From the NCBI GenBank assembly GCA_017508245.1, contig JAFVZI010000014.1, positions 221,889 to 285,888 of the forward strand: 64,000 nucleotides of DNA, in the 5' to 3' direction. Below the pieces are notes generated by a model. The model ran no database searches and had not been told where the DNA came from. It was given only the letters and a program-made list of their open reading frames with translations. This DNA comes from Helicobacteraceae bacterium (GTDB lineage: Bacteria > Campylobacterota > Campylobacteria > Campylobacterales > Helicobacteraceae). Below, one piece after another: positions 1-64,000 of the stretch. The stretch's first letter is position 1; every line of letters begins with the position of its first letter. The position numbers and the translations under genes were made by a program.

Positions 1-378
1 TTCTTTTTTTGCCAAATCACATAGGATTCTACAAAATGGCTGCATTGCCATATCTTTAAATGCCCTAGTTGGACCGGTGTATAATTTTTGAAGAAATAAA
101 TTATCATCTAACTTAGTGAAATCTAGCGGAGTATTTGGGTTATCAAATGTTTTATAAGAAAAAAGTGCATCACAAAGAAGGCTAGAATCCGCACCTAGAA
201 TCTTAAAAATATATTTTGTCAAATCATTATACGATAAATCTTTTATATCATCGATACTTATTTGTGGAATATTTTTCAAACTCCACAATCCATTAAAACT
301 AGCAACAGGCTTTAATATCGCCTCATACAAACCGATATTAGCATCTCTGCCGTCATTTCCTCTTGTTTCTATTAACAT
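1..378 (-). CDS. thrC: Threonine synthase, N-terminal part (runs off window edge; not in ORF track)
   Basis: Hand translation MLIETRGNDG...LQKLYTGPTRAFKDMAMQPF contains the PLP-lysine motif GPTxAFKD; ATG at 378 overlaps the end of the upstream gene. Confidence 0.9.
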   Translation of the reverse strand, partial: MLIETRGNDGRDANIGLYEAILKPVASFNGLWSLKNIPQISIDDIKDLSYNDLTKYIFKILGADSSLLCDALFSYKTFDNPNTPLDFTKLDDNLFLQKLYTGPTRAFKDMAMQPFCRILCDLAKKE

Positions 379-1130
379 TTAAATTCCTTTAAAAAAGCTC
401 TAAGCTTATTGTAATCTTTGCGACTTAGATACCTGCTCTTTCCACTAGGAAGTGCATTAAGCTCTACAAAACCATAGCTTACGCGTTTTAAATCAATTAT
501 ATCAAGTCCAAAATAAGCAAAAAATCGTCTTAATTCTCTATTTTTTCCCTCTATAATTCCGACCTTTATTTTGCTCCAAGATTCTGCCTCTTTGATAATT
601 TCAAAAAAACTAAATGGTGCAAAATCCATAGCTTTTATCTTGCTATACTTATGTGCTCCGGCACTCGCATCACTTAGACTCAAGCCATCATTCATCGCAT
701 CTATAACTTTTTGATTAATCTTACCATTGATTTTTAGATTGTAGATTCTAATTAAATTGCTTGTCATTAACTTTGTTGCAATTTCTTTAGAATCTGTAAG
801 TAAAAGCAATCCACTTGATGCAAAATCTAGCCTACCTACTGGAATATAATTTCTAAATTTAGAATCTAGCGTATCATAAATTATCCTTCTACCTCTATCA
901 TCACTTTTACTTACAAGTTCATTTTTTGGTTTATGATAAACAATCACACTATATTTTGTGTTATCTTTTGGCTTAATCTCTTTGCCATTAATAAAAACTC
1001 GCTCTTTGGTTACAATATCTCCAAAAGTTGCAATTTTATTATTTAGCTTTACCTTACCGTCTTTTATAAGTTCATCGGCTTGTCGCCTAGAAAATTCCGT
1101 ATTGTGTGAAATCCACTTATTTAGTCTCAT
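372..1130 (-). CDS. rluB: RluB/RsuA-family pseudouridine synthase with S4 domain
   Basis: N-terminal S4 (MRLNKWI..SRRQADELI), catalytic GRLD, EGKNRELRR. Confidence 0.85.
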   Translation of the reverse strand: MRLNKWISHNTEFSRRQADELIKDGKVKLNNKIATFGDIVTKERVFINGKEIKPKDNTKYSVIVYHKPKNELVSKSDDRGRRIIYDTLDSKFRNYIPVGRLDFASSGLLLLTDSKEIATKLMTSNLIRIYNLKINGKINQKVIDAMNDGLSLSDASAGAHKYSKIKAMDFAPFSFFEIIKEAESWSKIKVGIIEGKNRELRRFFAYFGLDIIDLKRVSYGFVELNALPSGKSRYLSRKDYNKLRAFLKEFKC

Positions 1131-4100
1131 TATGCAATCTTAAAACTTCTCATCTTCTCTTTAAAATTATTATTGATTTTATAATTTGAATACAATAGAT
1201 ATGAAAGATTCCTGTCTTGCACTCTAAATACAAGTCTCTCACTACCACCATTTTCTATTGCAAGATTCTGTATATCTTTTAGATTCTCATATGTAAGATT
1301 ACAAGATACATCTAAAATATAATCTATGGTATCTTCTATGACCTCATTTTCGGCAACTATCATAGAATCTTTGGTATCATTTTCTTCTACAAACTCAATA
1401 TTTACTCTCTCGCTTTTTGCTTCATCTATGGATATGATTTTTTCGATTTGCAACGATATTAAACCATCCCTAAGACTTGCCTTGCATTTTAAGCATATAG
1501 GCTTATTTTTTGGGGCATTTTCTATCTGCTCAAGATGTTTTTCAAAAACTTGAAGCCAGATATTGCCGACCTTATCTACGATAAGAATCTCTGCAAAACG
1601 ATTCCCTTTTTTGCTAATCTTAGATTTAATATCTTTGATAATCCCAACAATTAACAATCTTGAGCCTTCTTTTAAGCGCTCTATGTCATAGCTTAGGACG
1701 ACACCTTTTATATTATCAATCTCATTGCTAAAATCATCAAGCGGATTCCCACTCATAAAGATTCCAAGCATCTCATATTCAAAATCTAATAATTCCATCT
1801 TGCTATATTCATCTTCATGTATGATATTAAGCACCAAATCACTGCTTGTATCATCAAAATCTTTGAATAGAGAATCATTTGAATTTATTATTTCTAGATT
1901 CTTAGAGTTATTTTTAACCGCATCAGCAATATAATCAAGATTATTTATAATACTTTTTATACTATAGCCCAAATCACGCAATGTCCCTGATTTTGCTAAA
2001 GATTCTATGACTTTTTTATTTATCACTTTAGAATCTATTTTGCCTAAAAAATCTTCTAAAGTATCAAATTTTTTATCTTTTCGTGCTTGCAATATCATTT
2101 GTATAGGCTTCTCGCCAATTCCTTTAATCGCACTAAATCCAAATATAATTTTCTTATCCCCATTGATAATATCAACACTAAAATCTTCCATAGAACTATT
2201 AATATGAGGTGGCAATACATCAATACCCATATTTCTACATTCTTGTATATATTGATTTATATTATTGACATTGTTTTTCTCGCTTGATAATAATGCTGCC
2301 ATAAATTCGTGTTTGTAATAAGTCTTGAGATATGCTGTTTGAAATGAAATCATTGCATATGCAGCAGAGTGAGATTTATTAAACCCATATCCTGCAAATT
2401 TGACTATAAGTTCCCATAATTCATCGCTCTTTGCTACATCAAATCCATTATTTTTTGCACCACTTAAAAATTTAGCTTTATTTTCAGCCATAATTTTATT
2501 ATCCTTTTTACCCATCGCCCTGCGAATCAAATCCGCTTCACCAAGTGAGAATCCACCGATAGTTTGCACTATTTGCATAACTTGTTCTTGATAGACAATA
2601 ACACCATAAGTGCTTTTTAAAATCTCCTCTAATTCAGGAAATATGTATTGTGTTTTTTTGACACCGTGCTTTCTATCAATAAAGTCATTTACCATTCCAG
2701 ATTCCATAGGTCCTGGACGAAAGAGTGCAAGAACAGCTACTAAATCATCAAAACTATTTGTCCTTATCTTTCTATTTAAAGCTTGCATTCCGCTAGATTC
2801 TATTTGAAATATTCCTACTGTATCACCGTTTCGTATCGTTTCATATACTTTTTGGTCATTTAAATCAATGGTATTAAAATCTATCTTGTTATTAATAAGC
2901 TCAAATGTTTTATGAATCACGCTTAGAGTTTTTAACCCTGAAAAGTCGAATTTTATCAAATCAACTTTCTCTAAATAATCCATAGAATATTGTGTAGCGA
3001 TTTTATCGCCGATTTTACACAATGGAATCTTCTCCCATAATTCATTTTCACTATTGATTACAATAGCAGCAGCGTGAGTTCCTAAATTTCTCTTTTGGTT
3101 TTCTAACACAAGTGCATTCTCCCACACAGCATTTAAAACCTCATCTTTGGCAATAGTTTGTGAAATTTTTGGCTCTAACTCAAAAGCACCCAGCTTATCT
3201 TTATCGGCTTGATCACCTGTCTTTAGCTGAATTTTTAATTTATTTGGAATTAATTTTGCAAATTCATCAGCCTTTTTATACTCAACTCCAAAAACTCTTG
3301 CAACATCTCTTATTACAGATTTTGCAGACATTGAGCTAAATGTTACGACGTGTGCGACATTATTTTCACCATATTTATTAATAACATAATTTATAATATC
3401 ACCTCTTTTATCTTGACAAAAATCCATATCAATATCTGGCATACTAATTCGCTCTGGATTTAAAAATCGCTCAAATAGCAATATATGTTTTATTGGGTCA
3501 ATATCTGTGATTTCTAAACAAAATGCCACCAAACTACCTGCTGCACTTCCTCTACCCGGTCCAACTGGTATATTTTGTCTTTTTGCTTCTCGCACAAAAT
3601 CCCAAACAATGAGCATATAACCAGAAAATTTCATTCCTTTTATGACCTGCATTTCATAATCCAGTCTATCTCTATAAATTTGGTGATTTTCTTTTTTTAC
3701 ATTTTTTAGCCTATTTTCAAGACCTTCCTTGCATTTGTATTCAAAATAAGAATCATCATCTATGAAATCTAGTCCTTCATTTTTTGCATACTCACTTGTA
3801 AATTTAAAAGTAGGTGCAGTCGGTGGCGTATTTTTTGTAATAATATTTCCATTTGGGTCTTTTATCTCAATACTTTTTAAGTCTATAATCAAATTGCATT
3901 TATCTACTAATTCTTGTGTATTTGTAAGTGCATCTGGAATATCAACAAATAATCTTTCCATTTCCTCACACGATTTGATATAAAATTCATTTACAGAATG
4001 TTTCAATCTATTGTCGTCTTTTAGTGTTTTTCCAGTAGAAATACACATCAATACTTCTTGTGAAAATGAATCTTTTTTAGTTGTATAATGCGTATCGTTT

Positions 4101-4720
4101 GTAGCAATTATTTTTATTCCTGTTTGAGTAGATATGTTTATGATTTGCTCATCTATAAACCTTTGCTCCAAGATTCCATGACGCATAATTTCTAAATAAA
4201 AATCATCACCAAAAATATCTTGATATTCCAACGCTACTTTTTTTGCATGCTCAAATCCTTTAGCATTATTTCTTTGGCTGATTGTATTTAGATGATAATT
4301 TACTTCACCTTGAAGACAAGCAGAAGAACAAATAAGCCCGTTAGAATGTTCTTTTAATATTTTTTTATTTAATCTTGGACTTTTATAAAACCCATTTATA
4401 TATGCTTGAGAACTAAGATACATAAGATTCTTATAACCTGTTAGATTCTTTGCATATAGACACAAATGGAATCTAAGTGGATTTTTAGAGCCTAAATCTT
4501 CATCATTATGTATATATGTCTCAATTCCAATTATTGGCTTTATGCCTTCTTTTAGCATATTAATATAAAAATCAAGTGCACCAAACATGCAGCCGTGGTC
4601 TGTTAGAGCGACAGATTTCATATTTAGCTCTTTTAGTCTTTTTGCCAGCTTTTTAATCTGATTTGCACCATCAAGTAAGGAATATTCACTATGCAAGTGA
4701 AGATGTGTAAAATTACTCAA
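1130..4720 (-). CDS. dnaE: DNA polymerase III alpha subunit
   Basis: PHP motif HLHLHSEYSLLDG, GPGRGSAAGSLV, MPDIDMDF, YGFNKSHSAAY, C-terminal OB fold. Confidence 0.98.
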   Translation of the reverse strand: MSNFTHLHLHSEYSLLDGANQIKKLAKRLKELNMKSVALTDHGCMFGALDFYINMLKEGIKPIIGIETYIHNDEDLGSKNPLRFHLCLYAKNLTGYKNLMYLSSQAYINGFYKSPRLNKKILKEHSNGLICSSACLQGEVNYHLNTISQRNNAKGFEHAKKVALEYQDIFGDDFYLEIMRHGILEQRFIDEQIINISTQTGIKIIATNDTHYTTKKDSFSQEVLMCISTGKTLKDDNRLKHSVNEFYIKSCEEMERLFVDIPDALTNTQELVDKCNLIIDLKSIEIKDPNGNIITKNTPPTAPTFKFTSEYAKNEGLDFIDDDSYFEYKCKEGLENRLKNVKKENHQIYRDRLDYEMQVIKGMKFSGYMLIVWDFVREAKRQNIPVGPGRGSAAGSLVAFCLEITDIDPIKHILLFERFLNPERISMPDIDMDFCQDKRGDIINYVINKYGENNVAHVVTFSSMSAKSVIRDVARVFGVEYKKADEFAKLIPNKLKIQLKTGDQADKDKLGAFELEPKISQTIAKDEVLNAVWENALVLENQKRNLGTHAAAIVINSENELWEKIPLCKIGDKIATQYSMDYLEKVDLIKFDFSGLKTLSVIHKTFELINNKIDFNTIDLNDQKVYETIRNGDTVGIFQIESSGMQALNRKIRTNSFDDLVAVLALFRPGPMESGMVNDFIDRKHGVKKTQYIFPELEEILKSTYGVIVYQEQVMQIVQTIGGFSLGEADLIRRAMGKKDNKIMAENKAKFLSGAKNNGFDVAKSDELWELIVKFAGYGFNKSHSAAYAMISFQTAYLKTYYKHEFMAALLSSEKNNVNNINQYIQECRNMGIDVLPPHINSSMEDFSVDIINGDKKIIFGFSAIKGIGEKPIQMILQARKDKKFDTLEDFLGKIDSKVINKKVIESLAKSGTLRDLGYSIKSIINNLDYIADAVKNNSKNLEIINSNDSLFKDFDDTSSDLVLNIIHEDEYSKMELLDFEYEMLGIFMSGNPLDDFSNEIDNIKGVVLSYDIERLKEGSRLLIVGIIKDIKSKISKKGNRFAEILIVDKVGNIWLQVFEKHLEQIENAPKNKPICLKCKASLRDGLISLQIEKIISIDEAKSERVNIEFVEENDTKDSMIVAENEVIEDTIDYILDVSCNLTYENLKDIQNLAIENGGSERLVFRVQDRNLSYLLYSNYKINNNFKEKMRSFKIA

Positions 4721-6066
4721 TTTGCCGCCTTTGCAAAAGTTTCAACAAATTTAGCTATTAAAACAATAACAATTACTAATGTAGCAATGTATTTGATTAT
4801 AAAATACCATATGTTAAATATGGTTCTACTCATAAATCCTTTTACAAATCTATATACGACTTTTTTACTAACAACAAATCCCAAAAATATCAATGCCAAT
4901 AATGCACCAAGAGGCATAATAATAGCTGCTGTAAAGAAATCTATCCAGTCCATAAACCCTTTGCCAAAAAATGTCAAATATGGACCATAATCTTCTGTAA
5001 GAGATAAGATGACAAGCAAACCAATAGCAAATATCGCAACACACAATAAATATGATGCTTTTGGACGACTTATATTGTAGTTATCGGATAAATAAGCTAC
5101 AGGTGGCTCTAAGATTGATATTGTTGAGGTGATTCCGGCAAACAATACTGCGGCAAAAAATAAAAATGAAACAATATTTCCATAAGCCATTTGACTAAAT
5201 ACCAAAGGTATAGATTTAAATAACATTCCAGGACCGCTACTGGCTGATTGACCATAATTGAACAAAAATGTAAAAATAATAATTCCTGCAATGAGTGATA
5301 TAACAATACCAGAGAGTGCAACCCAAGCAGAACTGCTTAATAAATTATCTCCCTTTTTTGCAGATGAACTATAGGTGATAATCGTCCCAACACCAATAGA
5401 GAGCGAAAAAAACATCTGACTTAAGGCCATAATGATTACATCTGTATTGATTACATTCACATTAAATGAAAATAAAAAATCTACCGCTTGGTCAAATGAA
5501 TCCACAGTCATCGCATAGAAAAATAATCCAATAAAAATGATAAACAATAATGGCATTAAAATGAAATTATACTTTTCTAATCCATCTTTAACACCTTTTG
5601 CGACAATATAGCTAGTCAAAAATATACAAACGCCAAAAGAGGCACTAGAAGCAAGAACATTATCTGAAACAAATGCACCAAAAGTATTATTCGATGCCTC
5701 TATTGTATCTGGAAGATTGAAAGAAACAATAGCTAAATAGTAAAAAACCCAGCCCAAAACAACAGCATAAAACGTAAGGATTAGCGGTCCGCCAATAATC
5801 ATTATGCCTGCTTTTTTCCAATGTTTTTTTACCGTAGGGTCTAGTGTATCAAATGCTCTAACGACATTTTTTTGTGTTTTATTTCCAATAACCATCTTTG
5901 CTACAAGGATAGGAATCCCTATAAAGATAGTCAAAAATATGTAAATCACAACAAATGCACTTCCTCCATATTCACCCGTCATATACGGGAATCTCCAAAT
6001 ATGTCCTAGTCCAATAGAGCTTCCCAAAGTCGCTAATATAAAACCTAGCTTTGTAAAACTATTCAT
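4717..6066 (-). CDS. Sodium-dependent transporter, NSS/SNF family
   Basis: GSSIGLGHIWRFPY signature, QMFFSLSIG, many TM helices. Confidence 0.93.
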   Translation of the reverse strand: MNSFTKLGFILATLGSSIGLGHIWRFPYMTGEYGGSAFVVIYIFLTIFIGIPILVAKMVIGNKTQKNVVRAFDTLDPTVKKHWKKAGIMIIGGPLILTFYAVVLGWVFYYLAIVSFNLPDTIEASNNTFGAFVSDNVLASSASFGVCIFLTSYIVAKGVKDGLEKYNFILMPLLFIIFIGLFFYAMTVDSFDQAVDFLFSFNVNVINTDVIIMALSQMFFSLSIGVGTIITYSSSAKKGDNLLSSSAWVALSGIVISLIAGIIIFTFLFNYGQSASSGPGMLFKSIPLVFSQMAYGNIVSFLFFAAVLFAGITSTISILEPPVAYLSDNYNISRPKASYLLCVAIFAIGLLVILSLTEDYGPYLTFFGKGFMDWIDFFTAAIIMPLGALLALIFLGFVVSKKVVYRFVKGFMSRTIFNIWYFIIKYIATLVIVIVLIAKFVETFAKAAN

Positions 6067-6169
6067 TTTTTTATTTCTTTATGTTGATTTGACTGATTCG
6101 ATAATGATACTAAAAAAATATTTATCATTAATTAAATGTTTCAATATTTCAAAAATTATGCAATATGGG

Positions 6170-7264
6170 TTATTGTATTGATTGAAAATACTCATTTAGC
6201 TTCGCATCTTGTGTGCCTTGAATGTTAGATATTGCATTTATACTACTTGAAAATAAAAGTGAGATTCCAGTAAAAATATTGCTACCCATACTATTTGCAC
6301 CACGGATTCTTGCAAATCTCGTAGAAATAAATGGAGAAAAAGCTAAACCATTATTAATACTCACATCAAGCCTGACACTAAGGCTAAAATTATGAAGTAA
6401 ATCACTTTCTCTAAACCTAGAATATCCCACATATTGTCTCATAAAACCTTGATAAATAAGCCTTATATCATCGTTAATTGGGGTTTTAGCTCTTAGTCCG
6501 GCTTCTATTGCTCCTTTTATGCTACTTGGTTTATATGTTAAATCAATCTCACCTACTCCTGCAAAATAAAACTCATCAATATATTTACCATCTAAGAATC
6601 TAAGACCCGCTTTATAACGCAAATAGTGATTTTTTGAACCATCATCTTGTTTTGTAAATTCACTCTGATATTCACCATCTATAAATGGACCTAAAAATCC
6701 ATTCTCAAACAACAAAACTTTACGCGTATAACCAGTGCTAAAAATAACATTATCTGCTGTTTCATTTCTAGTTGTAGCTTCATATTTTGGATTAAGAATA
6801 ATTAGTCCATATTCTGCATATAATCTATTTGTTATCCTGCTATTGGCCAAGTTGTGTTCTAATGCAAAATCTGCTATCAAACTAGCAACAGTCGTGTTAT
6901 CTCCACTAAATTTATTTGTGCCAAACTTTCTATACTCATCACTCACATTTATCGTAGTATTTGAAAAGTCAATGGCAATCCTTCTTATATCAATCTTTAG
7001 CAATGTCTCTTCTACACCACCAATAAAACCAGTAATCACATCTTCAAGATAACTATTTGGAAAAATCTGCTTTAGTATAGAAAGACTAGAATCTTCTTTG
7101 GTATTGTTTAGATTCTCTTTTTTTTGGTTTTGATTGAAAAAATTATCTTGTAATTTAAGATTTGAAGAATCTTTATCTAATGACTTTACTGCATTCTGCA
7201 AGCTCGCAGAATCATCCCCATAAAGAAACAATAAAATGGTAAAAAAAATAACTAAAAGTTTCAA
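6170..7264 (-). CDS. Exported protein, probable outer-membrane beta-barrel of unknown function
   Basis: Signal-peptide-like N-terminus; alternating hydrophobic/polar strands rich in Gly/aromatics; TTG start abuts fabH stop. Confidence 0.55.
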   Translation of the reverse strand: MKLLVIFFTILLFLYGDDSASLQNAVKSLDKDSSNLKLQDNFFNQNQKKENLNNTKEDSSLSILKQIFPNSYLEDVITGFIGGVEETLLKIDIRRIAIDFSNTTINVSDEYRKFGTNKFSGDNTTVASLIADFALEHNLANSRITNRLYAEYGLIILNPKYEATTRNETADNVIFSTGYTRKVLLFENGFLGPFIDGEYQSEFTKQDDGSKNHYLRYKAGLRFLDGKYIDEFYFAGVGEIDLTYKPSSIKGAIEAGLRAKTPINDDIRLIYQGFMRQYVGYSRFRESDLLHNFSLSVRLDVSINNGLAFSPFISTRFARIRGANSMGSNIFTGISLLFSSSINAISNIQGTQDAKLNEYFQSIQ

Positions 7265-8281
7265 TTACTCGCCATTAAAATATAACAAACTTGAACCCCA
7301 AGTGAGTCCTCCACCAAAGGCGTCTAATAATAATAAATCTCCTTTTTTAAGTCTGCCTTCTTTACAAATATCATCAATAGCCATAGGAATACTAGCAGCC
7401 GAGGTATTGCCATATTTATTCACAGTTACTACAACTTTAGAAGCATCAATCCCTATTATATCACCAACTGCATTTATTATTCTCAGATTCGCTTGATGTG
7501 GTATAAAATAAGTTACATCATCAATATTAATATTATTTCTAATTAGAATCTCTTTGACATCATTTGCCAGTGTTTTGACCGCTATTTTAAATGTTTCATT
7601 ACCTCTCATTTTTATATAGTTTTGCGTCGCATCTATTTGTGATACATAAAATTCATTAGAAAAATTTAGATTTGAACCCAAACACCGCGGTGTCATTAAA
7701 AAATCATTATATTTACCATTTGCACTAATATTGACATCAATAATTCTTTCATTTTCATTATTTGTAGCACTAATTACTGCTGCTCCAGCACCATCACCAA
7801 ATAAAACACAAGTACTTCTATCACTAAAATCTAAAATAGAGCTAATTTTTTCTGTGCCTACAATAAGAATATTATTATAGGTATTAGATTCTATAAATGA
7901 TTTTGCAAGAGATAAAAGATATATAAATCCACTGCAAGCCGCAGTTATATCAAATGCTGGTTTGTTTTCTATTCCAAGCCTACTTGAAATAAGACAAGCA
8001 TTTGAGGGCATACCTAAATAATCTGGGGATAAAGTAGCACAAATAACCAAATCAATATCATCTGGTTTCATACCTGCACGACTTATTGCAAGATTTGCTG
8101 CTTTTACTCCAAGTTCGCTTGAAGCTTCATTGTTATCTGCAAAATAGCGAGTTTTAATACCTGTTCTTTTTGTAATCCATTCATCAGATGTATCAATTAT
8201 TTTTTCAAAGTCTTCATTGGCAACACAATTCTTTGGCACATAGGAAGCTATGGACTTCATTGATGCATATTTTTTTTCCAC
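7265..8281 (-). CDS. fabH: 3-oxoacyl-ACP synthase III
   Basis: [33 protein letters not shown]; start moved to GTG 8281 behind an AAGGGG RBS. Confidence 0.96.
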
Positions 8282-8303
8282 TTTAGCCCCCTTAGAGTAA
8301 CAG

Positions 8304-9278
8304 CTATTTTGCAAAATTGCTTGCTATTTTATCAATTACCTTAGATTCTACAGCATTTATGCCTTGATAAATGGCACATTCAATTGCTCTTGCATTGCTT
8401 TTACCATGACAAATAATGATATTTTTGCTTACGCCAAGCAATGGAGCACCGCCATATTCGGCATAATGTGTCCGTTTTTTCAATGATTTAAACGCCTCCA
8501 GCATAAGCATAGCTCCAATTTTTGCACGGAATGATTTTTTTATCTCTTCCTTTAGAATCTTATTTATAGTCTCTGCGACACCTTCACTTGCTTTTAGCAC
8601 TAGATTACCCGAGAAACCATCACAAACTACAACATCTACGCTCGCATTAAAAATATCATTTCCTTCAACATTTCCCTTAAAGTAGGGAAATTCCTTTAGT
8701 CGCTTAAATGCTTCTTTTGTTAGCTCATTGCCCTTATTGTCTTCTTCTCCATTAGCAAGCAATCCAACCTTTGGATTGGGATATCCAAGCACTGATTTTG
8801 CATATTCATATCCCATTCTTGCAAATTCTATTAGATTATCAACTTTACAATCAACATTAGCACCAGCATCTAAAATAATACTTGTTTTACCATCAATTCT
8901 GGGCATAGTCGTGCAAATGGCTGGACGGCTTACTCCATCTATCCTACCAAACCTAAGCGTTGCAAGACTCATGCTAGCACCGCTATGCCCTGCAGATATA
9001 ACAACATCTGCTTGATTATTCCTAACAATTTCAATCGCTTGATAAATAGATGAATCTTTTCTCTTTAATGAATCAGTAGCACCATCTTCCATCTTAATAT
9101 AATCAGGACAATGAAAAACTTCTATTTTATCATCAGAATCTAAATAAGGCTTTATTAGCTTTTCATCGCCCACCACAGTAGCTTGAAAGTCCTTTGATTT
9201 TAGTGCTTGTTTAACTCCCACTATAATTGGTTCAACGCCATTATCGCCACCCATGGCATCTATAACTATTTTAAGCAT
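8304..9278 (-). CDS. plsX: Phosphate acyltransferase
   Basis: [36 protein letters not shown]. Confidence 0.97.
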
Positions 9279-9288
9279 TTATTCAAAC

Positions 9289-9441
9289 TTACTTATAATT
9301 TCCAGTCTCTTTGCTAATTGTATGTGGTAGCTTCCAATTTCCATTTTTATCTTTTACTGGCGTAGCAAGCTTTACCTTGTAATGAGTTCTTCTTTTTAAA
9401 CCTCTAGTTTTACTAACCCTTCTCTTTGGAACAACTGCCAT
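9289..9441 (-). CDS. rpmF: 50S ribosomal protein L32 (50 aa, below ORF-track cutoff)
   Basis: Hand translation [50 protein letters not shown]; canonical position between yceD and plsX. Confidence 0.95.
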
Positions 9442-9454
9442 TTTTTTCTCCTTG

Positions 9455-9808
9455 TTATTTTATATGATAATCAAGCTGCATAGATTCCAGCTCGCTTCTA
9501 AAGATGAATTCTAAATCTATATATCCATCAAAAAATTCAACTACATCAAAATAGTCTCTATTTTTATGACTATCCCAAATACCATCTTTGACAAAAAGTA
9601 TAACATCATCATTTATACTTTTTTTAAAATCATCGCCACTTATATCACAAACACAATCCATTTCACCAGTAATAGTAGAATCTATTTTTATCAATCCATT
9701 GCTGAGTTTTGATAGATTCCCTTTTGCATTGATTTTATAATTATCACCAATTAAATCTAGCGAAAATTTTCTAGGATTTGATGTGATTTTTCTAGCTTCT
9801 ATTTTCAA
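9455..9808 (-). CDS. YceD/DUF177-like protein
   Basis: Position upstream of rpmF; degenerate C-x-CD motif and [12 protein letters not shown] tail. Confidence 0.75.
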
Positions 9809-9810
9809 AA

Positions 9811-10224
9811 TTACTTAATTTCAGTTTGTGCGAAAAAGAACGCAATCTCATTTTTTGCATTTTCCGCACTATCACTACCATGCACAGCATTTGCATCTAT
9901 ATTTTCTGCAAAATCAGCTCGTATAGTTCCTGCTTGTGCTTTCTTTGGGTCTGTATCACCCATCAACTCTCTATTTTTTTTTACAGCATGATCGCCTTCT
10001 AACACCATTACAACAACAGGACCACTTGTCATAAAATCTATCAAATCATTATAAAATGGTCTTTCTTTATGGATTGCATAAAATTCACCTGCTGTATTTT
10101 TATCAAGCAATATTTTTTTCATAGCTGCAATCCTTAGGCCATTACTCTCGAATCTGTCAATAATCTTGCCGATAATATTCTTTTTTACTGCATCTGGCTT
10201 TATTATAGAAAGCGTTTTTTCCAT
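9811..10224 (-). CDS. ndk: Nucleoside diphosphate kinase
   Basis: [24 protein letters not shown]. Confidence 0.98.
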
Positions 10225-10332
10225 ATAGAACTCCTGCCTAAAATATAAAATCGAGATTCTAGCACAATAATTTTATATGCACTTTAAAACTTGGTAATTT
10301 TGATCATTTTATATTCGACTATTAAAGAAAGC

Positions 10333-10360
10333 TTAGAATCTTGAATTTTCAAGATTCTAA
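10333..10360 (-). terminator. Perfect inverted repeat TTAGAATCTTGAA-tt-TTCAAGATTCTAA, probable terminator of the ferredoxin gene
   Basis: 13-bp IR 7 nt after the stop; followed on minus strand by GCTTTCTTT; stem is a pair of the iterated motif. Confidence 0.8.
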
Positions 10361-10367
10361 AAAAGGA

Positions 10368-10643
10368 TTACATAACAGATACAGAATCATTCCTGTTTGC
10401 ATCGGATATATCATCTCTACTTGTTGCACCTCTAGCACTCCATACTATGCAACTTTCGGTAGGACAAGCACTAGCACAAGCTGGCATTTCATTATGTCCC
10501 ACACATTCTACACATTTATCTGCATAAACATAATAAATTCCCTCACCTGTTGGATTATCATCATCATCTACAATCGCACCAACAGGACATTCATCTATAC
10601 AAGACCCACAAGAAATACACAAATCTGTAATTTTAACAGCCAT
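10368..10643 (-). CDS. 2[4Fe-4S] ferredoxin
   Basis: CISCGSCIDECP and CVEC...CASACP motifs. Confidence 0.93.
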   Translation of the reverse strand: MAVKITDLCISCGSCIDECPVGAIVDDDDNPTGEGIYYVYADKCVECVGHNEMPACASACPTESCIVWSARGATSRDDISDANRNDSVSVM

Positions 10644-10737
10644 TTAAATCCTCCGAAATAAGTTTATGTGTTTTTGGCTAATGCCATCGACAGTATAACA
10701 ATTTTTACATACTTAAAATTAACTTTTATTAAAAAAA

Positions 10738-11898
10738 TTATTTAATTTTTAAATAGTCTCTAATTTCATCTACTTTATTTGTAGCTTCCCAAGTAAATTC
10801 TTTTAACTCCCTGCCAAAATGTCCATATGCTGCAGTTTTTCTATATATAGGTCTAAGCAAATCCAGAGATTCTATAATCCCTTTTGGTGTTAGTTTAAAT
10901 ATGGCTCGGACACATTTTTCTATCTCAACTGAATCTATTTTGGAAACATTATGAGTGTTGATATAAATAGATACTGGTTCAACAACCCCAATAGCATAAG
11001 AAATTTGAACGGTTATCTTAGGGCTTACTCCTGCTGCAACAAGATTTTTAGCTATATATCTGGCTATATATGCTCCGCTTCTATCTACTTTACTAGGGTC
11101 TTTACCACTAAATGCGCCGCCGCCGTGAGGACAACTACCACCATAAGTATCAACGATAATTTTTCGACCAGTTAGCCCTGCATCTCCTTGTGGTCCACCA
11201 ATAACAAACTTTCCAGTTGGGTTGATATGATATTTTATGTTATCTTGCATATATTCTTTTGGTATTACTTTTTGCACGATTTCTTCTATCACAGAATCTT
11301 TTAGATGGTCATATTTCACATCTGGAGCGTGTTGTGTTGAAATAACAATAGTATCAATATATGCAGGCTTTCCATCTTTGTATCTGATAGTAACTTGAGA
11401 TTTTCCATCTGGTCTTAAAAATGGCAATATCCCATCTTTTCTAGCTTTTGCCAATCCTTCTGTTAGCCTATGTGATAAATATATCGGAAGCGGCATAAGT
11501 GTATCGGTTTCATTACAAGCATAGCCAAACATTAGCCCTTGGTCTCCTGCACCAATCTCGCCATCTTTTCTATCTACACCTTGATTGATATCGGGACTTT
11601 GCTCACCAATACCATTTAGGATTCCAGCACTTCTATAATCAAAACCATACAAGGCATCTGTATATCCTATGTCTTTTATAACTCCTCTTGCAATATCTTG
11701 CATAGGCACATAAGTAGTAGTTTTTAACTCACCTGCTATCACACCAAAACCATTAGAAAGCAGCGTTTCACATGCTACTCTTGCATTTTTGTCTCTTTCT
11801 ATAATATAGTCTAATATGGCATCGCTTATTTGGTCTGCCATTTTATCTGGATGTCCTTCTGTTACAGATTCTGAAGTAAATAAAAACTCATTTTTCAT
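10738..11898 (-). CDS. metK: S-adenosylmethionine synthetase
   Basis: [28 protein letters not shown]. Confidence 0.98.
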
Positions 11899-11991
11899 AA
11901 ATTCACCTTGTATTTTAATTTTTTTACAATTCTATCATTAAAACATTAATTTTTTAAGAAAATATTTAAATATTTTTAATATTTTGGAATG

Positions 11992-12040
11992 TATAATTGC
12001 AGGGCTTTAAAAATAATAATAATTGTCTAATAATAATTTT
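11992..12040 (+). promoter_or_regulatory. Putative sigma70 -10 box (TATAAT 11992-11997) and downstream AAT-repeat Fur/PerR-like operator of ahpC
   Basis: TATAAT followed by AATAATAATAATTGTCTAATAATAAT; ahpC is PerR-repressed in Campylobacter jejuni. Confidence 0.5.
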
Positions 12041-12088
12041 TAAAGTTAATTACAAAACTTGACTAAACTTTCAAAATAGGAGAAATAT

Positions 12089-12685
12089 ATGCTAGTAACT
12101 AAACAAGCTCCAAATTTCGTTGCAGAAGCTGTAACTGCTGATGGTATGTTTGATGATAAATTTGAACTATATAATAATATAGGCAAAAATGGTGCAGTAT
12201 TATTCTTTTGGCCAAAAGATTTTACTTTTGTTTGCCCTTCAGAAATAATCGCATTCAACAATAGAGTAAAAGAATTTAATGATAGAGGTATAAATCTAAT
12301 TGGTGTTTCTATAGATTCTAAAGAAGTGCATTTTGCATGGAGAAACACAGAAGTAAAAAATGGTGGTATAGGTGCTGTAAGTTTTCCAATAGTATCAGAT
12401 ATTACTAAATCTATTTCAAGAGATTATGATGTTTTATTTAATGGTGCTGTTGCGTTAAGAGGCACATTTTTAATCGATAGAAATAAAGTTATTCGCCATG
12501 CAACAATAAATGACCTACCACTTGGAAGAAATGTAGATGAGACACTAAGAATGGTCGATGCTTTACTTTTCTTTGAAGAGCACGGTGAAGTATGTCCAGC
12601 TGGCTGGAATAAAGGTGATAAAGGAATGAAGGCTGATGCTAAAGGCGTAGCAGAATATCTTTCACAAAATGCTAGCAAATTGTAA
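12089..12685 (+). CDS. ahpC: 2-Cys peroxiredoxin (alkyl hydroperoxide reductase C / TsaA)
   Basis: PKDFTFVCPSE and GEVCPAGW motifs; AGGAG RBS. Confidence 0.97.
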   Translation: MLVTKQAPNFVAEAVTADGMFDDKFELYNNIGKNGAVLFFWPKDFTFVCPSEIIAFNNRVKEFNDRGINLIGVSIDSKEVHFAWRNTEVKNGGIGAVSFPIVSDITKSISRDYDVLFNGAVALRGTFLIDRNKVIRHATINDLPLGRNVDETLRMVDALLFFEEHGEVCPAGWNKGDKGMKADAKGVAEYLSQNASKL

Positions 12686-12707
12686 TCTTTCTACAAGTTC
12701 TTTTAGA

Positions 12708-12730
12708 GATTCGTCATTTTATGACGAATC
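12708..12730 (+). terminator. Hairpin GATTCGTCAT-ttt-ATGACGAATC downstream of ahpC
   Basis: Perfect 10-bp stem 22 nt after the stop; no clear U-tract, so terminator versus stabilising hairpin is uncertain. Confidence 0.6.
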
Positions 12731-12787
12731 CAAACATACAAATAATTTTTTCAAGCTACAATAAATCATACTAAATAAGGGAATGGT

Positions 12788-14554
12788 ATGATTAGGATTC
12801 TGGCTTTTGTCCTGTTACTTTTTTTAAATACCGCATTTAGCATTTCATCCTCTACGATTTGTCAAAGCAATGGGAGTTGTGTAGTAAAAGGAACAATAAA
12901 TGATGAAATTAAAATTGAAAGACAATATAGTAAAATTATAAACTACGCTACATTCACCAATAGTGGCACTAGCTTTATTGTAGAGAGTAGTGGCAAGGTT
13001 AGCACCTTTGTAAATTATGGAAATATGAATACATTTTGGACAGCAAATAGTGGTAGTGGCGATATAGATGTATATTATGCGAATTTAAACAATACTTCTA
13101 ATAATGGCAATTTTGCCCTAAGTGGTGCAAATGTAAAGCTTCACTATTTCAATATGAAGATAGATGAAAATGCAAATAATTTCAATAGTATGACTGGAGA
13201 CCTCACCAACAAGCCTGACAATGAGAGAAACTCACACATCCTAATCAGCGGAAGCAATGATAATAAATTTTCATTAAGTAGTGATGCGATGATAGTATTG
13301 AGCTTTGGAGATTCTTTTGAGATTGATAAGAGCTATGATATGACAAAGTTGATACTAAATTGCAAAGGAAGTGGTGGAAATAACAATGTAACATCGTGTT
13401 CTAGCTCATACGATAGCACCCAAAACCAAGCTATCAAAGCAATATCAACTCATAATGATGGGCTATACAAGCTATATAAAAATGCAAACAATCTAACCGT
13501 CTCGCTTGATACATCTTATGCCTCTGCCAATGCCATTTATAAGGGAAATCTATCATCAATAAATACTATTAAAAATCAACTAAATCAAATCTTGTATGAA
13601 AAAAAATTAGAAAATGAATATAGAGCATATAACAATGTAAGAGATAGAGCATTGAGGGACAGGAGAAGCCAGAGAGCTTTTATAGAATCAGGCGTAAGTG
13701 ATAGATATGATGGAGTATCAAGAGGCAATAGAATCCAAAGCCAAATAAACAAATCTAGCATACAACCCAATATTATCGGCAAATCCAACACAAATGATGA
13801 TAACTATTTCTTTTTTTCTCCATTTATTTCATATCAAAATGTATTTGATGGCGGTGAATATAGCGGACTTGGATATGGATTTATCAGTGGATATAATGTG
13901 GATTTAAATAGCAATCATTTGCTTGGATTGCATTTTGGATTTGCCTATGGAGGGCTTACAAGCGATACTAAATTTAACTTCAAAGATATATATTATGCAG
14001 GATTTTTAGGATTGCATTATCAATATAGTTTTGTAGATTCTATGTATTTGAAATTGAGGTTTGAGGTATTTTATCACTACAATACAATCACAAAAAACCT
14101 CGTTGATACTTCAAATCCAAATAGCATATCACCAAGTGTAAATATAGCATTTGGTAAAAAATGGGATAATAGGTTGGGGATTGAAGGTGGCATTGATTAT
14201 ATGGCTATGATGAATTCTAAAGTAGAATCTATAGATGGGAAATATGACAAAAGCCTATTTAACCTTGCATATATTGATATTAATGGCAATTATGATTTGA
14301 AATTTGGTTCTTGGGGGGGGGTAAATACTATTATTGGAAGTAAGATTCTAATCACACCTTATCCTAAAACCACTCTAAGAATATCTGGAGGCAAGGACGT
14401 AGCAATTCACGAAAATCGATATAGTATTTATGCAAATATAGGCACTTCGTGGCAAATAAATGAAATCGTGGCTTTAAATCTCAATTATCTAGGTATTTTT
14501 GGCGATAGAATGATGAGCAATAGTGGATTTTTTAATGTAAAAGTGTGGTGGTAA
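12788..14554 (+). CDS. Autotransporter-like outer-membrane protein (Asn/Ser-rich passenger, C-terminal beta-barrel), internal G9 tract
   Basis: Signal peptide; Asn/Ser/Gly-rich N-half with two Cys pairs; amphipathic strands ending FFNVKVWW. Confidence 0.75.
   Translation: MIRILAFVLLLFLNTAFSISSSTICQSNGSCVVKGTINDEIKIERQYSKIINYATFTNSGTSFIVESSGKVSTFVNYGNMNTFWTANSGSGDIDVYYANLNNTSNNGNFALSGANVKLHYFNMKIDENANNFNSMTGDLTNKPDNERNSHILISGSNDNKFSLSSDAMIVLSFGDSFEIDKSYDMTKLILNCKGSGGNNNVTSCSSSYDSTQNQAIKAISTHNDGLYKLYKNANNLTVSLDTSYASANAIYKGNLSSINTIKNQLNQILYEKKLENEYRAYNNVRDRALRDRRSQRAFIESGVSDRYDGVSRGNRIQSQINKSSIQPNIIGKSNTNDDNYFFFSPFISYQNVFDGGEYSGLGYGFISGYNVDLNSNHLLGLHFGFAYGGLTSDTKFNFKDIYYAGFLGLHYQYSFVDSMYLKLRFEVFYHYNTITKNLVDTSNPNSISPSVNIAFGKKWDNRLGIEGGIDYMAMMNSKVESIDGKYDKSLFNLAYIDINGNYDLKFGSWGGVNTIIGSKILITPYPKTTLRISGGKDVAIHENRYSIYANIGTSWQINEIVALNLNYLGIFGDRMMSNSGFFNVKVWW
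14313..14321 (+). repeat. G9 homopolymer inside the barrel-coding region (in frame, SWGGV)
   Basis: tct tgg ggg ggg gta read directly from the sequence. Confidence 0.9.
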
Positions 14555-14559
14555 AATAT

Positions 14560-14585
14560 ATAGAGATTCTACGCAGAATCCCTAT
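14560..14585 (-). terminator. Hairpin ATAGGGATTCT-gcgt-AGAATCTCTAT (minus strand) between convergent stops
   Basis: 11-bp stem with one G-U pair filling the 30-nt gap between the OMP and GT-C genes; stem is a GATTCT/AGAATC pair. Confidence 0.65.
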
Positions 14586-16543
14586 CACTCTAAGATAACT
14601 TTATAGATAAAATCCATCTTCTCTATTAATTTCTCATCATTTTTCTTACCAAATGGAATCTTTTGGATAATGGCGCCTCTATTTTTCAATTCATTTATAG
14701 TTTGAATAGAATCTGTATAATAAGCATCAAAATATAAGATTCCGGATTCTACTTCATCAATATTTTTGATAAATTTTGCATTTGGTTTTAGATTATAGAC
14801 CTCATACTGCCTTCTCTTATCAGCCATAATTTTATTTATATCTACTATATATGCATCAACATGATTTATAGAATCTTGTGTGATGAATTCAAATTTTGCC
14901 CTTGAATTATCGCCACGACCAATTGGAGATATATTCTTATCAAACAATGCTACGCCAAATATGCCAAAACTAAGCAAAACAAAGACAAAACGATACGAGC
15001 TATCAATCCTAAATATCATAAAACAAACAAAGCTAATAATAAGAGGGTAAATAACAAATATGATATATTTTGTAACATATATTGGACGTATAAAACTTGC
15101 AATAAATGGGATAATAATCATTAAAATACAGATTCCAAGCAAGAAATATACAAATTTATTTCTATATTTTATTGAATACAGCACAAATACAATAAATAAA
15201 AACATACTTATTCCGCTACCTAGAATCTGAAATGGAAGGATAAATATATCATTTAAACTTGGCATTTGTATCCAAGTATTAAAGCTAGAATCTAAAAGCG
15301 ATTGCTTAAATGCGGTGATATAAAAATATGGCACAAGAGAAAGTGCAATTATGCAATCAAGTAGAAAAAGGATTGATATTTTTTTGATATTTTTTAAAAT
15401 AAAAATACTAAGAATGAAGCTAGAAAATATAAAAATAGAGCCAAAATAATGCGTATTTACTAGCATAATGGACAATAAAACATAAATTATCATATTTTTG
15501 TAGCTAAATTTATCATAAAGATTAAATAAATAATGACAAATAAAAGGAATCAAAGTAAGCACTAAGACATAGCCTCTTACTTCGTGGCTTGCACCAATTG
15601 CAACTTGTGAAATCGCCATGAATAAAGCACCAAATAATGCGATAGCAGAATCTTGCTTGAAATAATTTTTGAGAAATAAAAAGATTCCAAGTGGTGCAAT
15701 TGTGCCTATTACGACCGATAACATTCTTGCAGATTCTATTGTGTATCCAAAGATTCCCAGCCATATTTTCAATAAGAAGTTATAGAATGGGGGATTCCCA
15801 GGGTCTTTAAATACACTTAAAAAACTATCATCTGGATATGCAACAACTCCAATAGAATACAATTCGTCTCCCCATAGCGATTGCACATCAAATTGATTCA
15901 ATCTAAAGCAAAATCCAATCAATACTATAAAAACCAATATCAAAATATGGTTTTTTTCTATCATATTTTTAAAAACTACAGAATCTATTTTGAATAATAA
16001 AATAATGGCAATCCAAAGAAATAAATATGGTGGAGCGATAAATAACTTTATAAGACCTGCGTATATATTCTCGACATTGTTCATAAAAGTGCTAGATTCA
16101 TTAAGTTTTAGATTTGATAAGTCTATGAGATATTTTCCATTATCTATGCTGGATTTTATAGAATCTTTATTTAGATAAAAATTTCTGCTTCCAATATTCA
16201 CGCTAATAAATTCAATATCATCTAATGCGACTTTAGAATCTACCAATAAGCCTAATTTAGATACATTAGATTCTATTGCATTTCTGCTCATAGCACATAT
16301 TGTATTTTTGGCAACGCTATATGGATAAAATGCGATTCCTTCACCTTTTTGCGAATATGTCAGTTCTATATTCCCAGAATCTACAAGCAAGTGATACGAC
16401 TTGCAATCTTTTGCAGAAATACTTACATCAAGTGGTGCAAACGAATGCTCTAAAGTAGCATAATTTCCACTATATATAAATTTTGCTACCATCACAAACA
16501 AGGCAATAAAAACACAAAATGCAAGATAGACTCTATTCATCAA
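14585..16543 (-). CDS. GT-C fold integral-membrane glycosyltransferase (PMT_2 / GT39-GT83-like) with N-terminal extracytoplasmic extension
   Basis: FRL..QSLWGDE acidic motif after a TM helix, NPPFYNFLLKIW, ARMLSVVIG, more than 10 TM helices; operonic with GtrA and GT2. Confidence 0.8.
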   Translation of the reverse strand: MMNRVYLAFCVFIALFVMVAKFIYSGNYATLEHSFAPLDVSISAKDCKSYHLLVDSGNIELTYSQKGEGIAFYPYSVAKNTICAMSRNAIESNVSKLGLLVDSKVALDDIEFISVNIGSRNFYLNKDSIKSSIDNGKYLIDLSNLKLNESSTFMNNVENIYAGLIKLFIAPPYLFLWIAIILLFKIDSVVFKNMIEKNHILILVFIVLIGFCFRLNQFDVQSLWGDELYSIGVVAYPDDSFLSVFKDPGNPPFYNFLLKIWLGIFGYTIESARMLSVVIGTIAPLGIFLFLKNYFKQDSAIALFGALFMAISQVAIGASHEVRGYVLVLTLIPFICHYLFNLYDKFSYKNMIIYVLLSIMLVNTHYFGSIFIFSSFILSIFILKNIKKISILFLLDCIIALSLVPYFYITAFKQSLLDSSFNTWIQMPSLNDIFILPFQILGSGISMFLFIVFVLYSIKYRNKFVYFLLGICILMIIIPFIASFIRPIYVTKYIIFVIYPLIISFVCFMIFRIDSSYRFVFVLLSFGIFGVALFDKNISPIGRGDNSRAKFEFITQDSINHVDAYIVDINKIMADKRRQYEVYNLKPNAKFIKNIDEVESGILYFDAYYTDSIQTINELKNRGAIIQKIPFGKKNDEKLIEKMDFIYKVILE

Positions 16544-16929
16544 TCACTCCTCCCTTTTTTAAATACAAAATATTTTGATAATAAAAAATTTACTACAAAT
16601 GCAGAGGCGATACCTAATGCTTGCGACAAAATATCCTTATAATAAAACTGTCCTAAAATGAAATTTCTAAAAATAAATAATACAGATAGATTCACACACA
16701 AGCCAAAGATATTTGCTTGTATATAAAATAGATATTGCTTAAAATTTAGAGCTTTTTCTTGAAATGTAAAAAAGTTATTTAAGATGTAGTTTTGGCTAAG
16801 TGCGATGATAAAGCATATACAAGAATTTAGTATATAATGCAGTGCAAATCTTGATAAGATAAAAAATATCACTAGATTTGTAATCGTGCCTAAGGCTCCA
16901 ACAAAAGCAAATTTGATAAACTTCATCAT
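16540..16929 (-). CDS. GtrA-family flippase for lipid-linked monosaccharide
   Basis: 129 aa, 4 TM, FIKFAFVGALGTITN, NYILNNFFTF, VNFLLSKYFVFKK; ATGA overlaps on both sides. Confidence 0.9.
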   Translation of the reverse strand: MMKFIKFAFVGALGTITNLVIFFILSRFALHYILNSCICFIIALSQNYILNNFFTFQEKALNFKQYLFYIQANIFGLCVNLSVLFIFRNFILGQFYYKDILSQALGIASAFVVNFLLSKYFVFKKGRSD

Positions 16930-17657
16930 CTGCCAAACCTTAAAAGCAAAGTCTTATAAATTGCCTCAAATATGATAGATTTGCTCATTTTTGACTTGCC
17001 CTGCGTCCTATCACAAAAACAAATCGGAAATTCAACTATTTTTAGATTCGCTCTTTTTGCCCTATATTTCATTTCTATTTGAAAACAATATCCATTTGAA
17101 TCTATTTGCTTTATATCAATAGCTTTGATTGCCTTTAAGGTATAGGCATTAAATCCGCCTGTAAAATCCATAATCTTACAGCCAAGCACGAATCTAGCAT
17201 ATAAACTACCGCCAAAAGACAGAATCTTTCTAAATAGATTCCAGCCTACTACGCTTCCACCTTTGATATTCCTAGAACCAATTACTACATCAAAAGATTC
17301 TAAATAAAACAAAAAGTTAGATATATATTTTGGATTATGAGAAAAATCTGCATCCATCGAGATAAAATAATCATATCCATATTTTATACCTATTTCAAAA
17401 CCAATGATATACGCCTTGCCAAGACCATTTTTAGATTCTTGGATAAATAAATGAAGGTTTGGGTATTTTGCTTTTAGCGATTTTACGATATTGCAAGTAT
17501 CATCATTTGAATTACCATCAATGATAAGAATATTTATTTTTGGATAGAGACTAAAAATAGAAATTATTAAATTTTTAATGTTGCAGGCTTCATTGTATGT
17601 GGGAATTAAAATCAGACTATTTTGTTGCTGCCCCCCCCTATTAAATGCTACATTCAT
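16926..17657 (-). CDS. GT2 polyprenol-monophosphosugar synthase (Ppm1/DPM1-like); 5' G8 tract, in frame
   Basis: IPTYNE, MDADFSHNP, DFTGGF, GYCFQIEM, DRTQGKSKM; ATG 17657 behind GAGG RBS. Confidence 0.9.
   Translation of the reverse strand: MNVAFNRGGQQQNSLILIPTYNEACNIKNLIISIFSLYPKINILIIDGNSNDDTCNIVKSLKAKYPNLHLFIQESKNGLGKAYIIGFEIGIKYGYDYFISMDADFSHNPKYISNFLFYLESFDVVIGSRNIKGGSVVGWNLFRKILSFGGSLYARFVLGCKIMDFTGGFNAYTLKAIKAIDIKQIDSNGYCFQIEMKYRAKRANLKIVEFPICFCDRTQGKSKMSKSIIFEAIYKTLLLRFGR
17631..17638 (-). repeat. G8 homopolymer at codons 7-9 of the GT2 gene (NRGGQQQ)
   Basis: C8 on + strand: tttgttgctg-cccccccc-tattaaatgcta. Confidence 0.9.
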
Positions 17658-17665
17658 ATTTTTCC

Positions 17666-18466
17666 TCAAATTTTATGTAATTCAAAATTACCATTAGAAT
17701 CTTTTATAAATTTTGCTTTATTTTCTTTGATAAGGCTGCTTACTACGCTTTTAAAAAGCTTTTTGCTAATGCCTAGATATTCAAAAATCTCTTTGCTGTT
17801 GGAATCGAAATTGAATTTTAACACACTGTCACTCAATTTGTCTAAAATGATATTTTTTGCAAGATTTATATTAGATACCAAGCCTAAATCGGCTTTGCCA
17901 TCTTTTCTTATTTTTTTTATGATGCCTTTGATGTTATCACCAATATTTATTTTCATATTGATGTCATTGTTGTGAATTACCCCAAAATATTCATTATTTA
18001 CTACACAATTAAAACCAATATCTGTTTTTAAAAATGGCAAAATATCAACATTTTTTATTCTTGAATTGATATTTAGCTTCTTTAGATAATTGTCCAGATT
18101 CTGCCTTGCAATAAGTCTATTTTGCTTATCTAAGGTTAGTTTTATTACTACCTTTTGTCCAATTTTTAGCTTTGATGGATTCTTGCTTGGCATAAATAAA
18201 TCCTTTGGAATTCCAAGATTTAGATATGCTCCATTTTCTACTATATCAATGACTTCTAATGACAAAATATCACCAACAAAACCCTTTGGTATCGTAGTGA
18301 TTGCTACCAATCTATCCTCACTATCACTATATACAAAGACCCAAACAAAGCTACCTATAATCATTTCATCTGTGATATATCGATTTGGTAACAAAACTTC
18401 ATTTTTATCATCATCTATCAAATAAGCACCGGACTTGCTAAATCGCGATACTTTTAGATGCTGCAT
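17666..18466 (-). CDS. CvfB-like multi-S1-domain RNA-binding protein
   Basis: GAYL..EVLLPNRY, VFVYSDSEDRLVA, GIPKDLFMP, C-terminal winged helix ISKKLFK. Confidence 0.85.
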   Translation of the reverse strand: MQHLKVSRFSKSGAYLIDDDKNEVLLPNRYITDEMIIGSFVWVFVYSDSEDRLVAITTIPKGFVGDILSLEVIDIVENGAYLNLGIPKDLFMPSKNPSKLKIGQKVVIKLTLDKQNRLIARQNLDNYLKKLNINSRIKNVDILPFLKTDIGFNCVVNNEYFGVIHNNDINMKINIGDNIKGIIKKIRKDGKADLGLVSNINLAKNIILDKLSDSVLKFNFDSNSKEIFEYLGISKKLFKSVVSSLIKENKAKFIKDSNGNFELHKI

Positions 18467-18477
18467 TTGCCCTACTC

Positions 18478-19038
18478 TTATGACAATTCTCCTATAATAT
18501 TGATTATTTTATACACATCAAAATTATACAATATACCTAAATAACTAGCTCCAAACAATGCTATTATCGGAACTAAAACTATACTAAAAATCATTTTTTC
18601 TGTAGTACTGCCTGTTTTAAATCTAAGAGCACTAGGCAACAATACAGCTTTTGCTTTAGAAAATGGAAAAAAATAATAAGGGATTCCACTAATTGTAAGC
18701 ATATCGCCTATTTGATGAAGAAAGATTCCAAAGCTAATAGCAAAACAAACAAAAGCATAAGTTTTATAATATGGAAGCAATACCAAACCAAGCAAAATTA
18801 TTAGAAATGGAAATATAAAAAAATGTGTAAAACCACGATGAGTAAAACTCAAGCTAACTATATGAGAAATAATAGGAAACTTCCTACCAATAAAGCTCCT
18901 TGGTTCATCAATATCAGGCAACAAAGAGCCAAAAACAACTAAAGGCAATAAAACAATAGCATTTGCTTGATTGGAAGTTAGACTTGCAACACCAAATCCA
19001 CCAAGCAAACCAAGAGCCATATGCGACTTTGCTAACAT
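18478..19038 (-). CDS. YdjM-family metal-dependent membrane hydrolase
   Basis: MLAKSH, GSLLPDID, HRGFTH, HQIGDMLTISG; start moved to ATG 19038 to avoid rpsI overlap. Confidence 0.85.
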   Translation of the reverse strand: MLAKSHMALGLLGGFGVASLTSNQANAIVLLPLVVFGSLLPDIDEPRSFIGRKFPIISHIVSLSFTHRGFTHFFIFPFLIILLGLVLLPYYKTYAFVCFAISFGIFLHQIGDMLTISGIPYYFFPFSKAKAVLLPSALRFKTGSTTEKMIFSIVLVPIIALFGASYLGILYNFDVYKIINIIGELS

Positions 19039-19084
19039 TATCTTATCTTTTATACTTTTAAAGCCTCTAAAAAGAGGATAAAGA

Positions 19085-19474
19085 TTATCTCTTAGAGAAT
19101 TGAGGACTTCTTCTTGCTTTTCTTTTTCCGTATTTTTTACGTTCAACAACTCTAGAATCTCTAGTTAAAAGACCTTTAGGTTTTAAAATAGCTCTGAAAG
19201 AAGTGTCATACAAATTAAGGGCTTTTGAGATTCCGTGTCTTAGAGCTTCTGCTTGAGCACTATAACCACCACCAAAAGTAATAGCCACAATATCCAGTGC
19301 TTTTTCTTGTGAAGTTAATACTAGCGGTTGGATAACTTTCATCTTAATTGCTTCGTGTCCGCCAAGCCATTCATCTAAGCTTTTACCATTGATACTTAAA
19401 GTTCCTTTACCAGCCTTAATCCATACCTTTGCTATTGCACTTTTTCTTTTACCAGTTGCATAAACTTTTGTCAT
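19085..19474 (-). CDS. rpsI: 30S ribosomal protein S9
   Basis: [29 protein letters not shown]. Confidence 0.98.
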
Positions 19475-19480
19475 ATTTTA

Positions 19481-19915
19481 TTAGTCCTTTTTACTTTGTT
19501 TGCTTGTTTGTGCAGTGTGTGGATGTTCGCTTCCACTATAAACCTTTAGCTTGCCAATCATTTCTCTGCCTAATTTTGTTTTTGGAAGCATACCTCTAAC
19601 AGCTAATCTAAATAATTTTTCTGGATGCTTTTCTAGCATTTCTGTGAGTGTTTTTGATTTTGTGCTACCAAAATAACCTGAATGTGTGAAATATTCTTTA
19701 TTGTTTAATTTTAAACCGCTAAATTTTACGTCTTTAGCATTGATAATTACTACAAAATCTCCACAATCGACATTTGGAGTGTAGCTTGGCTTATGTTTTC
19801 CTCTTAGATAAGTGGCCGCCTTTGCTATCAATCTACCAAAAATCTCATCTTTTGCATCTAGCACAATCCAATCCCTCTGTATTTCATTTTTTTTCATTGC
19901 AGAAGTTAGATTCAT
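19481..19915 (-). CDS. rplM: 50S ribosomal protein L13
   Basis: RGKHKPSYTPNVDCGD, AVRGMLPK. Confidence 0.98.
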   Translation of the reverse strand: MNLTSAMKKNEIQRDWIVLDAKDEIFGRLIAKAATYLRGKHKPSYTPNVDCGDFVVIINAKDVKFSGLKLNNKEYFTHSGYFGSTKSKTLTEMLEKHPEKLFRLAVRGMLPKTKLGREMIGKLKVYSGSEHPHTAQTSKQSKKD

Positions 19916-19946
19916 AATAATGCCTTTATATTGATTTAAAGGTGGT

Positions 19947-19979
19947 ATTATAGAAGATAAAACTTAAGATTATCTTAAT
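19947..19979 (-). promoter_or_regulatory. Putative rplM promoter: TATAAT with upstream ATTAAG-N5-CTTAAG direct repeat
   Basis: Minus strand ATTAAGataatCTTAAGttttatcttcTATAAT; resembles the TTTAAG direct-repeat box of HP1043/HsrA. Confidence 0.55.
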
Positions 19980-19990
19980 TTAAGTTTATA

Positions 19991-20476
19991 TTAATCTATA
20001 AAATGCTGTTCTTGGAATCTAAGCAAATTTGAAGAATGATTGCTCATTGAATACGCCTTGTCATATTCTTCTTTTATGATATTTTTGATTTCTTCTTTTT
20101 GCTCTATAAAATCATCATCTAATATCGCATCTATGACTAAATAAAGCTGGATATTTTGCCTTAAAATATCAAATGCTTTCTTTTTATCTTGGTCATACAA
20201 ATCTTCATCATCTTCATATGCAAGTAGCTGCAAAATAATCCTATCATATACTAAAGTTGCAAGATGCTTTGGTTTTATCGTGCCAAATAAATACTCTTTT
20301 GCATTAGATATCAATTTTTGTCTATCTGTATCATTCATATATATCAATACTGGAATGATGATAAATAACCGCTCAAATTTTACTCCGAGTGCACGTGTCT
20401 GAATCCTAATTAAGATTCTATCTATAAAACTATATTTATAAAAATCAAAGAAAGCTGAAGTTGCACTATTAAACAT
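19991..20476 (-). CDS. Hypothetical helical protein
   Basis: 161-aa ORF starting 2 nt after argB stop; no motif recognised. Confidence 0.7.
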   Translation of the reverse strand: MFNSATSAFFDFYKYSFIDRILIRIQTRALGVKFERLFIIIPVLIYMNDTDRQKLISNAKEYLFGTIKPKHLATLVYDRIILQLLAYEDDEDLYDQDKKKAFDILRQNIQLYLVIDAILDDDFIEQKEEIKNIIKEEYDKAYSMSNHSSNLLRFQEQHFID

Positions 20477-20478
20477 AT

Positions 20479-21339
20479 CTACTCCAGAATTATTTGCGTT
20501 CCAATGCCATTTGTAGTAAATAGCTCCAATAGTATAGAATGAGGGATTCTACCATCTATGATATGAACTTTTTTTACGCCATTTTTTACACAAGATACAC
20601 AAGCATCTATCTTTGGTATCATACCACCTGTAATCACGCCATCATTTTTATATTTTTCAGCATCATTTGGCACGATTGTAGATATTAATTCACCATTACA
20701 ATCCAACACTCCTTTTGTATCCGTCAAAAATATCACTTTATTTGCCTTTATTGCTTTTGCTATTTCACAAGCAACACTATCTGCATTGATATTAAACCCA
20801 GGGTGTTTTATGTCATCACCAGAAGCAATTGGTGCAACAATTGGCACAAAACCATCATCTAATAACTTTTGTAAAATGTTTATATTCACTTTTTCTATCT
20901 CGCCTGTATATCCAAAAACTTTAAAATCTTTTGGCTTGGCCTTTAAAAGCATAGAATCTTTGCCACTAATTCCTACTGCTTTTACTCCATGGTGATTGAA
21001 AAAAAATGTCAATTCCTTGTTTATATCACCACTTAAAACCATCTCAACAACTTTCATTGCCTCTTTTGATGTTACTCTTATGCCATCTATAAATTTATTA
21101 TCAATATTTAGAATCTCTAATATTTGAGTAATTTTTGGACCTCCACCATGCACGATGACCGGCTTAATTCCAAGCATATATAAAAGTATAATATCAAGTG
21201 CAAATTTTTCTTTTAATTCAAGATTCTGCTGTGCTGCACCACCATATTTGATAATTATCACACTATCTCGAAATTCCCGTATAAACGGGATAGAATCTAC
21301 TAATATATCCGCTATCTTTATCTTGCTTAACACTTGCAA
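20479..21339 (-). CDS. argB: Acetylglutamate kinase
   Basis: IKYGGAA, VHGGGP, NINAD, GGMIPK. Confidence 0.97.
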   Translation of the reverse strand: MQVLSKIKIADILVDSIPFIREFRDSVIIIKYGGAAQQNLELKEKFALDIILLYMLGIKPVIVHGGGPKITQILEILNIDNKFIDGIRVTSKEAMKVVEMVLSGDINKELTFFFNHHGVKAVGISGKDSMLLKAKPKDFKVFGYTGEIEKVNINILQKLLDDGFVPIVAPIASGDDIKHPGFNINADSVACEIAKAIKANKVIFLTDTKGVLDCNGELISTIVPNDAEKYKNDGVITGGMIPKIDACVSCVKNGVKKVHIIDGRIPHSILLELFTTNGIGTQIILE

Positions 21340-21416
21340 TATTCCTATAATTTTAAAGTATTTTAGTCGCTTTTTTGTTATTATATCTCAAAGATTATAA
21401 ACGAAAGGGGATTATT

Positions 21417-22364
21417 ATGAATATAGTATTGCTTGATGCACAGACTCTAGGAAATGACAGCTTAGATTCTATATCAAAATTAGGTAACTTCAAATCATAT
21501 CAGATAACAAGACCCAATGAAGTTTTAGAGAGATTAAAAGACGCAGATATAGTGCTTACAAATAAAGTCATATTGAATAAAGACATATTGGAGAAATTAC
21601 CAAAATTAAAACTTATTTGCGTAACTGCCACAGGAATGAATAATATTGATTTAGAATATGCAAAAAAACTAAACATAGAAGTAAAAAATGTAGCAAATTA
21701 TAGCACACAATCCGTAGCACAGCATACACTTATGATGGTCTTAAATCTAATTGGAAAACAAGATTACTATGATGATTTTGTAAAAAGTGGCAAATGGGCA
21801 GAATCTGATATTTTTACGCATATAAATAACAACTTCGAACTTTATGATTTGGAAAATAAAAATTGGGGCATTATAGGATTTGGCAATATCGGACAAAGAG
21901 TAGCAAAACTAGCAAATGCATTTGGTGCGAATGTAAAATATTATTCTACAAGTGGCAAAAACACTAACGCAAATTTTGTGAGAATTGAGCATCTACAAGA
22001 TTTATTAAAAAATAGCGATATTATCACCATACACGCACCACTAAATGAAACAACAAAGAATCTAATCACAAAAAAAGAATTAGATTTGCTAAAAAAAGAT
22101 TCTATTTTGATAAATGCAGGTAGAGGTGGAATCGTAAATGAAAATGATTTGGCTAGTGCATTAAAAGGTGGAATTTTTTATTATGGTTGTGATGTGCTTG
22201 AAGTTGAACCTATGACTAAAAATCACCCATTTTTAGATAGAAGTATCCAGCACAGATTACTGATCACACCACACATTGCTTGGGCGTATAAAGAAAGTAG
22301 AAAAAGACTAATCGATGGCGTAGAAAAAAATATCAAAGATTTTTTAGATAAATACAAGGATTGA
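21417..22364 (+). CDS. D-isomer-specific 2-hydroxyacid dehydrogenase (glycerate DH-like)
   Basis: GIIGFGNIG, IHAPL, INAGRGGIV, DVLEVEP, ITPHIAW; ATG 21417 after AAGGGG. Confidence 0.9.
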   Translation: MNIVLLDAQTLGNDSLDSISKLGNFKSYQITRPNEVLERLKDADIVLTNKVILNKDILEKLPKLKLICVTATGMNNIDLEYAKKLNIEVKNVANYSTQSVAQHTLMMVLNLIGKQDYYDDFVKSGKWAESDIFTHINNNFELYDLENKNWGIIGFGNIGQRVAKLANAFGANVKYYSTSGKNTNANFVRIEHLQDLLKNSDIITIHAPLNETTKNLITKKELDLLKKDSILINAGRGGIVNENDLASALKGGIFYYGCDVLEVEPMTKNHPFLDRSIQHRLLITPHIAWAYKESRKRLIDGVEKNIKDFLDKYKD

Positions 22365-22367
22365 TAA

Positions 22368-22700
22368 ATGTCAAAAGTAATACTTATAAAAAATGATTAT
22401 ATAGGTGAGAGTGGTGAATTAGGAAGCAAACTAATCATAAATTTTTTAAAAGCTTTAAGTCAAACTAAACCCACACCAAGTAAAATATTTTTATTGAATC
22501 GTGGCGTATTACTTGCTACACAAAATGAAGCTGGTATCTTGGCACTAAAAACACTAGAATCCAAATCTGTAGAGATATTTTCTTGTCAAACTTGCTTAGA
22601 TTTTTTTGGATTCTTAGAAAGTGTCAAAGTAGGAAATGTAGGAAATACAAAAGATACGCTAGAAGCATTGTTAAATGCAGAAAATACAATCACGCTTTAG
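22368..22700 (+). CDS. DsrE-like protein resembling the C-terminal domain of selenium-metabolism protein YedF
   Basis: GELGSKLIINFL, FLLNRGVLL, SCQTCLDFFG, VGNVGN. Confidence 0.75.
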   Translation: MSKVILIKNDYIGESGELGSKLIINFLKALSQTKPTPSKIFLLNRGVLLATQNEAGILALKTLESKSVEIFSCQTCLDFFGFLESVKVGNVGNTKDTLEALLNAENTITL

Positions 22701-22709
22701 AGGTGTAAA

Positions 22710-23048
22710 ATGACAATTGATGATAAATTACTAGAAAAGCTAGAAAATCTAAGTGCGATAAAAATAGATGATGACAAAAAAGAGAGTATAAAAAGCGAAT
22801 TAAACGATATTTTGAATTTTGTTGAGAATCTAAACAAGATGGATATGCAAGAGAAACTAAATATAAAAGAATATGATGCTCCAATCAAAGAAGATGCTTC
22901 AAATGTTTTTTGCAATTCAAATATACAAAAATTTGATACTCCACTTAGAGAAGATGAAGTGATTTTATCTAGTGTATCAGATTTGGTGATTGAAAATGCA
23001 CCAAAAGCAGATGAGCGATTTTTCATTGTGCCAAAAATAGTAGAATAA
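22710..23048 (+). CDS. gatC: Asp/Glu-tRNA amidotransferase subunit C with 20-aa internal duplication
   Basis: LEKLENLSAIKI, TPLRED, NAP...FFIVPKIVE. Confidence 0.92.
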   Translation: MTIDDKLLEKLENLSAIKIDDDKKESIKSELNDILNFVENLNKMDMQEKLNIKEYDAPIKEDASNVFCNSNIQKFDTPLREDEVILSSVSDLVIENAPKADERFFIVPKIVE

Positions 23049-23735
23049 ATGCAACAAATAGATGTAAAAATAGAAGATTCTTGGAAAGAAAAACTAAAAG
23101 ATGAATTTGAAAAAGAATATTTTTTAAAAATTAGAGAAAAATATCATCAAGCAATCAAAAATGTTACCGTATTACCACCTCCAAAATTCCTTTTTCACGC
23201 ATTTTCATTAGTGAAATTTGATGATGTAAAAGTGGTGATTTTAGGGCAAGACCCTTATCACAATATAGAAAATAATATTCCTCAAGCACATGGGTTATCT
23301 TTTAGTGTGCCTATGGGGGTAAATCCACCACCATCGCTAAAAAATATTTTTAAAGAATTAAATAGAGATTTAGGATTAAAAATACCAAATCACGGGAATC
23401 TAAGCAGCTGGAGCAAAGAGGGTGTATTATTGCTAAATTCAATTCTTAGCGTTGAGTATAAAAAACCGCTCTCACACTCTCATTTTGGCTGGGAAAAATT
23501 TAGCGATAAAATAATTGAAATTCTCTCACAAAAAAGAGAGAATCTAATCTTCATGCTGTGGGGGAATTACGCTAGAAGCAAAAAAATATTGATTGATGCT
23601 TCAAAGCATCACATACTAGAAGCTCCACATCCCTCACCACTTGCAAGAGGATTTGTAGGCTGCTCTCATTTTAGCAAATGCAACGAAATACTAAGACAAA
23701 ATGGAATCAAAGAGATAGACTGGAATCTAGCCTAG
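23049..23735 (+). CDS. ung: Uracil-DNA glycosylase
   Basis: [27 protein letters not shown]. Confidence 0.97.
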
Positions 23736-24436
23736 TTTATATTTGTATAGATATTTTGCACATCATCATCATCTTCAATTTTATCAAGTAATTTTTCTAG
23801 CTCTACCATTTGACATTCATCTAAATCAATAGGACTCGTAGGGATATACTGCAAACTAGATTGTAAAACTTCGATATTTAGATTTTTTAAGGCATTTCCT
23901 AATTCACCAAAATCTTTATAATTTGCATACAAAAATACGCCCTCATCGCTTTTTTGCAAAGATTCTAGCCCATAATCAATAAGCTCTAATTCTACATCAT
24001 CGAGGTTTAAGCCATTTGCATTGATTTGAAATACTGCTTTTCTATCAAACATAAAATCTAGTGAGCCATTTGGTATCACCTGTGCATTGTGTTTATTGCA
24101 ATAGCTTTTAATATTTGCGATAGTTCTTGTCGCGTTATCACTAGCACACTCTATTATCATCATGACCCCAAATTGTGCTTTTGCTTCATATATGATTTCA
24201 CTAAGCTCCGTATCCTTGCCACTTGCCCTTTTTATCGCAGCTTCAATATTATCTTTTGGAAGATTCTGTGCCTTTGCATTTAGTATCGCAGCACGAAGTT
24301 TTGCATTACTTTCTGGGTCTCCTCCTCCTTCTTTTGCTGCTAGAGTGATGGCTTTTGCTAGTTTTGGAAAAAGCTTTGACATCTTATCCCATCTTTTTTC
24401 TTTACTTGCTCTTCTATATTCAAAGGCACGTCCCAT
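23732..24436 (-). CDS. yebC: YebC/PmpR family protein
   Basis: [31 protein letters not shown]. Confidence 0.95.
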
Positions 24437-24542
24437 TTTAGAATCCTTATTAAAAAATTACTCACAATTATATCAAAAGCATAATTTTTCTAAATCAATA
24501 ATATTTTTTGACGATTATAAAATAATTTTTAATTGAGGAATA

Positions 24543-25157
24543 GTGAGAATGAAAAGGATTTTACTTCTAGTTGCTGTATTCGTAATATCTAATGCATTTG
24601 CTGCCACCGTAAAACAAACTACAGTAGGTTATACTTATGTCGAGCTAAACAAAGCTTCTTATCAAGCAGTAGAAATTGGCACATCAGTGATAGTAATCAC
24701 AAAAAAAGGCATGGTGCGACCATATACAGGTGTAGAAATCAGTGTGCCGATATTTTTTGATTCAAAAGGTAGCAATTTGCAAGATGCAGAAAATAAAGGC
24801 TCTGGATATGGTGTAGCTTTGCAAGTGCCACTTATTTTTGGACTTGATATTGGCGGATTCTACATTCAAGCAATGGGTGGATACAATATAGGCTGGTTGA
24901 ATGATAGTCTAAAGAATGTTCCATCTGGTGCACAAATAGGTGCATTAAAAACAGCAAAAACAAAAACAATATCTCAAGGTTTTATCTATGGTGGCGGACT
25001 TGGATATGTATTTAATTCAAATTTCACACTTGGATTAAGATATATAAAAGGTTCAATGCAAAACGAAATCATAAATGAGCCAACAAGTGCAGCAATAGAT
25101 AAAAAATATAAGACAAACTACACAAAAATAATGGCGTTAATTGGTTATAATTTTTAA
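24543..25157 (+). CDS. Small outer-membrane beta-barrel protein
   Basis: Signal peptide ending AFA; amphipathic strands; C-terminal LIGYNF BAM-type signal. Confidence 0.8.
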   Translation: MRMKRILLLVAVFVISNAFAATVKQTTVGYTYVELNKASYQAVEIGTSVIVITKKGMVRPYTGVEISVPIFFDSKGSNLQDAENKGSGYGVALQVPLIFGLDIGGFYIQAMGGYNIGWLNDSLKNVPSGAQIGALKTAKTKTISQGFIYGGGLGYVFNSNFTLGLRYIKGSMQNEIINEPTSAAIDKKYKTNYTKIMALIGYNF

Positions 25158-25210
25158 TCTATGTTAAAAAACTTTATATATTTTATAATTTTAACTCTAA
25201 AAAGCAATAA

Positions 25211-25487
25211 ATGAAGAATCAAGGTGGCCACTAGTTTGAGAGAATCTTTTATCAAAAAAATGTGGCTGAAGGCAAAAAAGAAGTAGAAAATTACAAAAGA
25301 CAAGTAGTAGCCTAGTAATATAAATCAAGCTTATAATTCTATTTTATTAAAGATAAACACGTAAAAAAGAGGGTGGATATCGCAATCATAAATAAATCAT
25401 ATTTTATTTGAGATAGATATAAAGGAGCTAGCACAAAAGAAGATTTTAGAGTATTGCAAGTTTGTAAATTGCAATTTTGGTAGTAAG
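25211..25487 (+). pseudogene. Possible degraded gene remnant (PD-(D/E)xK nuclease / HsdR N-terminal-like)
   Basis: Broken frames MKNQGGH*FERIFYQKNVAEGKKEVENYKRQVVA* and KKRVDIAIINKSYFI[frameshift]EIDIKELAQKKILEYCKFVNCNFG. Confidence 0.3.
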
Positions 25488-26528
25488 TTATTTTAGATTC
25501 TTGCTTTTTAGTTTTGCTCCATTTTTTTGAAAATATATCTTATTTGAGATGAGAATCTTATCTATCAAATATCTAGGACGAGCTTTGCTTTCTTTGTAAA
25601 CTTTGCCTAGATATTCCCCGATTATCCCTAAACTAAGCATTTCAATCCCACCTAAAAAATATACAGGCACGACTACAGATGCCCAACCCGGCACTGCAGA
25701 ATCGCTAAAAATCGCAATACAAATGCCATAAATCCCAAAAATACCACTTGCAAGTGCAATTAAAAATCCAAGGACAAAAATAATTCGCAGTGGTGCAATG
25801 CTAAAGCTTGTAATACCATTTGTTGCCAAACTCATCATCTTAGCGAGGCTATATTTACTTCTCCCAAGCTCACGCTTTTTTACATCAAAATACACGATAG
25901 CACTCTTTAATCCTATTTCTAAAACAATGCCTCGCAAGAATAGATTCACCTCTTTAAATTCACCTAAAAATCCCAAAGCCTTGTTGCTAAGCAATCTATA
26001 ATCGGCATGATTTTTGATGATTTTTACACCTAAAATTTCCATCATTTTATAAAATAAATTGCTACTCCATTTCTTAAATAAACCATCGCTAAATCTATCT
26101 TTTCTCACGCCAAATACAATATCGCAACCATTTTTGAAATACACTAAAAATTCATCAATTTTATCAATATCTTGTTGCAAATCACAATCAATAGAAATGG
26201 CACAATCACATTTATCTATTACATATTGCAATCCTGCTAACAAGGCATTTTGATGACCTACATTTTTACTCAAAGCCAATGCAACGATATTATTTGAATT
26301 TATATGATTTTGCAAAATATCAAAACTAGAATCCAAGCTCCCATCATCAATGAAAACGATGAAGCTATCTAAACTTATGATATTTTTTTGTTTTAGTCTA
26401 TCTAGTTTTGTGCAAAAAAGATTGATGCTTTTTGCCAAAATCTCTTCTTCATTATAAAGCGGAATGATGAGTGCTAGTTTTGGCAAAATCCGCACAGATT
26501 CTAGGGGGGGGGTAGTCGCAAATTTCAT
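25488..26528 (-). CDS. GT2 bactoprenol glycosyltransferase (GtrB/YfdH-like); 5' C9 tract, in frame
   Basis: IPLYNEE, DDGS, GHQNALLAG, DCDLQ, ADYRLL, two C-terminal TM helices, KARPRY. Confidence 0.92.
   Translation of the reverse strand: MKFATTPPLESVRILPKLALIIPLYNEEEILAKSINLFCTKLDRLKQKNIISLDSFIVFIDDGSLDSSFDILQNHINSNNIVALALSKNVGHQNALLAGLQYVIDKCDCAISIDCDLQQDIDKIDEFLVYFKNGCDIVFGVRKDRFSDGLFKKWSSNLFYKMMEILGVKIIKNHADYRLLSNKALGFLGEFKEVNLFLRGIVLEIGLKSAIVYFDVKKRELGRSKYSLAKMMSLATNGITSFSIAPLRIIFVLGFLIALASGIFGIYGICIAIFSDSAVPGWASVVVPVYFLGGIEMLSLGIIGEYLGKVYKESKARPRYLIDKILISNKIYFQKNGAKLKSKNLK
26504..26512 (-). repeat. C9 homopolymer at codons 6-9 of the GtrB-like gene (TTPPLES)
   Basis: G9 on + strand: agattcta-ggggggggg-tagtcgcaaatttcat. 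Confidence 0.9.
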
Positions 26529-28109
26529 TATTTTACCTTATATACACTGAAGTGGATTGGTAACATTGATATATTATCGCTTAGTACCAAATCTTTTTTT
26601 GAAGCGATGATGATGGATTTTAAAATCGATTTTATTCCTAAAAATGGTATATTAAAGCCATAATCACTATAAAATAATAATTCATAATTACTAGAATCTA
26701 AAGATTTAGTAGAATAAGGCGTCCATACGACTAAATCACCACTTTTTTTAGAAATAACATCATTACTTTTAAATACACTATATTTTGAAATGGGATCCTC
26801 TACTCCAAGCAAAATATTATCGATTGGCAGGTCAGATTTCATATCAAAATCATCTATACTCCTAAATTCCAAATTTTTAATAAAACTATGATATACCTCA
26901 CCACTGCTTGCACGATTTACGCCATCTAGGTAAATGCTAGTGTGTGGATTCTTATGAATATAAGAGGTGATAAAATCAATTGTATTTGCAAAATTATTCG
27001 GTACAGCCTTGTAATGATTAAACTGATATATAAATGCGGGAAAGGCATTAAAAAGCCAAACAAAGGCACAAATAGCGATGAGAAATTTTACAAACAGATA
27101 TTTAAAATATTCTCGCAAATAAAATGCAAGTGGGATAATCCCAAAAATATATGCCGGAAGCGGATAATGGAAGCTATAAATATTTAGTGCGAAATATGCC
27201 AGAGAATGCAAAGCACTTGCAATCAATGCAGAATCCAAAATAGGATTGATTTTAAAATGCTTAAAAGAAACTAAATAGAATCTAAAAACAAGCAAAGCAA
27301 AGATTCCAATAAATAGAAATGGCTCACTAAGTGTGTAATTGATGATATTTTTGAAAAATACTATTATTGCATTATACGGAGTATCACCATAATTTCCACT
27401 TGTAGTTTTGATAGAAAGCACAAAAACATAATACGCAATAACCCATACAACGCAAGAAAATAAAAGCAATAAACTCAAAATTTTTGGATTTTTATTTTTT
27501 TGTTTGTATGAAAACAATACATAAAAAAAGCAGAATCCACCTAACATTATAAATGCCACTTCTTTATAATATAGTGCGAAATTTGCAGAAATTAGTGCCG
27601 ATACGAAAAATATGAATCTATTTGTATCACAGAATCTAATAAATGAAAAAATAAAAATTGCAAAAAAGACGCTCTCTAGTTTCTCAGGAACAAAAAGCCT
27701 CAGAAATGATGTAACAAACGCAGGAGAAAAAAGGATAATAAGAATCCAAAATAAGCTATGAATTTTATTTCGTAAAAAACGATTTAACGCAAAAAAGACA
27801 CAACAAATCAAAATAAATGCAAAAATGCCAGAGAAAATATAAAAAATATCTGCAGAGATTCCAAAAATACTAGAAATGATATTTAACTCTTGTGCATCAA
27901 GTGGGTAAAATCTCCCGATTTCTGGCAAAATGAAAAATGGTATTTGCTTTCCAATAAAAAGAGTAGATAGTAAAGTATGGTCATCAATCACACCAAAATT
28001 TGGATAAATCGCAATATTTACAAGATAAAATAAAATTAGTAGATATAAAAATACTAATAATTTCTTATGTTGCTGCTGCCCCCCCCCTATTTATGCTAAA
28101 AAATTCCAA
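26528..28109 (-). pseudogene. GT-C-type (GtrC-like) membrane glycosyltransferase, frameshifted at a 5' G9 tract (phase OFF)
   Basis: AAGGA RBS and TTG 28109; G9 gives MEFFSINRGGAAAT*; G8 gives MEFFSINRGGQQQHKKLLVFLYLLILFYLVNIAIYPNFGVIDDHTLL..., joining ORF 26528..27991 (526 aa); DD after first TM and GRFYPL motif. Confidence 0.8.
28079..28087 (-). repeat. G9 homopolymer, out of frame
   Basis: C9 on + strand: tgttgctgctg-ccccccccc-tatttatgcta. Confidence 0.9.
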
Positions 28110-28227
28110 AGTGATATCCTTTTTAAAAAATTTTGTAAATTTATCAAATATTAGATTTATCATACTTTAAAAAATCATAGATTATTTTTAAGGTAAGATT
28201 CTGATATCAAGTTAAAAATGGTGTGAA

Positions 28228-29451
28228 ATGTTTGATGATATCTTAAAAAATAAAAAAATCTTGATTCTAGTAACTGGCTCGATTGCGATATACAAAACTC
28301 TTGATTTGATAAGCAAATTAAAAAAACAAGATGCAAAAATCGCTGTTGTGATGAGCGATGATGCACTTAGTTTTATCACACCACTTACTTTTGAATCTCT
28401 TAGCAATAATGAAGTCTTGCATAAAAAATCACAAAAATACGATACACAAGATTCGCCAAATCACATAAGCTATGCATTATGGGCTGATATAGCGATACTT
28501 GCTCCTGCTAGCATAAATAGTATCGCAAAATTAAATTATGCGATAAGTGATAGCATCGTGATTGCAACTCTACTTGCTTGCAAATGTAAGGTTTTGATAG
28601 CTCCAAGTGCAAATATAAATATGATGGAATCCAAACAAAACAAGCAAAACTTAGAATCTTTGGCAAATATGGGATATACAATAATTCCACCAAGAGAAAC
28701 TTTGCTAGCTTGCAATGTAGTAGCAAAAGGTGCTATGGCTGATATTGATGAAATAATATTTAATATAAAAAGAGAATTTAGAAGTGATGGGTTTTGGGAA
28801 AATAAAAAGATAATTATCACCGGTGGAGGAAGTATAGAACAAATCGATACAATAAGGCATATCTCAAACAATTCAAGTGGAATTCAAGCATCTGCACTTG
28901 CTCTTGCGTTTTATTATCTTGGGGCAAAAGTCAAGCTTATATCTTCAAAATTTCCACATATTTTACCACTTAATATAGAAAAGATAAAAGTTATTTCTAG
29001 CAATGATTATAAAAATGCCTTGCAAGATACAAAAGATTCTATTGTCATTATGGCAGCGGCAATTAGTGATTATAAAGCAAAAGAGCCAAGAAATGAGAAA
29101 ATCAAAAAAAGCGATATAGGCAAAATTTGGAATCTACAATTAGTGCAAAATCAAGATTTATTAAGTCAAATAGAATGCAGATTCAAAGTCGGTTTCAAAG
29201 CCGAAAGTGATAAATCTAGTGGGGAAATAAATGCCAAAAAGATGCTAGATTGTATTGAAAATGGTGGAAAAAGTTGTGATATGGTGATTTTAAACATCAT
29301 TGATGATGATAATAAAATAGGCGATGTTTGCAATGAAATCACAATTTTGAGTAAAGATTCTAAAGAAAAATTGGATAGACAAGATAAGCTCACTCTAAGC
29401 TTTGAAATCGCTAAATCTATCAAAGAAAAATTACAAAAAGATGATAAATAA
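28228..29451 (+). CDS. coaBC: Bifunctional phosphopantothenoylcysteine decarboxylase/ligase
   Basis: VTGSIAIYK, APSAN, LAC, EQIDTIRHISNNSSG, AAAISDY, VGFKAE. Confidence 0.93.
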   Translation: MFDDILKNKKILILVTGSIAIYKTLDLISKLKKQDAKIAVVMSDDALSFITPLTFESLSNNEVLHKKSQKYDTQDSPNHISYALWADIAILAPASINSIAKLNYAISDSIVIATLLACKCKVLIAPSANINMMESKQNKQNLESLANMGYTIIPPRETLLACNVVAKGAMADIDEIIFNIKREFRSDGFWENKKIIITGGGSIEQIDTIRHISNNSSGIQASALALAFYYLGAKVKLISSKFPHILPLNIEKIKVISSNDYKNALQDTKDSIVIMAAAISDYKAKEPRNEKIKKSDIGKIWNLQLVQNQDLLSQIECRFKVGFKAESDKSSGEINAKKMLDCIENGGKSCDMVILNIIDDDNKIGDVCNEITILSKDSKEKLDRQDKLTLSFEIAKSIKEKLQKDDK

Positions 29452-30175
29452 GATTCTAAATATCACACAAATTGCAAAAAAAATTGATCAACAAACGCAC
29501 TACAACAACACTTTGCCTTTATTGTTGCAGATTTTGGATAAAACAAAAAATGGATACAAACTTAAACTGGGAAACAATATCATCGAGGCAAGAAGCACAA
29601 AAGAATTACAAATTGGCAAAAATTACTTAGCAACCATAAAGGAAAATAAAAATGGTGAGATAATCATATCAAATCTAGTAAATAGGCCAAGGATTCTTGA
29701 AGTAATAAAAGATTCTACTCTCAAATTTGAGATAAATGAACTAAAAGAAATATTTAAAGATTCAAAATTTATGCAGAATCTAGAACAAAATTTAGAGCAA
29801 AAAATAAGCATCGCGAACTCTAAAGATGATTTTTTATTTCTCACACACTCACTAATTGCACTAAATAAAAAAATAATAAACTTGATAATAAAAGATAGAA
29901 ATAAAGAAGCAGTGCTACAAATAAAAAAGGGGATAAAAGACAAGGTAGAATTTAGTGCCATATTTAACAATCTAGGAATCATCAATGGAAGCATATATGG
30001 AAATCAAACACTTGTAATAAAAACACAATTTAACCATATCAAAAAAATCCTAGAATCTAATATAAAAAAACTAGAAGGATATGAAAACTTTGATGAAATA
30101 CATATACTATATGATGAAGATATAGAAATATTATTTGATTTATATGGTGATAATATTTTAGATATAGAAATTTAA
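29441..30175 (+). CDS. Hypothetical protein
   Basis: Long Lys/Asn/Ile-rich ORF overlapping coaBC stop; no motif assigned. Confidence 0.7.
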   Translation: MINKILNITQIAKKIDQQTHYNNTLPLLLQILDKTKNGYKLKLGNNIIEARSTKELQIGKNYLATIKENKNGEIIISNLVNRPRILEVIKDSTLKFEINELKEIFKDSKFMQNLEQNLEQKISIANSKDDFLFLTHSLIALNKKIINLIIKDRNKEAVLQIKKGIKDKVEFSAIFNNLGIINGSIYGNQTLVIKTQFNHIKKILESNIKKLEGYENFDEIHILYDEDIEILFDLYGDNILDIEI

Positions 30176-30266
30176 TAAAAATTTAATGTTTTAAATAAAA
30201 AGTAAATATATTAAGCTACAATAACAAAAATTATTTATTTTTACAAGTAACAAATTAGGTGGCAGA

Positions 30267-30773
30267 ATGATAAATAGGCAAGGGTTTTCGATGATTGAAT
30301 TGGTGTTTGTAATAATAATACTTGGTTGCTTAGCCGGAACTGCTACAACTTGGCTTCTTCAAACAAGGATGGATTCTCAAGTGGCAATGACTAGAAGTGA
30401 TATTGCTACAATTTTAAAGCAGGTGCCAGCGAGGGTTGTTGCTGAAAATGTTAATATTTCTAATACACCACCAAATGGTTATACTACTTGGGGTGAATGG
30501 CTGATGGATACACCATCGCTTGACAAAAGCAAGTGGCAACCTACCCAAAATGGATTGATTGCTATTTCCCTTATTGAGTCAAATAGGCAAAATAATAGAG
30601 TTATTGCTTGTTCTGGTAATTATATTCATTTAGATTTAGCGACTGGAAAATTGCATTTTGATCCAGATATGATTGACAAAAAGATTACATTTTGCAGATT
30701 GCTTGCAGAGAGTTATAATAGTGGCTCAAGCCGAACAATAGACCTAGTAACAAATAGTAAAACAATATTTTAA
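30267..30773 (+). CDS. Prepilin-type (class III signal) pseudopilin/pilin-like protein
   Basis: RQG|FSMIELVFVIIILG cleavage/N-methylation motif; C-terminal Cys pair. Confidence 0.88.
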   Translation: MINRQGFSMIELVFVIIILGCLAGTATTWLLQTRMDSQVAMTRSDIATILKQVPARVVAENVNISNTPPNGYTTWGEWLMDTPSLDKSKWQPTQNGLIAISLIESNRQNNRVIACSGNYIHLDLATGKLHFDPDMIDKKITFCRLLAESYNSGSSRTIDLVTNSKTIF

Positions 30774-30791
30774 TACTTACTATCAAAATAT

Positions 30792-31649
30792 TTAAGAGAA
30801 CCTATGATTTTTATAGTTAGTAGGCAGTAGATAATCTTCTACATTGATTAAATCTTTGTAGATTCCACTATCATAACCTATCTTAAACAATGTGTTTAGT
30901 GCTTTTAATTGAACTTGACTTAAGCCAATAGAATCTTTATTTGCATACATATCTAAATATATATCAAGTTCATCTTTATTCACCCTTACTCTATTTTCAA
31001 GCATCATTGATAGTATTTTTTTATTATTTACAGCGATTTTTACAGCATCACTCAAAATCTCTTGAATCTCAATTGCACGGAGAAGTGGGATTGAACGAGA
31101 TATAGCCATACCACCAAGTGGAAGTGGTAAAGCATCTTTTATAAAATCTATCCAAATATCCCATAAATGTGCTTCAACTTCAAGTGAACTATCAAAATTT
31201 AGTATTGATTCGTGTATCAATACACCTGCATCAACTTCGCCACTTAAAACACTCTGCTCTATTTCTAAAAAATTTTTATATACGATTCTTGCATCTTTAT
31301 ATTTCATCTTAAAAATCATTGCATTTGTAGTCCATTTGCCACTTAATGCAACTTTAAAATTGTTTTTTAGAATCTTACCTTTCTTTTTTATCAACTTTGG
31401 TCCATAGCCATTACCAAAGGACATAGCCGTATTTAGCAGAGCATAATTATTGCGAATAAATGGATACAAACCAAATGATATAGCAGAAATCAAATATTTA
31501 GAATCTATCACGCCTTCATTCAAGCTTTCTATATCAAGGGCAAGATTCTCAAATCTATTTCTTTTTGACCCAACCCAGCCAAAATAAATTGCATAATACA
31601 TAAAAATATCATCTGCATCCGGAGAATGTGCAACAATAATCTTACTCAT
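30792..31649 (-). CDS. mqnD: Futalosine-pathway 1,4-dihydroxy-6-naphthoate synthase
   Basis: AHSPDADDIFMYYA, GYGP, AGVLIHE, LPLPLGG. Confidence 0.85.
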   Translation of the reverse strand: MSKIIVAHSPDADDIFMYYAIYFGWVGSKRNRFENLALDIESLNEGVIDSKYLISAISFGLYPFIRNNYALLNTAMSFGNGYGPKLIKKKGKILKNNFKVALSGKWTTNAMIFKMKYKDARIVYKNFLEIEQSVLSGEVDAGVLIHESILNFDSSLEVEAHLWDIWIDFIKDALPLPLGGMAISRSIPLLRAIEIQEILSDAVKIAVNNKKILSMMLENRVRVNKDELDIYLDMYANKDSIGLSQVQLKALNTLFKIGYDSGIYKDLINVEDYLLPTNYKNHRFS

Positions 31650-31741
31650 AAGTCAAACCCTCTTTGCTTGAAATTCAAATTAATTTTAACCAAAAAATAG
31701 ATAGAATCTACAACCATTTTAATTTTAGGAGCAAAAAATAT

Positions 31742-32787
31742 ATGGCTGACAATGAAAAACTAAAAGCCGTTGAATTGGCTTTAAAACAAGTTGATAAGGC
31801 TTTTGGTAAAGGTGCTTTGATACGGCTTGGTGATAAACAAAAAGAAAAAATCGAATGTATATCGACAGGTTCTCTTGGGCTTGATTTAGCACTTGGAATT
31901 GGTGGGATTCCAAAAGGTAGAATCATAGAAATTTATGGACCAGAATCTAGTGGCAAAACAACACTTAGTTTGCAGATTGCAGCAGAATGCCAAAAACAAG
32001 GTGGAATCTGTGCATTCATCGATGCGGAACACGCACTAGATGTGTATTATGCAAAAAAGCTAGGCGTAGATGTTGAAAATCTCTATGTATCACAGCCAGA
32101 TTATGGAGAACAAGCACTAGAAATACTAGAGACACTAACTAGAAGTGGTGGAATAGATTTAATTGTAGTAGATTCTGTTGCGGCACTTACCCCAAAAGCA
32201 GAAATTGACGGCGATATGGGCGATGCTCACGTAGGACTTCAAGCAAGACTTATGAGTCAGGCATTGAGGAAAATTACAAGTGTGATTCATAGAATGAATA
32301 CAACAGTAATTTTTATCAACCAAATAAGGATGAAAATAGGCAATATCGGCTATGGAAATCCAGAAACAACGACAGGTGGAAATGCTCTAAAATTTTATTC
32401 AAGTGTAAGAATCGATGTTCGTCGCGTAAAAACACTAAAAGTAAATGAACAAGCCATAGGAAATACCGTGAGAGCAAAGGTTGTTAAAAATAAAGTTGCC
32501 CCTCCATTTAGAGAAGCTGAATTTGACATTATGTTTGGTGAAGGAATCTCAAAGTTAGGGGAATTGATAGATTATGGTGTAAAGCTAGATATTATTGATA
32601 AGAGCGGTGCTTGGTTTAGCTACAAAGATAAGAAAATGGGACAAGGAAAAGAAAACTCTAAAATATTCTTAAGTGAAAATATAGATATTGCAAAAGAAAT
32701 CGAAAACAAGATAAAAGAGCAAATCGGTGCAAATGATGAGATTATAGAATTTATAGATGATAATATAGAAGATGAAAAGGATAACTA

Positions 32788-32788
<1 letters not shown>
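31742..32788 (+). CDS. recA: Recombinase A
   Basis: [26 protein letters not shown]; ATG 31742 behind AGGAG. Confidence 0.99.
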
Positions 32789-34064
<1,276 letters not shown>

Positions 34065-34065
<1 letters not shown>

Positions 34066-34313
34066 TGCCAAAGATAATTGATGAAAAAATAAGCATAATT
34101 GATAAGATAAGATTATATAAGCCATATGTCATCGCTGCTATGGTCATAGTAGGAATTTTTATTTATATATTTATTCTGCTTTTTGGAAATAAATCTTTAT
34201 TTGTTTTATTGGAACTAAAAGAAGAGCAAAAAGAATTACAAGAAAGTGTGAAATTCTATCAAAAACAAAATGCTTATTTACAAAAAGAGATTTTTGAGAT
34301 TGCTGGAGAATAA
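34065..34313 (+). CDS. FtsB/DivIC-like septum protein
   Basis: Single TM followed by coiled coil; conserved position after eno. Confidence 0.7.
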
Positions 34314-34316
34314 GCT

Positions 34317-34904
34317 TTGAGAAAAAGTATTTTATTTTTTGGATTGATTATAGGTATTTTATATAGCAGGGACAATCCATTTGACCCCATTGTGGTGCCA
34401 AAAGATTCTGTGCGTCCATACTATGGGGAGACAAGCGTATTTGACAAAGCTGAAATCATTTTACCTAGCAGTGCAAGACTAATAAAAAGAGTAGAAGTTA
34501 CTTATCAAAATATTGATGGTTCAATCGAAAAACAAGGCATTGATGTAAGCGGTAGAATCGATTGGAGAATGCCACTTGCAATATCACAAGTATTAAAAAA
34601 AGAAAATGCAAATAAAATCACAAAAACACAAGATATAGCAATAGAAAACAACAAACTATCCCTAAAATATGAAGGAGAGTTACTTAGAGATTTTATAATG
34701 AAAGAGCCGGATAGAATCGTGCTTGACTTTAGCAAGAATCTAAAATACTACAAAGTAAATAAAGTCATTTTAAACAAGCCGTATTTCAAAGCAATAAAGT
34801 ATGGCTTACACGATGATTTTTTAAGAATTGTAATTGAACTTGATGGAAGCTATATCTATAATATCAAGCAAATACAAAATGGAATCACAATAGATGTGCA
34901 ATAA
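34317..34904 (+). CDS. AMIN-domain periplasmic protein
   Basis: Signal peptide, RDNPF, PDRIVLDF, LRIVIELDG. Confidence 0.85.
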   Translation: MRKSILFFGLIIGILYSRDNPFDPIVVPKDSVRPYYGETSVFDKAEIILPSSARLIKRVEVTYQNIDGSIEKQGIDVSGRIDWRMPLAISQVLKKENANKITKTQDIAIENNKLSLKYEGELLRDFIMKEPDRIVLDFSKNLKYYKVNKVILNKPYFKAIKYGLHDDFLRIVIELDGSYIYNIKQIQNGITIDVQ

Positions 34905-35388
34905 CATCATTCTCATAGGTTTTATGGGCTCTGGTAAAACTACCATAGGAAGGGGATTGGCACAAAAACTAGGTCAGATTCTAATAGATACAGATAGCCT
35001 TATTGAAATCAACTATGGAATGAAGATTAGCGATTTTTTTAAAAGATTTGATGAGGCAAAATTTAGAGAGATAGAAAAAAATCTCTGTATTTGGTGTGAA
35101 AAAAATTTAGGCAATGCCATAATTTCTACAGGTGGAGGAATGCCAACAATCTATAATATGAGAAATATGGGAAAAGTTATATTTTTGGATACGCCTTTTA
35201 ATGAGATAAAAAAGAGAATCTTAAATGATGGAGTGGAAAATAGACCAATGATAAAAGATATAGATTCTATGCTAAAACTATATAACAATAGGCTACAAAT
35301 ATACAAAGATATGGCACATTTTAGCATTGATACCTTAGATTATAAAGAAAATATAGTAGATAAAATTTATCATTATTTAAAGGGTTGA
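34894..35388 (+). CDS. aroK: Shikimate kinase
   Basis: GFMGSGKTT, DTD, FREIE, STGGG, RP. Confidence 0.95.
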   Translation: MCNNIILIGFMGSGKTTIGRGLAQKLGQILIDTDSLIEINYGMKISDFFKRFDEAKFREIEKNLCIWCEKNLGNAIISTGGGMPTIYNMRNMGKVIFLDTPFNEIKKRILNDGVENRPMIKDIDSMLKLYNNRLQIYKDMAHFSIDTLDYKENIVDKIYHYLKG

Positions 35389-35391
35389 AAG

Positions 35392-36909
35392 TTGAGGGCA
35401 ATTTTAAGTGTTAGCGATAAAACAAATATAGTTTTTTTTGCAAAAGAGTTAATTTCTCTTGGATATGACATATTAAGCACAGGTGGGACTTTGGCATATT
35501 TGCAAAAACATAATATCAATGCAATTGATATAAGCAAATATACAGATTCCAAAGAATTATTCTCCGGAAGGGTAAAGACATTACATCCAAAGATTCACGG
35601 CGGGATTCTATTTAGACGTGATGATGATGATGATATAAAAAGTGCAAGTGAAAATGAAATCTTGCCTATTGATTTGGTGTGTGTAAATCTCTATCCATTC
35701 AAAGAAACTACGCAAAGGAGTGATGATTTTGATGAGATTATAGAAAATATTGATATTGGCGGACCAAGTCTTATTCGTGCTGCTGCAAAAAATTATAAAA
35801 GTGTCATTGTTGTGGTAGATTGTAATGATTATAATGACGTTATATCACATATCAAAGACAATGCAGATTCTATTGATTTTAGAAAAGAGCTGATGATAAA
35901 GGCATTTTCTCATACGGCAGAATATGATTGCTTTATTGCAAACTATATGAATGAACGATTTCATAGTGGATTTGGTAAGAGTAAGTTTATCGTTGGTAAA
36001 AAATACATAGATACAAAATATGGCGAGAATCCACATCAAAATGGTGCTTTATATGAGTTTGACAATGCGTGGAGCAAAAATTTTAATATCTTAAAGGGCG
36101 AGAGTAGTTTTAATAATTTCTTAGATATTAATGCCGCTACAAAAATAGTGAGCAGCTTTGATAAAAATGCAATATGTATCATAAAGCACGGGAATCCTTG
36201 TGGATTTGCAATAAAAGAAAACTTGCTAGAATCTTACAAGGCTGCATTAAAATGCGATAGCTTGTCGGCTTATGGTGGAGTGATTGCTATAAATGGGAAT
36301 CTTGATATAGATCTAGCAAAAATTATAAATGAGACTTTTTTTGAAGCAATCATTGCAAATACCATTACAAAAGATGCACTAGAAATATTTAGCAATAAAA
36401 AGCGAGTGAGATTATTTGAACTAAACAATATGAAGCTTGATAAATTTGATTTTAGACATATTAATGGTGGATTTTTACTCCAAGAACAAGATGAGGTATT
36501 TGATAGCGAAGTGATAGATTCTAAGCAAATGGGAAATATCAAAGCAAGTCCAAAAGAAATGCAAGATTTGCTTATTGCATATAAATTAGCCGCTCTTACA
36601 AAATCAAATTGTGTTACTTATGTAAAAGATTGTGCTCTTGTTGGCATTGGGATGGGGCTTACAAGCAGAGTTGATGCAAGTAAGATTGCTTTTTTAAAAG
36701 CAAAAGAAATGGGGCTTAGTTTGGCTGGCTCAAGCTTAGCTAGTGAAGCTTTTTTTCCTTTTAGAGATAGCATTGATTTAGCAAATGAATTTGGAGTAAA
36801 GGCTATCATAGAACCCGGTGGAAGCATAAGAGATGATGAGGTTATAGTAGCTGCAAACAATCATAATATCGCACTATATTTTAGTGGTAAAAGACACTTT
36901 TTGCACTAA
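35392..36909 (+). CDS. purH: Bifunctional AICAR transformylase/IMP cyclohydrolase
   Basis: [38 protein letters not shown]. Confidence 0.98.
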
Positions 36910-36917
36910 GAAAAATT

Positions 36918-38708
36918 ATGGAAAATATTAGAAATTTTTCAATCATCGCCCATATAGACCACGGGAAAAGCACGCTTGCAGATAGATTGATACAAGAATG
37001 TGGAGCAATAGAAAGTAGAGAAATGAGTTCTCAAGTTATGGATACTATGGATATAGAAAAAGAGCGAGGAATAACAATAAAAGCTCAAAGTGTGAGATTA
37101 AATTATACACTTGATGGAAAAGAATATATCTTAAATCTCATAGATACACCGGGACACGTTGATTTTAGCTATGAAGTGTCTAGGTCGCTTAACTCTTGTG
37201 AAGGTGCTCTGCTTATTGTTGATGCAAGTCAAGGCGTAGAAGCTCAAACTATAGCAAATGTGTATATAGCCTTAGAGAATAATCTTGAAATCATTCCTGT
37301 GATAAACAAGATTGATTTAAAAGCTGCAAATCCACAAAAAGTAAAAGAAGAAATAGAAAATACCATAGGACTTGATTGTACGCACGCTTTAGAAGTATCT
37401 GCAAAAAGCGGAATTGGTATAAAAGAATTGCTAGAGACAATAATTTATACAATACCACCGCCAAATGGGAATCCAAATAGCAAACTAAAAGCATTAATCT
37501 ATGATTCTTGGTTTGATAATTATTTAGGTGCTTTGGCATTAGTTAGAGTGATCGATGGAAATATAAATATTGATGAAGAGATTCTGATAATGAGTACAAA
37601 TAAAAGCCATAAGGTGCTTAACCTCATGTATCCTCACCCACTCTATCCTAAAAAAACAGATATGATTAAATGTGGCGAAATAGGAATCGTATGTCTTGGA
37701 TTAAAACAAGTAAATGATATTGCTGTTGGCGATACAATGACACACAAGAACAACAAAGCAGATAAACCAATAAGTGGGTTTAAAGAAGCAAAGCCATTTG
37801 TATTTGCTGGAATCTATCCTATTCAAACAGATAAATTCGAAGACTTACGCGATGCATTAAATAAATTGCAATTAAATGATTCATCGCTAATTTTTGAGCC
37901 AGAAACATCAATAGCACTTGGATTTGGCTTTAGAGTTGGGTTTTTAGGGCTTTTGCATATGGAGGTAATAAAAGAAAGATTAGAGCGAGAATTTGACCTA
38001 GATTTGATTGCTACTGCACCAACCGTGCTTTACAATGTTTATCTCACGGACGGCACTATGATACAAGTGCAAAATCCTTCAGAACTACCGCCAGAACAAA
38101 AAATATCCCGCATAGAAGAGCCATATGTAAAAGCCACCATTATAACACCGACAAATTTTTTGGGAAATGTAATAAAACTAGTCCAAAATAGACGTGGAAT
38201 CCAAGATAAAATGGAATATATCACAGAAGATAGAGTATTGCTTTCATATTTAGTCCCTACAAATGAGATTATTATGGATTTCTATGATAAGCTAAAATCA
38301 TCCACAAAAGGATACGCAAGCTTTGATTATGAACCAATAGGATACAAAGAAGGTGATTTAATCAAGCTTGATATAAAGGTTGCAGGAGATGTAGTCGATG
38401 CATTAAGTATCATTGTAAGCCGCCAAAAAGCTTATGAAAAGGGCAAGAATCTAGTAAATGTGATGAAAGAAATCATACCTAGACAGCTTTTTGAAGTAGC
38501 AATTCAAGCAAGTATCGGCAATAAAGTCATAGCAAGAGAAACGATAAAATCAATGGGGAAAAATGTTACTGCTAAATGCTATGGTGGCGATATAACAAGA
38601 AAACGAAAACTATTAGAAAAACAAAAAGAAGGCAAAAAACGTCTAAAATCTATAGGAAAAGTAGAACTTCCACAAGATACATTTCTTGCAGTATTAAAGA
38701 TAGATTAG
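36918..38708 (+). CDS. lepA: Elongation factor 4
   Basis: [35 protein letters not shown]. Confidence 0.99.
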
Positions 38709-38824
38709 ATTCTAGCTTTATATTTTAAGATTTAGATAAATAGTAGGACTTAATTTAGAATCTACTGCCTATCAAATATGCATAATAGTGTATAATAAAC
38801 GCATTTTACTAACAAGGATAGAGA

Positions 38825-40672
38825 GTGTTTGATTATGGTATTGATTTTTGGGCTAGAGATGATTTTATCATAGAAGATGGCAAGGTAAAATTAGGAGCAA
38901 ATCCAAAAATTGCAATCATTGATATTGTGAATAAAGCAAGGGAAAATGGCTATAAAGGTCCTCTTATTATGAGATTCCCGCATCTTATACAAAAACAGCT
39001 TGATAAATTGTTTGATTCATTTCATTCATCAATCAAACAATACAAATACAAAGGCAAATTTAGAGCTGTATTTCCGCTAAAAGTCAATCAATTTCCAAAT
39101 TTTATATTACCGCTTATGGAGGCTTCAAAAAATAAAGATTATGGGCTAGAAGCTGGAAGCAAAGCAGAACTTATTATTGCTATGGCTTATACAAACCTAC
39201 AATCTCCAATCACAGTAAATGGCTTCAAAGATAAAGAGATGATTCATTTAGGATTTATCGCCTCAAATATGGGACATAATATTACACTTACGATAGAAGG
39301 CTTAAATGAATTAGAAACGATAATAGAAGTAGCAAAAGATATGGAACCACCATATCCAAAAATAGGACTTAGGATAAGATTGCATTCTATGGGTAGTGGT
39401 ATCTGGGCAAAAAGTGGTGGGATTAATTCAAAATTTGGACTTACTTCAAATGAATTGCTTGAAGCTATAAATCTTCTTAAAAATTCAAATCTAATATCAC
39501 AATTTACAATGATTCACTTTCATATAGGTAGCCAAATAAGTGATATATCGCCATTAAAAAAAGCTCTTAGAGAAGCAGGAAATATTTATGCCGAGCTTAG
39601 AAAAATGGGCTGTGAGAATCTTAGTATAGTAAATATTGGTGGTGGTCTTGCGGTAGAATACACGCAGCACGCCGGATTTAACAACAAAAACTATACCTTA
39701 GCAGAATTTAGTGCTGATGTTGTCTTTAGTCTAAAGGAAATTGCAAAAAACAAAGAGGAAAAAGAGCCAGATATTGTTATAGAAAGCGGTAGATTTATCG
39801 CTGCATCACACGCAGTATTAGTCACTCCGGTGCTAGAGCTATTCTCGCAAGAGTATGATGAAGAATCTTTGCGCCTAAAAGAAAAAAATCCTTTATTGAT
39901 AGAAGAATTACTAGATTTATATAAAAATATAAATGAAAGATATGCTATAGAATATCTCCACGATAGCCTAGACCATATGGAATCTTTATTGACTTTATTT
40001 GAACTTGGATATATAGATTTACAAGATAGAAGTAATTCTGAAGTATTGGTGCATTTGATAATAAAAAAAGTTATTGATACACTAAAACATAAAAACCACA
40101 ATGAGATTCTACGTATCCAAGAGCAGATTCAAGAGCGATATTTACTAAATTGTAGCTTTTTTCAAAGCATGCCAGATTATTGGGGATTATCACAAAGATT
40201 CCCAGTGATGCCATTAGATAAACTAAATATTCGTCCTACAAGAAGTGCCAGCCTTTGGGATATTACGTGCGATAGTGATGGAGAGATTAGCTTTAATAAA
40301 AATATGCCATTATTTTTGCACGATGTAGATGTAAAACAAGAGGATTATTTTTTGGGATTCTTTCTTGTTGGTGCATATCAAGAAGTACTTGGAATGAAAC
40401 ATAATCTATTTACTCACCCGACAGAATTTAGCATAGTTTTTGATGAAGATGAAAATTGCGGATATAAAATTGAAAATTTACTTGAGGCACAAAATATATT
40501 GGATGTGCTAGATGACTTAGATTATGACACAAAAGATATTGAGAGACGATTAAAACAAAGGATAGATGAAGCTACTGATTTAGATAGTGAAAGCAAAAAA
40601 GAGGTATTGGGGCAACTTTATATAATGCTTAGTGAAAATGGATATCTAAGGACAATACGAAATAATCCTTAA
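38825..40672 (+). CDS. speA: Biosynthetic arginine decarboxylase
   Basis: FPLKVNQ, EAGSKAEL, HFHIGSQ, DITCDSDG, GAYQE. Confidence 0.97.
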   Translation: MFDYGIDFWARDDFIIEDGKVKLGANPKIAIIDIVNKARENGYKGPLIMRFPHLIQKQLDKLFDSFHSSIKQYKYKGKFRAVFPLKVNQFPNFILPLMEASKNKDYGLEAGSKAELIIAMAYTNLQSPITVNGFKDKEMIHLGFIASNMGHNITLTIEGLNELETIIEVAKDMEPPYPKIGLRIRLHSMGSGIWAKSGGINSKFGLTSNELLEAINLLKNSNLISQFTMIHFHIGSQISDISPLKKALREAGNIYAELRKMGCENLSIVNIGGGLAVEYTQHAGFNNKNYTLAEFSADVVFSLKEIAKNKEEKEPDIVIESGRFIAASHAVLVTPVLELFSQEYDEESLRLKEKNPLLIEELLDLYKNINERYAIEYLHDSLDHMESLLTLFELGYIDLQDRSNSEVLVHLIIKKVIDTLKHKNHNEILRIQEQIQERYLLNCSFFQSMPDYWGLSQRFPVMPLDKLNIRPTRSASLWDITCDSDGEISFNKNMPLFLHDVDVKQEDYFLGFFLVGAYQEVLGMKHNLFTHPTEFSIVFDEDENCGYKIENLLEAQNILDVLDDLDYDTKDIERRLKQRIDEATDLDSESKKEVLGQLYIMLSENGYLRTIRNNP

Positions 40673-40690
40673 AAATTTAAAGGGCAAAAT

Positions 40691-41386
40691 ATGGGAATCC
40701 TTAGTGATATAAAAGAAGATTTTTCAAGTATCAAGAAAAACGACCCAGCAATAAAATCAAATATAGAACTATTTTTCAACTATCCGGGGCTTATTGCGAT
40801 AATTCATTATAGAATAGCACATAGATTATACAAAAGAAAGTTTAGATTATTAGCACGAATTGTTATGGGATTTACTCAATTTATCACGCATATTGATATT
40901 CACCCAGCTTGTATTATTGGAAAAGGAATATTTATTGACCACGGAATTGGTGTAGTTATTGGTGAGACTGCTGTTTTAAAAGATAACATCACGATTTATC
41001 AAGGTGTTACACTAGGTGGTGTTACACTAGAAAAAACCAAGCGTCACCCGACAATTGAAAGTGGTGTTACCATAGGAGCAGGTGCAAAAATACTAGGCAA
41101 TATTACTATTGGGGAAAATGTAAAAATAGGAGCAAACTCTGTTGTGATTCGTGATGTGCCACCAAATTCAACTGCAGTTGGGATTCCAGCAAGAATAATA
41201 CAAAAAGGCAGGATAAAAGATTCTAATGCGATGGATAAAATTCCAGACATTGATAGGCAATTATTTAATTATATGCTTCGCAGGATTCAAATCCTAGAAT
41301 CTAGGATTGATTGCAAAGATTGTGAAAAAGAATTAAAAGATTTAGATAAACTCTATGATAATTTCATAAAATCTATAAAAGATTAA
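40691..41386 (+). CDS. cysE: Serine O-acetyltransferase
   Basis: DIHP, FIDHGIGVVIGET, KRHPT, hexapeptide repeats. Confidence 0.96.
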   Translation: MGILSDIKEDFSSIKKNDPAIKSNIELFFNYPGLIAIIHYRIAHRLYKRKFRLLARIVMGFTQFITHIDIHPACIIGKGIFIDHGIGVVIGETAVLKDNITIYQGVTLGGVTLEKTKRHPTIESGVTIGAGAKILGNITIGENVKIGANSVVIRDVPPNSTAVGIPARIIQKGRIKDSNAMDKIPDIDRQLFNYMLRRIQILESRIDCKDCEKELKDLDKLYDNFIKSIKD

Positions 41387-42339
41387 TCAATGATAGAATC
41401 CACAAAATATCTAGGACGGGCTTTGCTTTCTTTATAAATCTTACCTATATATTCACCTAAGATTCCAAGTCCAAAGATTTGGACACCACCTAAAAAATAC
41501 ATAGGCACGACCATAGAAGTCCAACCGCTAATTGTTCCACCCATAAAATAAACTACCAAAGCCCAGATTCCAAAAAATAAAGATGTAATAGATATTATAG
41601 CACCAAGGATACTTAAGATTCTAAGAGGTTGCACACTAAAGCTTGTTATTCCATCAAAAGCAAAACTAAGCATTTTAAAAAATGGATACTTACTTTTTCC
41701 TGCTACTCTAGCATTTCTTTTATAAAATATAGCACAAGATTTATACCCAAGGAGAGGAATGATTCCACGAATAAATAAATTCACCTCTTTAAAAGACAAG
41801 AGGGATTTTATCGCACGATTAGATAAAGCACGATAATCGGCGTGATTTTTCACAATTTTTACACCCAAAAAATTCATCAAATCATAGAATCTCTCCGCAC
41901 TAAATCGCTTAAAAAAGCTATCACTGCTTCTATCATCTCGCACGCCATAGACCACTTCATAGCCATTGTTGAATCGCTCAATCATAGAATCTATTGCATT
42001 TATATCATCTTGCAAATCACAATCAAGGCTAATAGCACAATCGCATTTATCGATTGCGTATTCTAGCCCAGCTAAAAGGGCATTTTGATGTCCATAATTG
42101 CGACTTAGATTTATGATTATGATATTTTGATTTTTCAGCTCTTTTAAAAGCTCCAAAGTATTGTCCTTTGAGCCATCATTTACAAAAATTATTTTGCTTT
42201 GTTTGTTTATACTTTTATTGTTTATTAGATTTTGCAGTTTAGAATCCAGAGATTCTGCACTTAAATTGATGATTTCTTCCTCATTATAACAAGGCACAAT
42301 TAGATAAATGATAGGTTTAGATTCTTGTGTATCTTTCAT
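41383..42339 (-). CDS. GT2 bactoprenol glycosyltransferase (GtrB/YfdH-like), stand-alone paralogue without G/C tract
   Basis: VPCYNEE, NDGSKD, GHQNALLAG, DCDLQDD, ADYRAL, KARPRY; ATG 42339 behind AAGG. Confidence 0.92.
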   Translation of the reverse strand: MKDTQESKPIIYLIVPCYNEEEIINLSAESLDSKLQNLINNKSINKQSKIIFVNDGSKDNTLELLKELKNQNIIIINLSRNYGHQNALLAGLEYAIDKCDCAISLDCDLQDDINAIDSMIERFNNGYEVVYGVRDDRSSDSFFKRFSAERFYDLMNFLGVKIVKNHADYRALSNRAIKSLLSFKEVNLFIRGIIPLLGYKSCAIFYKRNARVAGKSKYPFFKMLSFAFDGITSFSVQPLRILSILGAIISITSLFFGIWALVVYFMGGTISGWTSMVVPMYFLGGVQIFGLGILGEYIGKIYKESKARPRYFVDSIID

Positions 42340-42471
42340 TTTAAGCAACCTTAAATAAGCAAACTTCATAAAAATTTTAACAAAAAAATTCACAAAAATT
42401 TCACATCATTTATATTAAAATCACAGGCATAAAATATTTACTACAACAATCAATTAGTTTTAGAGGATAAG

Positions 42472-43827
42472 ATGCAGATGAGGCTTTTTTACATTATTTT
42501 ATTGACATTATTTTTTGCATCTTGTGCATCTCCATACACGCAAGAACAGCTAAATAGTGAATTTAAAATTGATAATTTCAAAAATAGCTATGATTTAGTG
42601 AATAAAAAAACAGATTCTATATTTGATGTTTTTGATGATGATGAATTAAGAGAATTAATCAATATGGCATTATCAAAAAATAGTGATATTTTCATATACG
42701 ATAGCAGGCTTAAAATCGCAGAATCTCAAGCAAAAATTGCGACCTCAAATCTAATACCAAATGTAAATGGCAATATTGGATATAGATTTGATGGAAATTC
42801 AAATATTGATACAAGTTTGATGGCTTCTTGGGAGCTAGATTTATTTGGTAAATACACAAATGCAAAAAATGCTTATGAGGAACAACTAAATATAGCAAGT
42901 GAGAATTTTTACTTCTTTAAAATCTCTTTAGTCAGCGATATAGCACTCGCATATTTCAATCTCAAATACTTGCAAAATGATATTTTGCTTACACGAGAAA
43001 GAATTGCAAACTACAAAGAATTAGTCAGTGTGATGAATATTATGTATGAAAGCGGATTTATAAATTTTAGTGATTTTATGGAAAACAAAGCACTATTACA
43101 AAGCGAGGAGCAGAATCTAAACAATCTTCTAAATAACTATGAGAGCAAGAAAAACGAAATAAGGATTCTAATAAACAACAAAGATTATGAATTTAGAGAT
43201 TCTAATTATGAATTTAGTATTCCACGATTTTATGTAAATTTAGATGATAGTGCTAGCATCATATTAAATCGCCCAGATATAAAATCACAAATCTCAAACC
43301 TAAATGCAGCAATATACAATCTAAACTCCGCTAAAGCAAGTGCATATCCTAGCATACAAATAAGTGGCTCGCTTAGCAAAGCATTATTATCACCTAGTGG
43401 AATAACAGATTTGGCATATCAAATATTAGGCTCGCTTACTTTGCCATTATTTTCACGAATAGAAATATATGAAAATATAAAAATTAGCGATTATATGAGA
43501 CTTGAAGCTTATTATACTTTGGAAAAATCAATATATACAGCACTAAATGAAATAGAAAATGCTATATATGCGTTAAATTCAAATAAAAAAACACTAAATA
43601 CGAGCTTACAAATGCTAGAAGACAATGAAAAGATTCTAGGCACGCTACAGCAAAGTTATGAGCTTGGATTGATAGATTTTAGCGAATACATACAAGCAAT
43701 AAATAGCCACTTATTGATGATAAAAAATAACAATGCATCATATTTTAATACGATTAGTGCGACAATCTATCTATATCGCTCTATTGGTGGAAACAAAAAT
43801 GATACTATCATAAAGGAAAAGCAATGA
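42472..43827 (+). CDS. TolC/OprM-family outer-membrane efflux lipoprotein
   Basis: Lipobox FASC, SWELDLFG, RPDI, LYRSIGG. Confidence 0.92.
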   Translation: MQMRLFYIILLTLFFASCASPYTQEQLNSEFKIDNFKNSYDLVNKKTDSIFDVFDDDELRELINMALSKNSDIFIYDSRLKIAESQAKIATSNLIPNVNGNIGYRFDGNSNIDTSLMASWELDLFGKYTNAKNAYEEQLNIASENFYFFKISLVSDIALAYFNLKYLQNDILLTRERIANYKELVSVMNIMYESGFINFSDFMENKALLQSEEQNLNNLLNNYESKKNEIRILINNKDYEFRDSNYEFSIPRFYVNLDDSASIILNRPDIKSQISNLNAAIYNLNSAKASAYPSIQISGSLSKALLSPSGITDLAYQILGSLTLPLFSRIEIYENIKISDYMRLEAYYTLEKSIYTALNEIENAIYALNSNKKTLNTSLQMLEDNEKILGTLQQSYELGLIDFSEYIQAINSHLLMIKNNNASYFNTISATIYLYRSIGGNKNDTIIKEKQ

Positions 43828-45101
43828 ATGATGTTTATAGTAATATAAAAAGACAAAAAACAAATAAATCAAAATTGATATTTATTGCTATTGCAGTGAT
43901 TGCGATAATTGTGATTTTTATATTTGTTTGGCTTAGGTTAAATAAAAAAGAGGAGGTTTATATAACACAAACCCCGGTTTTGCAAGACATTTCACAAGAT
44001 GTGAGTGCAACAGGGACATTATCACCAACAGACACAGTCGAAGTGGGTAGCCAAATCTCTGGGATATTATTAGAAGTATTAGTAGATGTAAATGATGAAG
44101 TAAAAAAAGGGCAGACAATAGCCATAATAGACCCAGAAAAATTAAATCAATCAGTAGATAATTTTGTAGCACAACTACAATCTGCTAAAGCGGAATTATA
44201 TAGTGCGGAAGTGCAATTAGAAAACAAACAATGGAATTATGAAAACTACTTGAATCTTTATGAAAAAACAAATGGAAAATCGCCATCTCAAATGCAATTA
44301 AAAACTTCGGAATTGGAATATAAAAATGCAAAAGCAGATATCGAGATTAGGAAAGCGGCAATAGCACAAATTGAAACATCGCTAAAATCCGCGAGAATTG
44401 ACGTAAAAAACTCAATTATTACAAGCCCTACAAATGGCATTGTTTTATCGAGAAGTATTGATCCCGGACAAACCGTGGCAGCCAGCTTTTCTGCACCTAC
44501 GCTTTTTGTTATTGCAAAAGATTTAAAAGAAATGAAGCTAATTTCAAATGTGCTAGAAGCTGATATTGGAAAGGTAAAAGTGGGACAAGATGTAATCTTT
44601 AGCGTGGATTCGTATCCAAATGAAGAGTTTAATGCAAAAATAGCAAAAGTAAATTATGCGGATTCATCTTCTACATCAAGTAGTTCGTCATCTAGCTCTA
44701 GTGGAACTTCATCTAGCTCTACAAATATAGTAAGCTACGAAGTAACAACATATATTAAAAATGATAAATTATTACTTCGTCCCGGAATGAGTGCTACTGC
44801 GACAATAAAAACAGAAGTTCAAAAAAATGCTTTAGTAGTGCCGTATCAAGCATTATTATTTCAACCAAACAATAATTCTGTGAAAAAAAATAGTGGTGGT
44901 TTTATAATGGGCGGACCTCCAAAGAAGGAAAGAAAATCATATTCACAACTTGGCTCAATTGAAAAGATTTGGATTTTAGAAAATGGAATCCCAAAAGAAA
45001 TTGAAGTAGAGATTGGAATCTCAAATGGTAAAAATGTCCAGATAATATCAAACAATATAGATACAAATACACAAGTTATATTGCAAGTTCAAACAAAGTA
45101 A
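43824..45101 (+). CDS. macA: MacA-like periplasmic adaptor (membrane fusion protein)
   Basis: N-terminal TM, VEVGSQISG, GQTVAASFSAPTLF, EADIG, LRPGMSA. Confidence 0.85.
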   Translation: MNDVYSNIKRQKTNKSKLIFIAIAVIAIIVIFIFVWLRLNKKEEVYITQTPVLQDISQDVSATGTLSPTDTVEVGSQISGILLEVLVDVNDEVKKGQTIAIIDPEKLNQSVDNFVAQLQSAKAELYSAEVQLENKQWNYENYLNLYEKTNGKSPSQMQLKTSELEYKNAKADIEIRKAAIAQIETSLKSARIDVKNSIITSPTNGIVLSRSIDPGQTVAASFSAPTLFVIAKDLKEMKLISNVLEADIGKVKVGQDVIFSVDSYPNEEFNAKIAKVNYADSSSTSSSSSSSSSGTSSSSTNIVSYEVTTYIKNDKLLLRPGMSATATIKTEVQKNALVVPYQALLFQPNNNSVKKNSGGFIMGGPPKKERKSYSQLGSIEKIWILENGIPKEIEVEIGISNGKNVQIISNNIDTNTQVILQVQTK

Positions 45102-45108
45102 AGATAAG

Positions 45109-45792
45109 ATGTTTATTGAATTATCAAATATTACAAAATACTATGGTGAAGGAAGTAGCACTTTTCAAGCACTAAAGGGCGTGAATCTAAGCATAAATCA
45201 AGGTGATTTTATAGCACTTATGGGTCCCAGTGGCTCTGGAAAAAGCACTATGTCAAATATACTTGGCTGTCTTGATGTAGCAACAAGTGGAAAATATATA
45301 TTTAGTGATGTTGATGTATTTAGCTTAAATATAAATGAAAGAGCGATGCTTAGAAGATTCTACATTGGTTTTATATTTCAAGGTTTTAATCTACTTCCAA
45401 GAACTACTGCATTAGAAAATGTAGAATTACCACTATTATATCGTGGCATACAAAAAGCAAAAAGAAAAAAAGCTGCATTAGAGGCATTAGAAATGGTTGG
45501 ACTAAATGGCTTTGAAAATAACACACCAAATAAGCTAAGTGGAGGACAACAACAAAGAGTTGCCATTGCAAGAGCGATTGCTAGCAAACCTTTATTTTTA
45601 CTTGCAGATGAACCAACGGGGAATCTTGATACAAAACGAAGTATAGAGATTATGAATATTTTAAAGTGGCTGAATACGGATTTAAAAATCACCATATTGA
45701 TGGTAACACACGAAAGCGAAATGGCTAGTTTTGCAAATAGAGAAATACATTTTTTAGATGGCAATATTGATTATACAAAAGGAAGACATTAA
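45109..45792 (+). CDS. MacB/LolD-type ABC ATPase (split MacB)
   Basis: GPSGSGKST, LSGGQQQRVAIARA, ADEPTGNLD. Confidence 0.95.
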   Translation: MFIELSNITKYYGEGSSTFQALKGVNLSINQGDFIALMGPSGSGKSTMSNILGCLDVATSGKYIFSDVDVFSLNINERAMLRRFYIGFIFQGFNLLPRTTALENVELPLLYRGIQKAKRKKAALEALEMVGLNGFENNTPNKLSGGQQQRVAIARAIASKPLFLLADEPTGNLDTKRSIEIMNILKWLNTDLKITILMVTHESEMASFANREIHFLDGNIDYTKGRH

Positions 45793-47021
45793 TGGTCTTT
45801 AATGCTTTTTTACTGGCTTTTAGGCAAATTAGAAGGAATCTACTTAGAGCATTTTTGACAATGCTAGGGATTATTATCGGGACAGGAAGTGTTATTGTAA
45901 TGATTAGCCTAGGAAATGGCACAACACAACAAATAAAAGATAATATATCGAGTCTTGGAAGCAATATATTAATGATTATACCCTCAAGAGGACTTGATAC
46001 ATCTGGACAAAGTCTAAGAAGATATTTTAATCAACAAGAAGTAGATTTAATAAGAGATAGGGTATATGGTATAAGAGCATTATCGCCTATGGGCGAAGGA
46101 AGTGCTTTGATACAATACAAACAAAATTCTAAAGAAACAGAAACATATGGTGTTATAGGTGATTATTTTATCGCTGGAAATTGGGATATGGCAGAAGGTA
46201 GAGAATTTAGAGATGATGAATATAAAAGTGGTGCAAATGTATGCATCATCGGAGATAGTGTAAAAAATGCCTTATTTAAAAACGATGAACCACTTGGAGC
46301 AAAAATTAAAGTGGGAAATAAAGAAGGAAGTATTATTTGTGAATGCGTTGGGGTGCTGGCTGCAAAAGGACAGGGTGCTATGGGCAATGACCAAGATGAT
46401 GTGATTGTTTTTCCACTAAAATCATATCTTAGAACACTAGGGCGAGCAAAAACCTCTATCAATAATATCAATAGAATCACCATATCTCTTGAAGATGGCA
46501 TAGATTCTAAGCAAAAAACACAAGAAATACGACAAGTGCTAAATGAAATAAGAAATATAAATGATTCAAAGAGTAGTAATTTTGAAATAAGAGATACGAA
46601 ACAAATCGAAGAAACTCTAGCAGACACAACAAGAATGCTGACGCTATTTCTTGGAGCGATTGCCGGAGTAAGCCTAATAGTTGGCGGAATTGGCATTATG
46701 AATATTATGCTTGTATCTGTAACAGAGAGGACGAAAGAGATAGGCACTAGACTTGCAATAGGTGCATTAGAGAGTGAAGTATTACTACAATTCTTAATAG
46801 AGGCCATTGTAATTAGCTCATGCGGTGGATTGATTGGTATAATACTATCTTTTGTTATTTCATTTGCACTTGCAAATGCTTTTGAATTGCCATTTGTATA
46901 TAGCATCCCTGTTGCAGTCATCGCACTTTTATTTTCCGCTTTTATTGGAATCTTATTTGGATACTTGCCTGCAAGAAGAGCATCTAAATTAAATCCAATA
47001 GATGCTCTAAGGCACGAATAG
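45792..47021 (+). CDS. MacB/FtsX-type ABC permease
   Basis: LTMLGIIIG, GGIGIMNIMLVSVTERTKEIG, PARRASKLNPIDALRHE. Confidence 0.95.
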   Translation: MVFNAFLLAFRQIRRNLLRAFLTMLGIIIGTGSVIVMISLGNGTTQQIKDNISSLGSNILMIIPSRGLDTSGQSLRRYFNQQEVDLIRDRVYGIRALSPMGEGSALIQYKQNSKETETYGVIGDYFIAGNWDMAEGREFRDDEYKSGANVCIIGDSVKNALFKNDEPLGAKIKVGNKEGSIICECVGVLAAKGQGAMGNDQDDVIVFPLKSYLRTLGRAKTSINNINRITISLEDGIDSKQKTQEIRQVLNEIRNINDSKSSNFEIRDTKQIEETLADTTRMLTLFLGAIAGVSLIVGGIGIMNIMLVSVTERTKEIGTRLAIGALESEVLLQFLIEAIVISSCGGLIGIILSFVISFALANAFELPFVYSIPVAVIALLFSAFIGILFGYLPARRASKLNPIDALRHE

Positions 47022-47022
47022 T

Positions 47023-47399
47023 TTAGTTACATTTATAAACTAACCCTATTATGCTAGATTTATTTATCGATGTAGTAGATAAAATCTAGTATCATAACCC
47101 CACCATCACTAGAAATATATGACGCATTTTGCTGTGATTTGATAAGAAATGGATTATATCGCCACCTAGTTTATAAGCTTCATTTTTAGCACTATTAATC
47201 GCACTTTGTGCAACTTCAGATTCTAACGAAAAGCTAGATTGATAGCCATATACTTCGCCTAGATATTTGCAATTACTTGGCTCATTTGTAACAACTTTTA
47301 TTAATCTTGCTTCTGGATTAAGTGAAATTACACCTTGAGTACAACCCACAAACAATAAAGATATTAAAAATAAAGATATGTATTTCTTAGACTAATCAC
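47023..47399 (-). pseudogene. Disrupted DUF4156-like lipoprotein
   Basis: Signal KKYISLFLISLLFVGC has no in-frame start; core PSNCKYLGEV..AKNEAYKLGGD; family-like tail SIIGLVYKCN* lies beyond in-frame TGA and TAG. Confidence 0.7.
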
Positions 47400-47643
47400 C
47401 TTGGGATAATTTTTGAAACTTACATTTTAGCTCATCGATACTCTCAGCATTATCAGGGTCTGAAACTATTGCATCTACAGGACACACACTAATACAAGCA
47501 GGCTCATCATAATATCCAACACATTCGGTGCATCTATCTGGGTCAATTAAGTATATTGGATCATTTTCATCAATAGCTTCATTAGGACATTCTTCTCTAC
47601 ACGCATCACAAGCTATACATTCATCATTTATCATTAAAGACAT
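47392..47643 (-). CDS. YfhL-family 2[4Fe-4S] ferredoxin
   Basis: CIACDACREECP, CTECVG..PACISVCP. Confidence 0.93.
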   Translation of the reverse strand: MSLMINDECIACDACREECPNEAIDENDPIYLIDPDRCTECVGYYDEPACISVCPVDAIVSDPDNAESIDELKCKFQKLSQGD

Positions 47644-47729
47644 AAATGGTCATCTCCTTTTAAAGTTTATAAGTTGGATTTTTAGCATAAAAATTAAAAA
47701 ATTACTAAAAATAATATTAATTTTATAGG

Positions 47730-48326
47730 CTAGTCCTCTAAATACATAGCAATTTTATTAGCAGCAATATTTGTTTTCAAGCTATCAATCATAATAAAAT
47801 CAATGCTTGACAAAATATCACCAGACACATCAATGCTAGAATCTAAAATCACTCTAAGCCCCAAATGAGTAGCAAAACTACATAATATTTCAAGTGATTT
47901 AGAATCCAATATTGCACAATCTAAGACAATCATATCGGCACCATAAATGGCAGATTCTAAGATTTGATATTTTGAGATGATAATATCTTTGTGGATGATT
48001 AAAAATGGACTATATCGCCTGAGTGTGGCAATCAAAGAAATGTCTTTGAATAATGTCGTATCTGCGATGATTAAACCTAGATTATCATGTAAATGAGAAA
48101 TACCAGATTCATCTTTAATGCATTTTAACTTTATGGTATTACCTTGAATAAATGGTGAAAAATCAAAGTCAAATGCACGTGGTAGATAGGGATTTAGCGA
48201 TAAGCTCCTACCAAGCAAATCAAAAGGAAACTCCTCATTTCTTTTTTCTACATTGATTTTTGTTTTTTCTATCAAGCCCTCATATTTACTTTTTTTAGAA
48301 AAAATACCAGATACTATTCCAAACAC
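47730..48326 (-). CDS. Degenerate indole-3-glycerol-phosphate-synthase-like protein
   Basis: LRRY..IIHKDIIISKYQILESAIYGADMIVL matches the TrpC core; short, start uncertain. Confidence 0.7.
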   Translation of the reverse strand: MFGIVSGIFSKKSKYEGLIEKTKINVEKRNEEFPFDLLGRSLSLNPYLPRAFDFDFSPFIQGNTIKLKCIKDESGISHLHDNLGLIIADTTLFKDISLIATLRRYSPFLIIHKDIIISKYQILESAIYGADMIVLDCAILDSKSLEILCSFATHLGLRVILDSSIDVSGDILSSIDFIMIDSLKTNIAANKIAMYLED

Positions 48327-49546
48327 TTTCTTATATGCTCCAAATGCTCATTTATTTCTTTTTCATTCTCAAGAGTTTCTTGTTTTATTTTATTCATTAT
48401 TTCCAAAGCTTTATTGCATTTACCCAATTTATAATAACCCCACGCAAGAGAATCCAAATATGCAGGATTGTCTGGCTCTTGTTTTAGGGCATTTTCCACA
48501 TATTTTATACCTTCGTTTATATCTATATCATAATCAATCAATAAATATCCGAGATAGTTAGCAAATGTAGAGCTATCGTTATCTTTTATGGCAATTTTAA
48601 AATTTTCAATCACGTTATCTAACACAGATTCTTTATCTTGTGCTTCTTCAAAATCAATAATAGCCATCACACCATAATAATAACTATCATCTTTTTTGTC
48701 CATTAGTTGCTTCAATATAGCTCTAGCATTTTTATAATCTTTCATAAGTAAATATCTATCAACGAGAGGCTCTAAATCAAGCTCATATTCATTTGCTAAA
48801 GATAATGCAGAATCTAAATTGCCATCAATTATATAGATTCTAAATAAATTATTGGCATTAGTTTTATTTGGATATTTTTCATAGTAGGTGGTAAATAAAG
48901 ATTCTATATCTCCTAAACTTTGATTATTAAAAGATAGCTGTGTTATAACTTGAGCAAAATCATTGTCTATTGTTTCTTTGAAGTAGTCTTTTATAAGAGG
49001 CACGCTATGGGCAAAATCGTTCAAAGATATATCAACAGAAGTGATAAATAAAAGTGTATGAGAATCTTTTTCTATCTCATATGATTGCATTAGATATTTT
49101 TGTGCGCTCTTATATTCTCTCTTTAGTGCATACAATCCACCCAAAGCCTTAAAGTTGATTTTATTTATAGAATCTCTATCTTCTAGTTTTATAATATCTT
49201 CATAAGCCAAAATTGCTTCATTAGTATTTCGTTGCATCATATATATGTTAGCAAGAATATATTTTATTTTTAGGTTTTTATTATCAATATTTTGATATTC
49301 TCTGCTGTATTGGAGTGCATTTTTCGTATCACCAATCATCATAGATAATCTTATTACTTCTTCTAAATATTCAAGTTTATTTGTAGAACTATAAAGCTCA
49401 TTATAGATTTCTATTGCACTTTTATAATCACCTACATCAATGAGAGATAAAGCTTCAATAATCTTATCATCTTCGAGATTCTGCCCATAAACAAATACAA
49501 AACAACAAAACAATAATGATATTATTTTTTCAAAACACCTATGCAT
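48314..49546 (-). CDS. Periplasmic TPR-repeat protein
   Basis: Signal peptide; NYLGYLLID, YLDSLAWGYYKLG TPR motifs. Confidence 0.88.
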   Translation of the reverse strand: MHRCFEKIISLLFCCFVFVYGQNLEDDKIIEALSLIDVGDYKSAIEIYNELYSSTNKLEYLEEVIRLSMMIGDTKNALQYSREYQNIDNKNLKIKYILANIYMMQRNTNEAILAYEDIIKLEDRDSINKINFKALGGLYALKREYKSAQKYLMQSYEIEKDSHTLLFITSVDISLNDFAHSVPLIKDYFKETIDNDFAQVITQLSFNNQSLGDIESLFTTYYEKYPNKTNANNLFRIYIIDGNLDSALSLANEYELDLEPLVDRYLLMKDYKNARAILKQLMDKKDDSYYYGVMAIIDFEEAQDKESVLDNVIENFKIAIKDNDSSTFANYLGYLLIDYDIDINEGIKYVENALKQEPDNPAYLDSLAWGYYKLGKCNKALEIMNKIKQETLENEKEINEHLEHIRKCLE

Positions 49547-49881
49547 TCTCTAAAAGCTCCTTGTGGATTTTTCTTAAAAATATCCCAAAATGGAAAACTA
49601 GCACAATTCTTTGGTCTACATTCATAAATACTACATTGCCTATTAGAATCCAAAAAAATACAATCTGGATTATCTCCATTTTCTTTTAATGCGTATCTAG
49701 TGCCAACCTTACGCAAATACTGCATACCAAAATCTTCAAGGCTCATATTTAGATATTGTGCTATTTTTTGTGCTTCATAAATTTCTAAAAACACATATCC
49801 ATCACCAATGCAGCACTTTCCACCGCATTCTTTGCATTTACTCTCATCAAATACAAAATCAAAACCATCTTTTTGCATCAT
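49522..49881 (-). CDS. YkgJ-family CxxCxxCC cysteine-cluster protein
   Basis: CKECGGKCC, CIFL, CSIYECRPKNCASFPFW. Confidence 0.92.
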   Translation of the reverse strand: MMQKDGFDFVFDESKCKECGGKCCIGDGYVFLEIYEAQKIAQYLNMSLEDFGMQYLRKVGTRYALKENGDNPDCIFLDSNRQCSIYECRPKNCASFPFWDIFKKNPQGAFRECIGVLKK

Positions 49882-50609
49882 AGTATTTGCTCCAGATTTG
49901 ATATTTTAGTGCTAAAAGTATTACAAAGTCTAAAAATTTCTTTTGCTTCATTTGAATGTTCTTTGTCTATAAAATTATACAATGGAGCAAGAATCTTTGT
50001 TTGACTATTTGAAACCTTACATTTTATCATAACTAAATTTGCATTTTTGGATATTTTAGGATACACAAAAGCCATCTCATCTACATTAAAATTAGTATCA
50101 CTAATCGCACTAAAAACATTTTTTATTTCTTTTGCATCATAACAAAATATAAAAGTCCCATTTGGCTTTAAGATAGATTTCACAAACTTTAGCAATAAAT
50201 AAAGCGGAAGATTTTTACTCTGCCTTGCTAAAAAAAGAAATTTATTTTTAGAATCTATAATATCTTTTCTATAAAATGGCGGGTTTGAGATGATAAAATC
50301 AAATTTTTCTCCGCTAGTTTCTAAGCTAGATTCTAAAATATTGCCAAAAATCATATCACAAGCAATACCATTATTTTTTGCATTGATTAATGCGATTTTT
50401 GCCATCGTGTCGTCTATCTCATTTAAACTAAGCTTGATTTTAAAATCTCTAGCACACAAAAGCCCCAAGATTCCACAACCTGTGCCGATGTCAAGTAATT
50501 TTACGTTGTTTTTCAAAAATCTTTTTATAAAAGAATACAAAAATAAACTATCACTATTGTAGCAGTATCCATTTTCTAACTGGTATAAATCTAATCTTTT
50601 TGAATCCAT
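49878..50609 (-). CDS. tRNA1(Val) adenine-N6 methyltransferase-like SAM-dependent MTase
   Basis: YCYNSDSLFL, LDIGTGCG, ISNPPFY. Confidence 0.85.
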   Translation of the reverse strand: MDSKRLDLYQLENGYCYNSDSLFLYSFIKRFLKNNVKLLDIGTGCGILGLLCARDFKIKLSLNEIDDTMAKIALINAKNNGIACDMIFGNILESSLETSGEKFDFIISNPPFYRKDIIDSKNKFLFLARQSKNLPLYLLLKFVKSILKPNGTFIFCYDAKEIKNVFSAISDTNFNVDEMAFVYPKISKNANLVMIKCKVSNSQTKILAPLYNFIDKEHSNEAKEIFRLCNTFSTKISNLEQIL

Positions 50610-51592
50610 AATGCAATATCCCTACCAATACGCTGTGAATGCAGAATCCTGCCATCAAAAGTGCTAAAAAAATTCCTACCCTTTTGCATATTTGGAGCTA
50701 AAAATACAAGCAAGCAATCCATCTTATCTTTCATAAAATCAAAAAAATTCGCCCCACCTTCTATGATATTAAACCCACTTAGCGTAATTTTATCCATATT
50801 GTCTGTAAATACAACTTCCCTATTTGCTTTAAAGATATTTAGATTTTCATCCAACTTATTTTCCTTACCAATGACAATCACATTAGGAGATTTTCCGCCA
50901 ACAAGTCTAGAATCTAGCAGTGGGTTATCATCAAGGATTGTTTTTTGTGATATGATTATATTATTTGCGATTGAACGCATTTTGTGTGAATAAATCATAG
51001 AATCCTTGCTTGATATTACTCCATTTTCAAAGCTACCATTTAATCTTTGTGCGATTTTATAAAGTATAAATGATGATTTCTCACAAATACACAAAAATGG
51101 AAACAACAAATCTCTCCCTTTGTTTTCTAAGATTCCATATTGAACTTTTATACCGCTTGATTTTAGAATCTCTATTCCACCACTTGCAGATTTATTTATA
51201 TCTTTGTGAGATATTATGACCTCGCTGGGCTTTAAAACACTTAGCAATCTAGCACAAGACGGCGTTTTACCGCTATGAGCACAAGGCTCAAGTGTAACAA
51301 ATATCTTTGTATTATGAAAAAATCCATTATGATTTTTCATTAGATAATCACAAATTTCAAATGGATTTGTAATATCACTTATTTTTTTATCATCACTTAA
51401 TCTCATAAATGCAGCTTTTAGTGCGGCAAGCTCGGCGTGAGCACCACCAAAGACTTTATGATTTTCTAGAGCAATGATTGCATTATTAGAATCTAAAATC
51501 AAAGCTCCAACAGCTGGATTTGGTAAAGCCAGTGCTTGAGGTTCCCAAGCCTTTGATATGGCAATATCCATATAAAAATCATAATCTACCAA
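50591..51592 (-). CDS. ribD: Riboflavin biosynthesis deaminase/reductase
   Basis: PNPAVG, HAE, VTLEPCAHSGKTPSC, DNPLL, IIEGG. Confidence 0.93.
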   Translation of the reverse strand: MVDYDFYMDIAISKAWEPQALALPNPAVGALILDSNNAIIALENHKVFGGAHAELAALKAAFMRLSDDKKISDITNPFEICDYLMKNHNGFFHNTKIFVTLEPCAHSGKTPSCARLLSVLKPSEVIISHKDINKSASGGIEILKSSGIKVQYGILENKGRDLLFPFLCICEKSSFILYKIAQRLNGSFENGVISSKDSMIYSHKMRSIANNIIISQKTILDDNPLLDSRLVGGKSPNVIVIGKENKLDENLNIFKANREVVFTDNMDKITLSGFNIIEGGANFFDFMKDKMDCLLVFLAPNMQKGRNFFSTFDGRILHSQRIGRDIALWIQKD

Positions 51593-52014
51593 AGAAAAAC
51601 ACTCTTAGCTTTTTTTATATCACTATATTTATAATAAGCAGAATCCAGATAAAATCCTTCATCATCGCTCTTGCCTAAGATTCCAGTAATTTTTGTTTTA
51701 TCAAGAAGTTTTATTTCAATTTTATCTCCCATTGATAATTTAAAATGATTTGGGTTTTTTAAAATTCTCTCAATTCCCGGTGAACTGATTTCTAAAAAAT
51801 ATGCACTCTCAATTGGATTATAAACATCAACAAGTGGAGAGATTAAATCATTTATCTTTTGACAATCGCTATGATTTATGCCATTTTTAGAAGTGATGGA
51901 GATACGAAGAATGTGTGCATCATTTTCTCTTAATACTTCAACATCATATAAAAAATAACCATTTTTTTCTACAATCTTTGTAATTTGAGATTCTAATTCA
52001 CCATCTATCATCAC
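51586..52014 (-). CDS. rimP: Ribosome maturation factor
   Basis: LYDVE, DC, YFLEISSPGIER. Confidence 0.93.
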   Translation of the reverse strand: MMIDGELESQITKIVEKNGYFLYDVEVLRENDAHILRISITSKNGINHSDCQKINDLISPLVDVYNPIESAYFLEISSPGIERILKNPNHFKLSMGDKIEIKLLDKTKITGILGKSDDEGFYLDSAYYKYSDIKKAKSVFLW

Positions 52015-52360
52015 TATCCTTTTTTTGAATTTGCTTAAATATAGAATCCAATCTATTTAGGGTTTGCATTTCTTCATCAAATTCATAACTAAGATTTGGT
52101 GTCTTATACCAATCAAGCGAGCTTTGCAACTGCCCTCTAATAAAACTATTTGCTTTTTTTAGAAGCTTTAGAATCTCTTTTTGCTCGCATTTATCAATAC
52201 CAGTCGTATCAAAAAAAACTTTTGCATACTCCTTGCCACCCTTGCATTCTACCCTAGTGATACTTAGGCTATTTAGCCTAGTGTCATTTAGGCTAGATAA
52301 AGATTCTTGTAAGATTTCTTTCAGTAATGATTGTGTTTTTAATAATTTTATATTATTCAT
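51998..52360 (-). CDS. rbfA: Ribosome-binding factor A
   Basis: LNDTRL, AKVF, PNLSYEFD; follows infB. Confidence 0.92.
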   Translation of the reverse strand: MNNIKLLKTQSLLKEILQESLSSLNDTRLNSLSITRVECKGGKEYAKVFFDTTGIDKCEQKEILKLLKKANSFIRGQLQSSLDWYKTPNLSYEFDEEMQTLNRLDSIFKQIQKKDSDDRW

Positions 52361-54945
52361 ATTTGTTTTTGTTTTGCAATTTCTTTTATCACTTGCAAAC
52401 TATCACCAACTTTAATATCATTAAAAGAATCTATCATAATGCCGCATTCATAGCCCTTTGTTACTTCTTTTACATCATCTTTAAATCGCTTTAGTGATGA
52501 AATATTGCCTGTATGAACTAGCTTATCTTTCCTAAATAAATTTATTTTTGAATTTCTAGTAATGATACCATCAAGGACAAAACACCCAGCAATCACATTT
52601 CCTTTCCCTATGCTAAAAATATCACGCACTTCAAGGCTACCTATGATTTCTTCTTCTATGATTGGAGACATCATTTTTGAGATAATAAGCTTAACATCAT
52701 CTATTAAATCATAAATAACTGAATAGCTATTTATGCTTACTTGCTGCTCCTTTGCCTTTGATTTTAAGATTGACAGCGGTTTTACATTAAATCCTAGAAT
52801 ATAGCAATCACTAGAGCTTGCGGCAATATCTATATCACTCTCTGTGATATTTCCAACCGAAGAGCCAATGATGTTTATTTTTACCTCATCATTATTTAAT
52901 GCTTCTAATGAGACTTTTATAGCTTCTAGTGAGCCTTGTGTATCGGCTTTTAGTATGATTCTAAGAGGCTTTAATCTACCCTCTGCAACGACACTGCTTA
53001 ATTCATCAAATGACACTTTTGTGCTTTTTGATAATTCTTTTGTTCTTAAATATGATTTCCTCTTGTTTGCGTATTCTTTAGCAATAGAATCATTCTCAAC
53101 TCCAACCAAAATTGAGCCTGCACTAGGAACTTCATTTAGACCAACCAAAAGTGCGATTTCCGATGGATTTAATTCATTTGTATTTTGACCATTATCTTTT
53201 ATCAAAGCCCTAACTTTTCCATACGCAGTATCGGCAACAACGCTATCACCAACACACAACTTTCCTTCTTGGACAATGACTGTAACTACCGGACCTTTAC
53301 CCTTATCAAGACTTCCTTCCAAAACTACTGCTTTTGGTTTTGAAGCAATATTTGCTTTTAGCTCCATAATTTCTGCTTGAAGCAAAATCGTATCTAATAG
53401 ATTATCCACTCCTTCGCCTGTCTTTGCACTAACTGGAATAAAATCATACTCTCCACCCCAATCAGATGGATTATATCCTAGTTCTGCCATTTCGGCTTTT
53501 AACTTATCTGCATTTGCATCTTCTTTATCCATCTTATTCACAGCAATAATAATTTGCACATTAGAATCCTTTGCGTGAGCCAAAGCTTCTTTGGTTTGTT
53601 GTTTTACGCCATCATCTGCGGCAATTACAATAATTGCTATATCTGTTACTTGTGCTCCACGAGAACGCATACTAACAAATGCTTCGTGTCCCGGAGTGTC
53701 AATAAAAGTAATATTTTTTTTATTTTTATTTACCATATAAGCACCAATATGCTGTGTAATTCCGCCATCTTCTGTTTTTGTAACTCTTGAATTTCTAATA
53801 TAATCAAGCAATGATGTCTTACCGTGATCAACATGCCCCATAATAGTAACTACAGGCGATCTATCAATCAATTCTATATCATTCGTATCATCACTAAGAT
53901 ATTCCAATTCTTGTGTAGCTTTGGATAATTCTATATTCAAATTAAATTCGTGTGCCAGAAGCTCTATCGTAGTGGCATCTAAGAAATCATTTTTAGTCGC
54001 CATTTCACCCATTTTAAATAGCTTTGAGATAATATCTGTAACTCTTAGATTCACTTTATCTGCAAATTCATAGATTCTAATTTCATCAGGAATGCTTATG
54101 ACTCCCCTTGCAGCACTCATAGATGACACATTATTGTTGTTTGAATTATCTTTTCTATGATTTCTATTTTTGCTTTTTTGTCTTCCTCTGCCTATATTAT
54201 CCAAAAACCAAGGATTCGTACGTTGTATTCTAACTCTATCTGTAATCCTTTCTTCTTTTTCTTCATCATTTTTATTGTCTATTTGATTGATGTCAAACAT
54301 CATTACTTCTTCATCGTCATCATCAATCTTAGTATCACCTAGATTTCTATTAATATCAATTTTTTGCTCATTTCCTTTATGGCTTTGAATCTTTTTATGC
54401 TCTTTTAATTTCTTCTTTGGTTTTGTATCCGATTTTGGTATGTCTATTGGATGTAGTATATTATCTTTGGCTTCTTTTGCCTTTTCTATGTTTTCTAACA
54501 GCTTTTTTTGTGGAGTAGAATCTTTAGTGTCATTTTTAGACACGATTATTATTTTTCTAACTTCTGGACTCTTTGTAGAAGATTCTACTTTGGGCGTGTC
54601 TTCTTTTTTGATATGTTTTTTAGATTCTGTTTTTTTATTTATTTCTTGTGAAGACTCTTTTGTCTCTCCTTTTTGAATCCTGGACGTAGTCTTTTTTGTG
54701 GTTGTATTCTTAGTTGTAGTTTCTATCTTTGTTTGCTTTTTGGAATCCAAAGTAGGCACCATAGGCACTATACCTTGTGTTATATATGTATAAATTACTT
54801 CTGCTTTTTCTTGTTCGACACTACTATTGACGCTTTTTATCTCGATACCAATCTCATTTGCTTTAAGCAAGACATCTTTTGCCTTAATGCCTAATTCTCT
54901 TGCGATCTCTCCAACCTTTACTTTTGGTAATTGTTCTTTTGCCAT
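52357..54945 (-). CDS. infB: Translation initiation factor IF-2
   Basis: [33 protein letters not shown]. Confidence 0.99.
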
Positions 54946-55175
54946 TTATGAGCCATCTCCTTAAAAAAATTCACAACTTTCTCATCATTATCAATTTTTA
55001 AAATCTTACAGATTTTATTAGTCATTTTTATCTGCACTATACAAGTATCACATATATAAAAACTTCGACCACTCATAGTGTATAAGGATAATACACCATC
55101 TTTAATTTGTAATCGTAAAAGAGAATCTTGATGCAATCGCTTTCTGCAACAAACACACATTCTAATTTTTATCAT
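54918..55175 (-). CDS. YlxR/DUF448 RNA-binding protein
   Basis: IRMCVCCR, GRSFYICDTC; upstream of infB. Confidence 0.88.
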   Translation of the reverse strand: MIKIRMCVCCRKRLHQDSLLRLQIKDGVLSLYTMSGRSFYICDTCIVQIKMTNKICKILKIDNDEKVVNFFKEMAHKWQKNNYQK

Positions 55176-55189
55176 TATATCAAAAAAGC

Positions 55190-56068
55190 CTATTCTATAT
55201 TAAATCCGGTATTGTCAAATTCTAGTTCCAATACTCTAAATTCTCCAAATTTCTTACTCAAACTACTGGCAAGTTTAGAAGAATCATCACGATAACAAAT
55301 ATTTAAAAATGTCGAACCACTGCCTGATAACACACTCATCAATGCACCTCTTTTTAGTGCTTCTTTGCGAACTGCAAATAATGCTGGAAATAATGCCATT
55401 CGCTTATCTTGATGGATTCTGTCTTCTGCTGCAATTTTTAAAAGATTCCATCTTTTTGATAAAAATACACCAGTAAGCATTGATGACCTAGATATATTAA
55501 ACACTGCATCGTGCAAGCTATATTGCTTTGGCAGTGTTTTTCTTGAATAACGAGTAGATATTGCCTTGTTTGGAATAACGACAACAGCTTTTATGTCATT
55601 TGGAATCTTATGCCTTATATAAAATACTTTTGAGTTTTTTATCATAGCAATGTTAAAACCGCCATTTACCGCTGGTGTAATATTATCTGGATGCTTTTCA
55701 TATTTTATTGCTTTAGATAGTATCAAATCTCTTGTATATGGCACTTTCAACATCTCATAAGCAGATATTATTGCACCAATTACGACAGCAGAACTACTAC
55801 CAAGACCACGAGAAACTGGAATCTCATTTTTCAAATAAAAAGTAAAATCTCTTGTCTCTCCACCTAATTCACGATAAACATCCTTAAAAATTTTTATAAA
55901 ATTATTATCTTTTAAAAGCTTTGGAATATCACTGCCCTCCCCATCAATCCTGATGCTTTGCACTATCGATGGTGAAACTTCAAATCTATTATATAAGCTA
56001 AGGGACAATCCAAGAGTATCAAATCCCGGACCTAGATTTGCACTTGTAGCGGGAACTTTTACTATCAA
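55190..56068 (-). CDS. thrB: Homoserine kinase
   Basis: VPATSANLGPGFD, PVSRGLGSSSA, HPDN, SGSGST. Confidence 0.97.
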   Translation of the reverse strand: MIVKVPATSANLGPGFDTLGLSLSLYNRFEVSPSIVQSIRIDGEGSDIPKLLKDNNFIKIFKDVYRELGGETRDFTFYLKNEIPVSRGLGSSSAVVIGAIISAYEMLKVPYTRDLILSKAIKYEKHPDNITPAVNGGFNIAMIKNSKVFYIRHKIPNDIKAVVVIPNKAISTRYSRKTLPKQYSLHDAVFNISRSSMLTGVFLSKRWNLLKIAAEDRIHQDKRMALFPALFAVRKEALKRGALMSVLSGSGSTFLNICYRDDSSKLASSLSKKFGEFRVLELEFDNTGFNIE

Positions 56069-56539
56069 TCAAACTCCTATTGTGGCAGGCAAAATATAAA
56101 GTGGAAAACAAGAATTACTAAATCTAGTAGAATCTAGCACAAAAGGCAATTTAAATACCGCATTGTGCTTGGATTCTAACTTGATTGTTTTAATATCATT
56201 ATTTTCTTTTAAAAAGTGGATTTTACCATAAGCCTCTATAAAATCATCTTTGGTAAAATAGAAAGAATCCACACAAAAAAGCTCTATATTATTTATTATG
56301 CTCAGTGTTTGTAAAAATATATGCGTTAGTTTCAATGAGCTAAAATTACCCGGTCCATTTGCATAAAATATCCTATTTATAGCATATACAGCCATCACTT
56401 CACTAAATAATTGTGGCAAAATATCACTTGTCTTACCATTAGATTCAAGCTTTTTGATAAGTTTATTATCAATATAGATTCCAAGTAAAATTGGCGATGA
56501 AATGCTAATTAGGCAAATATCACACTTTTGTTGTTGCAT
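56069..56539 (-). CDS. Short TsaB/YeaZ-like t6A biosynthesis protein
   Basis: [17 protein letters not shown]; same position as the Helicobacter gene between lpxC and thrB. Confidence 0.75.
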
Positions 56540-57413
56540 ATTCAAGATTTTCTTCTTGTGCCTCATTTTCTAATGTTACAATTTCAAATGTATCACTTTG
56601 TGATAGTATTTTTTTTGTCAAAAAATGATTTAGTTTATGGCTACCTGCAAACGATATATAAGTCCCAATTAATGGCATACCAAGAATACTCATATCACCG
56701 ATTGCATCTAGAATCTTATGACGAACAAACTCTTCTTTATATCTAAGACCTTCTTTATTTAGGATTCCACTCTCATCAAGAACTATACAATTAGAAAGAT
56801 TCCCGCCTTTTGCAAGCCCAATTGAGCGTAAATAATTCACTTCTTGCAAAAATCCAAATGTCCTAGCTCTTGCAATCTCATCTTTATACGCTTGAATCGA
56901 ATATGTGAATCTATAGTGCTGCTCTTTTATTGATTGATGAGGAAAATTTATAGTGAAATCAAAAATAGTTTTATTGCTTGGCTCAACTTTTACAAATTTG
57001 TCCCCATCATTAATTTCAATGGGCTTTTTAATGACAATAGCTCGTTTTTTTGCACTCTGCTCTACTATACCTGCTTCATCTAACAACATACAATATCCAA
57101 TAGAGCTGCCATCCATTATAGGAACTTCTTCATTATCTAGTATAATTCTAAGATTATCTATGCCATATGCATGTATAGCAGATAAGAGATGTTCAATGGT
57201 AGAGATTTTTGCATCACCATTTCCAAGTACGGTTGCCAAAGTGGTGTCTATAATATTATCTGCAGATAGCTTGATACTTTGCCCCAAATCACTTCTAAAA
57301 AACACTATACCGCTATCCTCGCCTAAAGGCTCTAATATCATTTTTACAGATACACCTTTATGAAGTCCAATACCGACCAATTCAACGCTATTTTTTATAG
57401 TTCTTTGATTCAT
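56520..57413 (-). CDS. lpxC: UDP-3-O-acyl-GlcNAc deacetylase
   Basis: [36 protein letters not shown]. Confidence 0.98.
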
Positions 57414-57448
57414 TTGTAATTACCCCAAAAATGATGAATTTATAGAAT

Positions 57449-58075
57449 CTAAAGTGACAAAATATCTTTAATGTTTAATTCATCATTATCTTTATATATT
57501 AGATTTAACTTGTATTTTAACATATTGGCAGTGATTATATCACCTTGAAAGGTTACTTTTCCTTTTGTAATTTTGGATAATATCAAAAATTCACCATCAC
57601 ATTGCACATCACCATTGCATTCACCAAAAATACAAATATTGCTTTGACTTGTCAGCATCGCTCCACTATTTACACGATTAAAAACCAAAATATCGCCACT
57701 ATTTACAATACTCTCTCCGCTTCTAACCAATCTAGTAATAAACTTTGATTTTGTAGATGAAAGATTCTCATTTGATAAAGCAGAATCTTGTTTAATGCTT
57801 TCTTGTGGATTAATTATTTTACTTTCTTTATTTATTTGCTTTAAAATATTTGCGATTTCTTCCTTATTGTCTATAAAGCTTAAATGTTTATTTTTGATAT
57901 AATCAACATCACTGGAATCCAAAAAGTCTTTTACCGCCGCACTTAGATTATCAAATACAAGCAAATATCCCTTAAAAAGTGGCAAACTTTTTTTCAAGAA
58001 TCCTAGCAATTCATCATCGCTATTTTCGCCTAATATATGAAAGATTCTAATATTTTGCTGATTTATTTTTTGCAT
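57449..58075 (-). CDS. minC: Septum site-determining protein MinC
   Basis: VRSGESI..GDILVFNRVNSGA beta-helix motif. Confidence 0.8.
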   Translation of the reverse strand: MQKINQQNIRIFHILGENSDDELLGFLKKSLPLFKGYLLVFDNLSAAVKDFLDSSDVDYIKNKHLSFIDNKEEIANILKQINKESKIINPQESIKQDSALSNENLSSTKSKFITRLVRSGESIVNSGDILVFNRVNSGAMLTSQSNICIFGECNGDVQCDGEFLILSKITKGKVTFQGDIITANMLKYKLNLIYKDNDELNIKDILSL

Positions 58076-59430
58076 TATCTATTTTCTATGATATTAATTG
58101 CTTCACTCAAAACATCATTTATATTAGTTTTAAGCCATCTACTATCCATAAATTCGGTACTAAGTGCAAAAACACCCTGAATCAATACTCCAAAATGCAA
58201 ATGGTCGCCAAATGCAAGACCAGTAGCCCCTGTCCTTGCTATCACATCACCTTTTTTTACTACATCGCCTTCTTTGACATAAAATTCACTTAAATGAGAA
58301 TACAAAGTAGAAACCCCAAGCCCATGATCTATAACAATTGTATTACCATAGATTCCAAGACCCTCTTTTAACACAACAACTCCATCATTTGACGCAAAAA
58401 CTTGTGCATTTTTGACATTTGCCAAATCTATCCCCAAGTGATAGGATTCTCCAGCTGGCTCTTTGTTCAATGTATATTTTCTATGGTCACCAAACATTCC
58501 TACAATAACAGCATCTTTAAGAGGCTTAAAGACATTAATTTGATGTAAATCTTTTAAGTCCAAATTAAGAATCTTAGAATAAACCATATTTTCATCATTG
58601 TTTCTAATTACTTCATTTGCGTATTTAAACATCTCCAGTCTTGATGAAAATGAATCAAGCGATATTGTGCTTACACTCTCAATAACAGAAGCTATTTTAT
58701 TATCAATAAAACTATCTTTTAGAGTCAAATTAGATGTGCGGTAATTTCTGGAATATCTAGCAAAACCGATATTTGAACGTTTTATATTTCCAGCTTTATC
58801 TTCGACAATAATCCTGCCTTTAAAAGTCGGATTATGTATCGACCAAGGAACAATACTCACATAATAACCATCTTTTATAAATGGAAAAGCTACAAAGCTT
58901 TGATGCCCATTGCTAATGGATATATTTGCCAGATTATCGTCTTTTGCAAAAAATACAACTACCGCACTTCCGCCATAAGTAATCTTATTACTCATAGCGA
59001 TAATCCCTGCTTCTGGCGGTATCCTATCTACAATAATCTCAAATTCTTTTTGCGTTGTATTGCCAAGAAAAAACTTATACTTGCTATTATCAGTAACTTC
59101 AATTTTATATTTTAAGACATCTCCATCTACAATATTTATCTTCGGGATTGGCAAATTAAATTCAATATCTGTTTTAGTATCTTCAACTTTCTTATCAACA
59201 AGAATCACGATATCATCATTTTTAATGAAACTAACTTTATAAGATTTAATACCACTAGAATCCAATAATCTAATCGGCACATTCCATTTCAAGTTCCAAT
59301 AAGTTATATCCGGAATCTCAATATTTGGAGGAATCCGTTCAAATTTTGGAGAAGTGTATATAAAGATACACAAACAAGCAATCAAACCTGAAATAATATA
59401 AAATGGAATATTGCTATTTTTTTTAAACAT
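58075..59430 (-). CDS. M23-family peptidase
   Basis: HLGIDLA, YGNTIVIDHG, YSHLS, GDHLHF. Confidence 0.93.
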   Translation of the reverse strand: MFKKNSNIPFYIISGLIACLCIFIYTSPKFERIPPNIEIPDITYWNLKWNVPIRLLDSSGIKSYKVSFIKNDDIVILVDKKVEDTKTDIEFNLPIPKINIVDGDVLKYKIEVTDNSKYKFFLGNTTQKEFEIIVDRIPPEAGIIAMSNKITYGGSAVVVFFAKDDNLANISISNGHQSFVAFPFIKDGYYVSIVPWSIHNPTFKGRIIVEDKAGNIKRSNIGFARYSRNYRTSNLTLKDSFIDNKIASVIESVSTISLDSFSSRLEMFKYANEVIRNNDENMVYSKILNLDLKDLHQINVFKPLKDAVIVGMFGDHRKYTLNKEPAGESYHLGIDLANVKNAQVFASNDGVVVLKEGLGIYGNTIVIDHGLGVSTLYSHLSEFYVKEGDVVKKGDVIARTGATGLAFGDHLHFGVLIQGVFALSTEFMDSRWLKTNINDVLSEAINIIENR

Positions 59431-59519
59431 ATAACAAGCCTTTAAAAATTATGGGAAAATAAAAAGAGAAGATATTTTAATCTTGATTTTATTAAAAATA
59501 CTTGATATGAATAGATTCA

Positions 59520-60578
59520 TTATTTCATCTGTGATGCTATTTGTTCTGTAGTTTGCAAGATTTCTGCAACTGCCCTAAATAATTCTTGTGGAATATAATC
59601 ATCAATTTCACACAATCTATACAAATCTCTTGCCAATTTTGGCTGTTCTCTAATTGGAATATTATGTTCCCTTGCTATCTCTTTTATTCTAATCGCCAAT
59701 AAGTCTGTGCCTTTTGCCATCACCACTGGTGCAACATCCTCGTGCAATACAAATTTCAATGCGACTGCATAATGTGTAGGATTTGTGATAACAATGGTCG
59801 CCTTTGATACATTTGCAAGTATTTTTCTCGAAGACATTTTTCTCATTGTTTGACGAATTCTGGCTCGAATCTGCGGGTTTCCTTGTAATTGTTTGTATTC
59901 ATCTTTTACTTCTTGCTTTGTCATTTTCAAGCTTTGGATATATTGCCTTCTGCGAACATAAAAATCAATGGCTGCCATAAAAAAAAATAATATAAGCAAT
60001 ATCAAGCCAAGTATCAATGCCTTATCTTTTAGCCATATTAATTGGGAAAAAATATTTAAAAATGCAATATTTGGCAATTCTTGCAAGAATCCTAGAAATA
60101 CAAAACAACCAAGACTTAAAGCGATGGAAACCTTCAGTGTAATAAGAAATCCATCTAATATTTTTTTTATTGAAAGCAAATTTTTAAAACCCGTAATCAT
60201 ATTTATTTTTGAGAATTTTGGAATAATAGTTTTAATAGTGATTAAAAATCCAAATTGTGCGACATTACCAGCAATAGCAGCAATCATTAAAACCAAAAAT
60301 ATCGGAGCAACAATAATAACACTTTCTTTGATAATAAAAATCGCTAGATTTAACATTCCTGAATCATTAAAATTATCTAGACTAAAATTTATAACATAAA
60401 CAAATAGATTCTCTATTCTCTTGCCTAAAAATGGTAATAAAAAAAATATAACACCAAGTCCAAATAATAATGCCAAAAATCCTGTTACTTCTTGGCTTTT
60501 GCTTACATTTCCCTCTTCTCTAGCTTTTTGTTTTTTATAATCACTAGGAAGTTCTGTCTTTTCTTCATTTTGTGCCAT
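59520..60578 (-). CDS. flhB: Flagellar export substrate-specificity protein
   Basis: EEKTELP, KMTKQEVKDE, NPTH autocleavage site. Confidence 0.97.
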   Translation of the reverse strand: MAQNEEKTELPSDYKKQKAREEGNVSKSQEVTGFLALLFGLGVIFFLLPFLGKRIENLFVYVINFSLDNFNDSGMLNLAIFIIKESVIIVAPIFLVLMIAAIAGNVAQFGFLITIKTIIPKFSKINMITGFKNLLSIKKILDGFLITLKVSIALSLGCFVFLGFLQELPNIAFLNIFSQLIWLKDKALILGLILLILFFFMAAIDFYVRRRQYIQSLKMTKQEVKDEYKQLQGNPQIRARIRQTMRKMSSRKILANVSKATIVITNPTHYAVALKFVLHEDVAPVVMAKGTDLLAIRIKEIAREHNIPIREQPKLARDLYRLCEIDDYIPQELFRAVAEILQTTEQIASQMK

Positions 60579-61191
60579 ATTCTTCCCTTAGAATCTTTAG
60601 GGCATTTTCATAATCTTGTTTAGTATTGAGATTTACAAATTCAAGAGTATCAAAATATATTGACTTTGCATTGCACGATGATAAAAAATCAAGAATCTTA
60701 AATTCATTATTTTTTAGGGCTTTGGCAATCTTATCTTTTATATTTCTCTTCCAGATTCCAATCAAGGGATGCATTTTATTAGAATCTTTTGCATAAACTA
60801 CATCGCAATCATTACTATTATTTATCAATATGCCAATTGTATGAGATTTTATAAAAGGATAATCTACTGGAATAAAAAATATTTCATTAGCATTTAGGGT
60901 ATCAAAACAATTCAAAATGCCAAATAATGGACTAAAATACTCTAAATCTTCTGTGATAATTTGAATAGATTCTATATTTATTTTAGTTTTTGATATATCA
61001 TCATCTAAGATTCTAAGTATTTCATCCTTTTTATTTTCTTTTAGCGAGATTGCTACACTTGAGAATATTTGTGATAGTTTTATGATTTGATAAGTTATGA
61101 GCCTATAAGCACCAAAAGGTAAAATGGTCTTATTGGATTCCATCCTACTGCTTTTACCGCCACACAAAACTACACAAGATTTCTCAATCAT
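60565..61191 (-). CDS. mobA: Molybdenum cofactor guanylyltransferase
   Basis: LCGGKSSRM..NK, PVDYP, HPLIGIW, NLNT. Confidence 0.9.
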   Translation of the reverse strand: MIEKSCVVLCGGKSSRMESNKTILPFGAYRLITYQIIKLSQIFSSVAISLKENKKDEILRILDDDISKTKINIESIQIITEDLEYFSPLFGILNCFDTLNANEIFFIPVDYPFIKSHTIGILINNSNDCDVVYAKDSNKMHPLIGIWKRNIKDKIAKALKNNEFKILDFLSSCNAKSIYFDTLEFVNLNTKQDYENALKILREEYGTK

Positions 61192-61205
61192 ACAAATCAA
61201 AAATC

Positions 61206-62645
61206 CTAACAAGAATATGTGCTTACAAACTCAAATGGGTGAGGTCTAGCTTCCCAAGGCCAAATCTCTGTTTCAAATTTATAAGCTTTATATGTTTGCA
61301 AAAACTCTTCACTAAATACATTTCCATATTTTAAAAATTCCCTATCTAAAAGCATTTCTTCTATGGCACTTCTTAGTGTATGAGGAAGTTGCTTAATATT
61401 TCTCTCTCTAATCTCATCAAGAGTTAATTCAAATAAATTTATATCCATAGGCTCGCCCGGATGAGTCTTATTTGTTATACCATCTAAGCCTGCCATAAGT
61501 AATGATGCAAACGCTAAATAAGGATTGCTTGAACTATCTGGGAATCTAAACTCCATTCTCTTTGCTTTTTCACCACTATTATATGGGATTCTAACACTTG
61601 CACTTCTATTTTGTGCGGAATATGAGAGAATGCTTGGTGCTTCAAATCCAGGAATTAGCCTTTTATATGAATTTGTAGAAGCATTTGTGAATGCAGCGAT
61701 ACTTCTTGCGTGCTTTAAAACTCCACCTAAATAAAATAATGCAATATCGCTTAAGCCTTGATATTTTTTGCCTGCAAAAAGATTCTTACCATTTTTCCAA
61801 ATACTGATATGGACATGCATACCGCTTCCATTATCGCCATATAATGGTTTTGGCATAAAAGTTGCAGTCTTGCCATTTAGATGTGCTACCATTTTTACTA
61901 CATATTTTAATTTTTGCACATTATCTGCTGCTTCTAATAAATCGCCAAATTTTACGCCTATTTCACCTTGAGCTTGACCTACTTCATGATGAACAACAAA
62001 TGTTTCTAATCCTACTTGATTGAGCACTTTTACCATTTCTGCTCTAATATCTACCATAGTGTCAATTGGCGGAGTTGGAAAATATCCACCTTTTGTCCCG
62101 CTTCTATGCCCAATATTCGTGCCACCTTCAAATTCTCTATCTCTATTCCATTCGCCCTCTTCTGTATCAATCTCATAATATTGACAATTTATTGCATCCT
62201 TCATTTTTATACTATCAAATACAAAAAATTCATTTTCTGCACCAAAATAAGCAACATCACCAAAACCTTGCTCTTTTAGATATTGGACTGCTTTTTTTGC
62301 AATACTTCTAGGACATTTTTCATATGGTTGGTTCTTGTAAATATCCCAAATATCACAAAAAACTATGACAGTAGTATCTGCACTAAAGGGGTCTAAAAAA
62401 TATCTAACTGGATCTGGAATAAGCAACATATCGGATTTATCTATCGGCTGCCACGCTGGAATCGATGAAGCATCGACTGGCAATCCATTAAAACTTTCTT
62501 CATCAATAGCACTCATATAAAAACTGATATGATGCCAAGTCCCTTTGATATCGGTAAATCTAAAATCTACAAATTCGACTTCATTATCACTACAAAATTT
62601 AAAAAACTCTTTTATTGCATTTATTCTATCTGCTGTTTTATTCAT
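61206..62645 (-). CDS. glnA: Glutamine synthetase type I
   Basis: [39 protein letters not shown]. Confidence 0.99.
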
Positions 62646-62770
62646 ATAAAGCTCCTTATCAAACTTAGATTTGGAATCTTATAAAAGTTTAGTTTAATAA
62701 ATAATAATCATCTGATAATAAAAAATATTTTGAAAGTCTAGAATCTATATTTAAAGATTATTAAAAAAAA

Positions 62771-63271
62771 TCATTCTTGAAACTTATCAATGATGACGGT
62801 AACACCGCTTGTAAGATTCTTAAAATATATTATATCGGGTGAATGCTCATATATAAAATCATTTCCACCAAAGCTAAATTTCTGTGTTACCACGCCATTT
62901 GCACCCAAGCTTTTTCCAATGCCATCAAAAATATCTTTTTTACTCAATATTTCTTCAAACAAAGTATCATAACCAACATCGCCAAAAAAAGCCTTACTAG
63001 CGACCCACTTTGGAGCACAATCATCAATGAAGCAAACCTCTCTCTCTTTTATGGTGAATTTACCTATTGATTTACCAAGCTTGAATAATTCAAGAGTGAT
63101 TTCTGGAGTGAGGTTTAAAAGTCCAAAATCATAAAAACTAATATTTTTACTTTTTATCAAAACTAATTTTAAATATTTTTCATCTATTTTGGTTTGCTCC
63201 TCTATCAAAGGAGGAGTTCCACAGGAGCTAAGTAAAATACCAAACAGAATGATAAATACAAGATTTTTCAT
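62771..63271 (-). CDS. Lipoprotein downstream of flgP (possibly FapH/HP0838-like)
   Basis: Lipobox LSSC; internal Cys pair; assignment rests mainly on synteny recalled from H. pylori. Confidence 0.55.
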   Translation of the reverse strand: MKNLVFIILFGILLSSCGTPPLIEEQTKIDEKYLKLVLIKSKNISFYDFGLLNLTPEITLELFKLGKSIGKFTIKEREVCFIDDCAPKWVASKAFFGDVGYDTLFEEILSKKDIFDGIGKSLGANGVVTQKFSFGGNDFIYEHSPDIIYFKNLTSGVTVIIDKFQE

Positions 63272-63281
63272 AGTTTATATT

Positions 63282-64000
63282 TTAGGCATCACTCAATATT
63301 TTATGCCATATTTTGCCATCTAATTTTAATTCCATAGTAATCTGGCACAATCCATCTTTATAAACAGTCTCAATAATCTCTGCATTTTTTATAAGTGCTT
63401 CAACCTTTGTTTTTACAACAGAATTGATCAATACCATATCTCTAACGGTATCTTGTGCATTTAGGCGAATCCCATACATCTTTTCACCAATCTGCCTATA
63501 AGCATCAATGATTGCTGCTCTCTTTGCAAGGGCCAATGCTTGAGACGGTGAGATTGTAGATTCTGGTGCAACACCCATTCCAACAGCACTTAGTTCTATT
63601 GTATTATCTGGCGTTAAAATAGGTGAATTTTGAATCATGTTTGAATCATTACCAATCTTTGATTTTGGATGCGGAGCTTGTGGTGCAGAATCTTGTGGGA
63701 AAGATTGAGTATATGGCACTACTTCATTTGGTGCAACATAATTTGGTATATAATCATTTCTTTGATCTCTAATATAAACATCAACACTTGGATTGCTTGA
63801 GGCTATCTCACTTTGTGGCAAATTATTTTGCATTTGTGGTATATTTGGAATATTAGCCTCTCCGACATTTAATCTATCTATATTCATCACTCTACTATCA
63901 TCTTGTGTTATCATATTTGGAGTGTATGGGTCTTTAAGTGGCGGATACACTGGTGCTTGGATTGGAGAATAATTTGCAGATGGTGGTATCATCGAAGCAT
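63282..64000 (-). CDS. flgP: LPP20-family flagellar basal-disk lipoprotein FlgP, 5' end outside window
   Basis: AVGMGVAPESTISPSQALALAKRAAIIDAYRQIGEKMYGI core; frame open to the window edge; no signal peptide within window. Confidence 0.8.
   Translation of the reverse strand, partial: ASMIPPSANYSPIQAPVYPPLKDPYTPNMITQDDSRVMNIDRLNVGEANIPNIPQMQNNLPQSEIASSNPSVDVYIRDQRNDYIPNYVAPNEVVPYTQSFPQDSAPQAPHPKSKIGNDSNMIQNSPILTPDNTIELSAVGMGVAPESTISPSQALALAKRAAIIDAYRQIGEKMYGIRLNAQDTVRDMVLINSVVKTKVEALIKNAEIIETVYKDGLCQITMELKLDGKIWHKILSDA

Follow-up and report, generated by a model that had tools for sequence, protein, structure and literature searches.

A short word with a GAWTC core, iterated throughout the genome of a gut Helicobacter (a Helicobacteraceae bacterium), likely serves as a self-recognition tag not described so far, for which a pilus-type DNA-uptake machine would have a preference, probably when the word is methylated. 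On the genomic evidence set out here, it is reasonably probable that the word is an uptake signal similar to DUS and USS, built up by molecular drive and probably read in methylated form like RAATTY in Campylobacter. No description of the word was found in the literature searched, and Helicobacter is not mentioned by Bakkali (2007).

In the window, i.e., the whole stretch of 64,000 nucleotides analysed, TAGAATCT occurs 49 times and its reverse complement AGATTCTA 50 times; these 99 exact 8-mers, against 5.1 expected under a zero-order and 7.4 under an order-2 Markov model, agree with the first-pass annotation of this DNA, which had claimed about 95-100 copies for about 5 expected and had quoted 20 coordinates, all of which carry the 8-mer. 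The dispersed motif (183..62746, both strands, genic and intergenic), defined by counts, a position list and null models, also comprises 164 copies of AGAWTCT and 373 of GAWTC versus 15 of GASTC, so that the core is indeed GAWTC, as had been proposed, and not GANTC in general. A variant, TAGAATCC, lies at position 183, the first exact copy, TAGAATCT, at 196..203 (+) and the last, again TAGAATCT, at 62739..62746 (+), and a close pair in opposite orientations (AGATTCTA at 2000, TAGAATCT at 2029) occupies 2000..2036 inside dnaE. The draft genome (836,459 bp, 57% complete) holds 1,240 of the 8-mers, about 1 per 700 bases, with 1.1-1.8 per kb in every contig longer than 3 kb (12 contigs) and 4,079 copies of GAWTC versus 173 of GASTC. 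The base after TAGAATCT is uninformative (A 447, T 474, C 168, G 151 genome-wide), and observed over expected copies come to 19.4 for TAGAATCT versus 12.2 for TAGATTCT; the motif is thus an asymmetric (T>C>G)(A>G)GAATC(T>C) around a symmetric AGAWTCT, and the 9-bp quasi-palindrome first described had to be abandoned. Several other short words are scarce in the genome (GATC, CATG and GCGC at 0.10, 0.18 and 0.11 of expectation), as is GASTC in the synonymous-shuffle analysis (0.27-0.41); GAATTC (0.43) and AATT (0.73) likewise fall below expectation, contrary to what RAATTY as the signal would entail. The word also leaves a mark on the proteome: LDS, LES and KDS make up three of the four tripeptides in greatest excess.

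Codon preference is not the cause of the excess, as the first-pass annotation had argued from the several reading frames involved: in a test set beforehand, synonymous codons were shuffled 20 times within each gene so that the protein stayed the same, and 412 coding copies of TAGAATCT were observed versus 55 in the shuffles and 641 of AGATTCTA versus 100, an excess of 6.4-7.5-fold, and the 8-mer is denser in intergenic (1.95/kb) than in coding DNA (1.41/kb). Over-representation is therefore genome-wide, on both strands and beyond codon use, as in systems of the DUS/USS type. Spacing is near Poisson (CV 0.98-1.09), and a search for helical periodicity found no convincing 10-11 bp signal. Strand polarity is absent (513 versus 562, the GC skew of 20-kb bins on draft contigs serving as a rough guide), with equal forward and reverse counts in single-contig relatives; a Chi- or KOPS-like role, which would bring polarity with replication, was accordingly rejected. 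Pairs 10-29 bp apart are more often inverted (74) than direct (39), and density reaches 6.0/kb in convergent spacers (on 21 sites only) versus 2.4 in genes; divergent spacers, where promoters lie, show no enrichment (2.0/kb). Both constrained genes and newly acquired DNA are poorer in the word, again as in DUS/USS systems: density drops from 3.03 to 1.79 per kb from the least to the most conserved quartile of genes (rho -0.21), and in nine of nine stretches of T4SS or prophage DNA the 8-mer is sparser per kb than in the host core, as is GAWTC in eight of them. Counting against an uptake signal, the depletion in mobile DNA is about 2-fold and the word is still enriched there.

The survey comprised 151 Helicobacteraceae genomes (38 of genus g7 and 113 others) and 276 genomes of other families. 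At least 3-fold enrichment of the 8-mer over a reversed control was found in 92 of the 113 non-g7 genomes, all of which bear the pilus secretin, and the ratio was 0.29-1.06 in all 38 g7 genomes. The word occurs in most non-stomach Helicobacter relatives and in two single-genome sister families, its density among relatives varying between about 0.5 and 5.6 per kb; the motif-based system postulated in the first-pass annotation is thus real, but it extends over most of the family and those two sister families and does not belong to one lineage. A comparison by RecA, aimed at naming relatives, gave a single named Helicobacter locus among 80. Nearly all other Campylobacterales families are without the word, which counts against the uptake reading; of the 276 genomes from outside the family, G058 and G037 rank highest in GAATCT density, and both have the small methylase described below. 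Dialects, called from samples of 20-120 kb per genome, follow clades in the DUS/USS manner, with a constant GAWTC core and differing flanks: GCGAATC in G005-G008 (a 100/100 clade on the LepA tree), TGGAATC in g3 and H. turcicus, and GGGAATCG in G035. One genome, G022, has a GATC core with the words TAGATCCG and CAGATCT, and G021, G098 and G033 carry the usual word despite abundant GATC.

Secretin (PF00263) is present in 113 of 113 non-g7 genomes and 0 of 38 g7 genomes, and N_methyl pilins in 38 of 38 and 0 of 3, respectively. As the losses of secretin and motif coincide in one genus, they count as one evolutionary event; moreover, secretin is insufficient for the word: it is carried by g4, G020, G022 and most of g9, where GAWTC exceeds expectation little or not at all. 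The split secretin gene of G066, a genome that has kept the motif, also counts against the uptake reading, and PilT was rejected as a correlate because it does not track the word (26 of 151 genomes). The bacterium itself has an intact main pilus operon (T2SSF, T2SSE and secretin; G000:C12:113.7-122.4 kb, outside the window), together with minor pilins (G000:C12:209893-210309, C8:111706-112422 and C13:32587-34549) and PilT, and so a predicted pilus-type competence machine of the sort that serves DUS and USS. Within the window lie a type IV pilin-like gene (N_methyl; 30267..30773, +), one divergent copy within a multicopy pilin family, and, as context, recA (31664..32788, +), which is needed for recombining incoming DNA. 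A search for ComEC in this genome, 57% complete, found none. A conserved basic minor pilin of 130 residues has a generic type IV pilin fold (best Z 5.6, rmsd 4.6, 117 aligned residues); structural comparison yielded nothing at E<=0.001 with Foldseek and generic pilins only with VIA-align, and no ComP-like receptor. In searches for plasmids, none of the matches listed was a Helicobacter record.

A tie between the word and a GAWTC/GANTC methyltransferase, as the first-pass annotation suggested, is likely, albeit not through a single conserved enzyme, for two families alternate and 43 of the 113 non-g7 genomes, many of them motif-rich, have neither. The bacterium's own methylase (L001), an orphan with no nuclease beside it, matches CcrM at E 1e-110 and aligns with it over 347 residues, including Loop-45 and the C-terminal segment (PDB 6pbd). 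In its closest relative, an unrelated small methylase, of a family that presumably resembles M.HhaII, takes the place of the CcrM/HinfI-type enzyme. Both families are probably GANTC-specific, the small one by inference, and none of the 113 genomes carries both (19 and 51, overlap 0, expected 8.6), so that 70 of the 113 genomes have exactly one GANTC-type methylase. A single CcrM-like methylase as the cause was rejected, given that its distribution does not track the motif, and no one conserved orphan adenine methylase accompanies the signal in the manner of CtsM and RAATTY. Methylase and word, which should be nearly coextensive in a HIP-type system, coincide in many genomes; exceptions are g11 and g3, where 9 of 10 and 17 of 25 genomes, respectively, are motif-rich without either enzyme, and g7 and g9, which have the enzyme with little or no word. 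In g7, 24 of 38 genomes encode a full-length CcrM/HinfI-type methylase, yet the word is not enriched, and GAWTC reaches only 1.4 times expectation in g9 though six of seven genomes carry the small methylase; G331 and G399, likewise with the small methylase and no enrichment, were counted against the uptake reading. Searches of five g3 and g11 genomes for a third GANTC methylase (PF02086, PF01555, PF07669, PF13651 and PF05063, the last profile matching nothing anywhere, controls included) found no common enzyme; of the four candidates retrieved, three were HsdM proteins of type I systems and the fourth was an unrelated enzyme; a genome search with PF09520 was uninformative, missing the nuclease that adjoins the small methylase. 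For the genus g11 and the greater part of the genus g3, either unmethylated DNA may be acceptable to the reader or a methylase beyond those found may serve.

How the word is maintained was addressed with core synonymous changes in 337 orthologues of G000 (the bacterium itself) and its sister species G009, equilibrium being assumed. Gains are raised by x1.85 (1.44-2.44) and losses lowered to x0.27 (0.20-0.37), whereas fixation bias with the observed odds ratio of 6.9 predicts 2.2 and 0.32, a pure mutation hot spot x6.9 and x1, and pure protection x1 and x0.14; the intervals exclude the last two, and the pattern therefore fits fixation bias and not a hot spot, with the qualifications that some contexts are confounded by GASTC and AATT avoidance and that the non-motif context ATTA behaves similarly. 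Neutral generation of the word by context-dependent mutation bias, which would account for copies in all frames, in intergenic DNA and in mobile DNA, is accordingly very improbable, a mixture of hot spot and protection being the form that these intervals leave to it. Least credible of all is a by-product of codon use and restriction-site avoidance: GATC, CATG, GCGC and GASTC are certainly depleted, but a 6-7-fold excess survives shuffling that leaves protein and codon use unchanged, the word is denser between genes, flank positions without a restriction site give odds ratios of 15-40, and genomes with abundant GATC carry the word, so that this reading is largely refuted.

The gain/loss test does not separate drive from selection for a protein-binding site, and weak selection would raise gains and lower losses equally well if the word were a chromosome-wide site for a cytoplasmic protein (a nucleoid, replication or repair protein, or an epigenetic reader of methylated GANTC), comparable to Dam or CcrM sites and with no role in uptake. 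The retention of exactly one GANTC-type methylase in most non-g7 genomes and the random, unpolarised spacing suit such a site; it is nonetheless unlikely in view of the g7 genomes that keep the same type of methylase without enrichment, the unenriched divergent promoter spacers, the helical periodicity that did not stand out, and the roughly tenfold range of density and clade-wise switches of flank among relatives. Quite unlikely, too, is a process like that envisaged for HIP1, in which intracellular methylation-directed repair or recombination, after or independently of uptake, would convert near-matches to the word and protect it. Conversion bias yields the same gain/loss pattern, resident prophages and islands gain the word, and a near-palindrome containing a methylase site, with an alternative core (GATC) in G022, recalls the alternative words described among HIPs by Elhai (PMC4390886); against this stand the asymmetric flanks, the motif-rich g11 and g3 genomes with no detectable GANTC methylase, g7 with methylase and no word, and a crude motif scan that gave no MutL or MutS1 signature in the available 57% of the genome. 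The uptake-like pattern first noted is upheld by secretin co-occurrence, dialects, depletion in mobile and constrained DNA and fixation bias. Against it, the word carries little information for a self tag, GAWTC occurring about once per kb in foreign DNA.

According to the accounts consulted, DUS of Neisseriaceae and USS of Pasteurellaceae share with the Helicobacter word a frequency of about 1 copy per kb on both strands without replication polarity, clade dialects around a short fixed core, lower numbers where genes are constrained or DNA is acquired, some inverted pairs, and a pilus-type uptake machine, here a predicted one (PMC3630211, PMC3458573, PMC7811141). The Helicobacter word differs in being shorter and weaker (8 bp with graded flanks), in its near-palindromic core that is a methylase target, in its unrelated sequence and other phylum, and in that no ComP-like receptor was found and uptake preference is only inferred. 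Within the same order, C. jejuni is described as taking up DNA via the same kind of machine only when RAATTY is methylated, with T2SS/T4P-type cts genes, an orphan adenine methylase and a short A/T-rich site in common with the present system (PMC10046745, PMC8627207); a C. concisus control gave a RAATTY-rich locus in a genome with an EcoRI-type methylase. Here, in contrast, the site is GAWTC with preferred flanks, GAATTC is depleted, and two unrelated methylase families alternate, with neither in some motif-rich genera. Cyanobacterial HIPs, as presented in PMC4390886, have a similar density (500-2,500 per Mb), an internal methylase site and alternative words in some lineages, but are true palindromes (GCGATCGC for HIP1), G+C-rich, and associated with m5C/m4C and GATC methylases, whereas the Helicobacter word is asymmetric and missing from the genus that lost the pilus secretin. 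Methylation of GANTC by CcrM, M.HinfI and M.HhaII provides a further parallel through the alignment with CcrM (PMC7672430), and G(m6A)NTC is reported as measured in H. typhlonius (PMC4705304); here only the W half is enriched and the S half depleted.

In the mechanism proposed, bacteria carrying the word would be competent, their DNA uptake would be sequence-biased with a minor pilin as the putative reader, methylation of the GAWTC core would matter for reading, and the word would accumulate by molecular drive through biased uptake. Uptake sequences are regarded in PMC3597990 and PMC3630211 as confined to Neisseriaceae and Pasteurellaceae, and the title of a reference cited in PMC3458573 records H. 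pylori as being without them. More tentatively, and at somewhat less than an even chance, non-gastric Helicobacteraceae could constitute a third uptake-sequence family and the first with DUS-like dialects and a methylated core, in which m6A-GAWTC and the flanks typical of each clade would be read by a minor pilin, the tag would have been preserved by swapping GANTC methylases in and out, one lineage would have gone over to a GATC core, the stomach clade would have given up the tag on exchanging the pilus for another uptake route, and Campylobacter RAATTY would be another dialect of the same ancestral system. If true, a third family with dialects at a methylase site would join the DUS/USS model to the Campylobacter methylation model, and the gains, losses and changes of dialect that nature has produced in over 100 genomes would make molecular drive testable. 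Barriers to gene flow would also be predicted between gut Helicobacter clades. Ordinary laboratory DNA enters gut Helicobacter species poorly, for which such a tag may account.

The 8-mer TAGAATCT or its reverse complement AGATTCTA occurs 99 times in the window, against 5.1 copies expected under a zero-order model and 7.4 under an order-2 Markov model, in close agreement with the first-pass annotation (about 95-100 copies, about 5 expected). The window itself is ordinary core genome of a gut Helicobacteraceae (dnaE, fabH, recA, eno, lepA, infB, flhB, and glnA), and it was found in gut metagenomes, among them those of sheep and pig, from several studies. In the organism's draft genome (G000; 836 kb), the 8-mer is found 1,240 times, GAWTC 4,079 times, and GASTC 173 times, and GAATC ranks first among 5-mers in both Markov tests. 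Codon preference had been judged insufficient to explain the copies, and indeed the 8-mers, which fall in several reading frames, remain 7.5- and 6.4-fold over the null when proteins and per-gene codon use are held fixed. Their density is higher in intergenic DNA than in genes, their spacing is near Poisson, and no replication or strand polarity was seen in G000. Single-base scans give the word as (T>C>G)(A>G)GAATC(T>C), with the central A/T tolerated; of the quasi-palindrome first proposed, the GAWTC core is retained, and the ninth base is uninformative in these scans. G000 is also depleted in GATC (0.10 of expectation), GCGC (0.11), GGCC (0.16), CATG (0.18), GTAC (0.26), and GGATG (0.43). 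It holds 31 nine-base G/C runs, which suggests phase variation, and a 122-bp stretch of the window (41405-41526) has a second copy ~2.3 kb upstream of 28001 in strain contigs (runs X13 and X15), near a paralogous glycosyltransferase.

The word is real and family-wide. Across 151 family genomes, in which the 8-mer was counted against its reversed control (counts copied by hand), it is at least 3-fold over that control in 92 of the 113 genomes outside genus g7, with ratios of 0.29-1.06 in all 38 g7 genomes; the motif system proposed as this lineage's own thus stands, and its limitation to the lineage does not. The highest count belongs to G062 (15,249 TAGAATCT in 2.7 Mb, ~5.6 per kb), whose T4SS contig is also dense in the word. 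Samples of 20-120 kb per genome (40 genomes and four named loci) indicate that where the 8-mer gives way to another word, its GAWTC core persists: GCGAATC is the word of G005-G008, which group together with full support in a LepA tree of the ten g1 genomes, TGGAATC is that of g3 and H. turcicus, and G035 and G010 use GGGAATCG and AAGAATCG, respectively. The sole g14 genome, G022 (L175, L335-L337), has a swapped core: its words TAGATCCG, CAGATCT, and TAGATCT are built on GATC (~5 sites per kb), and GAWTC is not in excess. In the same samples, no GAWTC excess was seen in g4, G020, or g7, and that of g9 is just 1.4-fold. Among eight named prophage records, those of H. cinaedi, H. canis, H. ganmani, H. 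equorum, and H. pullorum have word O/E values of 7-22, and those of H. pylori, H. heilmannii, and H. bizzozeronii hold 0, 2, and 2 copies; because the gastric-species records are nearly devoid of the word and the others rich, g7 is probably the stomach clade. Among 276 genomes from other families of the order (GAATCT per Mb, read from a table), the only outliers are G058 (1,770) and G037 (1,390), the next value being ~1,110.

The word is apparently undescribed in Helicobacteraceae. A full-text literature search yielded no account of it in Helicobacter, a negative that covers main text; supplementary word tables (e.g., that of PMC5217627) could list it, and a passing mention is possible in subscription motif surveys (AIMIE), which lie outside the search. 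The literature consulted includes PMC5217627, PMC4705304, PMC10046745, PMC3630211, PMC3597990, PMC7672430, PMC8627207, PMC3458573, PMC7811141, PMC5101192, PMC539331, PMC1939737, and PMC4390886.

Two methylase families are found among these genomes. G000 encodes an orphan 358-residue CcrM-like enzyme (C8:14121-15197; E 1e-110 to CcrM), with full-length relatives (E ≤ 1e-90) in 19 non-g7 and 24 g7 genomes, as well as an N6/N4 methylase remnant interrupted by stops within the match (L003, C6:46365-47042). A second, unrelated enzyme, a 220-residue beta-class protein whose H. hepaticus, H. cinaedi, H. bilis, H. pullorum, and H. equorum entries are named DNA methyltransferases, occurs in 51 non-g7 and 0 g7 genomes. 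No genome carries both families (0 vs 8.6 expected; hypergeometric 2.5e-6, overstated as kin are not independent). Each of the ten g1 genomes carries exactly one of the two, and in G009, the sister species of G000, the methylase gene separates two neighbors that lie side by side in G000, a direct swap of the methylases between these species. We take the small family to resemble M.HhaII, and it is probably GANTC-specific. M.HhaII methylates GANTC and has no C-terminal segment (PMC7672430). Three of 30 small-methylase loci (L349, L354, and L360) have a nuclease neighbor, placed near PF09520 HinfI in the Atlas (0.92); at L351, L375, and L376, a HARE-HTH nuclease-like gene, unlike the HinfI-like partner, adjoins the methylase. 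Median GASTC O/E is 0.37 and 0.42 in carriers of either family (n=17, 12) vs 0.93 in non-carriers (n=9), and both outliers from other families, G037 and G058, carry the small methylase. Against the suggested tie to a GANTC methylase, 43 of 113 non-g7 genomes have neither enzyme, including motif-rich g11 (9/10) and g3 (17/25); two non-g7 genomes have just broken or partial copies, and five-genome probes found no third family in motif-rich genera. G331, G399, and g9 have the small methylase and little or none of the word.

G000 also has the genes of a candidate uptake machine. T2SSF, T2SSE, and secretin genes lie in an intact operon (C12:113.7-122.4 kb), and PilT is encoded together with minor pilins in another. 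The genome further holds a FimT-like pilin and 12 N_methyl matches, of which one is a pilin-like gene inside the window (30267-30773); ComEC was not found in its 57%-complete sequence. The secretin occurs in 113/113 non-g7 and 0/38 g7 genomes, its absence from g7 being one loss event; g4, g9, G020, and G022 carry it yet show little or no GAWTC excess. H. pylori takes up DNA by a different, T4SS-based route. A conserved basic minor pilin of ~130 residues (model pLDDT 80) has a predicted structure matching generic type IV pilins only, with no specific receptor match. Pilin-like genes number 12-13 per genome in G000, G009, G004, and G002 and are dispersed (in G000, besides that of the window, at C11:4820, C12:204894, C14:22045, and the ends of contigs C9, C13, C5, and C10); many are near-identical major-pilin copies, constant in the N-terminal half and C-terminus and variable in the middle, which looks like a pilin variation system. 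In G066, the secretin gene is split in two (C1:1140303-1140817) and ~2,000 word copies are kept, which may reflect recent uptake loss or an assembly error.

The force behind the word was approached through 337 orthologues of G000 and G009 (88% nucleotide identity; motif counts equal, at 1,649 and 1,631), with gain and loss rates estimated at synonymous two-state sites in motif vs control contexts. The pooled core, which omits two of eight tests that could not be estimated, gives an odds ratio of 6.9, gains of x1.85 [1.44-2.44], and losses of x0.27 [0.20-0.37]; in a mock-context control, the values of some contexts prove to be inflated by site avoidance, and one non-motif context behaves likewise. 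Predicted gains/losses are 2.2/0.32 for fixation bias, 6.9/1 for a mutation hot spot, and 1/0.14 for pure protection, and both mutation bias and restriction avoidance fit the data poorly. The flank pool (gains x1.98, losses x0.52) has wide intervals, and the cleanest single tests agree with fixation bias (flank TCT/TCA, x3.2 and x0.21 vs 2.9 and 0.19). Word density drops from 3.03 to 1.79 per kb as protein conservation rises, and in 9/9 T4SS or prophage stretches it lies below that of host core, though just ~2-fold in 20-kb stretches that may include flanking core DNA. From the gain/loss pattern, the conservation gradient, and the lower density in mobile DNA, it follows that some force favors fixation of the word; uptake drive and selection look alike in the gain/loss test. 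Selection through an intracellular reader of the word is less likely than biased uptake, and a HIP-like conversion process slightly less likely still; the sequence of the word matches neither HIP1 nor the RAATTY system.

Biased uptake is the simplest account of the combined observations, the links from pilin to uptake being inferred. A pilin would prefer DNA carrying GAWTC and the clade's own flanks, likely methylated, and recombination of the DNA taken up would then drive the word into the genome. Accumulation by uptake bias and recombination has been modeled for the USS (PMC7811141), and C. jejuni uptake involves methylated RAATTY and the same kind of machine (PMC10046745; PMC8627207). In C. 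concisus, the control locus is rich in RAATTY and the genome encodes an EcoRI-type methylase. Most likely, then, the word would work in this family as a DUS or USS does, with a methylase site as its core.
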